In this document: in pieces, positions 1-64,000 of the stretch
Position numbering within the stretch: the stretch's first letter is position 1
Layout of the letters: every line of letters starts with the position of its first letter
NCBI GenBank assembly: GCA_024650005.2
Contig: CP122380.1
Coordinates: 1,344,001-1,408,000, forward strand
DNA from: Candidatus Bathyarchaeum tardum
Lineage (GTDB): Archaea; Thermoproteota; Bathyarchaeia; Bathyarchaeales; Bathyarchaeaceae
DNA length: 64,000 nt
Reading direction: 5' to 3'
The notes under the pieces: generated by a model
The model's input: only the letters and a program-made list of their open reading frames with translations
Told to the model about the DNA's origin: nothing
Database searches by the model: none
Program-made: the position numbers and the translations under genes

Positions 1-1
1 G

Positions 2-577
2 GTGTTTGGGTCTGGAGAAAACACATTACCTGCTCCGATGCTTTCAGTTAACGAGATCGAGGAAGCCCTAGCTGTAGCTAATGTCAAGTATCTGAGGCTC
101 TTTGAAGTAATTAGCTGGCACATAGAAAATAATCAACCATTTCCCGTAGAATATGTTGCAGAGATTCTCGAGTTTGCAGAAGAGAATGATTTGAAAGTTT
201 TCTGGTCAGAGTGGAAAACTGATTCTCTACCCGATGTTGCAGTGTTCAATGCCATAGCCAACTATATCAATGGCTATGAAGATATTGTGACTGTTTCGTT
301 TGGAACAAACTCAGGGGAGGCTAAACCTGGCGCTGGGTTCTTGCAACTTGATGAAATGTTCGTTCATTGGGGTGCTTCAGTCCAATCATGGTATTGGCAT
401 ACTTACACTGGTGAGGACCCTGTTGATATGCCCCCCTCGCTGTTCGTGCAGCATACGTTGATAGCAAAATATGTTGGCGCCGAGCTGATTCAATTCGAGC
501 CTTACTGGTATTTCTTTGATAACAACGGGCATCCAACAGAAAAATTAGAGTTGCTTCATGCAATGCTGGTTTGGTAA
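2..577 (+). CDS. Hypothetical protein, 5'-truncated by the window edge
   Basis: 191-aa ORF with natural composition (Trp/Glu-rich, QFEPYWYFFD); no family recognised. Confidence 0.7.
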   Translation: MFGSGENTLPAPMLSVNEIEEALAVANVKYLRLFEVISWHIENNQPFPVEYVAEILEFAEENDLKVFWSEWKTDSLPDVAVFNAIANYINGYEDIVTVSFGTNSGEAKPGAGFLQLDEMFVHWGASVQSWYWHTYTGEDPVDMPPSLFVQHTLIAKYVGAELIQFEPYWYFFDNNGHPTEKLELLHAMLVW

Positions 578-793
578 CACCATCAGTTTATTGAATAAAC
601 TTTGTGGTTACAAAGTAATCATTTTTTAGCTATAAAAACAGGCAGTAATCTGAACTATAGATAGGGCACAAGTCGCAATGGTAGATATTGAAACATGCAA
701 CACAAAAAATGAGGATTACCCAAAGAGAAATGTTTAGTTTATGAACATGACAACTATTATGGATAGATGGTTTTGAAGATGCAATGCGTTTCA

Positions 794-1051
794 TTAATCT
801 TCCTGTGAAGCAAAACGAAGCATTAACTCCTCTTTACTCACACCATCATTGACAAGCCCTAAAATTTTTGTTATATTCTTTAAGCAAGATTTACAAACAA
901 CAAGTTCGTACCGAAGCAATAGTAATGTTTTAATTTGTTTACAGACAGGGCATAATCCCTTTGTGGTTCCAAGTAAAAGAGGCTCCTGCAAGCTATTTTT
1001 AACATTACCCTTTTCAACCAGAGCCCCTTTTGAATGTTCTAAATCACACAA
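794..1051 (-). CDS. Small putative zinc-finger protein
   Basis: Two CxxC pairs (CPVC, CKSC) in 85 aa; divergent from the RHH gene. Confidence 0.5.
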   Translation of the reverse strand: MCDLEHSKGALVEKGNVKNSLQEPLLLGTTKGLCPVCKQIKTLLLLRYELVVCKSCLKNITKILGLVNDGVSKEELMLRFASQED

Positions 1052-1380
1052 CGCCTCTACCTCTTAAGCATCGTTTTTTGGTTTCATGAAAAGTCAACAT
1101 GATCATCCTTTTCTGGCAGACAAATAGTTACTTTTTGTCTGACAAGTATATATCTCTTTCTACAATGTTAAACCATTTTAGTTGCCGAAAAATGACAACA
1201 AAAAAATATTCTAAATCAACAGTCCAAATTCATTCATTATTTAAACTCAATCCACGGAAATTAAACACAAAAACTCGAACGGAAATAACCCCCAAACTCC
1301 AATTTCGAGGTTATCGATCAAGTTGGCTCCAGTTTAATCCAACCAACTTCAATCCCCTCGTTTAAAGGTGAAATTGAAAT

Positions 1381-1611
1381 TTGATTAACGAAAACAAAAA
1401 GAGGGAACGAATAACAATTAGGCTTACCGCAAGATACATGGAATTGTTAAATAAACTAACAGAACAAGGAGTTTATAACAGCCGAAACGAAGCTATACGA
1501 GCCGCTCTGAGATTACTCTACGAACACCACGAACTAAAAATATCCCCTACAAAAAATATGACTCAACACAAGTCACAACCAAATTACACATCTCGTAAAC
1601 ATCCCAATTAA
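1381..1611 (+). CDS. Ribbon-helix-helix (CopG/Arc/MetJ) DNA-binding protein
   Basis: ERITIRLT beta-ribbon, helix, then GVYNSRNEAIRAAL, the typical RHH pattern; GGTGA RBS-like sequence upstream. Confidence 0.8.
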   Translation: MINENKKRERITIRLTARYMELLNKLTEQGVYNSRNEAIRAALRLLYEHHELKISPTKNMTQHKSQPNYTSRKHPN

Positions 1612-1781
1612 TCTTAAGGCAGTAAAAACTGTTAGATGCACAGGCACTAATAGAACAGGTTTTGAGAACATCTCCACATGCAAATGTAAAAACATATTTT
1701 AGTAGATCGAGAATCAAATTTGCTAGAACAATTTAAAAGAATGCAGAAAATGACTTCATAAAATCCTTACAAAAAGGGGAT

Positions 1782-1818
1782 GTTTCAATCCTTGTTTTGT
1801 TGAATTTCCTATTTTGAC
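1782..1818 (-). repeat. Solitary CRISPR-repeat-like unit, copy 1
   Basis: Minus strand reads GTCAAAATAGGAAATTCAACAAAACAAGGATTGAAAC: 37 nt ending in the canonical ATTGAAAC crRNA handle. 30 of the first 35 nt match 53651-53685. Confidence 0.75.
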
Positions 1819-1900
1819 ACGCGTTTTTGGCAGCTATTTTGGGCTACAATTATAAACCAATTAGTCTCTAGACTGATAATCAAAAAGGACGATTTAACCC

Positions 1901-3484
1901 GTGAGTACCTCATCAATCCTAGCCCAAAGTTCAGCCAAAAGTGGTCTTAATGTACTTTGGGGGCTGATATTTTCTTCAATAATAAGTGCAATTGGTACAG
2001 TAATTGTTGGGAACACTCTTGGTGACGAATTTGGTTTGATAGCAATTGCTCTTAGTGGTCCAACAATGATAACATACATCCGAGATTTGGGCATGGATCA
2101 GGCAATAATTAGACATACAACGCAATACCGAACCGAAAACAACATCGAAAAATTAAAGAACATAGTAATTGTTGGAACAAGTTTTGAAATTATACTTGGA
2201 ATAATTTTCACGGTGGTTTCCTTCTTTTTATCAGGGGTAATGGCAACATTACTGGAAAGACCAACAATAGTGCCCTTAATCCAAATTGCATCATTTACAA
2301 TATTAACAGGTGGCATTCTAAAAGCAGCCCAATCTGTGTTCATAGGCTATGAAAAAATGGAGTACCATAGTTTAACATTGGTAATTCAGTCAATTCTAAA
2401 AACTGCACTCATGGTGACGTTAGTTAATCTGAGTTTTGGACCTTACGGAGCAATTGTTGGACAAATACTTGGTTATAGTAGTGCCGCTTTGGTTGCTTTT
2501 GGACTTCTATATTTTATTGTTATAACAAAAATTCGGAAATTAAAAGGAAAAATACAATTTATTTCAACAATTAAATCCATGTTGACTTTTGGTTTGCCCC
2601 TTTCAATAGCTACAATTCTTGGTGGAATCTTAACTCAGTTTTTCATTTTTCTAACTGCAATTTACGTTAACGACGCGATGATGAGCAACTATTCGATGGC
2701 TCTAAACTTTGCGTCATTAGTAACCGTTTTTTCGGCATCTGTGTCTACGGTAATGTTTCCAACGTTTTCAAAAATTAAAGGATTATCAGACATGAAAACA
2801 TTACAACTTGTTTTTCAGTATTCCGTTAAATATACTTCACTTCTGATTATACCTTTGGCGTTTGCCGTAATCGCTTTGTCTATACCGGGAGTGGAAACCC
2901 TATTTCAAGATACTTATGAGTATACTCCACTGTTTTTGTCAATTTATTGCCTTTCTTTCATTTATGTTGCAGTTGGCAACCTTAGTGCAGGTTCTTTGAT
3001 AAGCAGTCAAGGAAAAACCCAAGTGAACATGAAAATTGCAATATTGACGTTCATTTTTGGCCTTTGTTTAGGTTTGGTTTTGATTCCATATTTTGGCGTC
3101 ATAGGCTTACTTGTATCTTACATATTTTCTGGTTTACCAGGGTTAATTTTAAGTTTAGTCTGGATAAAAAAACATTATGAGGCAACTATTGATTGGGTAT
3201 CATCAATTAAAATTGTATGCGTTTCAGCATTTTCAGCAACCATAACATATTTTGTAATTAATCAATTGAATCTTACTAGTTGGTTAGGATTAACCGTTGG
3301 AACACCCATTTTTCTCGGAATATATGTTGTTGTATCCCCAATGATAGGTGCAATAACGTATGGTGATACCAAAAACCTAAAAGATGCACTGAAAAATCTC
3401 GGTCCATTAGCGATTTTTATTGGTTTTCTGCTTTATCCTATAGAAAAAATTTCTAAAGCCAAACAGAAAAACAAAAACAATTAG
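1901..3484 (+). CDS. Oligosaccharide flippase (Wzx/MOP family)
   Basis: 527 aa with many TM segments; N-terminal DLGMDQAIIR and internal VMFPTFS motifs typical of polysaccharide exporters. Confidence 0.85.
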   Translation: MSTSSILAQSSAKSGLNVLWGLIFSSIISAIGTVIVGNTLGDEFGLIAIALSGPTMITYIRDLGMDQAIIRHTTQYRTENNIEKLKNIVIVGTSFEIILGIIFTVVSFFLSGVMATLLERPTIVPLIQIASFTILTGGILKAAQSVFIGYEKMEYHSLTLVIQSILKTALMVTLVNLSFGPYGAIVGQILGYSSAALVAFGLLYFIVITKIRKLKGKIQFISTIKSMLTFGLPLSIATILGGILTQFFIFLTAIYVNDAMMSNYSMALNFASLVTVFSASVSTVMFPTFSKIKGLSDMKTLQLVFQYSVKYTSLLIIPLAFAVIALSIPGVETLFQDTYEYTPLFLSIYCLSFIYVAVGNLSAGSLISSQGKTQVNMKIAILTFIFGLCLGLVLIPYFGVIGLLVSYIFSGLPGLILSLVWIKKHYEATIDWVSSIKIVCVSAFSATITYFVINQLNLTSWLGLTVGTPIFLGIYVVVSPMIGAITYGDTKNLKDALKNLGPLAIFIGFLLYPIEKISKAKQKNKNN

Positions 3485-3554
3485 GAAAATCTAATTTAAG
3501 CAATACCCCCTTTGTTTTAAGTTAATATCCTTTGTGAAGTTTGAGGTGAACTTT

Positions 3555-4661
3555 ATGGTTATTGTTTTGAATGACCCAAAAAAAGTCAAAGAAATTGATA
3601 AAAGTGATATGCTTGGTGATTTGGATAAAACTTCTGATTATTGTAAAGATGCCATTAAACAGGCACAAAAAGTAACTGTTGCCAAGAATGTTAAACCACA
3701 AAACATAGTTATTGTTGGAATGGGGGGTTCAGCAATAGGTGGAGAACTTCTCAAAGACTGGTTACGTGACACTCTTCCTATTTGTATCGACGTTTGTCGG
3801 GACTACACCCTTCCAGCTTACGTTAATGACAAAACCCTGATTATTGCAAATAGTTATTCAGGAAACACTGAAGAAACGTTAACTGCTTTTTTGTCTGCCA
3901 TACAAAAAAAATGTACAGTTGTTGCCGTAACTTCTGGTGGCCAATTAGGTGAATTCTGCAAAAAACTTCATCTACCTCACGTTTTGATACCGTCGGGTTT
4001 GCAGCCTCGGGCGGCTATTCCATACTTGTTTTTTCCAGTTGCAATTCTTTTACAAAAAATGGACATTTTATCAAATGTTGAAGATGAACTGGAAGAAGCC
4101 ATCAAAATTATTGAAGTAGTATCCAAAGAAAACAACGCAAATATCCCCATGAAAGATAACAAAGCAAAAACAATAGCTGAAAAGATACTGAACACTATTC
4201 CAGTTGTTTACGGGTTTAGGCAATACACTAGTGTAGCACATAGATTGAAGGCACAGTTTAATGAAAACAGTAAGGTTCCCAGTAAATCAGATAGTTTTCC
4301 CGAATTAAACCACAACGAAACCGTAGGTTATGATGCTCCAACAGAGTTGACCAAAAAATTGTCAGTTATTCTTATCAGAGACATTGATGAACCTTTAGAA
4401 ATAAAAAACAGGATAGAAACTACTGCTGAGCTGGTTCTCAAAAATGCCAATTCAATTTCAGAAATATATGCTAACGGTCAAAGCAAACTTGCAAAAATGT
4501 TTTCTGTTTTGTGTCTGAGCGATTACATAAGTGTTTATCTTGCAATTTTACAGAGTAAAGACCCAAGCCCCGTGAAAATAATTGACAAAGTAAAAGCTGA
4601 GTTAACCAAGAAAAACAGGATGAAAGAACATTTTGAAGCAGAGTTAGCTAAGTTGAAATGA
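3555..4661 (+). CDS. Bifunctional phosphoglucose/phosphomannose isomerase
   Basis: SIS motifs GMGGSAIGG and SYSGNTEET, plus FNENSK and PELNHNE; start moved to ATG 3555. Confidence 0.92.
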   Translation: MVIVLNDPKKVKEIDKSDMLGDLDKTSDYCKDAIKQAQKVTVAKNVKPQNIVIVGMGGSAIGGELLKDWLRDTLPICIDVCRDYTLPAYVNDKTLIIANSYSGNTEETLTAFLSAIQKKCTVVAVTSGGQLGEFCKKLHLPHVLIPSGLQPRAAIPYLFFPVAILLQKMDILSNVEDELEEAIKIIEVVSKENNANIPMKDNKAKTIAEKILNTIPVVYGFRQYTSVAHRLKAQFNENSKVPSKSDSFPELNHNETVGYDAPTELTKKLSVILIRDIDEPLEIKNRIETTAELVLKNANSISEIYANGQSKLAKMFSVLCLSDYISVYLAILQSKDPSPVKIIDKVKAELTKKNRMKEHFEAELAKLK

Positions 4662-4724
4662 ACAGTTTTATGTCTGTAATACTGTAGGACTGTATATTCC
4701 CAATTATTTGCGGAGCGTATACAA

Positions 4725-6269
4725 ATGAAACCCCCAAAAGACAAATATGAAATTATAAGCGAGATGGGAAAACGCCGAGGATATTTCTGGCCATCCTACG
4801 AAATATACGGAGGTTCCGGCGGATTCATTACGTATGGTCCTCTTGGTGCATTACTTAAACGACGATTAGAAGAAAAATTTAGAAAATTCTATCTTCAACC
4901 TTCAGGCATTGTTGAAATTGACTCTCCAGTTATCACGCCTGCAAACGTTTTGGAGGCTTCTGGTCACGTAGAAAATTTCAAAGAACCCACAGTAGAATGT
5001 GGAAAATGCAAAAACAAGTTTCGGGCTGACCATCTGCTGCAAGAATTTGCGAACATGACTGACACCCAAACTGAAAAACTTACGCTTCAAAATGTGGTAA
5101 CTGAACTTGAAAACTACAAAATCAAATGCCCAGATTGTGGCGGAATTTTTAGCAAAGCGGAACAGATTATGACAATGTTCCAAACCACTATTGGTCCTTA
5201 TTCTGACTCTATTGGTTATGGTCGCCCAGAAGCCGCTCAAGGAATTTTTGTCGAGTTTAAACGAATTTTTGAAAGTTCCAGAAGCCGTTTGCCTTTAGGG
5301 GTTGCCCAGATAGGGAGGGCTCTTCGAAACGAAATTTCTCCAAGACAAGGTCCAGTGCGACTACGAGAATTTACAATAATTGACATTGAGTTCTTTTTAG
5401 ACCCTGAAGACAAAAAATGTCCCTTACTAAGTGAGGTAGAAGACGAGACATTGCGTTTTTTGCTCGCAGAAAACAAAGTTAAGAACATTACAGAGCCCAT
5501 AGAAATTACAATCAAAGATGCATTGGCTAAAGGAATCATCAAAGAAGAATGGTTAGCCTATTTTATGGCGCAGGCTAAACGTTTTCTTGTGGAAATGGGG
5601 GTTCCCGAGGACAAACAACGTTTCATTGAAAAACTCGATTATGAGCGTGCTCATTATTCTCAAGAAGGTTTCGACCAAGAAGTATATCTGGACAGGTGGG
5701 GCTGGACCGAAGTTTCAGGGCATAACTACCGAACAGATTTTGACCTAAGCAGACACATGCAAGCAAGTGGAGTAGACTTAACTGCTTTTAAAGAATCTGA
5801 AGACGGTGGACGACGCTTTATTCCTCATGTTATTGAGCCCAGTTTTGGTTTAGACCGTCTAGTTTATGTTGCTTTAGAATATGCATATGCAGACAAAAAC
5901 AAACGAAAAGTTTTGGGTCTGCCTCGTGACCTTTCTCCAATTCAAATTAGTGTTTTTCCGTTAGTAAACAAAGATGGCTTGCCTGAAAAAGCAGAAAAAG
6001 TTTATCGCATGCTCCTTGACGAAGGCTTTACTGTAAACAAAGACGTTTCAGGTTCCATTGGTCGACGATATGCCCGAGCTGACGAAGCTGGAACACTACT
6101 GGGATTAACTGTGGATTATGACACTGTAGAAAAGAATACTGTTACTTTGCGTGACCGGGACAGCTGGAAACAAGTATTAAGCAATCTTACTGAGCTGCCT
6201 GAATTGCTGCATGGTTATTTCCGCAACAAACTAAACTTTGAAGATTTAGGAAAAATAATTGAACACTAA
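4725..6269 (+). CDS. glyS: Glycine--tRNA ligase (archaeal/eukaryotic type)
   Basis: YEIYGG, RPEAAQGIF, RNEISPRQG, HVIEPSFGLDR and anticodon-domain GSIGRRYARADE. Confidence 0.96.
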   Translation: MKPPKDKYEIISEMGKRRGYFWPSYEIYGGSGGFITYGPLGALLKRRLEEKFRKFYLQPSGIVEIDSPVITPANVLEASGHVENFKEPTVECGKCKNKFRADHLLQEFANMTDTQTEKLTLQNVVTELENYKIKCPDCGGIFSKAEQIMTMFQTTIGPYSDSIGYGRPEAAQGIFVEFKRIFESSRSRLPLGVAQIGRALRNEISPRQGPVRLREFTIIDIEFFLDPEDKKCPLLSEVEDETLRFLLAENKVKNITEPIEITIKDALAKGIIKEEWLAYFMAQAKRFLVEMGVPEDKQRFIEKLDYERAHYSQEGFDQEVYLDRWGWTEVSGHNYRTDFDLSRHMQASGVDLTAFKESEDGGRRFIPHVIEPSFGLDRLVYVALEYAYADKNKRKVLGLPRDLSPIQISVFPLVNKDGLPEKAEKVYRMLLDEGFTVNKDVSGSIGRRYARADEAGTLLGLTVDYDTVEKNTVTLRDRDSWKQVLSNLTELPELLHGYFRNKLNFEDLGKIIEH

Positions 6270-6358
6270 AAATGTTGTAGAACAGAAAAGCTAATTGTTT
6301 TTAAGAGACTCTCTCGTACTTAGATTTGTTTATAGCTTATTAGTTGTGGTGCGACAGA

Positions 6359-7018
6359 ATGGTATTTCCTGTAGAGACTGAAGAACGGGTAAAACGCAAG
6401 GCACTTGACGTTTCCAGAGACCATCTTAGAGAAGTAGTTGACATTTCACGCAAAATTTCTCAGCTAGTGTCATCATTTGTAAACGGCGATAAAGATTCAG
6501 TGAAACAGCTGTTTGAAGACATAAAAACTCGGCAACACAATGTTGATATTGCCCAACGCAACGTCTCACGAGAACTTGCGGAAATAGGCGCCATTTTGAT
6601 GAGCCGTGAAGACTTTTTGCGTTTCACTAACCTTTCAGGTAACATAGCCGATTATTGTGAAGGCATCGCTTTTCGTTTGCTTCAGATTATGGAGAAAGGC
6701 TGGAAAGTTCCAAACCAAATTAAAGATGACCTCGCAAAGCTTTCTGATGCAGTGTTTGATACCATCTTCAAACTACGAGAAACTGCAATGACGCTAAATT
6801 ATGGCACAAACAAGGCAATGGAAAAAGCCAGAGAAGTTGATGCCGCAGAAAGAATAGTTGATGATCTTTATCGTCAACTGGAAATAACCTTGATTGATAG
6901 CAAAATGGATTTTCCGTTAATGCTCTTATTATGGACTGTTGTTCAGCATTTGGAGGAAGCTGCAGATAAAGCCAAAGCTGCGTCTGATGCTGCGAGCATA
7001 CTGGCGCTCACAATTTAA
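6359..7018 (+). CDS. DUF47 / PhoU-like phosphate transport regulator
   Basis: All-helical protein with REDFLRF..IADY and E..VDDLYR..LEEAAD repeats. Confidence 0.8.
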   Translation: MVFPVETEERVKRKALDVSRDHLREVVDISRKISQLVSSFVNGDKDSVKQLFEDIKTRQHNVDIAQRNVSRELAEIGAILMSREDFLRFTNLSGNIADYCEGIAFRLLQIMEKGWKVPNQIKDDLAKLSDAVFDTIFKLRETAMTLNYGTNKAMEKAREVDAAERIVDDLYRQLEITLIDSKMDFPLMLLLWTVVQHLEEAADKAKAASDAASILALTI

Positions 7019-7032
7019 AATGTGACGTTTAT

Positions 7033-7593
7033 ATGCCAGAAAAGATTGAAACTGAACTGTTAGACAATTTTCTAATAGTCTGGAACCCAGAAGAAGGTTC
7101 CAATCTTTACAAAATGGGTTACTACGGCAAACCGGTGGGTATTGCTAAACCCAAAATTCCTGAATTTGATGTTCCCTTGATTCTTGATCTAATGGAAGGG
7201 GTTTATCTTCTTGAAACAAAAAAAATCAGTGTTGTCCATGGCGGACCTGAACACGCTCCAGTAAGTTTTTCTAAACTAAGAAAAAAAGCCCGAAAATTGT
7301 ATGAAGACTTTGAAGCAAAATATGCTGTTTACCGAGATTTACGGGGTCAAAAACTTATTGTCACGCCTGGAATGAAATTTGGTTGTGATTTTGCAGTTTA
7401 TCAACACGGTCCCGGAATAGACCATGCGCCATACATGATTACTGTGAGAAAAGCCAACGACGAAATTACAGCAACCGACGTAGTAAAAGCTGGACGATTA
7501 GCTACAACTGTAAGAAAACGGTTCATCGTAGCAATTCCAGATCTAGAAGCAGAAGATGTGCGTTACCTTATTTTCAAGTGGTTCAAAGCTTAG
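7033..7593 (+). CDS. endA: tRNA-intron endonuclease, catalytic (alpha) subunit
   Basis: VYRDLR..G.KFGCDFAVY..GPGIDHAPY..RLATTVRK with the Y/H/K triad; N-terminal GYYGKPVGIAKPK loop. Confidence 0.93.
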   Translation: MPEKIETELLDNFLIVWNPEEGSNLYKMGYYGKPVGIAKPKIPEFDVPLILDLMEGVYLLETKKISVVHGGPEHAPVSFSKLRKKARKLYEDFEAKYAVYRDLRGQKLIVTPGMKFGCDFAVYQHGPGIDHAPYMITVRKANDEITATDVVKAGRLATTVRKRFIVAIPDLEAEDVRYLIFKWFKA

Positions 7594-8080
7594 CTTTGCT
7601 TTTTTGGGTTTTTTCTTTAATTTTAGGCAAAATGGTTTTTTCGATCCACTGTTCACCTTGGGTAGTTAGCTTGAAATCGGGTTTTGCTGGATCAGGCTTG
7701 AAGACGATTCCCCGTTTCGTCATCTCGTTAAGGCGCGCAGGAACTACAGATTTTATTCCACTCGAAGCCAAAAGCTGTTTGACTTGACTGGCGGTGCTCA
7801 AGTTATTGTCTGACGCAAACAAGACCAAACCAATCGCCTCGTAATGGGTGAGTTTTTCACGAGTTGTAATAATCGGACCTTCTGTTGTGATTTCGATTAC
7901 TCCGTCAAGCAAAGTCTGCAGCGAGGGCGTCAAATTAGTAGAAATGAAACTACTTACTTCATTCATAAATTTCGGGGGCATATTTTTCAATGTTTTTAAA
8001 ATTTCCTCTGCACTTTCATCCTCAATCACAACTTCACCAAAAGGCGCCTTAACCCTAACCCGAATTTTTCCCATATTCAC
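7583..8080 (-). CDS. Hypothetical protein with C-terminal winged-helix-like domain
   Basis: VPARLNEM..RG..FKLTTQGEQW resembles the wHTH recognition helix and wing. Confidence 0.65.
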   Translation of the reverse strand: MNMGKIRVRVKAPFGEVVIEDESAEEILKTLKNMPPKFMNEVSSFISTNLTPSLQTLLDGVIEITTEGPIITTREKLTHYEAIGLVLFASDNNLSTASQVKQLLASSGIKSVVPARLNEMTKRGIVFKPDPAKPDFKLTTQGEQWIEKTILPKIKEKTQKSKAKL

Positions 8081-8293
8081 AGCATCCTACAACTAAAAAC
8101 ACACTTAACTTTATCAATCTTTTACTTTCTTTTACAAACAAAAAAATACAATTTCACATATTTACACAACATAATAGAAGTCTAATAGTAGTTAAATATT
8201 AAAAAAAGATTTTTTCTGAATTTTCTTCATAACCCACTTCTAAATTTTAAGTTCACAATGAACACTAAAACAATAAAAATGGAAAAAAGTTGG

Positions 8294-9049
8294 TTATTGT
8301 ACTGTATATCCGCCGTCTGCGACGATACATTGTCCAGTTATGAAGCTTGATTTGTCGCTTGATAGAAAGGCAACTAGGTTGGCGATGTCTTGGGGTTGTC
8401 CCCATCTGCCTAGGGGGATTGCTCGTTTGGTTTGTTCTTCGAGTTCTTTGTTTCCGGTTTTTGTTCCTGGGGTTTCTATTGGACCTGGAGCGATAGCGTT
8501 GACGTTAATTCCAAACTTTGCTAATTCTAGGGCAAGGGCTTTTGTGAATCCTACAATTGCGGCTTTGCTAGCAGAGTAATGGGTTAAAGCTGGAAAACCA
8601 ACGGTCGTGCCAGCTATAGAGGCGATGTTTACTATTTTTCCGTATTTTTGTTTTATCATCAATGGAGCAATCGCCTTTGTACAATGAAAAACACCGTTCA
8701 GGTTAACGTTTAGCACTTTGCTCCAGTCGTCTTTAGTTATATCTGTAAACATTTGCTGAGGAAAAATTCCCGCATTGTTTACCAAAATATCTACCCGTCC
8801 AAACTTTTTGCTGATTTGATTTATTGCTTGCTTTATGGCATCAAAATCAGTGACATCTAACTTAACAACCATTCCTTGTGAACCCATCTGTTCAATCTCT
8901 TTAACAACATCAGAAACATTTTCTGCAATATCAACTGCAACAACTTTCGCGCCATTTTGCGCTAGAACCAAAGCAACCTGTTTACCGATACCCTGACTGG
9001 CTCCAGTTACAACAGCGATTTTACCTGATAATTCACTCAAACATTTCAC
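8294..9049 (-). CDS. SDR-family oxidoreductase (FabG-like)
   Basis: TGASQGIG, LVNNAG, YSASK catalytic motif, VNAIAPG. Confidence 0.92.
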   Translation of the reverse strand: MKCLSELSGKIAVVTGASQGIGKQVALVLAQNGAKVVAVDIAENVSDVVKEIEQMGSQGMVVKLDVTDFDAIKQAINQISKKFGRVDILVNNAGIFPQQMFTDITKDDWSKVLNVNLNGVFHCTKAIAPLMIKQKYGKIVNIASIAGTTVGFPALTHYSASKAAIVGFTKALALELAKFGINVNAIAPGPIETPGTKTGNKELEEQTKRAIPLGRWGQPQDIANLVAFLSSDKSSFITGQCIVADGGYTVQ

Positions 9050-9181
9050 CTCCAGTTCTCAAAATTTGCATTCAACAACAAAATCCTATCATAATTTTCA
9101 ATGGATAATTTGTTAACATAATCTTACGTGTAAAGTGAATAAAATGTTTCCCATTCAACATAAATTAAACGTTCTTTACTT

Positions 9182-10111
9182 TCAAACCCCGAGCACAGCT
9201 AGCCATATGTTCAGGTAAACTATAGCGCCAACTGAAGAAATCAAAGTCAACGAAGCAACTGTTTCCCGATAAAAATCATAACGTTCACTTAAAACAGACA
9301 ACGCAACTGCAACAGGCATAGCATGCATAAGAATCAACACAGATTCTTCAATTATTGGCAACTGGAACAATGTCAAAGTAGCCAAAGCCACCAAGGGCAA
9401 GAAAATTATCCGTAAAAGGCTTAAACCAAAACCTAACTTTAGATTGGCATATTTTTTTCCATACAAAAATGCCCCTAACATAAAAACTGCAACCGCAGAT
9501 GTAGTGCCACCTACCATGTGCAAAAAAGTAGTCAAAGGAGAAGGAATTTCCAATCCAACTACAGAAATTAATATGCCAACAAAAATGGAAATAATCAAAG
9601 GATTCTTCACAAGGCGAATGCTAATATGTTTTAATCCCCCAAATTTTGAGGCTTTTTCAAGGCGATAAAATTCTAGTAACGCAATAGACAATGCTATTGA
9701 TGCGATTCCAATTGTTGCAGCTGCTAAGGTGGCTGTTTGTTCTATTTGAGCTGAAGGAAAAGCAAAGGTTACGAAAGGGATACCGAAAAATGCGGTGTTA
9801 CCAAATATTGTGCTTAATGTGACAAGATAAAACGTTTTTTTTGAAAATCTGATTATGATATAAAACAGAATAAAGATTGCCATAACCAAAAATATGGGAA
9901 TAATTCCAGCAAAAATAAACATTAAAGTTTCTGTAACAAAGGTTGTCTCAGCCATGTCAACAATAAACAAGGCTGGCAACGCAAAATAGTAAACATATGA
10001 ACTGAGGACCCGTTCGTCTCCAGTCTTTAGCACACCAAACTTTCTTGAAAGAAAACCAATGCCCATCAATAACAAAATGGGAACTGCTGTACCTATTAGT
10101 GCATCTGCCAT
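9182..10111 (-). CDS. AEC (auxin efflux carrier) family transporter
   Basis: About 10 TM; YFALPAL, GNTAFFGIPF, KNPLII, AMPVA motifs. Confidence 0.88.
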   Translation of the reverse strand: MADALIGTAVPILLLMGIGFLSRKFGVLKTGDERVLSSYVYYFALPALFIVDMAETTFVTETLMFIFAGIIPIFLVMAIFILFYIIIRFSKKTFYLVTLSTIFGNTAFFGIPFVTFAFPSAQIEQTATLAAATIGIASIALSIALLEFYRLEKASKFGGLKHISIRLVKNPLIISIFVGILISVVGLEIPSPLTTFLHMVGGTTSAVAVFMLGAFLYGKKYANLKLGFGLSLLRIIFLPLVALATLTLFQLPIIEESVLILMHAMPVAVALSVLSERYDFYRETVASLTLISSVGAIVYLNIWLAVLGV

Positions 10112-10190
10112 TGCTGTTCCTCAGTTTAGTTTTGTTCAATAATAAGAATAAGGTTTGCAGATTACATAAACCACAAGGGTGAGAATCATT

Positions 10191-12083
10191 TTATTGATTA
10201 AGTTTGTCTTTAAGTATTTCATTCACTTCTTTGGGTTTTACTCGTCCTCGTGCCTTCTTCATGACAATGCCCATTAATGCCCCGGCGGCACCTGCTCCTT
10301 TATGTTCAATAAATTCAGAATTTTTTTCAATGACATCGTCAACCAATGCCTCCAACTCTTTTTGTGACATCATAGATAACCCCAAATTTTCAAGAGCTTC
10401 ATTCACATCAGCTCCTTCATTTTTGGCAAGCCACGTTAAAACTTCAGGGATGCTTTCTTTTGCTGTTTTACCTTGACCAATGAGTTTACACAATTCTTTG
10501 AATTGTGTTTCAGAAACAGCATCAATGTTCACTCCATCCCGTTGAAGAGCCTTCAAGGTTTCAGTTAACGCAACCGCGATAACTGTTGTAGAAACTTTAG
10601 TTTCCTTTGATAAACACTCAAACAGCTCAAGGTAATCCGAATCCAAAACCTGCTTTGCAAGCTTTCGGTTAATCTTGTAGTCAGTCATTAACCGTTTCAT
10701 CAAATCTTCAGGCAATTCAGGAAGCCGCCCCTTCAGGTCCTCAACGTATTCGTTAGTAATCTGGATTGGTGAAACATCAGTTTCTGGATACATTCTTGCT
10801 GCGCCAGGTCTTGGTCGCATATATTTTGTTGTTCCATCCGGATTTGCTGACCGGGTTTCTTCAGGAACAAATTGTAATGCTACTTTAGCACGTTCAACAA
10901 CTGCTTTTAATGCATCAACTGAGTTTTGTTGAGTATCAGCAACAAAAACTAGAGCATCTTGATGTTGTTTGTTTAGAACGTGTCCAAGTTCATCAATTTC
11001 TTCTTGGGTTACACCATAGGCGGGCATTTCATCAGTGTGAAAAATGCCCCCAACTTTTCCCCAAAAACGAGCCATACCAGCTAATTCAGAGCCTAATCGC
11101 ATTCCAGGTGCTAATTCTTTTTTGAGTAACCCACCAAAACAGGGCAATTTAACTGCTAAAACAGGGTTTTTGTTTTTTATTGCCCTTGATATAACTTTGC
11201 AGTTGGTATTCTTGAAAACGTGGGTTACATCAACAAAAGCATCATCTAAGTCTGATTCTGTTACGCCACGGTTGTTTAGTTCATCCCTTAACTCTAACAA
11301 GCTAAGCTGGCGTTGAACTTCATTTTCGATTACCTGAGAAACCAAGTCAAGCTCCTGAACACCTTTAATCTCAATTAAAGCACCATCCCGGATGGAAACA
11401 TTTACGTCTTGGCGGATTGTTCCTAGCCCACGTTTTACTCTGCGGGTTGATCTTAGTATTCTTCCGATGGCTGCTGCTGTTTCTTGAGCCTCTAGTGGAG
11501 TATAGATTACTGGTGCAGTTGTAATTTCAATTAATGGAATTCCAAGACGGTCAATACGGTAACGAATCAATTGACCTTCTGTTCCCATTTTTCGTGCAGC
11601 ATCTTCTTCAAGGCTCACCTGAGAAATTTCAACGCTTTTTCCTTTGACGTCAATTGCGCCATTCAAGGCAACAACACAAGTTCGTTGAAAACCGGTAGTA
11701 TTAGAGCCATCAATTACTGTTTTGCGCATAACATGAACCTCGTCCACGGGTCTCATGTTCATCATAAGGGAAGTTAGCAGAGTAATTTCTACAGCTTCAC
11801 TGTTGAGGTCGTGAGGAGGTTCTTCATCCATTTCTACTAGACATGCAGTGTGGTTGTTTGCTTCGTACAGAATCTGTTTTTCTTTCTGGAATTCAAAAAG
11901 TGCTGCATCATCAACTTTGCCTAATTCACTCTGGGCGGGACGTAGTTTGCGTAGAAACGTGAACTGAGGATCTTCTTTGAAAAGTTCTGGTTGACAAGAA
12001 CAGAAAAGCTTCTCTTTAGTGTCCAATTGCTGATGAATTTCAAGTCCCGCTTTAAAACCAATTTTTGCATATTTGTTGCTCAT
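10191..12083 (-). CDS. gatE: Glu-tRNA(Gln) amidotransferase subunit E
   Basis: GLEIHQQL, IDGSNTTGFQRT, DRLGIPLIEI, RPRPGAARMYPETD. Confidence 0.97.
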   Translation of the reverse strand: MSNKYAKIGFKAGLEIHQQLDTKEKLFCSCQPELFKEDPQFTFLRKLRPAQSELGKVDDAALFEFQKEKQILYEANNHTACLVEMDEEPPHDLNSEAVEITLLTSLMMNMRPVDEVHVMRKTVIDGSNTTGFQRTCVVALNGAIDVKGKSVEISQVSLEEDAARKMGTEGQLIRYRIDRLGIPLIEITTAPVIYTPLEAQETAAAIGRILRSTRRVKRGLGTIRQDVNVSIRDGALIEIKGVQELDLVSQVIENEVQRQLSLLELRDELNNRGVTESDLDDAFVDVTHVFKNTNCKVISRAIKNKNPVLAVKLPCFGGLLKKELAPGMRLGSELAGMARFWGKVGGIFHTDEMPAYGVTQEEIDELGHVLNKQHQDALVFVADTQQNSVDALKAVVERAKVALQFVPEETRSANPDGTTKYMRPRPGAARMYPETDVSPIQITNEYVEDLKGRLPELPEDLMKRLMTDYKINRKLAKQVLDSDYLELFECLSKETKVSTTVIAVALTETLKALQRDGVNIDAVSETQFKELCKLIGQGKTAKESIPEVLTWLAKNEGADVNEALENLGLSMMSQKELEALVDDVIEKNSEFIEHKGAGAAGALMGIVMKKARGRVKPKEVNEILKDKLNQ

Positions 12084-12095
12084 GACTTTGTCTCC

Positions 12096-13427
12096 TCAGA
12101 TTTCTGCCTCGTCGTAAAGTGTTCTAGATGAATACTCATCGGCTAAATTTATTTTAAGAAGTTTCTTTACTTCGTCAACATCCCTTGTTTGACCTAAAAC
12201 CCATCTGAGTTTAACATAAGCGGTTTCAGGAAGCATGTCATCCAAAGAAACAACACCCAAAGCCAGAAGGTCTCGTCCTTGGTCGTAAACATTCAAGTTG
12301 AGTCTACCCCACAAACACTGCGACGTCATACAAACAACAACGCTTTTTTCAACGGCATTTTTGATAGCCGAAAACAAGTAATTTCCAACATGACCCAGAC
12401 CGGTACCTTCAAAAACGATTCCACGATAACCGTTGCTGACGTACCAGTCAATAATTTCAGGATTGACATCGGGATATGCTTTAACAATAGCCACTTTATC
12501 GTCAAAGTTTGTGTTCAGCTTCAATTTACGGGAAACATCTCGCTTTCTGTAATTTTTCGTTAACATATTCAGTTTGCTATCAGTCAATCGTGCAATAGGC
12601 AAAGCATTTACAGACTTGAAGGTGTCCCTGCGACTTGTATGGCATTTTCTTGCTTTAGTTCCTCGATGAAATACGATTGAAGTATCAGAAACAGTCTCGT
12701 GCATTGCAATAACAACTTCTGCAAAAGGTGCAAAAACTGCTGCTTTCACTGCGCCAATCAAGTTAGTTGCTGCATCAGAACTAGGACGATCCGCTGACCT
12801 TTGCGAAGCAACCATAACTACTGGAACAGGTAAATCCTGTAAAGCAAAACTCAATGCTGCTGCACTGTAGCCTAAAGTATCTGTTCCGTGAGCGACAACA
12901 ACGCCGTCTACTCCATTTTCAATATGCTTTGCAACTGCTTTTGCTGTTCCAATCCAATGTTCGGAAGTTATATTTTCACTAAAAATACTAAACAAAATTT
13001 CTGTTTCTACTACTGCTAGTTCGGAAAGTTCAGGAACCACACTGTAAAGTTCGCTAGCTGACATTGCAGCACGTACTCCACCTGTTCGGTAATCTACGCG
13101 ACTGGCTATGGTGCCCCCTGTGCTTACTATCGCTACTCGGGGTAATTTGCTGTTTTGTTTTGGAAGGGGCGGAGGAGTAAATGTTGGTTTTGTACCTTCG
13201 CCAACTTTTTCTATTTTTGCTGATAGGTCAACGCGGACCCCAACATTGTAGCCGCTTTTCATTTTAATTACAATATGATGTTCATCGCCAATTTCTGAGC
13301 GGGGAATAAGAATCCCTTCCCAGCTGTCTTCCCCTTTAGTTACGCGAATAACAGCCCCAATTTCGGCGTTAATGCTCTTCAAAAGTTGTAAAGTCTGTCC
13401 CCTGTAACCTGTAAACTCCTCAGTCAA
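12096..13427 (-). CDS. gatD: Glu-tRNA(Gln) amidotransferase subunit D
   Basis: KMKSGYNVG, TGGTIASRVDYRTG, HGTDT, QRSADRPSSD; adjacent to gatE. Confidence 0.97.
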   Translation of the reverse strand: MTEEFTGYRGQTLQLLKSINAEIGAVIRVTKGEDSWEGILIPRSEIGDEHHIVIKMKSGYNVGVRVDLSAKIEKVGEGTKPTFTPPPLPKQNSKLPRVAIVSTGGTIASRVDYRTGGVRAAMSASELYSVVPELSELAVVETEILFSIFSENITSEHWIGTAKAVAKHIENGVDGVVVAHGTDTLGYSAAALSFALQDLPVPVVMVASQRSADRPSSDAATNLIGAVKAAVFAPFAEVVIAMHETVSDTSIVFHRGTKARKCHTSRRDTFKSVNALPIARLTDSKLNMLTKNYRKRDVSRKLKLNTNFDDKVAIVKAYPDVNPEIIDWYVSNGYRGIVFEGTGLGHVGNYLFSAIKNAVEKSVVVCMTSQCLWGRLNLNVYDQGRDLLALGVVSLDDMLPETAYVKLRWVLGQTRDVDEVKKLLKINLADEYSSRTLYDEAEI

Positions 13428-13509
13428 ACCAGTTTTCTCCAGTTTCTTATGCTCTCAACTAAACAAGCTGAAAACATCTTTCAATTATAAATCCCGTTTA
13501 TTAAAAGAT

Positions 13510-15099
13510 TCAGTTGACCTGTTTAGAAACATACGGACCATCATAACTGTATCCTAACTGCATGTAATACGGTTTTGTCCCAAGGGCACTAATCACCACA
13601 ACTTTTTTGCGGTCAAAATCTTCAACAGCTACTTTTTCTGCTTCAGATAATAACACGTTACCATAACCCTTGTGCTGCCAAGCCCCAATAAAATGCTTCC
13701 CAACTGGAACCAAAGGACCGTAAACCCTAAGCTCACGAACTATCGCAGCTTTTTTAGAAGCAATTTCGGGTCGAAACGCTTTTTCAGAAGGAATCCGTAG
13801 ACGTACGTAGCCCAACAAAACGTCGTTAACTGGATCTTCAGCCGAAATAAACAACTCCGTTCCCTCCGAAGCAGACTCTTTTATTGTCTGAATTTCAATG
13901 TTTTCCAGGTCTGGTTTCACGTTATCCTTTAGCCAGCGGTGACCTACTTCTCTACACCGGATACAAGGGCACTTGTTTCCTTGATTTTCAAGTATCTCTA
14001 ATGCGATCTGCCGTAGATTACTCAATTTTACTCCTGCTTCAATCAAATTTGCAGGAATATCCCGTTGAACACGCATTATCCGAACCCACGGAGGAACAAA
14101 CTTTTTCACTTCAGCTATTAATTGGGCAGCTTCTTCTGTGCTGTATGGTTGGTATTCCCCTTTTTTCCACCAATCGTAAACTTTGGTTCCTTTTACCACT
14201 AAACACGGGTACAACTTAATCATGTCAGGCTTGAAAACAGGATTAACAAAAACTTCCCTGAATCCGTCAAGGTCCCGCTCAAAATTTGAACCAGGCAAAC
14301 CAGGCATAAGATGGTAAACCAGCTTTAATCCGGCGTCTTTCATTATTTGAGTGGCTTTGATAACATCTATTACTTGGTGTCCCCTGTTAACTTGCTTGTA
14401 GATGTCATCGTAAATGTTTTGAACACCCAGTTCAACACGGGTTACACCCATAGTTAGCATTTGGTTAACTTGTTCTTGTTTTGCCCAATCAGGTCGAGTT
14501 TCAACAGTTATTCCAACGTTCCGAACCTTACTGTTCTCTGCTAACTTTTTTGCTTCATCTAAAGAGTTTGATTTGGTTCTTGTGATGGCGTCTAGGCACT
14601 GTTTAACAAAATCTTCTTGATATTCCCTAGGTGTACTAGGAAAAGTTCCTCCCATTACAATGAGCTCTACTTTGTCAACCTTGTGACCTATCATTTCAAG
14701 CTGCTCAATACGATTCGTGACTTGATTGTACGGATTATACTCGTTTTGTGAACCCCTCAAAGCAGCCGGCTCATGACCCGTATAACTTTGTGGAGACCCA
14801 GACGTGGGTCCCCCTGGACAGTACGCACAGGGCAAGTCTTGGGGACAAGGCAGGGGTTTGGTCATCACTGCTACTACTGTTACCCCAGAAATTGTGCGGA
14901 CGACTTTTCGGCGCAGAACAGGAATCAGTTTTGCTGTTTCTTCAGGTTCAAGGTGTTGAATTATTTCCGCGTTAGATGGAACTTTGTTTAAACTGTATTT
15001 TTTTGCAACCTTCATTTTGAGGCAATCTAAATCTTTCTTTGAAGGACTGGAAAACTCAAGCAACTGACGAATTATTTCCCGATACGCCTCAACACTCAT
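13510..15099 (-). CDS. elp3: Elp3 tRNA wobble-uridine modification enzyme (radical SAM + GNAT)
   Basis: RTISGVTVVAVM, CAYCPGG, SYTGHEPA, ETRPD, RVQRDIP, WQHKGYG. Confidence 0.96.
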   Translation of the reverse strand: MSVEAYREIIRQLLEFSSPSKKDLDCLKMKVAKKYSLNKVPSNAEIIQHLEPEETAKLIPVLRRKVVRTISGVTVVAVMTKPLPCPQDLPCAYCPGGPTSGSPQSYTGHEPAALRGSQNEYNPYNQVTNRIEQLEMIGHKVDKVELIVMGGTFPSTPREYQEDFVKQCLDAITRTKSNSLDEAKKLAENSKVRNVGITVETRPDWAKQEQVNQMLTMGVTRVELGVQNIYDDIYKQVNRGHQVIDVIKATQIMKDAGLKLVYHLMPGLPGSNFERDLDGFREVFVNPVFKPDMIKLYPCLVVKGTKVYDWWKKGEYQPYSTEEAAQLIAEVKKFVPPWVRIMRVQRDIPANLIEAGVKLSNLRQIALEILENQGNKCPCIRCREVGHRWLKDNVKPDLENIEIQTIKESASEGTELFISAEDPVNDVLLGYVRLRIPSEKAFRPEIASKKAAIVRELRVYGPLVPVGKHFIGAWQHKGYGNVLLSEAEKVAVEDFDRKKVVVISALGTKPYYMQLGYSYDGPYVSKQVN

Positions 15100-15154
15100 T
15101 AGGTTTCATCTACTGAACATGCACAAAACCTGTCAAATAAAGCCTACAGTTTTT

Positions 15155-15712
15155 TCAAAGATTCGAACAAACTGCAACATAGCCCTTTAGTGCTTCATCA
15201 TTATTGAACATAACAAGTTTCAATTGTGAACGCTTCAACAAATCAACAAAATTTTGCTGTGTGAACTTTTTTTTCAACCCAGTTATTGCAAATAACGCTT
15301 CAGGTTTGCCTGTGCGTTTCATTTCCAAAATCGTTCTTGTGGGTTCAGGCATATTCTGCAACACGGTAACCGAAAAAATCTTGTCAAACAGGTCGTCCAC
15401 AAAAGGGGTGTTATCAGCATCTGCACAAACTAAATCCACGTTAGACTTGTTTTGAATTCGCTTTTTTGCATACAATAACGCTTTTTTGGAGACATCAGCC
15501 CCAACAATAAAGCCTGCTTTTTCCGATATGTGTTCAAATAAGAACCCTGTTCCACAGCCTAGATCTAAAACAAGTTCGTTGAACTTTAAATCCAAACTTT
15601 TTAGCAGGCTTTCAATTTTATTGTCCTGTTCGCTGATGTATTGCTTGTCATAAATTCCCGCTTGCAGGTCGTAATGTTGTTTGTTGCTGCGTTTTTGTTT
15701 CCAATCTTGCAT
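15155..15712 (-). CDS. Class I SAM-dependent methyltransferase
   Basis: VLDLGCGTG motif I; ADADNTPF..FD. Confidence 0.88.
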   Translation of the reverse strand: MQDWKQKRSNKQHYDLQAGIYDKQYISEQDNKIESLLKSLDLKFNELVLDLGCGTGFLFEHISEKAGFIVGADVSKKALLYAKKRIQNKSNVDLVCADADNTPFVDDLFDKIFSVTVLQNMPEPTRTILEMKRTGKPEALFAITGLKKKFTQQNFVDLLKRSQLKLVMFNNDEALKGYVAVCSNL

Positions 15713-15766
15713 GGTTCTCAGAAGTTTTATCTATACTTGCTCTTCTTTAGATTGTCGGCGGTCAAT

Positions 15767-16546
15767 ATGTCAAAATCCAGCTCTGTGACTATCTTAGAAA
15801 ACCCGACAATTGAACAAGCAACAGAATTTATAAAAAATGCTGTTTCAGAACACAAAGCAGTAATACTAGTAGGAAAATGTTGGGTAAACTACAACGGACG
15901 CGCAAGCTCAAAACTGGAACCAGGGGAACGCATAGTTATAATCAAAGAAGACGGCTCAGTTTTGGTTCATCGACCCAACGGATACGTCCCCGTTAACTGG
16001 CAGCCTGCAGGATGCACATTTCAGGTTCGTACTAAAGATGAAGCTGTACGGATTAGAGCTAATCGACGCAAACCTTTGGAATCTCTTAGTGTACATTTTG
16101 ATGTAATTTTTTCGGTTTCAGCCATGAAACTGGTTGACCATGGAGAATTCTCTTTACATGCTAGTGAATCAGACATGCAAAAAGCAATACTAGTAGACCC
16201 TTCCCTTTTGGAAGAAGGTTTTGAACTAATATCATACGAAAAAAAAGTTGACCCAGGATTTGTTGACGTTTACGGTCTAGATAAAAACGGAACCTTAGTA
16301 GTTGTTGAACTTAAACGTAAAACAGCAGGGCGGGATGCTGCTCTTCAATTATCCAAGTATGTTGATTGCATCAAAAACATAACAAATCGAGAACTCCGGG
16401 GAATTCTTGTTGCACCTAGTTTAGCAAAAGGAGTTCAAACAATATTAACCAGGTTAGGTTTAGAGTACAAATCCTTAGACCCTAAAACATGTGCAGATAT
16501 TTTACAAAAATCAGCAACCAAAAAACTTGAAGACTTCTTTGAATAA
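15767..16546 (+). CDS. nucS: Mismatch-specific endonuclease NucS/EndoMS
   Basis: Y.GRASS.L, IKEDGSVLVH, PVNWQP, D..G.D...VVELKR, QLSKY; start moved to ATG 15767 to avoid overlapping the divergent gene. Confidence 0.94.
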   Translation: MSKSSSVTILENPTIEQATEFIKNAVSEHKAVILVGKCWVNYNGRASSKLEPGERIVIIKEDGSVLVHRPNGYVPVNWQPAGCTFQVRTKDEAVRIRANRRKPLESLSVHFDVIFSVSAMKLVDHGEFSLHASESDMQKAILVDPSLLEEGFELISYEKKVDPGFVDVYGLDKNGTLVVVELKRKTAGRDAALQLSKYVDCIKNITNRELRGILVAPSLAKGVQTILTRLGLEYKSLDPKTCADILQKSATKKLEDFFE

Positions 16547-16560
16547 CTTCAGTTATTTTT

Positions 16561-16899
16561 TTATCTAACATAGTAGGGGCTCTTGTCCTTTTCCAATTTT
16601 TTCATGGTTTCTGCTAACATATAATCCATGTCTTTACCCCATAGGAGCCATCGAAGTCCATGGTAAAAACGTAAAAATTCCAATCCCTTGTTGGTGGTTT
16701 TGTAAACATTTTCGTTATCTTTGTTTACTGTTATCAGTTTCATTAGCATCATTGCTGGCACATATTTTTCAAGACTGCTCTGATCTAGTTCACATCCAAC
16801 AATGATTTCAGATTCTTTTGAACCTAAAGCAGCGATCCGTAAAATGTCTGCGACCACATCAAACTCTTTTCTTTTTTCTACCACCTGATTCTCATCCAC
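16561..16899 (-). CDS. Winged-helix transcription regulator (archaeal HTH_45-like), paralog A
   Basis: VVADILR..YKTTNKGLEFL wHTH pattern; paralog of 16982-17281. Confidence 0.75.
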   Translation of the reverse strand: MDENQVVEKRKEFDVVADILRIAALGSKESEIIVGCELDQSSLEKYVPAMMLMKLITVNKDNENVYKTTNKGLEFLRFYHGLRWLLWGKDMDYMLAETMKKLEKDKSPYYVR

Positions 16900-16981
16900 C
16901 TTGATTTTAATGATTTAGTTTTACAACAAAATTATTCTTTGTTGAAACTCTTGGAATAATTACAAGCAATTCTAGTTGTTT

Positions 16982-17281
16982 TCAGCTAACATAGAATGGT
17001 GATTCTTCTTTATGTTTTATCTTGTCAAGAAGCTGCATCAGCATCAAATCGTTTTCTTTGCCATACAGTAACCATCTAAGCTTGTGGTAAGTGTCAAGAA
17101 ATTGCAATCCTTTTTTTGTGGTTTGGCAACGTATTTCATTGTCGTCGTCTACTGTAAGAAAACTTAGTTCTGCCAATGCAGACAAATAATTTTCAGTAGA
17201 CATTTCATCTAAATTGCACCGGTCCATAATTTCTGCTTCTTTAGTGCCGTTAGCTGCCACTCGCAATATTTTTGCTACCAC
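16982..17281 (-). CDS. Winged-helix transcription regulator, paralog B (start uncertain)
   Basis: VAKILR..QTTKKGLQFL; shares YH.LRWLL.GK..D.ML and SP.YV with paralog A. Confidence 0.75.
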   Translation of the reverse strand: MVAKILRVAANGTKEAEIMDRCNLDEMSTENYLSALAELSFLTVDDDNEIRCQTTKKGLQFLDTYHKLRWLLYGKENDLMLMQLLDKIKHKEESPFYVS

Positions 17282-17625
17282 TTTTACTTCATTATTATTT
17301 TTCGTAATAATCCACCGCCAATTACTTTTGTAGTGAAATGAATTTTGTGCTGTCCGCTTTTAAAGGGATATTTCAGTACTGCAAATACTTACTTAGTTGA
17401 TAGTGAAAACTTCTATAAAAATATCAAGTCGAAACCTGAATAAAATTAGCCTAAACGATACATTATATTAAAATATTCTCTTTAGAAATCCGTTGATTTT
17501 TTTAAACGTTCAACTATTTTTCATATTAAGACACTGTTTGAAATTATGCTTTTGGTTACTTCGGTAACGGATTCTTTAACAATCTTTAAAATTGCAAAGC
17601 TGTTATTGTTAATCTGGGAATCAAT

Positions 17626-17931
17626 TTGGCTGTTTACATTCTTTTATCAAAGCTTACGTCCGAGGGAAGAAAAACTATCCGAGAAAAACCTAAACGCATA
17701 CAAGAAGTCAACCGAGAAATCAAATCGTGGGGTGCTAAAGTCATTAAACAATATTCTTTGCTTGGCCCCTACGATTTTTTGAACATTGTAGAAGCACCAA
17801 ACAACGAAGTAATTACCCGAATCTCTATAGAATTGGGGGCTCGGGGAACCGTAGAAATTGTTAGTTTACCGGCAATGGAAATCGAAGAATTCATAAACCT
17901 AGTAAATAACCGAGAACGCCAGCGCCTCTAG
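17626..17931 (+). CDS. GYD domain-containing protein
   Basis: YILLSKLT.EG, LLGPYDFLNIVEAP, ELGARG pattern. Confidence 0.85.
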   Translation: MAVYILLSKLTSEGRKTIREKPKRIQEVNREIKSWGAKVIKQYSLLGPYDFLNIVEAPNNEVITRISIELGARGTVEIVSLPAMEIEEFINLVNNRERQRL

Positions 17932-19334
17932 AATTTCATGTAATCTGTTATTCTTTTTTGGAACAAAGCCCTTTGCAACAAATTACTTTTTTCGATCCAA
18001 TCCTTTAGTGGAATCTCAAACTTACTACCGATATGTTCTAACGCTTCTTTCATTGTATTGTATTTTTGCGGTTTTTGTTGCATTGCGTTTCGTACGTTTT
18101 CTCTGACTTGCCAGACCCCCACAGGCATGATGTATCCAGGATGGGCTTCTCGTAAAACAAACACAGTTGCTTGTCTTCGCTCTTTTAGAAGCAATTCTCC
18201 AACCGCTAAGCGCGCCGCGTAATAGCAGCCACCAATACTAGCGTAAGTTGTTCGTCCGTCATAACCTTCCCAGTCTGAAAACAAAAGAACATTCTCACTA
18301 GTTTGGTTCCAAGCCGTGCCAGGATACCATGCTTCCATGGCTTCGTATCCCCATTCTCTAGGGATCATCAAAATTTCAAATACGTTATCTAAATATCGGG
18401 ATTCATAAACACGGTAATCGTTGATTTCTGGATATGTTTTGATTTTTTTCATCATCTGTTTTGAGATTATGCTATCAACAGCAGTTATGCTCCAACGAGT
18501 CGGAACCAAACGGCGCTGTTTTTTCATTCCAAATGCACCTACGCTAAAGGCTCGCTGAATTTTTGTTACCATGGTTCCTTTCTGAAACAGTGTGGTTACT
18601 GCCTCAGAAGCGTGTAAGTCATCATCAAAGTAAGCTTTCTGGATTTGTTGGTCCCACTTAGAGTTTGATATTTCCATCTTTTTCAACGGCGCAGAGGGTC
18701 CAAAAGGCTGCACTTGGTCATCAATAACAAGGGTGCTAGCTGGCTTCCTTTTCAGATTCAGTTCAACGTCCACAGGTTTAACAGACAACGCTAAATCGAT
18801 TGTTTGATCCATTATTTTTCCTGATTCTTCAAACTTTTTCACGTGAACTCGATGCTTTCCCCGGACCAGTAACGAACGAAAACCCACAATTTCATCAATG
18901 CTTTTTCCAAACCATGATTCAGGTTGGTCATAACTACTTGTGTCGTCGTGGACAGGGGGAACGAGGGGTCCTGCATAAACATAAGGATAACCAATTCTGC
19001 CAACAAAAACTCCTGGAGGACAAGCTCCGTCCAAATCTGTGCTTTGCAAAATGGGAGCAGACCTAAAGTAAGAACTGAACCTCACAACTAAGGGGCATCT
19101 GGTTTTTCCACATAAAAACTTGCCTCCTTTGCATACGGCACAAAGATTGTTTTTGCCTGTTTTGGTTATTAGCTGGTTTTCGTTATAGTTTATATCCGCA
19201 GCAATGTTGTTATCATCTAAAAGTTGGCGAATCCAATTGTTGTCACTGGGTGTAGGCTTGGGTTTTTTTATTGGCATAATGATTTTGCCGTTTCTTTTTC
19301 CTCCAGTTATTCGCCTCATTACTATTCGCCGCAC
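17928..19334 (-). CDS. nreA: Archaeal DNA repair protein NreA (start probably further downstream)
   Basis: CAVCKGGKFLCGKTRCP, FVGRIGYP, RRLVPTRWSITAVD, GCYYAARL, VGVWQVRE; C-terminal PIP box QKRITDYM. Confidence 0.92.
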   Translation of the reverse strand: MRRIVMRRITGGKRNGKIIMPIKKPKPTPSDNNWIRQLLDDNNIAADINYNENQLITKTGKNNLCAVCKGGKFLCGKTRCPLVVRFSSYFRSAPILQSTDLDGACPPGVFVGRIGYPYVYAGPLVPPVHDDTSSYDQPESWFGKSIDEIVGFRSLLVRGKHRVHVKKFEESGKIMDQTIDLALSVKPVDVELNLKRKPASTLVIDDQVQPFGPSAPLKKMEISNSKWDQQIQKAYFDDDLHASEAVTTLFQKGTMVTKIQRAFSVGAFGMKKQRRLVPTRWSITAVDSIISKQMMKKIKTYPEINDYRVYESRYLDNVFEILMIPREWGYEAMEAWYPGTAWNQTSENVLLFSDWEGYDGRTTYASIGGCYYAARLAVGELLLKERRQATVFVLREAHPGYIMPVGVWQVRENVRNAMQQKPQKYNTMKEALEHIGSKFEIPLKDWIEKSNLLQRALFQKRITDYMKF

Positions 19335-19391
19335 AACAGAAAGTAGATGTGTCAGTTGAGTTAGAAAAGATTTTTCTGTTCTGGCTTTTAA

Positions 19392-20129
<738 letters not shown>

Positions 20130-20223
20130 ATTTCTTTCCATTTTTTTGGAAGATGTTTCTTTTTTTCTGTTTTATTTTTAAACACTGGCAAAAAAATTTT
20201 AATGCTGTTTCTCAATTTTATTA

Positions 20224-20679
20224 TTGAAGTTTCATGTTTTCAAAAAAATCACAAAAAAGGTGAGGCTAATCATTTCTGCATTAATTCTCTTAGCTGGTTT
20301 AGGGTATCTGCTTTATTTGTATTTGATTTTTCCGGGATTAGTGCCTTTTCATGGCAGTGGAGAGCGGTTCACCCTTGTAGAATCTGAGAATTTTACCGCT
20401 GAAATGCCTTGGTATGCTAATACTAGATTGCATTTAAACATGCAAACTAATGATACAGTAAAGCTGTATGTTGATGGCGTGCATATATGTGATTATATAA
20501 GTTACGATTTGGTTATAGAACCAGATGAACAAATTTTAGTATCATTAACATCAGAACGCCCTGGTTCAGGCTACTTTATTGATTGGCAAGAAATTGCTTT
20601 TGAGAATCAATTGATTGCTTTAATTATTGTTGCCGTCGGTTTTTTGAGTATAGGAGTTACGGTAGCAAATAATCGGTAA
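20224..20679 (+). CDS. Hypothetical membrane protein
   Basis: N- and C-terminal TM helices around a beta-rich soluble segment. Confidence 0.6.
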   Translation: MKFHVFKKITKKVRLIISALILLAGLGYLLYLYLIFPGLVPFHGSGERFTLVESENFTAEMPWYANTRLHLNMQTNDTVKLYVDGVHICDYISYDLVIEPDEQILVSLTSERPGSGYFIDWQEIAFENQLIALIIVAVGFLSIGVTVANNR

Positions 20680-20779
20680 TTTGTTGACTGCTGTTGTGAA
20701 ACCTTTATTTTGTTCTTGACGTTTTTCCATATTCATTCAGAGTTACGAGGCAATTTGCAGAATTTAGGAGATTTGAATA

Positions 20780-21661
20780 TTGAACGTTCAACTTAGGTGC
20801 ATTTCTTGTATTCTTAATCGTGGGTATTTGCAGATTCAAGAATCCACGGACGATAGGACTCTTCAGTTTAAGGTTTTGTCTGAAGTTTTACGTTTCTTAA
20901 CTGAAGAATTTACTCCAACAGCTAATCCCGCAGATTTAGGCACAAAACGGGACCGCTTGATTCGAAAAATGACTAACAAGTTTGACGTTTATGAACAAAA
21001 AAAGAAAACCAGTAACCAAAAAGCCCTTGAAGTTTTGCCGGTGGCGGAATCTATTGTTTGTGAGGAAACTTCTCCTGAGTTACGGTTTAGGAAGGCTTGT
21101 CTTTCTGCTATTGTAGGCAACATCATGGAGTTTGATTTACCGGATAATCCATTCAAGTTTTCTGACCTTAAGTGTTTGATTCAACAAGCTGAAGACGACT
21201 TAGCAATCGATGATATTTCAAAGATTTTTGAGAAAGCAAAGAACTCAAAACAGATTTTGTATTTGACAGACAACGCTGGAGAAATCGCACTAGACACATT
21301 ATTGGTTAAAGAACTGAAAAATCTTGGTGCAAATGTTATTGTGGCAGTTAAGGCGGGTCCTGTTCTTAACGATGCATTATTAGACGACGCTAAAGTTGTG
21401 GGAATGGATAAAATCGCAGACAAGGTTATGGTTACTGGTGCTGAATCAGTAGGATTGTTTGTTTCTGAATGTTCCCCAGAGTTTTTAGACCTTTATCGTT
21501 CTGTTGATTTTGTTGTTGCCAAGGGCATGGGTCATGCTGAAACACTAACGGGAGTTGAGTTGCTGGTTCCTCATGCTTTGTTGTTGCGCAGTAAATGTAG
21601 CACAGTTGCTAAACATTTTGGGGTTGAAACAGGAAAAAACATAGCCAAGTTGCTCCATTAA
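20780..21661 (+). CDS. DUF89 / ARMT1-like damage-control phosphatase
   Basis: N-terminal CxxC, GNIMEF, YLTDNAGEIALD, VAKGMGHAETL. Confidence 0.9.
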   Translation: MNVQLRCISCILNRGYLQIQESTDDRTLQFKVLSEVLRFLTEEFTPTANPADLGTKRDRLIRKMTNKFDVYEQKKKTSNQKALEVLPVAESIVCEETSPELRFRKACLSAIVGNIMEFDLPDNPFKFSDLKCLIQQAEDDLAIDDISKIFEKAKNSKQILYLTDNAGEIALDTLLVKELKNLGANVIVAVKAGPVLNDALLDDAKVVGMDKIADKVMVTGAESVGLFVSECSPEFLDLYRSVDFVVAKGMGHAETLTGVELLVPHALLLRSKCSTVAKHFGVETGKNIAKLLH

Positions 21662-21663
21662 AT

Positions 21664-23778
21664 TTGTTGGATGTCATTACTTTGGGGTTACCCAAACTAA
21701 GTCTGGGACGAAACATTCTTTCAAACCTTGAGGATGCTTTAACCCGAGAATGGATATTAACCAACGGGTTAGGGGGATATGCTTCTTCAACCGTTTTGGG
21801 AGTTAACACTCGTAAATACCATGGCTTACTTGTTGCATCCTTTAATCCTCCAATAAATCGCTGGGTTACATTGTCGAAACTTGATGAAACTGTCCAGATT
21901 GGCGATAAAACATATGATTTCGGGGCAAACGAGTTCCATGGCATCATGCACCCTAAGGGCTACCTGTTTCTTTCGGACTTTTCAGTCGCACCCTTTCCAA
22001 CTTTCAGTTATTTTGTTCAAGGGGTCAGCCTCCAAAAAACAATATTTATGCCGTACCAAAAAAACGCAACCGCAGTAATCTACAAGGTTACCAACCCAAC
22101 TGACCAAAAGGTATCTGTTTTTGTTTCTCCCCTTGTTAATTCGCGTCATATCTACCAGATTACTGACAAAAACAAAATAGATTGGAATTTTATTCAAAAC
22201 AAAAATGAAAACACGGTAACCATTCAGCCATCAAACTCGGTTTCTTCTCTTATTTTATCTAGTAGTAAAGGTTCTTTTGTTGAGGAATATTGGTGGATTG
22301 AAAAACTGTTTTACAGGGTTGATTCTTCACGAAACGAAAGCAGTACAGAAGACAACTACAGACCAGGTTTTTTTCAATTTGTTGTTGAACCCAACCAAAC
22401 AAAGCATTTTCATATTCTTGCGGTGGCAGCAGAAACAACTGAACAAGCCAAGAGCCTTTTTTCATCATTTGGCAAAAAAAATGGTGATATTAATTTGTTA
22501 TATCGCCAAGAATTAAACAGACATAAAGGTTTGTTGAATACATTTCAGAAACACAATTCTAGTTTGGAACAAAAAGAATGGTTAAACTGGATTGTTCAGG
22601 CAGCTGACTCTTTTATTGTGGAACGGGCTTCAACCCAAACAAAATCGGTTATTGCAGGTTATCCATGGTTTGAAGATTGGGGTCGAGATGCTCTGATTTC
22701 TTTGCCTGGTTTGACATTGGTTACTGGAAAGTTTGATGATGCCCGAGAGATTTTGTTAACTTTTGGTCACTATTGTCGTGATGGAATTGTTCCTAACCGT
22801 TTCTCTGACAAGGCAGGAGACATTCCCCTGTATAATACGGTAGATGCAACTTTGTGGTTCTTTAATGCAGTTCTCCAGTACCTAAAATATACTGGAGATT
22901 ATGAGTTTATTAAAAAAAATCTTTGGAGCACTCTAACAAACATCATTGAGAATCATGTTAACGGAACAATCTATGGCATCAATTTGGACACAGATGGCTT
23001 GCTTGCTCACGGTTCCCAACTTACTTGGATGGATGCCGCTACTGTTGACGGTTTTGTGACGCCCCGAAAAGGGAAAGCAGTAGAAATTCAAGCCTTATGG
23101 TATAATGCCCTAAAAACAATGCAGCTTTTAGCAAGCTGGTTTAATCAGGAAGATAAACGAAAAAACTATTCAAACATGGCTCAAAACACAAAAATTAGTT
23201 TTGAAGAAAAGTTTTGGAACAAAAAAGGTGAATACCTTTTTGATGTGATAACTGAGGATAATGCAGATTCATCGTTGCGCCCTAACCAGTTAATTGCATT
23301 GTCGTTGGATTTCCCGGTTCTTGAATCTTCAAAAAGATTGCGGGTTGTTGATGTCGTCTGGAAGCGTTTGTGGGGAACTTTTGGTTTGAAAACTCTTCCT
23401 GAAACAGATTCTAGATATCATGGCGTCTATCTGGGTGATTGGTCACATCGTGATAACGCTTATCATAATGGAACAGTTTGGCCATGGCTTTTAGGTCCAT
23501 TTGTTACTGCTTTTACCAAAACTCGGGATCATCAAGCCCCTTGGCGGCGATTTGCTTTAAAGAACTTTTTAGAACCCCTGTTCCAAGATCACCTTTACCA
23601 CGCGGGTCTGGGAACAATAAGTGAAATATTTGATGGTAACGAACCCCACAAACCCCGTGGCTGTATTTCTCAAGCTTGGAGTGTAGCCGAACCCTTACGA
23701 GCATATGTTGAAGACATAGAATTTATTCGTCCAAAACATGAAAAAGAAGTTTTGGGCATGTTAGTTATCGGTAAATAA
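21664..23778 (+). CDS. Glycogen debranching enzyme (amylo-alpha-1,6-glucosidase, GH133)
   Basis: EWILTNGLGGYASST, TRKYHGLL, AGYPWFEDWGRD, LTWMDA, YHNGTVWPW, QAWSVAE. Confidence 0.93.
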   Translation: MLDVITLGLPKLSLGRNILSNLEDALTREWILTNGLGGYASSTVLGVNTRKYHGLLVASFNPPINRWVTLSKLDETVQIGDKTYDFGANEFHGIMHPKGYLFLSDFSVAPFPTFSYFVQGVSLQKTIFMPYQKNATAVIYKVTNPTDQKVSVFVSPLVNSRHIYQITDKNKIDWNFIQNKNENTVTIQPSNSVSSLILSSSKGSFVEEYWWIEKLFYRVDSSRNESSTEDNYRPGFFQFVVEPNQTKHFHILAVAAETTEQAKSLFSSFGKKNGDINLLYRQELNRHKGLLNTFQKHNSSLEQKEWLNWIVQAADSFIVERASTQTKSVIAGYPWFEDWGRDALISLPGLTLVTGKFDDAREILLTFGHYCRDGIVPNRFSDKAGDIPLYNTVDATLWFFNAVLQYLKYTGDYEFIKKNLWSTLTNIIENHVNGTIYGINLDTDGLLAHGSQLTWMDAATVDGFVTPRKGKAVEIQALWYNALKTMQLLASWFNQEDKRKNYSNMAQNTKISFEEKFWNKKGEYLFDVITEDNADSSLRPNQLIALSLDFPVLESSKRLRVVDVVWKRLWGTFGLKTLPETDSRYHGVYLGDWSHRDNAYHNGTVWPWLLGPFVTAFTKTRDHQAPWRRFALKNFLEPLFQDHLYHAGLGTISEIFDGNEPHKPRGCISQAWSVAEPLRAYVEDIEFIRPKHEKEVLGMLVIGK

Positions 23779-23804
23779 AAATCATCTTAGTTTGTTGTTT
23801 TTAA

Positions 23805-24890
23805 TTAAATTTGTATTTCGCCGTTTTGTTTCATAATTAATGTTGAAGCTTCCTCGATGCTGATTTCTTTTTTTATAACTTTTTTCCAAAGACCATATAG
23901 ACTCTGGGTGGTCATGAAAACGGTGTTGTTTGTTTCAAAGAAAAGTTTAGCGACAGGACCAATTTGGGGTTGGTTTTTTCTGTTTTCGAGGGGCTGATCT
24001 TTGTATGTATTTGCTACAACTAGGTTTTTTGTTTTATATCTCTGGTTCTCAATTAACGTGATTGCTCGGTTAACTTTTGGGTCATTTATTTCAACTTGTC
24101 CTTTTGACGAAATTACCTGAACCTGAACGCCATTTGGGTTTGGTATGTCGTAAATGGTGGTGGCGGGTATTCCAATTTCTTCTAGAATTAGAAAAACGGT
24201 GCCAGTAATTTTTCTGTCATCTGAGGAAAACAAGTTACGGTGATCTTTAGTTGTTTCTTCTTCAATTTTTTGTTCAAATACTTGAGGTTCAATCTGATTT
24301 TGCTCAGGGCAATTATTTGTTTGGTTTTTTGTTGATAGGTTGATTAGTAATCCTATTGCATCCAGGTGGTTTGATTTTGTTGGTTTGGGCAGAAAATGGA
24401 TTTTTCCTCGGTCTAACATTGTTATTGTTGCTGCTATTGGGTTGTTTTCTTTGTTTGTGGCGATGGCGTCAAAACAGATGTTATCGGTGTCTTGCCAATG
24501 GAGTTCGTTGTCCCATTGAAGCACATTTTTGAAATATTCAGCAAAGTTTTCGTCTATTATGTTAATTGTTTTTCCGAGCAACATAGGGTTAACAGTTAGT
24601 TTTTGTGGAAACGGCATCCATGCAAAGTTTAAAGGGATTTCTTTAAACAAAATATTGAAGGGTTTATCCATTATACAAAAAATTTTTTTGTAGTCTCTCA
24701 TGAAAATTCGTGACGTTCTTTTGAGGATTCCAATGTTGGTAAACAACGTTCGTGGATAATCTTTAGGAAAATAAGTCAAATCAATAATTATACAATCATA
24801 TTTTTCTAGGTTATCACCAAAGGGTTTTGTCCACTCGATAATGTCTGCTTGCTCATGAGGTGTAGAACCGATAAGCAGTATTTTTTTCAC
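23805..24890 (-). CDS. Hypothetical protein
   Basis: 361-aa ORF filling the gap between two plus-strand genes; no confident family. Confidence 0.7.
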   Translation of the reverse strand: MKKILLIGSTPHEQADIIEWTKPFGDNLEKYDCIIIDLTYFPKDYPRTLFTNIGILKRTSRIFMRDYKKIFCIMDKPFNILFKEIPLNFAWMPFPQKLTVNPMLLGKTINIIDENFAEYFKNVLQWDNELHWQDTDNICFDAIATNKENNPIAATITMLDRGKIHFLPKPTKSNHLDAIGLLINLSTKNQTNNCPEQNQIEPQVFEQKIEEETTKDHRNLFSSDDRKITGTVFLILEEIGIPATTIYDIPNPNGVQVQVISSKGQVEINDPKVNRAITLIENQRYKTKNLVVANTYKDQPLENRKNQPQIGPVAKLFFETNNTVFMTTQSLYGLWKKVIKKEISIEEASTLIMKQNGEIQI

Positions 24891-25053
24891 GAGCAGTTTA
24901 ACTCCTTTTCTTGTTTTAAGATCAATAACTAGTTTTGGTTTTTATAAATTTGGGAAAAACTCAAACATTAATGAGCTTATTTTTTGATTAATCCTAAAAA
25001 TTAGGTTAACTTGGTGAAGTTACCCAAAAATTATATTCTTTAACTTCAAATAT

Positions 25054-25854
25054 TTGATGAAAGGTGAAAATTTAATGAAAATTTCTCGCTTACTGGTCAT
25101 TGTTTCTTGTTTGTGTCTTCTTGGTTACATATACAACGGAGTTGTCTTCGGGCTATCTTCAGATGACGCAAGTGTAACCGTTAATTTTTCAGATGAAACT
25201 CCATCCCAAGGCAGTGCTGTCATTGTTACTGTAACGTTAACAAATCTAGGCTCAAACAAGTTAGAAGTTTATTATTTTGGTCTTAATTTTGATTGGATGG
25301 AAAAAGAACAGTTTGCTGGTCACGACTTGTCAGATAACCCTGCAATTGTTTCTGCAGGTGGAACTTACACTTTTTCGCCAGTAACCTTACAAATTCCCTC
25401 AAATGCATCCGTTGGAGCCCACAGTTACTTTGTTGGAATAGACGGATACGAAGGTGAAACAGAAATTTTTTCATGGGATTCCCCAACTAAAGTAATAGTT
25501 ATTCAGGACTCATGGAAAAAAATATACAATGACCTAGTCGACCAAACAGCCAACAACATAACAATAGCTGAAAATACACAATATAAAAGCCCAGTAGCTC
25601 AATCCTATTTGGAACAGGCACAAAAAGCATATTCTACCGCGTTAGACTATGCATCTCAAGAAAGCTATGAAAACGCCATTTCTTCCCTGCAAAGTGCTTC
25701 TATTTATCTAGAACAAGCCGAAACCGAGGAAGAAACTTATGTTGAACCCGAACCGCAACAAGATTTAAGCTTGATTATTATCGGTTTGTCCGTAGCTGCA
25801 GTATTAATCATTGTGGTGGTACTTATCTTACTACGAAGAAAACCAAAAACATAA
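25054..25854 (+). CDS. Secreted, C-terminally membrane-anchored protein with an Ig-like domain
   Basis: Signal peptide, beta-sandwich-like region, helical stalk, C-terminal TM followed by RRKPK. Confidence 0.72.
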   Translation: MMKGENLMKISRLLVIVSCLCLLGYIYNGVVFGLSSDDASVTVNFSDETPSQGSAVIVTVTLTNLGSNKLEVYYFGLNFDWMEKEQFAGHDLSDNPAIVSAGGTYTFSPVTLQIPSNASVGAHSYFVGIDGYEGETEIFSWDSPTKVIVIQDSWKKIYNDLVDQTANNITIAENTQYKSPVAQSYLEQAQKAYSTALDYASQESYENAISSLQSASIYLEQAETEEETYVEPEPQQDLSLIIIGLSVAAVLIIVVVLILLRRKPKT

Positions 25855-26114
25855 TCACTCATGACGTTTACCAAAAAAACTCATTTTTTGAGCGCCCATT
25901 TTTTCACATTTTTTAACATATTAATATTCTAAGCGTAGTGTCCCATTAAGAAAACCAGTTTTTTTAAAAAAATCAACCCAAAAACATGCAGAGTTAATAG
26001 ACCACAAACATATTAGAATCTGCAGAAAGAGATAACTTATGTTGTTGAACAAGAACTTATTAAAAGGGATGTTGGTTTTGTTTTTGTGTCTTTGTTTGTG
26101 TTTTGTGGTTAACT

Positions 26115-27713
26115 ATGACTGATGTTTGTTTAATGTTTGAAGTTCATCAGCCGTTCCGGTTGAACAGAAGCTTTCATTCTGATTTGCTTGCTAAAGGTAA
26201 AGCTACCAAACAAGACCTTTTTGATTTGTACTTTGATAACAGTTTAAACCGTTACGTTTTCGAACGTGCCGCAAGAAAATGCTACCTGCCCTCAAACAAA
26301 ATTATTCTTGAACAAATTAACAAAACCAAAGACGCTGGTAAACCTTTCAAGGTAGCATTTGGCTTATCTGGAGTGTTTCTTGAACAATGCGAATTATACG
26401 AACCTGAAATTATTGAATCTTTCAGAAAGCTTGCACAAACAGATTGTGTAGAATTCATGGATGAAACTTATTTTCATTCCCTATCTAGCCTATTTGACAA
26501 TGACCGTTCAGAATTTATTGAACAAATCAAAATGCACCGAAAACTCATGACTGAACTGATTGGTTACACGCCAACTTTTATTGAAAACACTGAATTATTG
26601 TACAATAATTCTATCGCAAAAACAATGGAAACAATGGGTTACCAAGGAACAGTAACCGAAGGCGTCCAGCAAACCCTGGGAGGAAGAAACCCAAATTATG
26701 TTTACAAAGCTAAAGACTCTGAGCTTCGAGTTTTACTGCGCAATTATAATCTTTCTGATGATATAGGTTTTCGGTTTTCTTCTCACTGGTGGAATGAATA
26801 TCCCTTAACTGCCACAAAATATGCCCAATGGCTCGCTGGAACACAAGGACAGGTTATAGTAATTTTTGTGGACTACGAAACTTTCGGGGAACACCACTGG
26901 CCAGAAACTGGAATTCATGAGTTTTTGAAAGCTTTGCCCCATGAAGTAAATAAATGGCATCATCTGAATTGGAGAACCCCAACAGAAGTCATTGAACGGC
27001 ATGAGCCAGTTGGAGAAGTGGACATCCATGAATACAACACAGTTTCGTGGGCAGACATAGAACGAGACACGAGTGCATGGATTGGAAATCCCATTCAAAA
27101 CATTTGTTATGAATCTTTAAAAGAACTTGAACCTTTAATCAAAGGAATTGGAGATAAAGAATTAATCTGGTTATGGCGTTACCTCCAACAAAGTGACCAT
27201 TTGTATTACATGTCCATGAAAGGTGGAGGACCCGGAGATGTACATAATTATTTCAGTTCCATGGGCAGCCCGGTAGAGGCTTTTGCAGTTTACTCTAGAA
27301 TTCTGTCCGACCTGGAAGCAAGAGTCCGCCTAGAACTAGAAAAGCCTGAATTGGCCGCAAAAATGCTTCTACGACGACTGCCGTCAGGCATGGGATTTAC
27401 CTTTTCTTACGAGTTCCCATTATCTTCGGGATTGACTGTGCAAAGTGTTCAAAAATTTTATTCTGAATTAAAAACAATAAACGTGCGTGCCATTGAATTT
27501 CATATGGAACAAGGAGACTTCGAACGCTGGATAAGTCAAGTGGTCGGAGATGACAAGTTAGCGTCTCAGATACAACGGATCAGTGAATCAAAGAAAAAAT
27601 TGAAAGGTGAACCGTTGCGCAAAAAACTTTTGAATGTTCTTGAGAAGAGATTAAATGAACTGAACAATATTACAGTTCCAAAATCTGCAACCTTAAAGAA
27701 GCAGAAAAAATGA
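26115..27713 (+). CDS. GH57 alpha-amylase with C-terminal DUF5752-like domain
   Basis: FEVHQP, ETYFHSL, NTEL, SDDIGFRF, DYETFGEH, SDHLYYM; C-terminal IEFHM..GDFERWI..GD..LA. Confidence 0.9.
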   Translation: MTDVCLMFEVHQPFRLNRSFHSDLLAKGKATKQDLFDLYFDNSLNRYVFERAARKCYLPSNKIILEQINKTKDAGKPFKVAFGLSGVFLEQCELYEPEIIESFRKLAQTDCVEFMDETYFHSLSSLFDNDRSEFIEQIKMHRKLMTELIGYTPTFIENTELLYNNSIAKTMETMGYQGTVTEGVQQTLGGRNPNYVYKAKDSELRVLLRNYNLSDDIGFRFSSHWWNEYPLTATKYAQWLAGTQGQVIVIFVDYETFGEHHWPETGIHEFLKALPHEVNKWHHLNWRTPTEVIERHEPVGEVDIHEYNTVSWADIERDTSAWIGNPIQNICYESLKELEPLIKGIGDKELIWLWRYLQQSDHLYYMSMKGGGPGDVHNYFSSMGSPVEAFAVYSRILSDLEARVRLELEKPELAAKMLLRRLPSGMGFTFSYEFPLSSGLTVQSVQKFYSELKTINVRAIEFHMEQGDFERWISQVVGDDKLASQIQRISESKKKLKGEPLRKKLLNVLEKRLNELNNITVPKSATLKKQKK

Positions 27714-27757
27714 GTATAATACAACTTTACACTAATTGTAGGTGCACGTGAGAGAAA

Positions 27758-29524
27758 ATGCTCAGAGACCCCGTTTGTGGAATGCCTTTAACAGAACCCA
27801 AAGAAGAATTCAAAGCTGAAGTACGGGGAAAAACATACTATTTTTGTGGAGAATACTGTAAACGATCCTTTTTGCGGGGAAAAAAGATTGCCTATTTTTC
27901 AATGGAAATAGGGTTAGAAAACAACATTCCCACATACAGTGGAGGTTTAGGTGTACTAGCTGGCGACGTTATCAAATCAAGTGCAGACCTTAAGATTCCC
28001 CTTGTTGGAGTAACTCTTGTTAGCCGAAAAGGATACCTGAAACAGGAACTCAATGATGGGAAACAAATTGAACATTATGACGTTTGGGATCCTTCGGGGG
28101 CAATGAACGAGTTACCTAACCAAGTCGAACTACAAATTCAAAACCGAACAGTCAAAGTAAAAGCTTGGATGTACGATTACCAAAGCCCTTCAGGAGGTTT
28201 AGTATCTGTTCTGTTTCTTGATACAAATGTTGAAGGCAATTCTGTTGAAGACCGAGAAATTACCTCGGTTCTGTATGGGGGTGACCGAGAATACCGCCTT
28301 AAACAAGAAATCGTTTTGGGTGTTGGCGGCGTTAAAATCTTAGATGCAGCAGGATTTAACATTGGAAAATATCACATGAATGAAGGGCATTCGAGTTTTT
28401 TGACGTTACAGTTGCTTGCAGAAAATGGCAAAGACATCGATAACGTCCGTGATCTTTGCATATTTACCACTCATACTCCTGTGGAAGCAGGACATGACAA
28501 GTTCTCTTATGAGCTAGTTCAAAACATGTTAGGCGACTTGGTTTCTTTGGAAACTTTAATGAAATTAGGTGGTGACGACCAACTTAACATGACTCGTTTA
28601 GCCCTTAATACTAGTAAATACGTGAACGGAGTCGCAAAACGGCACAAAGAATTTTCATTAACACTTTTTCCAGGCTATAATATTTCAGCGATTACTAATG
28701 GTGTTCATTCTTTTAGTTGGACCTGCAAATGCTTCAGAGTCCTTCTTGATAAATATTTACCAGGCTGGGCAAACGAACCCGAATTGTTGGTCAGGATTGA
28801 CAGTATCCCTGATGAAGAGGTCTGGCGTGCCCACATGGAAGCAAAAGAAAATTTGATACGATATGTCCGTGAAAAGTCCGGTGTGCAGTTGGCTGCTGAT
28901 GTTCTTACTTTAGGTTTTGCACGAAGATTTACGGGATACAAAAGGGCAACTTTGTTGTTTTCTAACCTGAAACGGTTGGAAGAAATCAACAAGAAAGGAA
29001 AGATTCAGGTAGTTTTTGCAGGTAAAGCACATCCAAAAGATTGGATGGGAAAACGGTTAATTGAAGAAATTAATGAATTACAAGAAAAACTAAGGGACAC
29101 GATGAAAATCGTTTATCTTGAAAACTATGGTCTTGAAATGGCATCATTGTATACATCAGGCGTGGATGTTTGGTTGAACACTCCAATACCGCCTTTTGAA
29201 GCTTCAGGTACAAGTGGAATGAAGGCTGCCCACAATGGGGTAATCAACTTTAGTGTTTTGGATGGATGGTGGATAGAAGGCTGCATCGAAGGCGTTACAG
29301 GTTGGGCTATTGGACCATCACCAAAAGAAGAGATGGAAGACGCAGAACGAAGGCGTTTAGAGATTACTCAACTTTATGATAAACTTGATTACCTGATTAT
29401 TCCAACTTTTTACAAAAATCGGGATGATTGGATAAAATTAATGAAGAATTCAATCGGGAAAGTCGCCTACTACTTTAATAGTCACCGTATGATGCGTAGA
29501 TACGCATCAGAAGCATATTTATAA
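27758..29524 (+). CDS. glgP: Alpha-glucan phosphorylase (GT35) with N-terminal YHS/TRASH domain
   Basis: AYFSMEIG, YSGGLGVLAGD, HMNEGH, FARRFTGYKR, EASGTSGMKAAHNG; N-terminal DPVCGM...YYFCGEYC. Confidence 0.93.
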   Translation: MLRDPVCGMPLTEPKEEFKAEVRGKTYYFCGEYCKRSFLRGKKIAYFSMEIGLENNIPTYSGGLGVLAGDVIKSSADLKIPLVGVTLVSRKGYLKQELNDGKQIEHYDVWDPSGAMNELPNQVELQIQNRTVKVKAWMYDYQSPSGGLVSVLFLDTNVEGNSVEDREITSVLYGGDREYRLKQEIVLGVGGVKILDAAGFNIGKYHMNEGHSSFLTLQLLAENGKDIDNVRDLCIFTTHTPVEAGHDKFSYELVQNMLGDLVSLETLMKLGGDDQLNMTRLALNTSKYVNGVAKRHKEFSLTLFPGYNISAITNGVHSFSWTCKCFRVLLDKYLPGWANEPELLVRIDSIPDEEVWRAHMEAKENLIRYVREKSGVQLAADVLTLGFARRFTGYKRATLLFSNLKRLEEINKKGKIQVVFAGKAHPKDWMGKRLIEEINELQEKLRDTMKIVYLENYGLEMASLYTSGVDVWLNTPIPPFEASGTSGMKAAHNGVINFSVLDGWWIEGCIEGVTGWAIGPSPKEEMEDAERRRLEITQLYDKLDYLIIPTFYKNRDDWIKLMKNSIGKVAYYFNSHRMMRRYASEAYL

Positions 29525-29680
29525 AAGAAAAATACTGCACCATTATAATTTTTTTGTTTAGTTTATATTAAATAACTCAGTTTTGACGTACATTCAATTG
29601 TTTAATGTCATCTCTTTGTGTTGACAGTATTTTTGTGGTGATTGTTTTTGAACCGAAGGTTTTATATGAAACATAATACA

Positions 29681-29698
29681 TATGAAGAATTATTCATA
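29681..29698. promoter_or_regulatory. ArsR/SmtB-type operator palindrome upstream of hcp
   Basis: TATGAAGAATTATTCATA (16/18 symmetric), just downstream of a TATA-like TTTTATAT at 29660-29667. Confidence 0.6.
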
Positions 29699-29714
29699 AA
29701 ATTGTGTGAGTAAA

Positions 29715-31355
29715 ATGTCAAACCAAAAAATGTTTTGTTACCAATGCGAACAAACCGCCAACGAAAAAGGCTGCACACAGCATGGCGTTTGTGGAAAAAG
29801 TCCTGAGGTAGCAGCCCTCCAAGACCTTTTAATCTATGCTTTAAAGGGTCTCTCACAAGTTGCACTTGAGGCAAAAAAACAAAAATTACCAACCGACACT
29901 GCAGACTCATTCACTTGTAAAGCACTTTTTTCTACCCTAACAAACGTAAATTTTGATTCTACCCGTTTTCTAACCTTGATCAAAAAAACTACGAAAATAC
30001 GTGATGACCTAAAACAAGAACTAAAAAACATAGGATTAACAATTTCTTATGAAGGACCCGCAAATTTTGTTCCAAAAAACACTGTAGCGGAACTAGTTGA
30101 ACAAGGTAAATTAGTTGGAGTACAATCTGACCCAACAACCAATCCTGATATTCAATCTCTTAGACAAATTCTAACTTACGGAATCAAAGGAGTAGCAGCA
30201 TACGCTGATCATGCCCTAATTCTTGGACAAAAAGACCCTGAAGTTTTCACTTTCATTTACGAGGCACTTGTTGCTACTTTAGATGACTCTCTAACGGTTG
30301 ATGATCTTGTTGGGTTGGTTTTAAAATGTGGAAAAATTAACTTACGAGCAATGGAACTTTTAGATGCAGGGAATACAGGAACTTATGGTCATCCTGTTCC
30401 GACAAAAGTTCCCCTTGGAACAAAAAAGGGCAAAGCAATTCTCGTTTCGGGTCATGATCTGAAAGATTTAGAAGAAATTCTCAAACAAACTGAAGGTAAA
30501 GGAATCTACGTTTATACCCATGGCGAAATGCTTCCTGCACACGGTTATCCTGAACTAAAGAAGTATTCACATTTCCATGGTCATTATGGAACCGCATGGC
30601 AAAACCAGCAAAAAGAATTCAAAACATTCCCAGGTGCAATCTTGATGACAACAAACTGTCTTCAACGTCCCGCACAGAGTTATGCCGATAATATTTTCAC
30701 AACGGGTCTAGTTGGATGGGAAAATGTAACCCATATTGCAGACAAAGACTTCAGTTCAGTAATCGAAAAAGCTCTGGAAATGGATGGGTTCCAAGAAGAC
30801 ACAAATGGAAAAAGTGTAACGGTTGGATTTGCACGCAATACCATCCTAAGTGTAGCAGACAAGGTTGTTGACGCAGTTAAAACCAAAAAACTTCGCCACA
30901 TTCTACTCGTTGGAGGGTGTGACGGCGCAAAACCTGGACGGAACTACTTCACTGAACTGGTTGAAATGACTCCTCCTGACACAATTGTTCTAACCTTAGC
31001 GTGTGGAAAATTCAGGTTCTTTGACAAAGACTTAGGCACTCTAGGTGACTTGCCCCGACTGTTGGATGTGGGACAATGCAACGATGCTTATTCTGCAATA
31101 AAAGTTGCCGTAGCCCTTGCTGATGTTTTTGGCGTGGGCGTTAATGAACTCCCACTGTCATTGGTGTTATCATGGTATGAACAAAAAGCCGTTGCAATAC
31201 TGTTGACTTTGCTGTATCTGGGAATTAAGAACATTCGTTTAGGTCCCAGTTTACCTGCTTTTGTTTCTCCTAATGTCTTGGATGTTCTGGTTAAAAACTT
31301 CAACATAATGCCAATAACAACTGCAGAGAAAGACCTTAAAGCAATATTAGGATAA
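29715..31355 (+). CDS. hcp: Hybrid cluster protein (hydroxylamine/NO reductase), class I
   Basis: MFCYQCEQT with CX2CX8CX5C, YTHGEMLPAHGYP, GGCDGA, GQCNDAY, SWYEQKA. Confidence 0.96.
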   Translation: MSNQKMFCYQCEQTANEKGCTQHGVCGKSPEVAALQDLLIYALKGLSQVALEAKKQKLPTDTADSFTCKALFSTLTNVNFDSTRFLTLIKKTTKIRDDLKQELKNIGLTISYEGPANFVPKNTVAELVEQGKLVGVQSDPTTNPDIQSLRQILTYGIKGVAAYADHALILGQKDPEVFTFIYEALVATLDDSLTVDDLVGLVLKCGKINLRAMELLDAGNTGTYGHPVPTKVPLGTKKGKAILVSGHDLKDLEEILKQTEGKGIYVYTHGEMLPAHGYPELKKYSHFHGHYGTAWQNQQKEFKTFPGAILMTTNCLQRPAQSYADNIFTTGLVGWENVTHIADKDFSSVIEKALEMDGFQEDTNGKSVTVGFARNTILSVADKVVDAVKTKKLRHILLVGGCDGAKPGRNYFTELVEMTPPDTIVLTLACGKFRFFDKDLGTLGDLPRLLDVGQCNDAYSAIKVAVALADVFGVGVNELPLSLVLSWYEQKAVAILLTLLYLGIKNIRLGPSLPAFVSPNVLDVLVKNFNIMPITTAEKDLKAILG

Positions 31356-31375
31356 GAAAAGAAGTCGGATTAACA

Positions 31376-31696
31376 ATGAAAAAAGGGTTAAGTGAAACAT
31401 GCTACAAGTTCTTTGTTAACTTGGCAAATCCTGCCCGGTTAGCAATATTAGAACAACTGATGAAAAACCCAATGAGTGTAAACGAGCTCGCTGACGCTAT
31501 CGGGCAAGAACAAAGCATGGTTTCACACAACCTTAAACCCCTTCTTGAGTGCAACTTTGTTTACATCGAACCTGAGGGCAAAAAACGCATCTATTCAGTT
31601 AACAAAGAAACCGTTGGAACACTTTTTAGCGCAGTTGAAAACCACGCCAAAAAATTTTGCCCAACAGGAGGAAAATGTCACTTAAATCAAAAATAA
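31376..31696 (+). CDS. ArsR/SmtB-family transcriptional repressor
   Basis: LANPARLAIL, SVNELA, QSMVSHNL..L; Cys-rich tail CPTGGKC. Confidence 0.9.
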   Translation: MKKGLSETCYKFFVNLANPARLAILEQLMKNPMSVNELADAIGQEQSMVSHNLKPLLECNFVYIEPEGKKRIYSVNKETVGTLFSAVENHAKKFCPTGGKCHLNQK

Positions 31697-31705
31697 TTGA
31701 ATTTT

Positions 31706-33475
31706 TTACGTTACAGGGTGTATTAGCATTCTTTTTTTTGCATCTTGTTTAATGTAATAGTTCATTTTTCCGGTTTTGTTGATTTTAGGAACTGTAATAA
31801 CAAATTGTGCTCCTTGACCTTGTTTGCCTGTTTCTTGTATTACCCAACCATATGTTTCGCAAATCTTTCTTATCAAATACAATCCGTAGCCTGTTCCTTT
31901 GCCGTAACCCTCTGTGAATATTAGTTCCTTTTCTGATTCAGGTATTCCAATCCCATTGTCTTCATAAATTAGTTTTAGTTGGTTTTTTTCTTCTTTGTAG
32001 TATATTCTGAGTTGGTTTGCATATTCACTGTACTTAATTGTGTCATCAATCAGATTATAAAGCAACTGTCGCAGAAGGGAATCAGATAATAAAGTTAAAT
32101 CTTCGCATTCATTTACAACTTTTAGACCATTTAATCCATGAAGCATTGTTACTTCTTGAACAAACTTTTTCACATCGATGTATTCGAGTTCTTCTATTCC
32201 TAACATTTCATATGTTTTTGCAAAATCAAAAATTTGTTCCACTTTGTCAATTGCTTCTTCAATATTGTTAAGGTGTTCTATAGTTTGGGAATCATCCGCT
32301 TTTGTTTTCAATTTAGTTAAGTAAACACTATTTGCGATTACTGCAAGTTTGTTTCTAACGTCATGACGGGTAAATTTGCCGACTACACTCAACTTCTCAT
32401 TTGTTATTTTTAATTTGTTTTGAGACTCTTCTAGGTTCGTCAGCATTTTATTTATTTCATCAGCAAGGTTTGTTATTTCGTCATTTTTTCCTTTTACTGA
32501 AACCTTTTTTAAGTGTTTTCTTTGTGATTTGCTTATTTCTTTAACGCTACTGTTCAGTTGAGCTAATCGTGATAGTATTGTTTTTTCTAAAAACAGTATA
32601 ATTACTATGCTGAATGTTATTCCTGTAAATAGTAAAAGTAAAACAAAGTATGTTATACTTGAATTCCCTTGATTGTAGATATCTCGAGGTAACAGTGCCT
32701 CAATTACGAAACATGATTCTCCGTAGATGTCTTCAAATAACGCGTAACCTGCTATGATGTTAGGTGTTAGAGTTTTTAGAATCGTGTTTTGTTCTTCTGA
32801 GAAATCTACAAAAGCTTCCTGAAAATTATTTGATGTATCTGAATTAGTGAAATGTTGTAAACTAAGCTTCAACTGTGTCGTCTCGGCTAAACTTTCAAGT
32901 TGGATAGAATCAAAGTAGCGCCCCATAATTAAGGATCCAAGAATCGGACCTTCCTCATTACTCTTAACAATTGGGTTCGATGCAATCATCATTGGTCCCT
33001 CAGGAAGTAGCAAAAACCCATTGATTGTACTGTTTGTGCCAAAATGTTGCAGTAACTGCTTGTCAGGTGAAAGGTGTTCTTGAACGCTCTCTGGAATTGA
33101 TAATTCTTTTTCAGTCACCAAATCAAATGCTTTACCATAAACAACATCACCTAACCAGTTAACATATAATATGAGATTAAGTTTTGAACCAGTGAAGGTT
33201 TCATCAACTAAGTTTGATTCAATGTATTGTTCATTTGAATTTTGAATAAACTCATACGTGTCATCCCATGCTGCCCAATCATGAACAAAGACATCAAAGT
33301 TTCTCAAGTCTGCAGATAAAGAGTTGCGTAACCGTTCTAAATCTTGAATTGTATCTTGTTTTTCCAGTTTTGTAAAACTATCCAAAAAAACAATTTGTGA
33401 TGTAGTGTACTGAACCAAAATCAAGGCTGTGAACGTCAAAACTAAAATGATTACAATCTTCTTGCGTAGTCTCAA
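31706..33475 (-). CDS. CHASE4/HAMP sensor histidine kinase
   Basis: DWAAWDDTYEF (CHASE4), two TM, HAMP, H-box RHDVRNKL, DNGIGI and GTGYGL; likely TTG start at 33475. Confidence 0.9.
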   Translation of the reverse strand: MRLRKKIVIILVLTFTALILVQYTTSQIVFLDSFTKLEKQDTIQDLERLRNSLSADLRNFDVFVHDWAAWDDTYEFIQNSNEQYIESNLVDETFTGSKLNLILYVNWLGDVVYGKAFDLVTEKELSIPESVQEHLSPDKQLLQHFGTNSTINGFLLLPEGPMMIASNPIVKSNEEGPILGSLIMGRYFDSIQLESLAETTQLKLSLQHFTNSDTSNNFQEAFVDFSEEQNTILKTLTPNIIAGYALFEDIYGESCFVIEALLPRDIYNQGNSSITYFVLLLLFTGITFSIVIILFLEKTILSRLAQLNSSVKEISKSQRKHLKKVSVKGKNDEITNLADEINKMLTNLEESQNKLKITNEKLSVVGKFTRHDVRNKLAVIANSVYLTKLKTKADDSQTIEHLNNIEEAIDKVEQIFDFAKTYEMLGIEELEYIDVKKFVQEVTMLHGLNGLKVVNECEDLTLLSDSLLRQLLYNLIDDTIKYSEYANQLRIYYKEEKNQLKLIYEDNGIGIPESEKELIFTEGYGKGTGYGLYLIRKICETYGWVIQETGKQGQGAQFVITVPKINKTGKMNYYIKQDAKKRMLIHPVT

Positions 33476-33723
33476 GATAGAGTCAACACACCCACAATGG
33501 GTTCCCATTTTGTAGTGTGTATGTCTATATTGTTTGTGAATTTAGTGTCTTGATTCAAGTATTTATTGATTTCATAAATATTTTTGTAAAAATGTTATAT
33601 TTAGAAAAAAAGAAAGCAGTTCCAAAAACATTAATTGCTTTTTGCAGATATAACGAGTCAAATGTTCTAACAATTAACCTTGAACGTTTTTGGTGCTCCG
33701 TCAAATGTAGATTTGTATTTGAT

Positions 33724-33957
33724 TTATTGGACTACTTCAACTTTCTTGATTTCAGGCACTCGTTTTTTTATGCAGTTCTCGACGCCCCATTGCATTGTCA
33801 TTGCTGACATTGGGCATCCGTTACATGCACCTTTGAGTTTTACTTTTACGGTTCCCTTTTCTACGTCTACGAGTTCTATGTCTCCGCCGTCTGCTTGCAG
33901 TTGTGGTCTTACTTCTTCAAGACATTGTGCAACTTGTTCTTTGATAGTTTTTGCCAT
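33724..33957 (-). CDS. NifU C-terminal (Nfu-type) Fe-S carrier protein
   Basis: VRPQLQADGGDIELV, LKGACNGCPMS. Confidence 0.92.
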   Translation of the reverse strand: MAKTIKEQVAQCLEEVRPQLQADGGDIELVDVEKGTVKVKLKGACNGCPMSAMTMQWGVENCIKKRVPEIKKVEVVQ

Positions 33958-34007
33958 AAAATATCCCCTAACAAAATAATTGTGTGGGGCGATAATAAGT
34001 TATCTGT

Positions 34008-35270
34008 TTATAGGCGCTTTAATGCCAATCTGTATGCTATTGTTCCTATTGCAAACAATATTATTCCGGAAACAGTTAGGTACAGCAATTCTGGAAAAAT
34101 TACGTCGACACCAAGATTTCTTGTCATTATGGCTTTCATTGCATCAACCATTTTTGTAAAGGGTAGTGCTTGACCGAATGTTTGTGCGGCAGGGGGCATC
34201 ATTTCTAAGGGGAAGAACGCTCCAATGAAGAACTGTAATGGAACACTAATTATTACTGCAATTGAGTTTGCTGCCTCTTCATTTTTAGCAACAGAGGAAA
34301 TGATAAGACCAATACCTATGGCAGAAAGGGAACCCAAAAACATTGCCAAGATGATTACTGGAATGTTCCAGTAAAGATTAACCTGAAACAGTAGAACTCC
34401 ACTGGCGAGCATAATAAATCCAGACATGTAAACTAAAGCCAAGTTTGAGATTAATTTTCCAATCAAAACAACTGATGGCGACACAGGAGCGATAATCATT
34501 CTTTGGAATGTTCCTTTGGTGCGTTCAGTTGCAATGGTCATTGAAGCATGATTTAGTCCACTCCATAAAAGGACAAGACCCAGTGTTCCTGGAACCATGA
34601 AGTCGATCCATTGTAGATTATTTTCAGTGACTTCTGCGTTACTTGTTGTAACAATGATGGGGTCTGTAAGAACTTCAACAACCCCTTGCATCTCAACTGG
34701 AATGTACTCAATTATAATTTCTTGATAATGTTTAACAAACCCAGATATAAACCCGAGAATACTTTGTTGACGTATCATAGATGCCGTTGTATCAGTAGGA
34801 TCAACAAAAATTTCCAGATTAGCCTTTGTTGGAATTAGCATTCCAGTTTCATTAACGTAATGAAAAGCCAAGGTTTCAGTGAAATTAGCAGGAATCACCA
34901 AAATGACACCCAAATTTCCTCTGCTTATTTCATATGCAGCTGTCCCGTTAGAGTCTCTGTCCCCGTATTCATCAAAAGTACGAACAGAAAAGTTTGCTGT
35001 TTCAAGGGCTTCAATAAATGTGTCACCAATTGTGCCGTTAATGGAGGTTTTTCCGTTTATTTCAATTGATTCATTATCAAGGTTAACAACACCAACAACA
35101 ATGCTGCTTGTGGAGCTTGTTCCAGTTTGTCCAAAGGTAAAACCAATAATTAATATAAAGAATAATGGGAAAAGTAACGTGAAAAATATTGCAGTTTTGT
35201 TTCTGAGAACTCCTAGAAAATCAGTTTTTGCAACTGCCGCCACTTGATTTATTGTTCTTTTAAGTTTCAT
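34008..35270 (-). CDS. ABC-2 type exporter permease
   Basis: N-terminal TM, large extracellular loop, ERTKGTFQRMIIAP, five C-terminal TM. Confidence 0.9.
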   Translation of the reverse strand: MKLKRTINQVAAVAKTDFLGVLRNKTAIFFTLLFPLFFILIIGFTFGQTGTSSTSSIVVGVVNLDNESIEINGKTSINGTIGDTFIEALETANFSVRTFDEYGDRDSNGTAAYEISRGNLGVILVIPANFTETLAFHYVNETGMLIPTKANLEIFVDPTDTTASMIRQQSILGFISGFVKHYQEIIIEYIPVEMQGVVEVLTDPIIVTTSNAEVTENNLQWIDFMVPGTLGLVLLWSGLNHASMTIATERTKGTFQRMIIAPVSPSVVLIGKLISNLALVYMSGFIMLASGVLLFQVNLYWNIPVIILAMFLGSLSAIGIGLIISSVAKNEEAANSIAVIISVPLQFFIGAFFPLEMMPPAAQTFGQALPFTKMVDAMKAIMTRNLGVDVIFPELLYLTVSGIILFAIGTIAYRLALKRL

Positions 35271-35275
35271 TTTGT

Positions 35276-36232
35276 TTACTCCCTTAGAGTCCTTCCTGTG
35301 AGTGCAATGAACACGTCTTCAAGGGTTACGCGTGATAACTGAACTGACATGACTTTTGCCCCATCTTTTACAATAGTTGACACTATTTCGGGAAGTATGT
35401 CATCAGGGCAGTCGGTAATAACTTTCAATGTTTCCTTTTTTTCAGTTTCATCATATGCATTATAAGCGTTTTGTACTCCCGAAATTAGTTTAACATGCTC
35501 AATTAGTTTAGACTCAATCTTGTCTGGAACAATAGTTATTGTGTTCTCCATTTTAATTTCTTTAACTAACTGGTTTGGGCTACCCAAAGCAATAATTTTA
35601 CCGTGGTCCATGATTGCAACGCGGGTGCATAATTCTTCGGCTTCTTCCATCATGTGAGTAGTTAACACAATGGTTTTCCCTTGGCTCTTCAAAGATTCAA
35701 TAATTTCCCAAAGAGCAAGCTTGTTTTGTGGATCAAGTCCCGCTGTTGGTTCGTCTAACAATATTACTTCAGGCTCATGCAACAAGGCTGCAGCAATGTT
35801 TACTCGACGTTTCATTCCTCCGGAATACGTGGAAACATGACGTTTTACTGCTTTTTCTTCTAGCTGCGTAAACTTTAGCAGTTCCTGTATCCTTGTTTTG
35901 AGTTTTGTCCCCGATAATCCGTAAAGTCTTCCATAAAATGAAAGGTTCTCTTTTGCATTAAGGTAATCATACAACACAATCTCTTGAGGAACTACACCGA
36001 GATTTTCTTTGACTTTAATTGGATGTTTTTGAATATCGTAATCTCCGACTTTAATAGTTCCTGACGTGGGATTTATCATTCCTGAAATCATTTTTGTAAG
36101 CGTGGATTTACCTGCTCCGTTGGGACCAAGAAGACCAAATAATTCTCCTTTAGTAACATTGAGGGAAATGTTATCAACTGCTAGTGTATCTTCAAAACGT
36201 TTAGTTATTGCGTTTATTTCAATGCCGTTCAA
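35276..36232 (-). CDS. ABC transporter ATP-binding protein (DrrA-like)
   Basis: GPNGAGKST, YSGGMKRR, LLDEPTAGLDP, TTH, TLEDVF. Confidence 0.94.
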   Translation of the reverse strand: MNGIEINAITKRFEDTLAVDNISLNVTKGELFGLLGPNGAGKSTLTKMISGMINPTSGTIKVGDYDIQKHPIKVKENLGVVPQEIVLYDYLNAKENLSFYGRLYGLSGTKLKTRIQELLKFTQLEEKAVKRHVSTYSGGMKRRVNIAAALLHEPEVILLDEPTAGLDPQNKLALWEIIESLKSQGKTIVLTTHMMEEAEELCTRVAIMDHGKIIALGSPNQLVKEIKMENTITIVPDKIESKLIEHVKLISGVQNAYNAYDETEKKETLKVITDCPDDILPEIVSTIVKDGAKVMSVQLSRVTLEDVFIALTGRTLRE

Positions 36233-36657
36233 TTGTTATATCCCTCTACGTCTTTGAATTTTTGTGAATCCTGTTCAGTCATATCATATCCAATGCAACC
36301 AAACAGGGTATTTGTGAATTGTATTAATTTGCTATTAATGTTTTTGTTTATATTCAAAAATTGAAGTTTTTCAAGGTGCAATTATGAATAAACTATCCTC
36401 CATAAAAAACAGTTTGTGTCTAATAGTTAATAGGTTAGTTTGAATTTAATTTTGACATAGTCAAAATACATAATAAAAGAGCTGTTTTTAAAAACAATAT
36501 TTTTTCCTTAATTGTAATCGCAACGTAACAAGTCTGTTTTAAGAAAACATATCTTTAATTAAAATTTTATTAAAAATAAAACCACAAATTTTATTTCCTG
36601 CATTGCCATGCGTAGCTTTTGCGCTCTATGAGCGAATAATTGTGTCGGGGATTGAAT

Positions 36658-37071
36658 ATGAAAACAGAGATGATGATGAAAAAATTAGATACTGTAACAG
36701 AAGAACAATACGTATTGGCCAACGCGTGGGGACTTTCTACTGCAATTGACTTACATTATTGTGATCCAGAATTACTAACCAATCCAGAGGCAATTAGGGA
36801 TTATACTGCCAAAATCTGTAAACTCATTGATGCTAAACCTTGGGGACCGTGTCATCTCAACAACTTTGGGACAAACCCAGATGTCTTTGGTTATTCCATG
36901 GCCCAACTTGTTGAAACATCACTTGTGTCAGGTCATTTTGCAAACAAAACAAACCGAATTTTTCTTGACATTTTCAGTTGTAAATACTATGACCCATTAA
37001 AAGCAGTACAGTTTTCAAAAGAATACTTCAAAGCAAAAGATGTCAGCTACAAATGCTTATTAAGAAAATAA
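36658..37071 (+). CDS. speD: Pyruvoyl-dependent S-adenosylmethionine decarboxylase family proenzyme
   Basis: WG....DL..C, GYS..QLVETSLVSGH, LDIFSCK; cleavage site reads ET|S instead of the usual E|SH. Confidence 0.82.
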   Translation: MKTEMMMKKLDTVTEEQYVLANAWGLSTAIDLHYCDPELLTNPEAIRDYTAKICKLIDAKPWGPCHLNNFGTNPDVFGYSMAQLVETSLVSGHFANKTNRIFLDIFSCKYYDPLKAVQFSKEYFKAKDVSYKCLLRK

Positions 37072-37172
37072 AAACAAGTTAATTTTTCGATATCCCAGGT
37101 TTTCAGGAAAAGCTGATTACCGAATAAATTAATAATCTGGATTACTGTTATTGTTCTTGGAAAGTGGAAATA

Positions 37173-37721
37173 ATGAGTGAAGGCAAAATCCGGGGTAAAA
37201 TTTTAGTTGATTTATGGGCTGCAGAAAATCCATTGACCTTGCAAATAATTTCAGAAAAAGCAGGATTAAGTCCCTCTTCCACAATGGGTTACTTGTTGGG
37301 TCTCATAAAAGCAGAATACGTTTGTGTTCCCGAAAAACACCAATATACAATAACAATCTTAGGTAAACAAGCCCTAGGATTACCAAAAACTGACAAAGCA
37401 CTAGCTGAAAAAATTCTGTGTTCAGTGACCAAGGAAAACGCTTTTCATTTTTACAATGGCGTTGACAAGCCCTTAAATGTTAGCGCATTCAGCCTTAAAG
37501 ACTTCCTTGATAAAATTCAAACAATAGATATCCAATCAATCGAATTCCACATGAACAGCAAAGACTTTGAATGTTGGATAAACAGCACCTTATGTGATGT
37601 TGAATTATCCAAAAAAGTTGCACTGTTACGCGGGACAAACGTGTCAGGAGAGGAGCTCCGAAACAAACTTTATCAAACCGTTAAATCCAGATATAATGAA
37701 TTAGTTAATCTGGAAGCCTAA
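37173..37721 (+). CDS. Winged-helix + DUF5752-like domain protein, putative regulator
   Basis: N-terminal wHTH (STMGYLLGL..YTITILGK); C-terminal AFHFY..IEFHM..DFECWI..D.EL. Confidence 0.8.
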   Translation: MSEGKIRGKILVDLWAAENPLTLQIISEKAGLSPSSTMGYLLGLIKAEYVCVPEKHQYTITILGKQALGLPKTDKALAEKILCSVTKENAFHFYNGVDKPLNVSAFSLKDFLDKIQTIDIQSIEFHMNSKDFECWINSTLCDVELSKKVALLRGTNVSGEELRNKLYQTVKSRYNELVNLEA

Positions 37722-37747
37722 AAACCAAAACACAAATTTTAGACTAA

Positions 37748-38626
37748 ATGATTTCCTTAACCGAGGAAAAAGTAATGGAAATCATTTTTTCTGAAAAGTG
37801 TTTTGAATACAATTGGCCAGGGCACATAGAACGACCAGAGCGCATGAGCGAAGGTCTAGGAATATTACAAGAAAACTATGATTTTTTGGAACCCACAACA
37901 GCTTCAGAAAAAGACCTCTTAACTATTCACGCTAATGAGCATGTGAACCGTGTTAAAAATGCTGTATCATGGTCCCCCCTAGATGCAGACACCCCTGCAC
38001 CTGAAGGAATTTACAGTCATGCATTGTTGTCAGCAGGTGCCACATTGTTAGCTGCAGAAAAAAAGGCTTTTTCATATATGCGCCCTCCAGGGCACCATGC
38101 TGGAATAAATGGTCCTGCATTGGGTGCGGGAACTTTAGGTTTTTGTTACTTTAATAACATTGCATTAGCAGTAAAAAAGTTAGGTCTGCAGACTTTAATT
38201 TTGGATATTGATGGACACCACGGAAACGGGACGCAAGAAATTTTTCAAGACGATCCAAAAGTTACTTTTGTTTCTTTGCATCGGCACCCCGCATTTCCTT
38301 ATACTGGTTTTGTTTCAAAAAACAACTGTTTGAATTTTCCTTTACCTTACTCTACAGGGGATGCTTTGTACATAAAAACCCTTAGAAAAGCTTTGAATGA
38401 AATTAAAATGGGCAATATCGACTTGATTGCCCTTTCCGCGGGTTTTGACACTCATGAAGGCGATATTGTTTCTTTGGGTTTAACTAGCAGCAGATACCGA
38501 GAAATTGGACGAATAATTGGTGGTTTAAACAAGCCAATTTTTGGTACCTTAGAAGGCGGTTACATAGGAAAATACGTAGGTGTCGACGTTCACGAATTAA
38601 TTTCAGGCATTGAAGAAGTTCAGTAA
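37748..38626 (+). CDS. Histone deacetylase family (AcuC/AphA-like) amidohydrolase
   Basis: HIERPER, RPPGHHA, GFCYFNN, DIDGHHGNGTQ, SAGFD, LEGGY. Confidence 0.93.
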   Translation: MISLTEEKVMEIIFSEKCFEYNWPGHIERPERMSEGLGILQENYDFLEPTTASEKDLLTIHANEHVNRVKNAVSWSPLDADTPAPEGIYSHALLSAGATLLAAEKKAFSYMRPPGHHAGINGPALGAGTLGFCYFNNIALAVKKLGLQTLILDIDGHHGNGTQEIFQDDPKVTFVSLHRHPAFPYTGFVSKNNCLNFPLPYSTGDALYIKTLRKALNEIKMGNIDLIALSAGFDTHEGDIVSLGLTSSRYREIGRIIGGLNKPIFGTLEGGYIGKYVGVDVHELISGIEEVQ

Positions 38627-38714
38627 ACAATCTTTATACACAATGGGGTAAGATTGTTTTCAAAACAAAAATAAGTTGGTTATGGGTTTTTTGTTTAACC
38701 CAATAACCTATTGT

Positions 38715-39572
38715 TTAATTTTTTGGTCTAGCATACCATAGAACTTGTATTGGATAGATTTTGCTTGTTGCTGGCATGTAATTGTCTGTTCCGATAAATC
38801 GTGCGTAGACTTGTACTTTGTCATCCCAGAAATCTTTCTGTTTTGCTATCCAGTCGATTGAAAATGTTCCATCTGGATTTGTTTCCCCTGAAGCCAGAAA
38901 ATCGTCTCGTAGGAAAGAACGGTCATGCTCAAAAATGTGTATTGTAACACAGCCTATGCCTTCACATGAACCCGCCATGTTTAGTTTTCCGGTTAATGTT
39001 ACTTTTGTTCCTGATTCAACTTTTGTTGGTGGAGCATCTAAAGTGATAAAAGTATCATTTAATCCTGGCGCAGGTTCTTTGCAAACTTCTTTAGGTTCGT
39101 ATGGCATATACGTAATTGATTCTGTAGTTACATTGGCGTTACAACTTTTCATTACTGCTTCAGCAAGTTGTCTGTCTTTTGTTTGTTGGTCAACTGTTAA
39201 ATCCTCGATTTCGGCATCACAACTGTTTTGTACTGCTTCAATTCCTTGCATTGCCCCTTGTTTTGTTTCGTATCCTTGGCTTGCTGCAATAATTTCCCCA
39301 TTTGACGCTTTCAAGTTGAACCTAAATTCGTGAGCAGTGTCAATAAAAACTTCATATTTTGGATTGTTTATTTTTTCCATACCTGTTGTCTGGTCTTCCA
39401 CGTGCGAACCACAGTTAGCTTGAACCGATTTTACTCCGTTTATGCATGCTGCTTTGCTTTCGTAGGCTTCACTTACTGCAATGATTTTATTGTTAGGCGC
39501 TCGAAGCCTAAACCGAAATTTTCCTGCTACATCTTGATAGATTTGATATTTTGCTTTCAAAAAAATCACCAT
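38715..39572 (-). CDS. Tandem DUF1508 (YegP-like) protein with extra C-terminal Ig-like domain
   Basis: Two repeats, FRFRLRAPNNKIIAVSEAYESK and FRFNLKASNGEIIAASQGYETK; C-terminal beta-sandwich-like region. Confidence 0.85.
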   Translation of the reverse strand: MVIFLKAKYQIYQDVAGKFRFRLRAPNNKIIAVSEAYESKAACINGVKSVQANCGSHVEDQTTGMEKINNPKYEVFIDTAHEFRFNLKASNGEIIAASQGYETKQGAMQGIEAVQNSCDAEIEDLTVDQQTKDRQLAEAVMKSCNANVTTESITYMPYEPKEVCKEPAPGLNDTFITLDAPPTKVESGTKVTLTGKLNMAGSCEGIGCVTIHIFEHDRSFLRDDFLASGETNPDGTFSIDWIAKQKDFWDDKVQVYARFIGTDNYMPATSKIYPIQVLWYARPKN

Positions 39573-39608
39573 ATAAAATAATATGTTGAATACGGTTAAA
39601 GATTGCTA

Positions 39609-39642
39609 CTAAAAACGTGTAAAATATGTTACACGGTTTTAG
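39609..39642. promoter_or_regulatory. Long inverted repeat in a divergent promoter (putative operator)
   Basis: CTAAAAACGTGTAA-AATATG-TTACACGGTTTTAG; 13 of 14 arm positions are complementary. Confidence 0.55.
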
Positions 39643-39778
39643 AAATATTGCCAAAAATATTAATGTCCACATTTTCTGATGCTTAACTATAAATCGTTTT
39701 TTAGCACGTGTTTGATGAGCAAAACTAAATTTAAAAATAGCTTTAAAGCACCTCCGAAATAATTATTATAGGATTTTA

Positions 39779-40480
39779 ATGATATTCAAAACTAAAATTA
39801 CTGATATTATTCAAAGAACCCATGACGTGAAAAGTTACCGTTTTTCCAAACCAGATTCTTTTGAATATACTGCAGGTCAATATTTGATTATATCTTTGCC
39901 CAACGGAAAAGGCGGTTCGTTGAGAAAGCCTCTTACCCTTTCTAGCAGCCCCACAGAGGATTTTATTGAAGTAACAAAAAAATTAACTGATGGTCATGAA
40001 TTTTCTGAAGCTTTCAAACATCTCGATGTAGGAGATGAAGTGCAATTAGATGCCCCCTATGGACAATTTGTCCTTGACGAGAAACAAAATAAAATTGCAA
40101 TGCTTTCAGGAGGGATTGGAATTACGCCTTTTAGAAGCATATGTAGGTACGCCACTGATTTGAAATTAAAAACAGATATTTTTCTTTTTTATGGGAACAA
40201 AACGTCAAAGGATATAGTCTTTAAACAAGAATTTGACCAAATGAAAGACGAAAATCAACAATTCAAAATTGTGTATACCTTAACGCGACAAGACCCCAAT
40301 TGGACTGGACAAACTGGACACATTGATGCTAATCTAATAAAAAACGAATTACCTGACTACTCCCAAAGAATGTTTTACCTTTGTGGACCCCCTGGAATGA
40401 TGAAAGCAATGCAAGACTTCCTTCAAGAGTTGGGCGTAACAAAACAAAAAATAAGTGTAGAAAAATTTCCAACAAATTAA
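39779..40480 (+). CDS. FNR-family FAD/NAD(P)-binding oxidoreductase
   Basis: RKPLTLSSSP, PYGQF, GGIGITPF, YLCGPPGM. Confidence 0.9.
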   Translation: MIFKTKITDIIQRTHDVKSYRFSKPDSFEYTAGQYLIISLPNGKGGSLRKPLTLSSSPTEDFIEVTKKLTDGHEFSEAFKHLDVGDEVQLDAPYGQFVLDEKQNKIAMLSGGIGITPFRSICRYATDLKLKTDIFLFYGNKTSKDIVFKQEFDQMKDENQQFKIVYTLTRQDPNWTGQTGHIDANLIKNELPDYSQRMFYLCGPPGMMKAMQDFLQELGVTKQKISVEKFPTN

Positions 40481-40723
40481 CAGCAAAAACACATTTCATT
40501 TTACCTTGAAAATTGTTAGTATCTTTGTTAGTGAATGATAAAGAACTGAAAACAGCGCTAAAACAAATATTGCTCCCAAAATAAAATAAATGGTAATTTT
40601 CGCCAAAAAAGCTATAAATGCAAGTTTTAACAATCAATTCACAAGTCTTCTCTATTTATCGAGTGAGGATGAGTTAATAAACCAAAAAAAGCATGAAAAA
40701 TTTGAAAGTTGAGCTGAAAATGT

Positions 40724-41179
40724 ATGATAAATAAGGAAATTGTCGCAGCACTGAGGGAAAATCTTGGTGAAAAGCACATTCTTAAAATAACCGCTCCGAG
40801 ATCTCGACGAATTTTTGTTTTTGCTAAAAGAAATTGTTTCAAAGAGGTGATTCTTTTTTTGAATAGCATTGGATTCACGCATCTTTCTACCATAACAGGT
40901 TGCCAAAACAGTGAAGGTTCAATTGAAATTCTATATCATTTCGAAAATCAAGGCACATTGGTCACTGTAAGAGTTTCTCTGCCTATTAATGTGGGGTCAC
41001 TTTCAACAATTACTGATATTGTACCTGGATCAGTGCTCTATGAACGCGAAATTCATGACTTGTTTGGAATAAAGTTTGAAGGTCATCCCGATTTAAGCCG
41101 CCTAATCTTGCCTGATGAATGGCCAAACGAAAGTTATCCCTTGAATAAGAACACAAGCAGTTTAACTACCCAAAAATAA
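40724..41179 (+). CDS. NuoC/EchD-like hydrogenase subunit
   Basis: HLSTITG, ILYHF, YEREIHDLFGIKFEGHP, LPDEWP. Confidence 0.9.
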   Translation: MINKEIVAALRENLGEKHILKITAPRSRRIFVFAKRNCFKEVILFLNSIGFTHLSTITGCQNSEGSIEILYHFENQGTLVTVRVSLPINVGSLSTITDIVPGSVLYEREIHDLFGIKFEGHPDLSRLILPDEWPNESYPLNKNTSSLTTQK

Positions 41180-41267
41180 CTGGCGTAAAAGAGGGCGAAT
41201 GATGTTAGAAGAAAACAATTTTTTATTATTCATCGAAAATCAACTAGATGAAAAGTAGGAAACATCC

Positions 41268-43241
41268 ATGGTCATAGTTGAGCCACATCAAATAGTCATG
41301 TTCGCAATATTTGCTCCAATCATAGTTAGCATCACGTCTCACATCATTTCTAAGATACCAAAAGCAGGTGCACAACTAGCTAAGGTAGTTTGCATTGTCA
41401 CAGCATATATTGTTTTTTTTAGCATACTCTCCCTTGTTCCTTCTGTTTCTTCAAGTCCGATTCAATCAGAATTTTTTCATTTACCTTTAGTTGTCACCAC
41501 AGCAAATTTAGAGATATACGTGGATTTCTTGTCTCTTTTACCTGCACTGCTTTGTTCTCTTTTCGGAGCACTTGCATTAACATTTACAGTACAATATCTT
41601 TCTCCAAAAAACAAAGCATATACAATCAGTGACGGATTTAACCGGTTGTACTCTGTTTCTCTTCTAATGGTCGGTGCGATAAACGGAGCACTTTTTTCCA
41701 GCAATTTAATCGGTCTTTTGCTTTTTTGGGAATTAGTAAGTGTTTGTTTGTATGCCATTATTTCTTTTTGGTACTCTAAAAAAAATTGTGTACAATCAGC
41801 ATTCAAATGTTTAATCATGACGCATATAGGAAGTTTGGCATTGTTCATTGCTTCCATTGTTTTATTCTTCACGTCAGGAACCCTTAATATGATAGAGCTA
41901 GGAAACGGGGTTTTTACAAATACTGTTGCGATAATTGTATTTCCTTTACTGCTTGTTGCATTGTTACCAAAAGCGGTTCAGATACCATTTCATACATGGC
42001 TACCTGATGCAACTGTGGCTCCAACATCAACTATGATCTTGTTTTTAGTTGGAGATTTGGCAGGAATATATTTGCTTATTCGTTTTTTTTCGCAAGTATT
42101 TCAGCCGTTTTTAACTAATCTGCCAATCATACCTTTTGCAGTCTTATTTGGGAATATCAACATTTGGAGCTTCATAATTTCCGTTATTGGAGTTATTACT
42201 TTGCTGTCTGCTGCAATTAACGCCATCACTGAAAACGAACTAAAGCGGATATTGGCTTACAGCGTCATATCTGAGCTAGGTTACAGTGTTATGGTTATTG
42301 GTTTCGCTACATCATTGGGAACAGTTGCAGGTTTGTTTTATTTGACATCACATGTTTTCGTAGCGGGAGTACTTTTCCTTTGTGCTGGCGCTGTTATTTA
42401 TGCAACAGGTAAAAGCAACATTGACGAGCTTGGAGGATTATATCGCTACATCCCTATTACGGCAAGCTGTTGTGCTCTTAGCGTTCTCGCTATTGGGGGT
42501 TTACCATTATTGAGTGAATTCACAGGAAAGTACTTGATTATCCATTCCACGCTTGAAATAGCTTCACCGTTCTTCTTGGCGGCAACGGTATTGGGTGGAG
42601 TTTTTCATCTTGCTATCGCGATTAGATTGTTATATTCTGTTTTCTTAACTCGAGGAAGTAATCTAGGAATTGACCCAAATACCAAGGAGCCTCCTATTAC
42701 AATGCTTGCTCCCATGATTCTGATGTCTGCTGTTGTAATATTTTTGGGAATGTTACCAATGCCACTTTTAGATACTTTTATAATACCTGGAATTAGGCAA
42801 CTGGGGTTCGCAGCTAACATAATTGAGCCGTTCGGAATCATACATCCAGCCCTAGGTTTTTGGACCCCATTAGTAATAGCAATATCAATGCTTGTACTTG
42901 GTTCAATGCTCATCCTTACTGTCACATATACGACAAAGAGAAAGCATAGAGAACAAAGTAGTGAAGACGCATTTAAACCGGTTCTCTGTGGAGAAGATGA
43001 AAACGAAATTTATGAGGTCCCGTCAAGCTTTTTTTATCACACCTTTACTCAGGTCTTGAAACTTGAAAATCTTCGCCACAGGCTAAGTGTTGATCGTTTT
43101 TACTATTTCTTGTTAAGCAAGCTATCTAAAGGATGTCAAAAGTTACTTGCTTTGGATATTCATCAGAATTTCACACCAGCGTTTATGTCTTTCATTATTG
43201 GGGCGATAATACTGATTCTTATTGTTGTTTTGGGGGTATAA
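41268..43241 (+). CDS. Antiporter-like membrane subunit (NuoL/MrpA/EchA-like)
   Basis: FWELVS, KAVQIPFHTWLPDA, LKRILAYS.ISELGY, LGGL. Confidence 0.88.
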   Translation: MVIVEPHQIVMFAIFAPIIVSITSHIISKIPKAGAQLAKVVCIVTAYIVFFSILSLVPSVSSSPIQSEFFHLPLVVTTANLEIYVDFLSLLPALLCSLFGALALTFTVQYLSPKNKAYTISDGFNRLYSVSLLMVGAINGALFSSNLIGLLLFWELVSVCLYAIISFWYSKKNCVQSAFKCLIMTHIGSLALFIASIVLFFTSGTLNMIELGNGVFTNTVAIIVFPLLLVALLPKAVQIPFHTWLPDATVAPTSTMILFLVGDLAGIYLLIRFFSQVFQPFLTNLPIIPFAVLFGNINIWSFIISVIGVITLLSAAINAITENELKRILAYSVISELGYSVMVIGFATSLGTVAGLFYLTSHVFVAGVLFLCAGAVIYATGKSNIDELGGLYRYIPITASCCALSVLAIGGLPLLSEFTGKYLIIHSTLEIASPFFLAATVLGGVFHLAIAIRLLYSVFLTRGSNLGIDPNTKEPPITMLAPMILMSAVVIFLGMLPMPLLDTFIIPGIRQLGFAANIIEPFGIIHPALGFWTPLVIAISMLVLGSMLILTVTYTTKRKHREQSSEDAFKPVLCGEDENEIYEVPSSFFYHTFTQVLKLENLRHRLSVDRFYYFLLSKLSKGCQKLLALDIHQNFTPAFMSFIIGAIILILIVVLGV

Positions 43242-43245
43242 TCAC

Positions 43246-43890
43246 ATGGAGCCTACTGTTTTAGTAACTTTGATAATATCAGCGGCTTTTACTGTACTGG
43301 CTTGTTTTGCTGGCAGCACAAAACGAACAATTCATTTGCTTGTTCTGCAAGCTACTGCAATAGGATTTGTTGGGCTTATGAGTTGTATAGTTAATCTAAT
43401 AATAGGATTGCATTTAGAAGCCCTAATTGATTTTTTTGCATCATTTTCTGAATGGTTTGCATGTGCTATTGTGTCTCCTTTGATAATTTATTGGGGAATG
43501 GTAAATACCAAAAATGAAGTTGATCAGCCGATAATAGGAATGCGAATGATGGTTATAGCAGTTATAGCCATTGCAGTCTCATGTTTAGTATTAGGATCAG
43601 GTTTCCTGTTTCAGGTCCCTCTCCACTTGGAAGTTTTACCATTTGTCAGTTTTATGTTGGCTCTTTCAATATTATTAATTACTACTAGGAAAGACCCTTT
43701 GAAAATATTAATCGGTTTCAACATGGCAGAAACAGCGCTTTATCCATTGATTTCGAAAAGCCCTTTGGTTCTAATTCCGTTCATTTTAGCAATTATGATT
43801 TTTGTAAATATTGTAGGAGTGTTTGTCATCTCAGAAGCCTATAAAGAATACGGCACAAGTTTAATTGATAAATGGAGATGGAATGATTAA
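43246..43890 (+). CDS. Small membrane subunit of the hydrogenase (possibly HyfE-like)
   Basis: About 7 TM, located between the two antiporter genes; its stop overlaps the next start. Confidence 0.65.
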   Translation: MEPTVLVTLIISAAFTVLACFAGSTKRTIHLLVLQATAIGFVGLMSCIVNLIIGLHLEALIDFFASFSEWFACAIVSPLIIYWGMVNTKNEVDQPIIGMRMMVIAVIAIAVSCLVLGSGFLFQVPLHLEVLPFVSFMLALSILLITTRKDPLKILIGFNMAETALYPLISKSPLVLIPFILAIMIFVNIVGVFVISEAYKEYGTSLIDKWRWND

Positions 43891-45347
43891 TGTACTCCCT
43901 GCTACCGCTTCTTTCTTTGATTATACCATTTTTCATCGGGACATTATGTTTAATTACATACCCATTTAGATATCTAGAATGTTTTTTCAAGAATGTCCAA
44001 AAAATTATACTTGTTTTTGGTACGGGACTAACTTTGCTTATAGTCGTAGGAATGGTTCCAGAAGTTATAGCAGGCCAAACTTTAGAAATTCCTTGGCTTG
44101 CTCTTCAAGTTGACTCAACTAACATAATTGGGCTTGTGGGCGTAACGATAATCTTCTTTTTAACGTCAATCTACAACATAAAAGCTGAACAGGGTGGTCG
44201 TTTAAAGCCAAGTCTTTACAACTTTTTTGTTTTATTATTTCTTTTTTGCATGGTAGGAATTTTACTTTCCTTTGATTTGTTTGGAATCTTCCTATTTGTG
44301 GAATTGCTTATTGGTGTTTCAATCATTCTTGTTACCCATTCTTCAGGAAAATTATCTCCAGAAGCTGCCTTCAAATATTTGGTAATTACTGCAGTCAGCG
44401 CGTTGTTTGTGCTCTTAGGAACGTTAATCGTTTTTGTTACAACGCAAGACTCGAATATGTTTTCCATAATGGAAAACCCGGGAGCGTTAGTCGAAAACGC
44501 ACGCTTATTGATGATAATAGTAGCTCTTTTTGTGGCAGGAATTGGAGCAGACATTGGGGTTGTACCCTTTCATGGTTGGTTACCTGACGTTTTTCCTGCA
44601 TCAACTCCAACGATCAATGGTTTCTTCTGTGCAGAACCCATTGCACTCATTTTTGTTTTGTACCGGGTCGTTAACATGTTCTATGTGATTTATCCATCTA
44701 TCGTAATCATATTAGTAATGGTGGGGGTAGGTCTAGGATCGATTATTATCGGAACTTTATTAGCATATTCACAAAAAGATTTCATGCGAATGATAGCGTA
44801 CGCGAGCATAGATACATTTGGGTACGCGATTCTTATCTTTGGTTTGTTTACTTCACTAAGTTCCATTGCAGGAAAATTCTACATAGTTAATGCTGCATTA
44901 ATAAAAACAGGGGTCATTCTGTGTTTAGGTTCTGTCTATATTCGGGCTGGAACACGGAACATGGATGTCTTAGGCGGTTTAGCAGGAAAGATGAAAAAAA
45001 CTGCAATAATTTACATCGTTTGCATTCTTTCTCTTGTGGGTGTTCCGCCGTTGAGTGGATTCTTCGGAAAATGGTTGATTTTCACTGCGTTATATGATTA
45101 TTTATTACCGCAGACAGGTGTCTTAATATCTGTTCTAGTTATTGTGTTCTTTGCAGGGCTCTCAATAATTCCGTTTATGTTCTTAATACGGTCATTCAAC
45201 AAAATATTTTTGGGTCATTCAACGCTGATTGACAAGGTTAACGAAGTCCAATTAAGTATGTGGTTGCCCGTGGCAGTTTTGGTGGGTCTAACAATTTTGG
45301 TTGGACTGTTTCCACAGATTTTCTTAGGTTTAATTTCTCCAGTTTAA
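43890..45347 (+). CDS. Antiporter-like membrane subunit (MrpD/NuoM-N/HyfF-like)
   Basis: FLFVELL, EAAFKYL, PFHGWLPD, RMIAYAS, GVPPLSGFFGKW. Confidence 0.88.
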   Translation: MYSLLPLLSLIIPFFIGTLCLITYPFRYLECFFKNVQKIILVFGTGLTLLIVVGMVPEVIAGQTLEIPWLALQVDSTNIIGLVGVTIIFFLTSIYNIKAEQGGRLKPSLYNFFVLLFLFCMVGILLSFDLFGIFLFVELLIGVSIILVTHSSGKLSPEAAFKYLVITAVSALFVLLGTLIVFVTTQDSNMFSIMENPGALVENARLLMIIVALFVAGIGADIGVVPFHGWLPDVFPASTPTINGFFCAEPIALIFVLYRVVNMFYVIYPSIVIILVMVGVGLGSIIIGTLLAYSQKDFMRMIAYASIDTFGYAILIFGLFTSLSSIAGKFYIVNAALIKTGVILCLGSVYIRAGTRNMDVLGGLAGKMKKTAIIYIVCILSLVGVPPLSGFFGKWLIFTALYDYLLPQTGVLISVLVIVFFAGLSIIPFMFLIRSFNKIFLGHSTLIDKVNEVQLSMWLPVAVLVGLTILVGLFPQIFLGLISPV

Positions 45348-45826
45348 GCGTGCCTAGATCTATGGAAAAACCATTTTTTTGATCCTATTTTTAGTCCGAC
45401 ATCTATACTGAGATGTTCAACAAATTTACCGATTACATAACCGCTTTCGCTGACTATTTTTATCAACTGGTATTTAGTAGTATAAACAGTATAACTTTCT
45501 TCAGGGTCAACTTCGACAGTATCTGCATTTTGAGTGATCTCTCCCAACATGTAAACTTTGATTTCTGCATCAAGGTAATTACCTAAGAAAATCCTTGTAA
45601 CTGATAGTTTAATGGTTTCCTCCAAAATGTTTTGCGCAGGGATATCTTCAGATTCTCTTGGAGTTATCGCGATTGTTTTTTCTGTTTTTGAAAGTTCACT
45701 TTTTTTGTCTTCAATCTTTTTGAAGTCATGTTTTTTTATCAGCAAGGTTCCCAATCCAGAAAACTCTGTATGCCTAAAAACTACATCTTTCAGGATTAAG
45801 ACAACGGTTTCACAATGACCAGACAA
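45344..45826 (-). CDS. Hypothetical soluble protein closing the minus-strand hydrogenase operon
   Basis: 160-aa ORF co-oriented with and directly after the NuoI-like gene. Confidence 0.6.
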   Translation of the reverse strand: MSGHCETVVLILKDVVFRHTEFSGLGTLLIKKHDFKKIEDKKSELSKTEKTIAITPRESEDIPAQNILEETIKLSVTRIFLGNYLDAEIKVYMLGEITQNADTVEVDPEESYTVYTTKYQLIKIVSESGYVIGKFVEHLSIDVGLKIGSKKWFFHRSRHA

Positions 45827-45873
45827 GCATTTCCCTCATTTATTTGATAATATTAATTGAATAAGCTAAAGCT

Positions 45874-46197
45874 TTATGTAATATTTAGTTGTTCACGATC
45901 GTGTACAGCCATCAAAAACTCAGAAGAGAAGTCTATTGCCTGTTTTGGGCAAATCTCTTTGCATTGACCACAAAATATGCACATATCTAGATTGAATGTC
46001 ACCTTTTTTTCTTCAGTCACAATTATTGCACCTGTAGGACAGGTTCTGGTGCATAATAAACAACCAATGCATGCTAAATAATTAAAAAGTATTTTTCCTC
46101 TGAAGTTCTTAGAAACTGGAACTAATTCATTACTTTTTGTGAAAGATTTAACCGTTATAGGCTTATGGAATAAAGATCGTAAGGCATCTCGAATCAT
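45874..46197 (-). CDS. 2x[4Fe-4S] subunit (NuoI/EchF-like)
   Basis: CIGCLLCTRTCP and CIFCGQCKEICP. Confidence 0.92.
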   Translation of the reverse strand: MIRDALRSLFHKPITVKSFTKSNELVPVSKNFRGKILFNYLACIGCLLCTRTCPTGAIIVTEEKKVTFNLDMCIFCGQCKEICPKQAIDFSSEFLMAVHDREQLNIT

Positions 46198-46220
46198 TTT
46201 ACAAGTTCACTCAAGTTAGA

Positions 46221-47192
46221 TTATAGACCCATGATTAAAGATACTGCTGAAAGGGTAAGCAGTATTATAGGAATTGCCCAATATAACTTAAATGCTTGCC
46301 CTATTTTTAGCCTTGCGAAGAGTGTCCTAGGCAAAGTTACAGTGAAAAACATGACAAGTAACGCAATAAGTAAACTTACAAACAAATTAAACCATGTATT
46401 ATAGTCAGGAAAGCCGTTAAAGTATGCAGGAAAATATAGAAAGAGCATTGTTGAAAGAAACGTCAAAGAAAATGCTAATACAGATTTAGCTAGCTTCATC
46501 AAAGCTAGGTATGGTCCGCCATATTCAATCAGTGTTCCATGAACAATCTCAGTTTTTGCTTCTGATATATCAAATGGTACGACCCCTACTGCTGCAGGAA
46601 TACAAAAAATAAAAGTCGCTGCTGCAAATGCAATACTAAGATTAGAAAATGCCAGAGGCATTCCAGCGGTTTCTTGAGCGACCAAAATGTCGTAAGAAGT
46701 AACAGAAAAACCTGTTTTGAAGGAAACAAATCCGATTGATATAATCATTGGAACTTCATAAGACATTAGCATAACGACTGCGCGAGAAAATCCAAGTGTT
46801 CCAAACGGATTTCCAGATGATGAACCACCAAACATGATCATCAGTGAAGGCATTGCTAACAAATATAATACAAGGATAAGGTCTCCCATGAAATTGACTC
46901 TTAGTAATATTGAAAGAAAGGGTATCATTGCACCTAAAACAGAACAAACTACAGCAATAATAGGTGCAATTGTAAATATTGAAGATATAGCGTTATTGGG
47001 AATTATTCTCTCTTTTCCAAACAGTTTTATTAGATCATAAAAAGGTTGCAACAATGGAGGTCCTATTCTGTTTTGCATTCGCGCATGAAGTTTTCTGTCG
47101 ATTCCCGCAAATATAAGACTGATTGCAACTATGAGTGGAAAAGAAACAACAATTAGAATGACTGTTATTGCTAGGTCGACAGTGTTCATCAT
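46221..47192 (-). CDS. NuoH/EchB/HyfC-like membrane subunit
   Basis: DRKLHARMQNRIGPP..QPFYDLIKL..KE, PFDISEA..E...EYGG. Confidence 0.92.
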   Translation of the reverse strand: MMNTVDLAITVILIVVSFPLIVAISLIFAGIDRKLHARMQNRIGPPLLQPFYDLIKLFGKERIIPNNAISSIFTIAPIIAVVCSVLGAMIPFLSILLRVNFMGDLILVLYLLAMPSLMIMFGGSSSGNPFGTLGFSRAVVMLMSYEVPMIISIGFVSFKTGFSVTSYDILVAQETAGMPLAFSNLSIAFAAATFIFCIPAAVGVVPFDISEAKTEIVHGTLIEYGGPYLALMKLAKSVLAFSLTFLSTMLFLYFPAYFNGFPDYNTWFNLFVSLLIALLVMFFTVTLPRTLFARLKIGQAFKLYWAIPIILLTLSAVSLIMGL

Positions 47193-47198
47193 CTTTTT

Positions 47199-48335
47199 TC
47201 ACCTATCAGCACAACTCATACACGGGTCAATAGAAGAAACAATTACAGGTATGTCAGCAACTTCTCTTCCTACAAGTAAATTTTTCAAGCAAAGTATGTT
47301 TGCTAATGTTGGTGTACGAATTTTTAATCTATTTAAACCGTTTTTTCCATTGCTCTTTACAAAATGCAAAAGTTCCCCACGTGGAGCTTCGATTCTTGAG
47401 ATTGCTTCGCCCTCGGGAATTTTTCGTGCTACTTTCAGAAGCGAATTGTCTATACCCAATTGACCAGAGGGCAATTGATCTAATGCAGTTTGAATAAGGT
47501 TAACAGATTCAAACATTTCTAAGACGCGGACTTCTGCTCGCGAAAGGGCATCTCCTTTTGTTTTAACAATTTTAGAAAAATTTTTTTTTAGGTCTCCATA
47601 TGCCGCGTAAGGATCATCTTTTCGTACGTCCGTTTCTACACCCGAGGCTCGAGCTGTAGGACCTACAACACAAAGCATTTTTGCGACGTCTTTACTCAAT
47701 ATGCCTGTGGCACTTAGCCTTTTTTCTACAGTTTTGCTGTGAATAATGTCAAGCAGGTAACTGCATATTTTCTCAGCTTCTTTCATAAAGTTTTGCAGGT
47801 CATTCATTGAGTCAGGGGTTAAATCATTACGGACTCCCCCAAATGTGTTAATGGAGTGGTGAACACGATTACCGGTTATTCTTTCAAACCAATCCATTAT
47901 TTTTTCGCGAACACGCATGCTATACATAAAAGCAGTGTCAAACCCTATTCCATAGGCTGCAACTCCAATCCAAAGCAGATGGCTGTGTAGTCTTTCCATT
48001 TCTGATAATATTGTTCTAATATAAGATGCACGTTCAGACAGTTCTATTCCCCCAATTTCTTCAATAGCTTGAACAAAACATGTAGAATGACTGTGTGAAC
48101 AGATTCCACATATTCTTTCAACAAGATATGTTGTTTGAACAAGATTTCGGTTTTGAGCTAGTTTTTCTATTCCTCTATGAACAAATCCAAGTCGCAGATC
48201 AACATCTACAATTTTTTCCCTATTGAGAGTTACTTTAAAGTGCACAGGCTCTTTTAGGGCAGGATACACTGGACCAACAGGTATAACAGATTTAGTGTAA
48301 CATGGTTCGTCCTTTTTGTCTTCCAATATGTTCAC
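47199..48335 (-). CDS. Group 4 [NiFe]-hydrogenase large subunit
   Basis: HRGIEK, L1 ERICGICSHSH, EAPRGEL, L2 DPCMSCADR at the extreme C-terminus. Confidence 0.94.
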   Translation of the reverse strand: MNILEDKKDEPCYTKSVIPVGPVYPALKEPVHFKVTLNREKIVDVDLRLGFVHRGIEKLAQNRNLVQTTYLVERICGICSHSHSTCFVQAIEEIGGIELSERASYIRTILSEMERLHSHLLWIGVAAYGIGFDTAFMYSMRVREKIMDWFERITGNRVHHSINTFGGVRNDLTPDSMNDLQNFMKEAEKICSYLLDIIHSKTVEKRLSATGILSKDVAKMLCVVGPTARASGVETDVRKDDPYAAYGDLKKNFSKIVKTKGDALSRAEVRVLEMFESVNLIQTALDQLPSGQLGIDNSLLKVARKIPEGEAISRIEAPRGELLHFVKSNGKNGLNRLKIRTPTLANILCLKNLLVGREVADIPVIVSSIDPCMSCADR

Positions 48336-48754
48336 CCAAATTTTTTCTGAATAGCCAAGGCTACTCCTTGTATTATTGCTTCAGGTCTAGGTGGACAACC
48401 ACTTACATAAGCATCAACTGGAATAATTCCATCTACTGGACCCTCAATTGAATAGCTGCCCCTAAATGGTCCACCAGATAAAGCGCAAGCTCCGACTGCT
48501 ACAACTGCCTTTGGTTCAGGCATTTGATTATATATCATTGTCATTCTAGAAAGCATTTGACGAGTTACGGGACCAGTAATCAACAGAACATCAGCATGGC
48601 GGGGGGAACCAACAAGAACACACCCTAACCGTTCAACATCATAGCGTGGAGTTATAGTAGCCAATATTTCAATGTCGCATCCGTTGCATGAACCACTGTT
48701 TAAATGGAAAAGCCATGGTGATTTTATTCGAGACCGTTTTGTGATTCGTCCCAT
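48332..48754 (-). CDS. Hydrogenase small subunit (NuoB/EchC-like)
   Basis: SCNGCDIE, SPRHADVL, GACALSGG, GCPPRPE. Confidence 0.94.
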   Translation of the reverse strand: MGRITKRSRIKSPWLFHLNSGSCNGCDIEILATITPRYDVERLGCVLVGSPRHADVLLITGPVTRQMLSRMTMIYNQMPEPKAVVAVGACALSGGPFRGSYSIEGPVDGIIPVDAYVSGCPPRPEAIIQGVALAIQKKFG

Positions 48755-49407
48755 GAAGATTAGATCCTAAATTTAATTTGTTAAGTACCACATTGGCAAC
48801 ATTAAAAATGTTTTCTTAATTTTTTGATGTACATGCTGGAATGGCCCCAAATTAGATAGCTTATTTTGAAAATCAGGTTCTCATACTTTATCTGTAGCGT
48901 CAAACAGGGCAGGTTATTCCCTGCGAGACAAGATGAGCAGAAGATCCTTGAATCACTCGTTACAATCGTTGACTTAAGCTTTGCTTACAAAATACTTAAA
49001 CAATGTTTTCATACCTCAGGTCTTAAGAAATTACCCAAAAACCGATGGTTCTCGTTCCCACATTCATAGTAATGCCCATGAAAGCAGTTTGCAGTCCTGA
49101 GAGAGAAAACCAGAATTTTAAACATTAACAAAAAAAGAAAATTATGCATGATTAAAAAAGACCAAGGACTCCACATGAAGCGTACTAAGCAGATTTTCTA
49201 AGAGTTACAAATAAAACGTCAATAAGAAATCGACCACAAAACCATGTTTCCTTTATTGAGATTATGTGCACTTCATTAGTATAAGGTCAAGCTGAGAATT
49301 GGAGTTGCAATTAGCCAACATAACGATTCTAACCTTAGAAGGCTATTTTGAAGCATAAGTTTTCCGTTAAAAATTAAAAGAAAGAGAAAAAATTCTCTTG
49401 AATGTGT

Positions 49408-50148
49408 TTATACGCGTCTGCGTTTGACTCGGCTGCCAGCGCTTCGTGCTGCGATTAGACCGACTTTTTTGCCGGGTGGCGCATTTCGTGAAACTGTGGT
49501 TACTTTGCGTCCACCTTTCTTGCTGCTACCGTAAGGGTGACATGCAGCTATCATGGCGATACCTCGGGTTCGAGGATACAAGTGGCCTTTAGCTTTCATT
49601 AAATGATATTTTGTTCCTGCTTTCAGGAAGGGTTTTTCTGTTCGTCCTGCACCTGCAACTATTCCGACTGTTGCTCTGCATAGGCTGTTAACTTGTTTGT
49701 TTCGTTTTGATGGAAGTCTCACTATTGTTTTGTTTCCAACAGAATGTGAAATGATAGTTGCATATGCTCCAGATGCGCGAACCATTTTTCCTCCGTCTCC
49801 GGGGGATAATTCAATGTTGCAGACCATGGTTCCTTCTGGAATCTTGCCGATTGGAAGAACGTTTCCGATATCAACAGCAGCTTCATCGCCGACCTGTGTG
49901 GGTTGACCTTCGTATGCTCCTTCGGGGGCTACTGTGTAGTATGTGTCTCCACTTTCTAGTTTGATAGAAACCATAGGTGCGCCTCTTCCGGGCTCGTGCA
50001 TTATGTTTGTTATTTGCCCGTTTACCACTGCTTTGTTTTCAGTGATCGCTACTGAAGGATATCTAACAGGGGCTACACGCTTGTGGGTTGATGCCCTAAA
50101 AGTTGAGGAGCCTCTTCCGCGTCTTTGCACTCGTATTCGTTTTCCCAA
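49408..50148 (-). CDS. rpl2: 50S ribosomal protein uL2
   Basis: MGKRIRVQRRGRG, HEPGRGAP, GRTEKPFLKAG, VSRNAPPGKKVG. Confidence 0.96.
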   Translation of the reverse strand: MGKRIRVQRRGRGSSTFRASTHKRVAPVRYPSVAITENKAVVNGQITNIMHEPGRGAPMVSIKLESGDTYYTVAPEGAYEGQPTQVGDEAAVDIGNVLPIGKIPEGTMVCNIELSPGDGGKMVRASGAYATIISHSVGNKTIVRLPSKRNKQVNSLCRATVGIVAGAGRTEKPFLKAGTKYHLMKAKGHLYPRTRGIAMIAACHPYGSSKKGGRKVTTVSRNAPPGKKVGLIAARSAGSRVKRRRV

Positions 50149-50203
50149 TTGTCACATCTTCCTTTGAAACGTAGGTTCTACAGACGAAACAGTTTAAATA
50201 CTT

Positions 50204-50926
50204 TTAGTTTTCTGCGCTCCTAGAATAGCGCCTAGTCACCAAAGTATGCACAATTAAAATAACGCCGATAACTGCAACAATACCTAAAAGCACATAATTG
50301 AACAGAGAAACCATGCTCTGAAGTTCAACTGGGATTTCACCTGTAGCACGGTAAGAATCAAGGAGTTCTTGAAACGTTAACCCAAAATAGGTTCCTATGT
50401 ATGTGTAAAATAGTGTACGGGGAAATGTGCCAATTATTGTAGGAATCAAGAAACTTTTTAGTTTCATTGTAGTCAGACCCGCACCGTATGATATTGCATC
50501 AAAGGAGATGAAAGGCGCAAACCTTCCAAGAAGAATTGCCCAGCTTCCCCATCGGCTAACCCAGTTGTCTGCGAATTGAATGCCTTTTTCGCCTATTAGT
50601 TTGATTGCAAGGTTCCTGCCGCCTTTTTTTGAAATATAAAAACAAACAATGGATGCAACTATTGAACCTAATGATCCAACAATCCACCCAAAGGGAAAAG
50701 GGAAAGCCAAACCGGCTACAATCAAAACCAACATAGAAGGAATTGGCATTGCGATTGCTTGAATAACCATTATTCCAAACAACAGGGGAAGCCCTCCTGC
50801 TTGAAATGATTCGATTACTATGATTAGAATGTCATAAACAATTTCTGGAAAAATAAACAAAACAGCAGAAGCAGCGATAGCTAACAAAAAAACAAGAACT
50901 GAAAGAAATTTGGTGGAGCTGGGCAT
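50204..50926 (-). CDS. DedA/TVP38 (VTT domain) membrane protein
   Basis: PIPS....VAG, RFAPFISFDAISYGAGLT, GTFPRT. Confidence 0.88.
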   Translation of the reverse strand: MPSSTKFLSVLVFLLAIAASAVLFIFPEIVYDILIIVIESFQAGGLPLLFGIMVIQAIAMPIPSMLVLIVAGLAFPFPFGWIVGSLGSIVASIVCFYISKKGGRNLAIKLIGEKGIQFADNWVSRWGSWAILLGRFAPFISFDAISYGAGLTTMKLKSFLIPTIIGTFPRTLFYTYIGTYFGLTFQELLDSYRATGEIPVELQSMVSLFNYVLLGIVAVIGVILIVHTLVTRRYSRSAEN

Positions 50927-50949
50927 CTGATGACCAGACGCTCCTCGTT

Positions 50950-51210
50950 TTAGAGGATGCCCAGTTTGATCGCAAGATCAGATGCTTTATGTTCAGGAGT
51001 TAACCTGACAAACGCCTTTTTTTCTCCCTTGGGAGTTATGGTAGAGTTGACGCTTAACACGTCAACATCGTAGAGTTCTTCTACTGCCCGTTTGATGTCT
51101 GCTTTGGTTGCTTTTTTGCTGACAATAAAGACTAGTTTGTTTTCTGTTTCAAGAATGCGGCTGGTTACTTCAGTCATAACCGGATAACAGATAGCTTTGT
51201 ATGCATCCAT
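50950..51210 (-). CDS. rpl23: 50S ribosomal protein uL23
   Basis: YPVMTE, NKLVFIV..KATKADIK, KKAFVRL; start at ATG 51210 right after the rpl4 stop. Confidence 0.95.
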   Translation of the reverse strand: MDAYKAICYPVMTEVTSRILETENKLVFIVSKKATKADIKRAVEELYDVDVLSVNSTITPKGEKKAFVRLTPEHKASDLAIKLGIL

Positions 51211-51211
51211 T

Positions 51212-51994
51212 TTAGTTTCCTCCAAATACAGTTTCAACTTTTTCAAAAGCTGAATTCGTCCAAACTGTTAATCGTCCCATGTGAGTTCCTGGCGCCAAAA
51301 GTTCAGCGTTCAAGTTCTCAACAGAAACAACATCCAAACCAGGAAGGTTTCGTGCAGCTTCAGCAACTCCATCGTTTTTTGCTATTACTAACAAAGGACC
51401 AATGGCTTGTTTCATTTTGCGTCCTCGCATTTTTCCTTTTCCTGCTCGGACTTTGCGGCTTTCTTTTACACGGAAAATATCTGCCCATACCCCAAGGTGA
51501 GACAATGTTTCTTCAACTTCTTGGGTTTTTTTTAGACTTTGAATTTCGTCTACAACTACCAACGGGAAGTCTGGGACTTCATCTACCATATGACCTCTAG
51601 CTGATACTGTTTCTTTGGAAGCTGTTGCAGCAACAGCAGAACGTAATGCCAGATTCATTTCTTTTTTCGGCAATTTCTTTTTAATTTTCTTTATAGATTC
51701 TGGAGGATGAGCTGATCGACCACCTACTACTCCAGGAGCAAAAGCTGCCCGTTGCCCTCGTTCTTTAAATCGGGGAACACGAGAAATGCCTAAACCAGCG
51801 TGGCGAGATTCTGCAGTGTTTTTCTTTCCAGCCATTGGGTCTCGGCCTTGAGGCTGATACTTGTGGGACTGGATTGTAACTACTGCACGTTTTACTACAT
51901 CTGGTCTGCTGATTGTGTTGAATATTCGGGGCAGATTAAGTTGGCTGACTTCTTTGCCGTTTAGATCAAATACTTTAGCTGAAATTTTACCCAT
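51212..51994 (-). CDS. rpl4: 50S ribosomal protein uL4
   Basis: QGRDPMAG, GGRSAHPP, RAGKGKMRGR, LAPGTH.GRLT. Confidence 0.96.
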   Translation of the reverse strand: MGKISAKVFDLNGKEVSQLNLPRIFNTISRPDVVKRAVVTIQSHKYQPQGRDPMAGKKNTAESRHAGLGISRVPRFKERGQRAAFAPGVVGGRSAHPPESIKKIKKKLPKKEMNLALRSAVAATASKETVSARGHMVDEVPDFPLVVVDEIQSLKKTQEVEETLSHLGVWADIFRVKESRKVRAGKGKMRGRKMKQAIGPLLVIAKNDGVAEAARNLPGLDVVSVENLNAELLAPGTHMGRLTVWTNSAFEKVETVFGGN

Positions 51995-52008
51995 TGTTTA
52001 TTCACCAA

Positions 52009-53016
52009 TTATTTTTGTGTAGACTCCAAAGAAATGTAAGTAATGTTTGGGGATACTTCAGCAGTTTTAGTTGGAGGACGAGCTGGAAACCGTAATGTTA
52101 CAACACGTTTTGCTGGACCTGGAAGGCTGCCATCAACTAGTAAGTAAGTTCCTTTAACTTCTCCATACCTTACAAAACCGCCTTTTGGAGTAATTTCTTT
52201 TCCGTCAATTCCAATTTTTAGGATACGTTTATTGTATTCTGTTCTTTGGTGGTAACCCATCTGTCCAGACCGGGGAACACTGTAAAGTACTCGGGCAGGT
52301 TTCCATGGAGCAATTGCTGCAACAGCTCGTTTTCCTTTTCTGGATTTACGGGGCAAAATGTTGACGCCCCAGCGTTTTACTGGTCCTTGGAATCCTTTGC
52401 CTTTTGTTATTGCTATTGCGTCCATGAATTGTCCTTCTTTAAAGATGTCTGTTACTGAAACAGTTTTTCCGAGTAAACCTTTTGCGTAATCAAACTGTTC
52501 TTGGATTGAACCGCCATCAACCTTGATTTCTGCGGAGTCAGGTTTTTTCTTTGGCACAGATGCAAGGCGGGGTTGTGTTGCTACTAGAACGCGGATTTCT
52601 GCAATTTTTTCGAGGTTTTCTTCAATTTGTAAGAGTTTTTCCACGGTTTTGAATTCTTCAGGCAACACAAACGCTCGTTCAAAATCTTTGGGCGGATTTT
52701 GCATCCATGCTTCCGTGAAAGTGTGTAGACCATATTGGTCTTTTGTGTAAGTGCGAATTGCATACACAATTACGGGGGGAACTTCCAATATTGTTGCTGG
52801 ATGAGAAGTTTCTTTTCCCATATGTAGGGAGCCGGGTTTGTCCTCTATCATGTTGATGTGAGTCATTCCAGCTTTGTAACCCATGAAACCGAGCATTGTC
52901 GGTCCTTCTTCTACTTTAGGCCAGAAACGGATTCTTCCTACCGTTCGTTTGGCACGGCCTCTTGGTAAATACGCTAATGAACCATGCTTAGGCGCAGACT
53001 TTTTTCTATGACCCAT
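52009..53016 (-). CDS. rpl3: 50S ribosomal protein uL3
   Basis: HGSLAYLPR, GYKAGMTH, TKGKGFQGPVKRWG, GQMGYHQRTEYNK. Confidence 0.96.
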   Translation of the reverse strand: MGHRKKSAPKHGSLAYLPRGRAKRTVGRIRFWPKVEEGPTMLGFMGYKAGMTHINMIEDKPGSLHMGKETSHPATILEVPPVIVYAIRTYTKDQYGLHTFTEAWMQNPPKDFERAFVLPEEFKTVEKLLQIEENLEKIAEIRVLVATQPRLASVPKKKPDSAEIKVDGGSIQEQFDYAKGLLGKTVSVTDIFKEGQFMDAIAITKGKGFQGPVKRWGVNILPRKSRKGKRAVAAIAPWKPARVLYSVPRSGQMGYHQRTEYNKRILKIGIDGKEITPKGGFVRYGEVKGTYLLVDGSLPGPAKRVVTLRFPARPPTKTAEVSPNITYISLESTQK

Positions 53017-53166
53017 GCTAATATCCTTCTTGTGTTTTAGTTACAGTTCGTCTTTTCCAATAATAACGTCAGGTTATAAACTTTATCTATTCGGTGGATA
53101 TATCGCCACTGTTTTACCGATTTTTTGCACCCTTCCCCCTTTTTTATTTAATTAGGAGACTCTAAA

Positions 53167-53391
53167 ATGGGACAGGAAAAAGAATTAACAATACTAATTG
53201 TTTGTTTATTCTTTGGACTTTTGGTAGTTGGTGCAGTTCTTAACAATATCAACACGCCATTAAACACCGAAGGCTTACTGTTCAGTATGGGGATAGAAAC
53301 AGCAGGTTCTAGCATATATCATAGCTTTGTTTTTTTAGTGCTATTGTGGTATTACGTGGCATTGTATTTTTCATTTGTTATTTTTATCTAA
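53167..53391 (+). CDS. Small two-TM hypothetical protein
   Basis: AGGAG RBS-like sequence upstream; two hydrophobic helices. Confidence 0.45.
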   Translation: MGQEKELTILIVCLFFGLLVVGAVLNNINTPLNTEGLLFSMGIETAGSSIYHSFVFLVLLWYYVALYFSFVIFI

Positions 53392-53650
53392 ACAGATATG
53401 CAGACTATTTACAGACAAATACACAGCGAAATTCTTACGGCTAACGGCTGACACACATTAATTAATTATAGAAAGCAAAAATCGCTTAAGTTTTGCTTCT
53501 TTTTGCCCTAAAAACAATTATGCTTCTTAATAGAGCAAACCACAAAAATTTTTGTAGAAAATGGCACATCTTTATAAGGGCTTCAATAAAAAGAGATGGC
53601 GAAAAACAAGACACGGAGTAAAAAACCAAAATAAGCTGAAAATAGATACT

Positions 53651-53686
53651 GTCGAAATAGAAAATCCATTAAAACAAGGATTGAAC
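53651..53686 (+). repeat. Solitary CRISPR-repeat-like unit, copy 2
   Basis: GTCGAAATAGAAAATCCATTAAAACAAGGATTGAAC; preceded by an AT-rich leader-like region with TTTATAAG at 53571; similar to 1782-1818. Confidence 0.72.
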
Positions 53687-53724
53687 AAGATCGTCATAAT
53701 TTCAAACCAATTTAGTTTGGCATA

Positions 53725-54585
53725 TTAATCAGGTTGGTTTTTGGTTTTTGAATTTAAAAGGTCAAGAATTTGTTTTCTTGCTTGACCGATTGTAAGAGGA
53801 AGAGGGCCATCAATTGGAAGTTTGTCTTCGTTGCATAAAATTTCAAAAAGATGGGTAAGGCGAGGTGACCGCAAATTAACATCCCGTATAAGTTTAGTGT
53901 TAGAAAAGATTTCGTTAGGTGAGCCTTCGACTACAATCTTGCTTTTACTAAGAATGCAAACTTTGTTAGCAAACAAAGGAACCATATCCACGTCATGGGT
54001 GGCCATTATCAAAGTTATTCCTGATTCTTTGTTTAATTTTAATAGCAAATGCAAAATCTCACTAGATGCCCGTGGATCCAAATTAGAGGTAGGCTCATCC
54101 ATTACAATAACTTCAGGATGCATTGCAAGTACTCCTGCCAAAGCAACCCGTTTTTTTTGTCCTAAACTCAGAAAATGGGGGGGTTTTTCAGCAAATTTGG
54201 TCATGCCCACAATTTCAAGGGCTTCCTTAACAGAAGTTTTAATTTCGTCCGGAGACATTCTGAGATTCAAAGGACCAAAGGCTACATCTTGTTTTACTGT
54301 TGGAGCAAACAGTTGGTCGTTTGGGTCCTGAAAAACGTATCCTACACGTTTTCGTAGTTTGCGTAACGAATCCGACTTGTAGTCTAATGGAGTGTCTTCA
54401 AAGTAAACGGTTCCAGATGTTGGTTCCAGTATTCCATTTAGATGAAGAAGCAATGTTGTTTTTCCTGAACCGTTGGTGCCTAGAAGGGCAGTTCGGTCAC
54501 CTTTGGGAAAGCAGGTTGTTGCATCGTTGAGGGCAAGGGTTCCGTCGTCGTATTTGTGGGAAACATTTTCTAAACGAAAGGACAT
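53725..54585 (-). CDS. cbiO: ECF cobalt/nickel transporter ATPase
   Basis: GTNGSGKTT, VFQDPNDQLF, LSLGQKKR, DEPT; TAATG overlap with cbiQ. Confidence 0.92.
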   Translation of the reverse strand: MSFRLENVSHKYDDGTLALNDATTCFPKGDRTALLGTNGSGKTTLLLHLNGILEPTSGTVYFEDTPLDYKSDSLRKLRKRVGYVFQDPNDQLFAPTVKQDVAFGPLNLRMSPDEIKTSVKEALEIVGMTKFAEKPPHFLSLGQKKRVALAGVLAMHPEVIVMDEPTSNLDPRASSEILHLLLKLNKESGITLIMATHDVDMVPLFANKVCILSKSKIVVEGSPNEIFSNTKLIRDVNLRSPRLTHLFEILCNEDKLPIDGPLPLTIGQARKQILDLLNSKTKNQPD

Positions 54586-55388
54586 TAGGTTATCAAACTC
54601 CATCCCGATGCAGTTAAAACTGATGCCAGTATCAAGAAAACGTCAAAAAAAAGTATTCCGATAACCAACCAAAGCCTTGGATTAGGTAAGTCGTCTAGGA
54701 TTTGGATTTCTCCGTCATAGCCTCGGGCGCTCATCGCTGTGAAGGTGCGTTCTCCTTGTTCCAAAGTTCTAATGAACAGGTTTCCCGCGAGCAGGGCTGT
54801 TGATTTGATTTTGCTGATCCAGTTTGTGTTCCCAAGGCGCATCTCTTGAGCGGTGTTCATTTGAGATGCAATTTCAAGCAAAAGAAAGATGTAACGGTAA
54901 ATCAAAAGGGACATTTCAATCAAAATCTGAGGAACATGGATTCTTCTGAGCAAGATCAGAATGTCAGTTATGGGAGTAGTTAAAACAAGAAAATATAAGC
55001 AAGAAATCCCTCCTGCAACCCGCAGAAAGGTTGCTACAGCCATTGTAACGCCACTTTTGAAGATTGTCCAACTGAACCATGGAGTAGCAATTTCCATTAA
55101 TGACTCACCGTAACCAAAGAAAAGGGCAATCAATACACAACTTAATAGAGCAGTTGCAAGGGGGTACAACAACATTTTCCAATAAAAATGAGCAGGGATT
55201 TTGGCATACAACAAAAGCAATGCTAAATTTATGAAAAAAACAAAAAACGGTATTATTGGAGATGGAGACGCTACAGAGATTACCAGAACAGAAAGGGCAA
55301 ACAAGAGTTTAGTTGCAGGTGAAGTTTTAGCTAAATTATTAGTGTACGCGTATCTGTCAACGCGTGCGCCTATTTGACCGAACTGCAT
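54585..55388 (-). CDS. cbiQ: ECF transporter T component
   Basis: LIYRYIF, AQEMRLG, AMSARGYDG. Confidence 0.92.
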   Translation of the reverse strand: MQFGQIGARVDRYAYTNNLAKTSPATKLLFALSVLVISVASPSPIIPFFVFFINLALLLLYAKIPAHFYWKMLLYPLATALLSCVLIALFFGYGESLMEIATPWFSWTIFKSGVTMAVATFLRVAGGISCLYFLVLTTPITDILILLRRIHVPQILIEMSLLIYRYIFLLLEIASQMNTAQEMRLGNTNWISKIKSTALLAGNLFIRTLEQGERTFTAMSARGYDGEIQILDDLPNPRLWLVIGILFFDVFLILASVLTASGWSLIT

Positions 55389-55415
55389 AGCCTATATTCT
55401 CAGAGGTATAGATAT

Positions 55416-55697
55416 TTAATCTGTGTCTTCCCGTGGGGCGCGTTTCCCTTTTTCGTAGCCAATGAAATATCCAATTATTATTGCACCTATTGCTGCTTGG
55501 GTTACAAACAACAGGCTTTCAATTTCGCCACTTGGAGGTTCCCAAATGGATTCAAACCAAGGTTCGTAACCTGTTTCTAAAATTAGGTCTTCTGCTGCTC
55601 CGTCAGCTCCGCCGTATTCTGCGTTTGGGACTAAGATTAAAGGTACAAGAACTAATGCAACAACAGCTGCTAGCATGATGATGTGTTTGGTTTCCAT
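55416..55697 (-). CDS. cbiN: Cobalt transport protein CbiN
   Basis: YGGADG, YEPWFE.IWEPPSGEIESLLF..QAAIGA. Confidence 0.93.
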   Translation of the reverse strand: METKHIIMLAAVVALVLVPLILVPNAEYGGADGAAEDLILETGYEPWFESIWEPPSGEIESLLFVTQAAIGAIIIGYFIGYEKGKRAPREDTD

Positions 55698-55700
55698 TGT

Positions 55701-56384
55701 TTAGTTTCCTCGCGTTAGGGCTGAGGGCAAGTTAACTGCCCCTATTGTATTCAAAAGTTTTCCTTTGTACTTCACTAAGAAGTCAAATAAGAAGACTGCC
55801 AATATTCCTTCAGCAATTGCTAAAGGAATTTGTGTTACAGCAAATACGGTTCCAAACTTTGCAAAGGCATCCAAGAAACCAGCAGCTGTAGGAAAAGCCA
55901 AAGCAAGCTGTACTGAAGTCGCAACGTATGTTAACAGGTTACCTAATGCAACTGCAAGAAATACTCCAAAGGAACTAGGTACCTTTGCTTTTTTGCAGAT
56001 TACCCAAGTTCCATAGGCTACAACTGGTCCAACAATTCCCATTGAAACTACGTTAGCACCTAATGTGGTCAAACCGCCATGGGCAAGAAGCAGGGCTTGG
56101 AACACTAATACTAGCATTGAAAGAACCGCTGCGATTGCGGGTCCAAAGATTACCGCAGCTAAACCTGAACCAGTTGGATGCGAACAGCTACCAGTTACTG
56201 AGGGAAGTTTCAAAGCAGACAAAACAAAGATAAAAGCGCCAACAAGTGCAAGAAGAGGTTTTGTTTTCGGGTTGTTTTTTGTAACAAGGGAGATTCTGTA
56301 AATTCCATATATTACTACGGGTATCATTACTATCGTCCAAAGTTCCCACCAAGGGCTTGGCAGAAAGCCTTCCATAATATGCAT
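55701..56384 (-). CDS. cbiM: Cobalt ECF transporter S component
   Basis: N-terminal MHIMEGFLP, GSCSHPTG, HGGLTTLGAN. Confidence 0.95.
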   Translation of the reverse strand: MHIMEGFLPSPWWELWTIVMIPVVIYGIYRISLVTKNNPKTKPLLALVGAFIFVLSALKLPSVTGSCSHPTGSGLAAVIFGPAIAAVLSMLVLVFQALLLAHGGLTTLGANVVSMGIVGPVVAYGTWVICKKAKVPSSFGVFLAVALGNLLTYVATSVQLALAFPTAAGFLDAFAKFGTVFAVTQIPLAIAEGILAVFLFDFLVKYKGKLLNTIGAVNLPSALTRGN

Positions 56385-56516
56385 AAATTAATCACTGAAC
56401 CCGGATAAGCCATCCAGTTGCATATATAATTTGTTTCAACCAAAGTTTAATAGAAGTTGAATAGAAGCAACAAATGAAAAAATGATTCTTTCCAAAGAAA
56501 ATGTAACTTTAAACCT

Positions 56517-56936
56517 CTAAAGGGATTTTGCTAAATTCACAACCTTACTTTTTATGCGGTCAAACTCTTTTGAAGCTTGTTTGTAAGGCAGCTTATAGGG
56601 ATCGTTGATGTGCCAAACTACAACTTTGTCTACACATTCAGGTGACTGATTCAACACTGCTTGTTCGTGTTCCTCTTCCATTGCAATTATCAAATTATAA
56701 TCAAGTAGATTCTTAGAATCTATATCGTCTGGAACCTTTTTTAAAAAATCTGCCACACCCTCTTGCTCGGCGTATCTTCGGGTCAAATCAACAACTTTGT
56801 AATAAGGATAAGTTCCCGCAGAATCAACGTCAACGTCGGGTCGCAATTTTTTTAGCAAAGCATCAGCTAATGGGCTTCTACAAGCGTTCCCTGAGCAAAC
56901 AAACAGTATTTTCACGTAATGCACCTTCACTTTCAT
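56517..56936 (-). CDS. Low-molecular-weight phosphatase / ArsC-like protein
   Basis: P-loop CSGNACRS, DSAG, WHINDPY. Confidence 0.88.
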   Translation of the reverse strand: MKVKVHYVKILFVCSGNACRSPLADALLKKLRPDVDVDSAGTYPYYKVVDLTRRYAEQEGVADFLKKVPDDIDSKNLLDYNLIIAMEEEHEQAVLNQSPECVDKVVVWHINDPYKLPYKQASKEFDRIKSKVVNLAKSL

Positions 56937-56990
56937 GTTGTTACTTGCGTGGAATCTTATAAACCCACATTTTGATAAAAATTGGATAGT

Positions 56991-57793
56991 TTAAATTGCT
57001 ATACAGCTAAAAATGTTGTAATGTAACCAAGCCGTGAAATGTTCCATGGAGCAAGTGTAGACTGAAGATTTTTGTCTGAATTGTTGACTTATTTGTTTTT
57101 GAATCTCTTGAATTTGATAAGGAGAAAGACCGTATCTTTCGGTCAATTCAGTAGAGTTAAGTTGGAGTTCAGCTGCTTGGCATATGCTGTACACATGGAA
57201 TCCTACTTGAATTAATATAGATTTTAGGTCATTTGTTGTGGTGTACCATTTTTGGGTGCCCATTAAGTTGTACAGTAAATTCAAGCATTTGGCATCTCTT
57301 TGGTTTTGAAAGCAAGCAGACTGATGAATAAAGATTTCACCTGTTTTAAGTTGATTTCGAATGTGCTGCAATACAGGTTTGAGACCTTTTGCCCCAAAAT
57401 AATGAAGAATCGACCGGGAAATTAACATCAGCCTATTTTCGTTTGGTTGAAGCTGTTCTCTTGTGATTTGCTCAATTGATGTTTGAATGTGTTTTATTCG
57501 ATGGTCTCTAATTTCTGAAAGCTGCAAAGGTGATGTGTCTACATTAACTAATTTTATTGATTCGGGAACCTCTTGTTGGTTTAGGAGCTGTTTTAAGATA
57601 AAACTTGTCCCACCTCCAAGGTCTGCTACCATTTGGGGATGGTTTGTTCGTATTGCTTGTTTGATTACTTCTATAAAGGGAAAAGCTATACTTTGGTCAG
57701 AGAAGTATCCGTTGTGGATGGTTTTCCATTTGTTTCCATAGATCCCATTTTCTTTTGAATTTACGATATTTGTTCCCTCAATAATTGATTCAC
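56991..57793 (-). CDS. Class I SAM methyltransferase-like protein with an apparent 5' frameshift
   Basis: ADLGGGT motif; the frame stays open for 57 codons upstream of ATG 57632 with no canonical start; an out-of-frame GTG lies at 57793. Confidence 0.65.
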
Positions 57794-57803
57794 AATTTTT
57801 GGT

Positions 57804-58535
57804 TTAAGGCAATATTAAATTGAAGTTGTTTATTTGATCTATTTCTATAGTGGCATTTTCTATGATGAATTCTAACAAGTGTCCGCCAGCAGAATGATCA
57901 TCAGTTATTAAATGGAAATGAAATCCTGCATAATCGATTCCGTCCATGCTGCTTGGGAACCAAAAACCCACTGCGGTTGCGGAAACATTGGTTAAATCAA
58001 AAACTGACTGGTTTTTTACAACATCTGCAATTATTGGATACGGTTTAGTTTGTGCTGGAACGCTTCTAGTTTGGGCATAAAGGCAGTTTCCACTTATTTT
58101 TATTGCATATATCGCATTTTTTTTGGGCATAAAACTTAGAATATTTGTTTGAATTTCAGAATAGTTTACTGGACCAATTAGAGTTTTGGTTTCATCTGCA
58201 TCAAAGAAAGTAACAGTAGCATTTGGAGCAGTCATGTTAGGATCAACCTGTTTAGGGTTTCCATCAAAAGGAATTTGATAAAAGACTCTATCCAATGCAA
58301 TCATTTCTCCATCCAGTTTATCGAATGTACCGATGCCAAAGTCACCATGTTCAGCCAATTCCCGGTAACTCAAATACCCGTCATATTTTCCTGAACAAAA
58401 AGTATTGAATGTTTTAAGTTGAAATAAAGTTTCAGTATCGGGCATTATCTCGTTGTTTGTTTGAATGGACCAAAGCACACAAAAAGCACTTGAAAAAACT
58501 ACAGTTAAAAGAGCCACCCCATCACAAGCAACCAT
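57804..58535 (-). CDS. alsD: Alpha-acetolactate decarboxylase family protein with hydrophobic N-terminus
   Basis: HGDFGIGTF..LDGEM, TRSVP.Q..PY, AGFHFH, GGHLL. Confidence 0.88.
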   Translation of the reverse strand: MVACDGVALLTVVFSSAFCVLWSIQTNNEIMPDTETLFQLKTFNTFCSGKYDGYLSYRELAEHGDFGIGTFDKLDGEMIALDRVFYQIPFDGNPKQVDPNMTAPNATVTFFDADETKTLIGPVNYSEIQTNILSFMPKKNAIYAIKISGNCLYAQTRSVPAQTKPYPIIADVVKNQSVFDLTNVSATAVGFWFPSSMDGIDYAGFHFHLITDDHSAGGHLLEFIIENATIEIDQINNFNLILP

Positions 58536-58663
58536 CTTTCTTTCAATAATGTCGCCACCAAAATCATGGTTTTATCTGAACAGACATATTCTTTTTATGC
58601 CCAAAAAACTGAATAATATATTAACTTATTTTACAACTATACAATTAAATCTGGTGAACAAAA

Positions 58664-59827
58664 ATGAAAGTGGGCACACTAACATGGGAATATCCTCCAA
58701 GGGTAGTAGGAGGAATAGCCCGCCACTGTGAAGGCTTAGCAAAAGCCCTAGTTAAACAAAAACATGATGTTCACCTGTTTACCCTTGATTTTCCAGGAGC
58801 CCCCAACTACGAAGAAATGGACGGCATCAAAGTATACCGGGCATCAACAGAATTAGGTCACCCGAATTTTCTGACATGGGTATTAATGTTCAATCACTTT
58901 TTGTCAAAACGAATGGCTGACATAACAAAGACAGTTGATTTTGACGTAATGCACATTCATGACTGGCTGGCAGCATTTTCAGGAATCTCCTTTAAACATT
59001 ACCTGAAAAAACCCATTGTGCTTACAATGCACAGCACCGAAGTCGGCAGAGCACAAGGACTCCACAGCCCAGACTCATTTTCTATTAACGGAATAGAATG
59101 GTGGGCAACCTACGAAGCAGATCGCGTAATAGTTTGCAGCCAGTCAATGAAAAACGAAATCTGTGACCACTTTAATCTCCCCCGAGAAAAAGTGGATATT
59201 ATTCCAAACGCCATAGATGCCGCAAATTACGAAATTCCAGTAGACCGTGGAGAAGTAAGAGAACGTTACGGAGTAGGATGGGGTGAAAAACTGATTCTAT
59301 GTGTAGGGCGTTTGGTTCCCCAAAAAGGAGTGGAATATTTCATTCGGGCGATACCCCTTATCGCCAAACGGTATCCAGAAGCAAAATTTATTATCGTAGG
59401 AGAAGGCTGGTCGCGCGACATTCTGGAAGCAGAAGCTCAAGAAAGTGGTCATGGAAACAAGATTGCATTTACGGGTTTTGCTTCAGACAAACAAGTAATC
59501 GAGTTAATGACAAGCGCCGATGTGTTGGTTGTACCTTCTGTTTATGAACCCTTTGGAATTGTAGCCTTAGAAGGAATGGCAACTGGAGTTCCAGTTGTAG
59601 CGAGTCAAGTAGGTGGTTTAGCTGAAGTTATCGACCATGACGAAACTGGAGTTTTTGTTTATCCAAGAAGCCCTGAATCCCTTGCGTGGGGAATTGATAA
59701 AGTGCTTTCTGACCCGGACCATGCTAAATATTTAACTAAGAATGCGAAAGAAAAGCTCCACAAGGCTTATAGTTGGGAAGCAGTAGCTATGAAAACTGTT
59801 GAGGTTTACAAAAAGGTGGTGGAATAA
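58664..59827 (+). CDS. GT4 glycosyltransferase (glycogen synthase-like)
   Basis: WEYPPRVVGG, HIHDW, HSTE.GR, PSVYEPFGIVALE. Confidence 0.9.
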   Translation: MKVGTLTWEYPPRVVGGIARHCEGLAKALVKQKHDVHLFTLDFPGAPNYEEMDGIKVYRASTELGHPNFLTWVLMFNHFLSKRMADITKTVDFDVMHIHDWLAAFSGISFKHYLKKPIVLTMHSTEVGRAQGLHSPDSFSINGIEWWATYEADRVIVCSQSMKNEICDHFNLPREKVDIIPNAIDAANYEIPVDRGEVRERYGVGWGEKLILCVGRLVPQKGVEYFIRAIPLIAKRYPEAKFIIVGEGWSRDILEAEAQESGHGNKIAFTGFASDKQVIELMTSADVLVVPSVYEPFGIVALEGMATGVPVVASQVGGLAEVIDHDETGVFVYPRSPESLAWGIDKVLSDPDHAKYLTKNAKEKLHKAYSWEAVAMKTVEVYKKVVE

Positions 59828-59828
59828 T

Positions 59829-60104
59829 ATGGGTGAGAACCATTCTTTTCGGTCACAAGCTGACGAGCAGCCCAATCAACTACGCCTTTTAATCATGCTT
59901 CATAACATTGGTGCCACCGAAGAACAAAAAGCGTTGACCATCAACCAAATTGCAGAATGGACACGAATGGACAGTTCAGAACTGCATGTCCATATTCAAA
60001 AACTAATTGAACTCGGGTATGCCCAGCAGTTCCGTTGGGAAGAAACCGACAAATACTATCTAACAACCAACGGCATCAGAAAAGTCCTGAGTTTATACAG
60101 CTAA
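59829..60104 (+). CDS. Small winged-helix protein
   Basis: LTINQIAEW..IQKLIELGY..YYLTTNG; ATG 1 nt after the GT4 stop. Confidence 0.7.
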   Translation: MGENHSFRSQADEQPNQLRLLIMLHNIGATEEQKALTINQIAEWTRMDSSELHVHIQKLIELGYAQQFRWEETDKYYLTTNGIRKVLSLYS

Positions 60105-60108
60105 ATCT

Positions 60109-61155
60109 TTACATCAAGGATTTGTTTTCATATTCAAAAACAGTTTTCAGTTCTTTTGATGCTTCCTCGGGGGAAATTGGATTAATGAATACTCCTGTGC
60201 TTTTTTCTAATCCACCCCATTTTCCTAAGCGTGGGTAAACTTCTAGATGCCAATGATAACAATCTTTTGCATCTTCAGATAATAAAGTATGAAAACCAAA
60301 ATTATATGAGGGGTTATTTAACAAAGAACCTAAACCGCCAAAACATATACGTAAGGTTTTGGCCAAGTCGTTAACTTCATAGCTGGACATATTTGCCATG
60401 TTTGAGTTGTGCCGTTTAGGGATAACCCAAAACTCAAAGGAATGGGTGCTTGCCCACGGAGAAAGAACTACAAAACTGTGGTTTTCCCAAATGAATCGTG
60501 GTCCGTTAATTTCATTTTTTAATAGATTACAAAAGTAGCATTCGTTGTTTTTGTTCCAGTAATTTTTGCTTGCTGTAAGTTCCTCTTGCATAATTGGAGG
60601 AATAAACGGTGTTGTTACAATCTGACTGTGGGGATGCAACAAAGACGCGCCAGATTCGGGTCCATAATTTCTGAATATTGCCACATGTTGCACGTAGGGT
60701 TTCTTTGAAAGAGCGTTTATTCGGTCAATATACGAATTTATTACATGAACAAGTTGTGAAAGTCGAGCAGTTGAAGGATTTTCGTTATGACAAGGGGATT
60801 CAACAATAACTTCATGATGTCCCACTGTAGCATTTGAAGACCCAGAGCATTCATATTGTTCAGCGTTTTTTGGATAATCAACAACAGGATACAAGTTGGG
60901 AATAACACGAAGGATCCAATCTTTGTGGATAAACTCATTAGTGTCTTGTAATTTGTTGATTTTACCCTCTGAAAAAACATAAACTAAAACAGCAGGTGGA
61001 GTTATATGTTCGTTACCAAGACAAAGAGGACAAACACCATTATTTGTTTCAGCATTATTATCGTGAACAAAATCTAGGGGTCGTTTTTTGCGGTCTTTGG
61101 CAATGACAACCAGTCGGTTCAGCAGGTAATCTTTTCTTATTTCGTTGGCGGTCAT
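60109..61155 (-). CDS. galT: Galactose-1-phosphate uridylyltransferase (GalT/HIT) family
   Basis: RKKRP, CPLC.GNE, RVIPNLYP, HEVIVESP.H, GASLLHPHSQ, YHWHLE. Confidence 0.9.
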   Translation of the reverse strand: MTANEIRKDYLLNRLVVIAKDRKKRPLDFVHDNNAETNNGVCPLCLGNEHITPPAVLVYVFSEGKINKLQDTNEFIHKDWILRVIPNLYPVVDYPKNAEQYECSGSSNATVGHHEVIVESPCHNENPSTARLSQLVHVINSYIDRINALSKKPYVQHVAIFRNYGPESGASLLHPHSQIVTTPFIPPIMQEELTASKNYWNKNNECYFCNLLKNEINGPRFIWENHSFVVLSPWASTHSFEFWVIPKRHNSNMANMSSYEVNDLAKTLRICFGGLGSLLNNPSYNFGFHTLLSEDAKDCYHWHLEVYPRLGKWGGLEKSTGVFINPISPEEASKELKTVFEYENKSLM

Positions 61156-61176
61156 AGGATTGTTCCAACTAAAATG

Positions 61177-62460
61177 CTAGATATTTGAAGGCTCGTCGCG
61201 TTTTTTGGCGATCATTTCAAGATACCTGTCCGTGGTGGATTTTGCAGCTTCGTCCCAACTGAACATTTCCAAAACTCGTTTTCTGCCATTTTTGCCTAAC
61301 TGAACACGTTTATTTGGGTCTTCGACTGCACTAACTATTCCCCATGCAATATCGAAAGGATCATTAGGGTTAATGTGAAAACCACAATGGTCATGCCCAG
61401 TTATGCTGACGATTTCGCGCATTCCGCTGGTTCCGGCAGCACCAACTACTACAGGTTTTTCCATGCTCATTGCTTCCAAGGTAACAATGCCAAAGGGCTC
61501 ATACAAACTAGGGAAAACAGCAACATCACAAGCGGCATAATGAGCGATTCGTTCCTCTTCAGGTATAAACTCGAAACGGAATTTAACAATGTCTTCAAGG
61601 TGCAAGTTACGAACAAGACCTTCTAGATATTCCCGCATGTCTCCAAGACCAAGAACGACCAGTTTTGCGTTTGGAATCTTTTGGCGAACTTGGGGCATTG
61701 CACGAATGAGCTTATCAACGCCTTTAATCCATACAAGTCGCCCAACAAAAAGTACCATTGTATCGTCTTCAGTTAGTCCATACTTGTTTTTGATTTCTTT
61801 AATTCGTTCAGGGTTAATTTGGTTGGGGTCATATTTTTTGGGGTCCACACCGTTGTAACAAACTCGGATTTTTTCTGCTGGAAAACCCGCTTGTATTAGT
61901 TCATCTTGCATAGCGTATGATACAGTTATGACCATATCTGCCATTTGTCCTCCGCGTTTCTCCATACTGGTTACTACACCTGAACCATTACCAAGGGTGC
62001 GACCGTGTTCATTAGAGTGAACATGAAAAGCCAAAGGTATTCCAAGTTCTTTTTTTATGGTAATGCCTGCAACAATGGACAACCAATCGTGGGCAACAAC
62101 TAAGTCAAACTTAAAATCTTCTTCTCGTACTAGTTCGTTAACCATCTTCGCTGCGCTTAAGTAGTTATACATCAAAATTTTTGAAAAGAAACGAACACCC
62201 CGACCCCATTTTTTAACGTCCTCAGCTAAAACATCAGGTAAAGAGTCAGACACATCAATATGGACAGGTCGATGGATTTCTATTCCACGAAAAAGTTCGC
62301 GGGTGGGCAAACTTCCGTGGTCGTCGTTCATTGTGAAAACTGTGACGTCGTGACCAAGTAAAACAAATTTTCTTGTGATTTCTGCAGCATATGTTCCTAA
62401 ACCGCCAACAATTTTTGGAGGATACTCGTAAACCATTACAGCAATTTTCAAAGTTATCAC
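61177..62460 (-). CDS. GT4 glycosyltransferase (glycogen synthase-like)
   Basis: YEYPPKIVGG, AHDW, GRLVWIKG, PSLYEPFGIVTLE. Confidence 0.9.
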   Translation of the reverse strand: MITLKIAVMVYEYPPKIVGGLGTYAAEITRKFVLLGHDVTVFTMNDDHGSLPTRELFRGIEIHRPVHIDVSDSLPDVLAEDVKKWGRGVRFFSKILMYNYLSAAKMVNELVREEDFKFDLVVAHDWLSIVAGITIKKELGIPLAFHVHSNEHGRTLGNGSGVVTSMEKRGGQMADMVITVSYAMQDELIQAGFPAEKIRVCYNGVDPKKYDPNQINPERIKEIKNKYGLTEDDTMVLFVGRLVWIKGVDKLIRAMPQVRQKIPNAKLVVLGLGDMREYLEGLVRNLHLEDIVKFRFEFIPEEERIAHYAACDVAVFPSLYEPFGIVTLEAMSMEKPVVVGAAGTSGMREIVSITGHDHCGFHINPNDPFDIAWGIVSAVEDPNKRVQLGKNGRKRVLEMFSWDEAAKSTTDRYLEMIAKKRDEPSNI

Positions 62461-62695
62461 CAGTTAAGCAGTTTTTGACAATTTACGTAACGATAGTGCA
62501 GTTCAGATGTGTGAAGAAGCGTTATTTAACGGTTACTTCATTGTCCTAAAGAGCCCAATTTCAGGTTTCATAAAAGAAAACACTAAAAAATGAGTTGCCT
62601 CTGGCGTGTTAATTTCGAATAATTATTTGCCCTTCATAAGAGCCTTACATAGTTTTGCCCAAAACATTAACATCGGAATCATAGGGGAAAAAACA

Positions 62696-62863
62696 ATGTC
62701 AGGGGCAATTCGAAAGATAGGAAAGATAGTAGCTTTTCCAGTTTTTATTGGTCTTTGGATTATCGGATGGTCGTTGTATTCTAAAGGGGATAATGCACAA
62801 GTATCCAACAAAAACCGAAAAATTATCTGGATTAACAGTAAAACCTATAAAAAAGAGGCATAA
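62696..62863 (+). CDS. Small single-TM hypothetical protein
   Basis: ATG after GGGG; one TM (FPVFIGLWIIGWSLY) with basic flanks. Confidence 0.45.
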   Translation: MSGAIRKIGKIVAFPVFIGLWIIGWSLYSKGDNAQVSNKNRKIIWINSKTYKKEA

Positions 62864-62875
62864 CAAAAAATGGGT

Positions 62876-62898
62876 GGATATCGCTTTTTAGCGTATCC
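62876..62898. terminator. Hairpin between convergent genes (possible terminator)
   Basis: GGATA(T)CGCT-TTTT-AGCGTATCC with flanking A and T runs. Confidence 0.4.
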
Positions 62899-62910
62899 TT
62901 TCTGTGTTTT

Positions 62911-63996
62911 TTAACAGTATTGTGGGTTCATTGGTTCTAGTTCTTCGATGTGGGTATTGGTTAAGTTCTTGATTTTGTTTAGGTCAGGAATTTCTCCGTA
63001 GCCCACTAGTGTTATTGCGGTTCCTTCTCCTCCGTTTCTGGCTGTTCTACCGATTCGGTGGAAATATACTGGTGCTTCGACTGGAACATCAAAGTTGATT
63101 ATGTGTGTTATTCCTTGGATGTCTAATCCTCGCGCTGCAACATCTGTTGCAATAAGGAAATCGAATTTTCCATCCCGGAAACCTCGGGTTACTCGTTCAC
63201 GTTGTGCCTGAGTGAAACCTGCATGCAAGGATTGTGCAGAATACCTGTCTTTGTGTAATTTATTTGCTAACCAATCGCATCCACGGCGTGTGTTACAGAA
63301 TATGATTGCCTTCTTGAAGTTGTCTTTTTTGAGCATTTTTAGAAGATATTCAAGTTTGTTTCGTGAATTTACAACCATGTAATACTGGTTTAATTGTTCA
63401 AGTGCGATCTCGTCTTTGCTTACCAGTACTTTCTGAGGGTCGTTCATGTAACTCTGACAAATGTCCATTACAGATTTGTCCATTGTTGCAGAAAATAGGC
63501 TCAATTGCCTTTCTTCTGGAACACGGGATAAAATGAACTTGATGTCATCAATGAAACCCATGTCTAACATTCGGTCAGCTTCGTCTAGAACAACTATTTT
63601 TGTTGACGAAAGATTAAGGGTTCCACGTTTCAGATGATCAATCAATCGACCTGGAGTGCCAACAACAATGTGCACGCCTTTTTGTAGTGCACGAATTTGT
63701 TTGTTTATTGATTCTCCACCGTAAACTGGCAAAATTTTCAGCTTTGTGTATTTGCTGAATCGTTTTATGCGCGTTGCGACCTGTATTGCAAGTTCGCGAG
63801 TTGGCGCTAGTACTAATCCTTGTACTTTTTTGTTCGTTGGATCTACGCGTTCAACCATGGGTATTCCAAAAGCTGCGGTTTTTCCGGTTCCTGTTTGTGC
63901 TTGCCCTATGACATCTTTTCCTTCAAGTAATGGGACTATTGCTTGAGCTTGTATTGGAAAAAGTTCTGTGAATCCAAGCTCTTGTATCCCTTTCAT
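62911..63996 (-). CDS. DEAD-box RNA helicase, probably 5'-truncated by the window edge
   Basis: AQTGTGKT, PTRELA, TPGR, DEAD, SAT, ARGLD, HRIGRTAR. Confidence 0.95.
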   Translation of the reverse strand: MKGIQELGFTELFPIQAQAIVPLLEGKDVIGQAQTGTGKTAAFGIPMVERVDPTNKKVQGLVLAPTRELAIQVATRIKRFSKYTKLKILPVYGGESINKQIRALQKGVHIVVGTPGRLIDHLKRGTLNLSSTKIVVLDEADRMLDMGFIDDIKFILSRVPEERQLSLFSATMDKSVMDICQSYMNDPQKVLVSKDEIALEQLNQYYMVVNSRNKLEYLLKMLKKDNFKKAIIFCNTRRGCDWLANKLHKDRYSAQSLHAGFTQAQRERVTRGFRDGKFDFLIATDVAARGLDIQGITHIINFDVPVEAPVYFHRIGRTARNGGEGTAITLVGYGEIPDLNKIKNLTNTHIEELEPMNPQYC

Positions 63997-64000
63997 GACT

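Follow-up and report, generated by a model that had tools for sequence, protein, structure and literature searches.

Orphan or remnant arrays that persist after the loss of cas genes are a general, described phenomenon. Viral solitary repeat units and RNA anti-CRISPRs (Racr) are documented in PMC10651486, and the prophage PhiAP1.1 of Streptococcus pyogenes is reported to integrate into CRISPR repeats with loss of spacers (bioRxiv 10.1101/2020.10.09.333658). In the Thermotogales, CRISPR repeats are reported to lie at the boundaries of large inversions (DeBoy et al. 2006, cited in PMC1896005). According to bioRxiv 10.1101/2023.03.03.530964, crRNA-like regulators and CreTA modules sit in CRISPR-cas loci and act via Cas effector complexes, and PMC10848311 describes, in viruses of Bathyarchaeia, mini-CRISPR arrays with repeats identical to those of the host, as well as head-tail proviruses with integrases.

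We examined solitary CRISPR-like repeats in the genome of Candidatus Bathyarchaeum tardum (G000), a member of a Bathyarchaeia genus assembled as a single contig of 2,152,572 bp (97.9% complete), and compared it with 24 other genomes of the genus, including a sister species with arrays (G016). Two repeats lie in the window, i.e. the whole 64-kb stretch of DNA that was analyzed: c1, of 37 nt, at 1782..1818 on the minus strand, and c2, of 36 nt, at 53651..53686 on the plus strand. Both are intergenic: c1 is flanked by a ribbon-helix-helix gene and a gene for a polysaccharide flippase, c2 by the rpl3 operon and cbiO. By our own count they are ~76% alike. When the whole genome was scanned without gaps for the first 35 nt of c1, the scores were 35/35 for c1 itself, 30/35 for c2, and 28/35 for a third unit, with all remaining positions at or below 25/35. 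The 15-mer common to c1 and c2 has exactly two occurrences in the window; when as many as 2 mismatches are tolerated, it has 5 matches there versus 0.85 expected, a number reached in 1 of 100 shuffles.

Altogether, the genome contains five solitary units of the CRISPR-DR7 type (c1 and c2 in the window, c3 to c5 elsewhere), which can be divided into three or more sequence sub-types. The gathering score of the corresponding Rfam family (RF01320, 37 bits) is reached by c2 (39 bits) and c3 (45.8 bits), and c1 (35.1 bits, E 8.5e-4), c4 (32.1 bits), and c5 (26.1 bits) fall below it, with E-values between 8.5e-4 and 0.22 when 18 kb were searched. In the 1.5 kb on either side of each unit there is no second repeat, even at E<=1, and a 14-mer chain scan detected no CRISPR array anywhere in the genome; the spacer-separated repeats of a functional array are thus missing. 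A first-pass annotation of the window had described c1 and c2 with exact coordinates and sequences, and its statements that they match at 30/35 positions, are intergenic, and lack a nearby second repeat were all reproduced. The genome-dispersed family that it suspected does exist, with five members; both of its units are real, and its copy number, two, was too low. It had also assigned the repeats to an archaeal class, but the class is not restricted to archaea: bacteria, Brocadia and Latescibacterota among them, have arrays with the same pattern. The whole-genome count and cognate search that it proposed yielded, in addition to the five copies, a cognate array and cas system in relatives.

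We consider it probable (about 0.7) that c1 to c5 are non-functional relics of type I-B arrays in a cas-less Bathyarchaeia lineage, together with scars of recombination between arrays and viruses and between arrays and the chromosome. G000 encodes no Cas6, Cas6b, Cas7, Cas5, Cas8b, Cas3, Cas2, or RAMP proteins and no intact Cas1. The families PF01881, PF10040, PF03787, PF01905, and PF05107 have no match in it, Cas3 (TIGR01587) gives sub-threshold helicase matches only, and the single match to Cas6b_C (18.5 bits) contains 3 stop codons. In a tblastn search with 30 Cas proteins of Bathyarchaeia type I-B systems, E-values below 0.01 were obtained only for two Cas1 C-terminal fragments, which are 57-77% identical to the stand-alone Cas1 of the genus. 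The cognate type I-B set (Cas6b, Cas8b, Cas7, Cas5, Cas3, Cas1, Cas2, and Cas4) is therefore missing from the genome that carries the units.

Such systems are present in the lineage. Bathyarchaeia arrays with the DR7 repeat adjoin Cas8b-Cas7-Cas5-Cas3-Cas6b-Cas1-Cas4, and a cas-bearing contig, C20, whose flanks are 91.5%, 96.7%, and 82.5% identical to G000, carries a full type I-B operon with Cas6b, a homologous leader, and 48 repeats. The combination of relatives possessing homologous arrays and cas genes with a genome that has no cas genes and only decayed units is that of remnants of lost arrays. We also inspected three sequencing runs with independently assembled contigs (X1, X2, and X3, the last from another study). 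Run X2 contains low-depth contigs (~450 vs ~3,900) in which a near-identical repeat forms repeat-spacer-repeat joints; they may come from a subpopulation with cas genes or from a replicon of this organism that is missing from the assembly.

The leaders provide a further link to the arrays of relatives. A diverged CRISPR leader of 139 nt precedes c2 (53512..53650, plus strand); it lacks 18 nt present in the leaders of three relatives. Together with the repeat it is 71% identical over 195 nt to the leader at the end of contig C29 of the sister species, which has two arrays with near-identical leaders, and a 99-nt portion of it is 76.8% identical to the leader of C20. It retains, among other conserved blocks, a TATA-box-like TTTATAAG (53571..53578, plus strand) whose position is conserved in the aligned leaders of relatives; based on our own reading of this alignment, it is a putative TATA box or promoter. 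At c1, the sole leader remnant is a stub of ~26 nt (1819..1844, minus strand) that resembles the repeat-proximal end of the leader and butts against the conserved flippase promoter. The blastn match of c1 extends 24 nt past the repeat into the leader of the sister species (81% over 61 nt), and ~20 of the 26 aligned positions of the stub match with gaps (own count), pairwise and multiple alignments being in agreement. Thus, the leader expected of a functional array is found at c2, only ~26 nt of it at c1, and none was found at c3, c4, or c5. The DNA directly 3' of c2 is homologous to the flippase-cbiO intergenic spacer of the sister species and is therefore not a CRISPR spacer. c2 probably represents an array worn down to zero spacers, with a whole leader and one repeat.

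The repeats themselves are unevenly preserved. In the 8-nt handle at the 3' end, c2 has suffered a 1-nt deletion and c5 a substitution. c2, c3, and c4 keep the family hairpin, which in c2 has the canonical 5 bp (-3.3 kcal/mol); the canonical stem is weakened or lost in c1 and c5, and in c1, where it is weakened to a G-U pair, the hairpin is not the minimum-energy structure (-0.9 kcal/mol). Over the last 17 nt of the repeat, at the 3' end, c1 and c3 are perfect and c2, c4, and c5 almost so, which could stem from constraint instead of youth. Transcription and function of the units retain some probability, given the TATA-like box and the other conserved blocks of the c2 leader. We infer a lack of function, as we infer the order of events.

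c1 and c2 are in inverted orientation, one at each junction of a 51-kb block of core genes (1902..53088) extending from the flippase, PGI, and an aminoacyl-tRNA synthetase gene to the ribosomal protein operon. The block is reversed but collinear relative to the sister species (C16:1-38103 and C40:8757-11693, 75-88% identity) and is also reversed relative to contigs C6 and C10 of G010. In 8 of the 24 other genomes (G004, G018, G001, G005, G036, G007, G016, and G010), the flippase (PGI) end adjoins the right flank on a single contig, and rpl3 and the right flank share a contig in none of the 8 genomes whose contigs were compared; the gene order of G000 is therefore the derived one. Neither junction of the sister species contains a repeat. 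Next to c1, a small cassette with the ribbon-helix-helix gene (798..1601, RHH_1 Pfam match) is located elsewhere in the sister species (C16:118714-119529, 76% identity) and is part of ~2.9 kb found at the c1 junction in G000 only. The simplest account would assume a single array upstream of rpl3 and place one breakpoint at the boundary between its leader and repeat, where cuts staggered by ~63 nt, followed by fill-in repair, would leave an inverted duplicate at each end of the block; c1 would be the second, inverted copy, composed of the last ~26 nt of the leader and the repeat. A duplication of 63 nt over one of 37 nt is not strongly supported, because the leader remnant of c1 is so short and its match imperfect.

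The genome also harbors a head-tail provirus (620,835-653,436). Among the 1232 unique spacers of DR7 arrays, eight have a match in G000 (E<=1e-3 over >=26 nt), all of them within this provirus, including 2 of 3 sampled spacers of the sister species and 6 of 47 from C20; hence, spacers of relatives target the resident provirus. The targets are associated with TTA as a PAM in 4 of 8 cases and with NTA in 6 of 8. c3 is a complete repeat flanked on either side by provirus-like DNA. Directly after its 3' end comes a truncated gene for the major head protein (capsid); in the intact copy of the provirus, a TTA stands just before this fusion point, the frequency of TTA in this region being 2.0-2.3%. 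This arrangement suggests that the junction arose by spacer-protospacer recombination. On the upstream side of c3, no PAM lies one spacer length away, so a simple two-spacer capture model fails there. c5 is located 69 nt from an open reading frame with a partial phage-integrase match (24.0 bits vs the Pfam cut-off of 27.1) and 1.1 kb from a provirus-like fragment. The intact provirus carries no DR7 unit, and copies of a different, hairpin-bearing sequence bound it. In IMG/VR, units of the DR7 family occur on 15 viral contigs, as one unit in 13 and with a second, degenerate unit in 2; one of them (L130) is identical to the C20 array repeat and close to c3 and c4. c3 to c5 are probably recombination scars between arrays and a family of head-tail viruses.

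Several other origins can be considered for these units. c1 and c2 could be two old, independent, inverted arrays, paralogs between which ordinary homologous recombination flipped the block before each shrank to one repeat and both were lost in relatives, with no staggered break or duplication. The sister species, with its two arrays, shows that it is normal here for a genome to have several, c1 and c2 resemble the units of that species at least as closely as they resemble one another, and the Thermotogales, as cited in PMC1896005, offer a precedent; we nevertheless find this origin unlikely, since the ancestral junction has no unit in the sister species, 6 further relatives with the ancestral flippase-to-right-flank junction have no DR7 match anywhere, and the leader of c1 stops after ~26 nt at the flippase promoter. 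In addition, the two half-spacers of G000 sum to the length of the spacer in the sister species (95 vs 97 nt, own count) only when the 25-26 nt of leader at c1 are left out. It is a speculative proposal, which we rate as rather improbable, that the pair is the target-site duplication of one intramolecular event resembling transposition, in which the leader-proximal repeat received a staggered cut, perhaps from the adaptation integrase working on chromosomal ends, and the 51 kb were flipped, with c3 and c5 as footprints of head-tail viruses left via spacer-protospacer recombination. Equally doubtful is that some or all units were brought by mobile elements, either as virus-borne repeat mimics acting as RNA anti-CRISPRs or as sites of attachment or recombination through which host CRISPR arrays are entered, and left in decayed proviruses. 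The provirus-like DNA around c3, the integrase-like frame and provirus-like fragment near c5, the lone units on the 15 IMG/VR contigs with the identity of L130 to the C20 repeat, and the precedents reported in PMC10651486 and bioRxiv 10.1101/2020.10.09.333658 all agree with such an import, but c1 and c2 lie among core genes with leader sequence of host arrays, the intact provirus is devoid of units, the 15 viral contigs have no detectable similarity to G000 (0 tblastx matches at 1e-8), c3 breaks a capsid gene in a manner intolerable for a working virus, and the integrase match at c5 is below the Pfam cut-off.

The reading favored by the first-pass annotation, that the units are dispersed small RNAs cut by Cas6, which together with a cas locus at another site in the organism would act as regulatory guides, decoys, or seeds, is very hard to sustain. 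It is in keeping with the five dispersed members of one repeat family, the TATA-like box in the c2 leader, the hairpin retained by c2, c3, and c4, and the near-identical repeat that makes a real low-depth array in the same sample. The cognate type I-B system with Cas6b that it required in the lineage was found, yet no trans-acting cas locus is present in the complete single-contig genome: with neither cas6, cas6b, nor an effector gene in the cell, any transcripts of the units could not be processed into crRNA-like RNAs. Moreover, the handle mutated in c2 and c5 is the part that a Cas complex would bind, and native intergenic DNA, not a spacer-like guide, directly follows c2. Positional conservation is not seen either, as no unit has a conserved position among the 24 other genomes, only 2 of which have strong DR7 matches. 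The alternative named by the same annotation, collapsed array remnants, is favored in its evolutionary sense and not as an assembly artefact. Arrays often collapse or break in assemblies, and the check for bridging by independent contigs covers c1 and c3. Multi-spacer arrays collapsed to one repeat are the least credible explanation, because independent contigs from two other runs cross c1 as a single repeat (X2 record 16, 2,400 nt with 0 differences, and X3 record 23, 2,811 nt with 11 differences), c3 is crossed by X1 record 1 and X2 record 9, and the flanks of c2 run into native sequence homologous to the sister species.

As relics of lost arrays, the five units provide a complete-genome picture of the end of CRISPR immunity in an uncultivated archaeal lineage, in which no cas genes remain and each array is down to a single repeat, a virus targeted by relatives lives in the genome as a provirus, and leftover repeats mark a large inversion and a virus junction. 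A practical warning follows: lone CRISPR-like repeats should be taken for regulatory RNAs only when the cell that carries them also has a matching Cas6. Should the duplication at the breakpoints and the PAM-flanked virus junction be confirmed, nature would here have recorded two processes known mostly from laboratory work on bacteria; if the transposition-like reading were true, arrays and the viruses that they target would have rearranged a chromosome and dismantled the host's own immunity.

Compared with the described systems, the units are a known kind of feature. They share with orphan or remnant arrays the presence of repeats with or without a leader, the absence of cognate cas genes, relatives with full systems, and decay by point mutation, and differ in that every array is a single repeat, the result being five dispersed remnants of at least three sub-types. 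Racr elements, as presented in PMC10651486, are likewise single CRISPR-like repeats away from other repeats or cas genes, and DR7 units do occur in IMG/VR; Racr elements would be expected on a virus, prophage, or plasmid, in a host with the matching CRISPR-Cas subtype, and expressed as a small RNA that binds Cas6 or Cas7, whereas c1 and c2 are chromosomal, among core genes and with leaders, the setting of c3 and c5 is mixed, the host has no CRISPR-Cas, and the locus turned up in no RNA run. The account of PhiAP1.1 (bioRxiv 10.1101/2020.10.09.333658) resembles c3 and c5 in that a temperate virus joins an array and arrays shrink, often to one repeat beside viral DNA. However, PhiAP1.1 splits the repeat by site-specific recombination at an 8-bp core, the prophage lying between the two halves (attL and attR), whereas c3 is whole and its junction at a PAM-flanked capsid-gene site looks more like spacer-protospacer recombination. 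CreTA-type modules, as outlined in bioRxiv 10.1101/2023.03.03.530964, are also stand-alone repeat-like elements outside ordinary arrays, found within or beside a cas operon, and G000 has no cas locus. The mini-arrays of PMC10848311 come from viruses of the same host class and are made up, on viral genomes, of either two repeats and a single spacer or four repeats and three spacers, as opposed to lone repeats on a cas-less chromosome. Finally, as in the Thermotogales inversions cited in PMC1896005, CRISPR sequences are located at breakpoints between related genomes; G000 differs in having one repeat per breakpoint, with a full leader at one and a 26-nt stub at the other, and the inspected junction of ancestral order is free of repeats.

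The Candidatus Bathyarchaeum tardum genome (G000; a single contig of 2,152,572 bp, GC 38.1%, estimated completeness 97.9%), of which the window covers G000:C1:1,344,001-1,408,000, contains five lone repeats of the CRISPR-DR7 type (c1 to c5). Two such units had been described in the first-pass annotation, and re-reading of the sequence returned the same letters and coordinates for both: c1 at window 1782-1818 on the minus strand and c2 at window 53651-53686 on the plus strand, each intergenic. A whole-genome scan with the first 35 nt of c1 gave the reported 30/35 identities for c2, 28/35 for a third genome site, and at most 25/35 for all remaining positions. The units are dispersed and solitary as described, with no further repeat within 1.5 kb of c1 or c2 even at E ≤ 1, but they number five genome-wide rather than two. 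With the Rfam family RF01320 (CRISPR-DR7), c2 scores 39 bits, which reaches the curated threshold, and c1 scores 35.1 bits, just under it; outside the window, c3 (genome 1,329,134-1,329,170, minus strand), c4 (genome 717,458-717,493, plus strand), and c5 (genome 335,125-335,162, minus strand) have Rfam scores of 45.8, 32.1, and 26.1 bits, respectively. A genome-wide 14-mer chain scan identified no CRISPR array in G000; its sole match, a tandem repeat of ~100 nt at genome 1,535,330-1,535,560, reads as coding sequence.

On the basis of their 5′ halves, the units can be divided into at least three sub-types (c1/c2, c3/c4, and c5), suggesting more than one source array. In the Rfam alignment, c2 is one base short in the 8-nt handle, and c5 carries a substitution there. 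In c2, c3, and c4, the minimum-energy fold is the 5-bp hairpin of the family; c1 and c5 show this hairpin in weakened form or not at all. None of the five units folds with a better energy than shuffled sequences do (z from −1.1 to +0.2), and the energies are informative only on hairpin retention.

The first-pass annotation favoured Cas6-processed small RNAs that act in trans with a cas locus elsewhere. Family searches of the G000 genome gave no match for Cas6 (PF01881, PF10040), RAMPs, DevR, Cas_Cas7, or Cas2, and only sub-threshold helicase matches for Cas3. A Cas6b_C match at genome 1,761,774-1,761,971 (18.5 bits, 3 stop codons) was dismissed as noise because tblastn with six Bathyarchaeia Cas6b proteins gave no support for it, and tblastn with 30 type I-B Cas proteins from Bathyarchaeia loci returned nothing beyond Cas1 fragments at E < 0.01. 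Cas1 is represented by two C-terminal fragments only (genome 649,132-649,308 and 1,502,718-1,502,891), to both of which the closest sequences are stand-alone Cas1 genes of the genus (57-77% identity), present at full length in four congeners. In the two of these four that were searched, RAMP, Cas7, Cas6, and Cas6b gave no match and Cas2 none above the cut-off. We infer that the stand-alone Cas1 genes are casposase-like, and the G000 fragments are possibly casposon remnants. Since G000 has neither a cas6 nor an effector gene, Cas6-processed RNAs acting in trans are unsupported.

A cognate CRISPR-Cas system, also part of that proposal, does exist in the lineage but not in G000. In an exact-pattern scan of one genome per species, the DR7-type repeat was found in long arrays in Bathyarchaeia, Thaumarchaeota, Methanophagales, Brocadia, and other bacteria, and at the Bathyarchaeia loci these arrays adjoin genes for Cas8b, Cas7, Cas5, Cas3, Cas6b, Cas1, and Cas4, i.e. 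a type I-B system. Matches above the Rfam threshold occur in 3 out of 25 genomes of the genus, namely G000, G009, and the sister species G016, which possesses regular arrays with two near-identical leaders. Contig C20 of G037 (L185, 15,920 nt), whose flanks are 91.5%, 96.7%, and 82.5% identical to G000, carries 48 repeats and eight ORFs in type I-B operon order; Cas3 and Cas6b were confirmed by family matches, and the other six ORFs were named from size and order. G037 is a MAG titled Tenericutes with no match to the rpl3, rpl4, or cbi genes of G000, so C20 is probably mis-binned; from G037, this contig alone was used in comparisons.

Mini-arrays of two and three repeats are present in G009 on contigs C13 (L021 9707-9991) and C14 (L022 9841-9979). 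Their "spacers" of 65-98 nt carry strong GGAGG/CCTCC hairpins, with the hairpin-bearing spacers alike at both loci, and in one of them a Shine-Dalgarno-like stretch and an 11-codon ORF can be read; these inserts are not ordinary spacers. A G009 mini-array beside the flippase gene was considered as positional conservation of c1 and rejected, as it differs from c1 in orientation and spacing and the region is rearranged in G009.

The sequence upstream of c2 (window 53,512-53,650) is homologous to the G016 and C20 leaders, with 76.8% identity over a 99-nt stretch of the latter. It retains the TATA-like TTTATAAG and two more conserved blocks, and lacks 18 nt that the leaders of three relatives have. 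At c1, only ~26 nt resemble the repeat-proximal leader end, and this stub abuts the conserved flippase promoter. The G016 flippase-cbiO intergenic spacer is homologous to the sequence directly 3′ of c2, so that no CRISPR spacer follows this unit.

Both units lie at inversion boundaries. By blastn, G016 C40:1685-8554 corresponds to G000 1,336,677-1,342,831 in the forward direction, C40:8757-11693 plus C16:1-38103 to window 53,088 down to 1,902 in reverse, and C16:38201 onward to window 53,745 onward, again forward; G010 has the same order as G016. The ~51 kb block of core genes between c1 and c2 is inverted in G000, because it is reversed with respect to G016 and G010 between forward-matching flanks, and c1 (minus strand) and c2 (plus strand) occupy the two junctions with their leaders facing inward. 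The polarity was settled by searching the relatives with the right flank (the chromosome beyond the c2 side) as query. In six genomes (G004, G018, G001, G005, G036, and G007), 196-1,558 nt separate the flippase start from the right-flank start on one contig; the adjacency is also found in G016, with the cbi operon in between, and in G010, with the flippase deleted, for a total of 8 of the 24 other genomes of the genus. Because the flippase adjoins the right flank in these relatives and rpl3 is never on the right-flank contig (0 of 8 genomes compared), the G000 gene order is derived. No repeat is present at the G016 junctions, and six of the relatives with the flippase/right-flank adjacency show no DR7 match anywhere in the genome.

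In G000 and G016 alone, the cobalt-transport operon cbiM-cbiQ-cbiO (window 53,725-56,400) separates the flippase side from the right flank; it is absent from this junction in G010 and six further congeners. Beside c1, ~2.9 kb (genome 1,342,832-1,345,781) that are missing at the G016 junction encode a 403-aa membrane-like ORF, small ORFs, and a ribbon-helix-helix gene. The ribbon-helix-helix cassette (window 798-1601) is located 80 kb away in G016 and may therefore be mobile.

The c2 region is present in three DNA sequencing runs, with shares of 1.00, 0.93, and 0.80, and in no RNA run. Contigs from the runs were compared with genome 1,328,001-1,347,000, which spans c1 and c3, and the lone repeat at c1 was borne out: it is bridged by record 16 of run X2 (2,400 nt, 0 differences) and by record 23 of run X3 (2,811 nt, 11 differences), the latter from a different study. 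Similarly, c3 is bridged by record 1 of run X1 and record 9 of X2. Over this interval, X3 has almost no cover on the c3 side and X1 none on the c1 side, and no contig joins the two. In low-depth contigs of X2 (~450 vs. ~3,900), copies of a near-identical repeat are separated by 40 other letters, and hence a real array exists in that community, whether in another organism, an element, or a minor subpopulation.

Regarding the origin of the c1/c2 pair, we propose a staggered cut around the leader-repeat junction of one array that lay upstream of rpl3, together with a second chromosome cut at the flippase/cbi junction. Reverse re-joining would then have produced an inverted duplicate of ~63 nt at each end, which would place the whole leader at c2 and the stub alone at c1. 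It is possible instead that plain recombination between two pre-existing inverted arrays flipped the block. The two G000 half-spacers add up to the length of the G016 spacer only when the c1 stub is left out (95 vs. 97 nt, by manual count), a relationship that the staggered-cut duplication would explain.

Units outside the window bear on a resident virus family. An apparently intact head-tail provirus occupies genome ~619,146-653,436, with a head scaffold/cement protein (PHROG E 4e-17) and a major head protein (E 9e-8); portal and tail proteins are represented by weak matches only. Out of 1232 unique spacers from DR7 arrays of the loci analysed, 8 match G000 (E ≤ 1e-3 over ≥ 26 nt), all within 620,835-653,436. 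The C20 array, with 47 spacers, accounts for 6 of these, and the other 2 are among the 3 G016 spacers sampled. At E ≤ 0.01, dozens more spacer matches of 16-20 nt are scattered over the genome and were taken as chance. The upstream triplet is TTA at four of the 8 protospacers, and CTA, ATA, TTG, or CAG at one each. One of the two Cas1 fragments sits within the interval matched by these spacers.

Immediately after the last base of c3 comes a 504-nt stretch with 79.8% identity to the provirus, beginning within the major head protein gene; before the first base of c3 stand 53 nt with 96% identity to the provirus right end. Hence c3 is a complete repeat flanked on each side by a provirus-like piece. 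In the intact provirus copy, the start point of the 3′ junction is preceded by TTA, which accounts for 2.0-2.3% of triplets there, and this junction looks like a spacer recombined with its protospacer. A former spacer upstream of c3 was also considered and rejected: the nearest NTA is 34 nt from the repeat, compared with 35-38 nt for related spacers, so the 5′ junction misfits the spacer-protospacer model because no PAM stands at the proper distance. The unit c4 is located 335 nt past iscU, where G016 and G010 homology ends, and c5 is situated 69 nt from an ORF of 176 aa whose integrase match is partial and sub-threshold, and 1.1 kb from a provirus-like fragment.

Several other repeated sequences were observed in G000. 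A hairpin-bearing sequence has two direct copies, at 619,146 and 645,952, with common flanks, like attachment sites. A 38-nt near-perfect palindrome, with a 12-bp stem of TTG/CAA triplets and a G-rich loop, occurs at 18 sites (91-100% identity, several flank sub-families), including 259,210; 350,262; 619,146; 645,952; 1,329,191; 2,099,589; and eight in 811,747-839,957; possible roles are those of a REP-like element, a terminator, or an attachment-site core. A few kb from c3 and c5 are paralogous clusters (1,331,640-1,334,657 and 324,372-331,131, up to 94% identity over 1.1 kb) that encode large proteins of secreted or surface-like type. In other viruses, 15 IMG/VR contigs (L126-L140) possess lone units having the 3′ 25 nt of the DR7-type repeat; in L127 and L138, an inverted repeat of 12-13 nt encloses the unit, and the unit of L130 is full-length, with the same sequence as the repeat of the C20 array. 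These contigs were ruled out as relatives of the resident provirus, since tblastx against G000 yielded no match at 1e-8.

In summary, array remnants, which the first-pass annotation had named as its alternative, provide the best reading: c1 to c5 would be relics of type I-B arrays since lost, and scars left by recombination with the chromosome and the resident virus family. In Thermotogales, CRISPR sequences are reportedly found at inversion boundaries. PMC10651486 describes lone repeats carried by viruses and their role as RNA anti-CRISPRs. For Streptococcus pyogenes, bioRxiv 10.1101/2020.10.09.333658 reports prophage integration into CRISPR repeats with spacer loss, and PMC10848311 reports Bathyarchaeia viruses with mini-arrays and integrases. 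The units of Candidatus Bathyarchaeum tardum are of a known kind, to which a putative breakpoint duplication and a putative PAM-flanked virus junction would be added.
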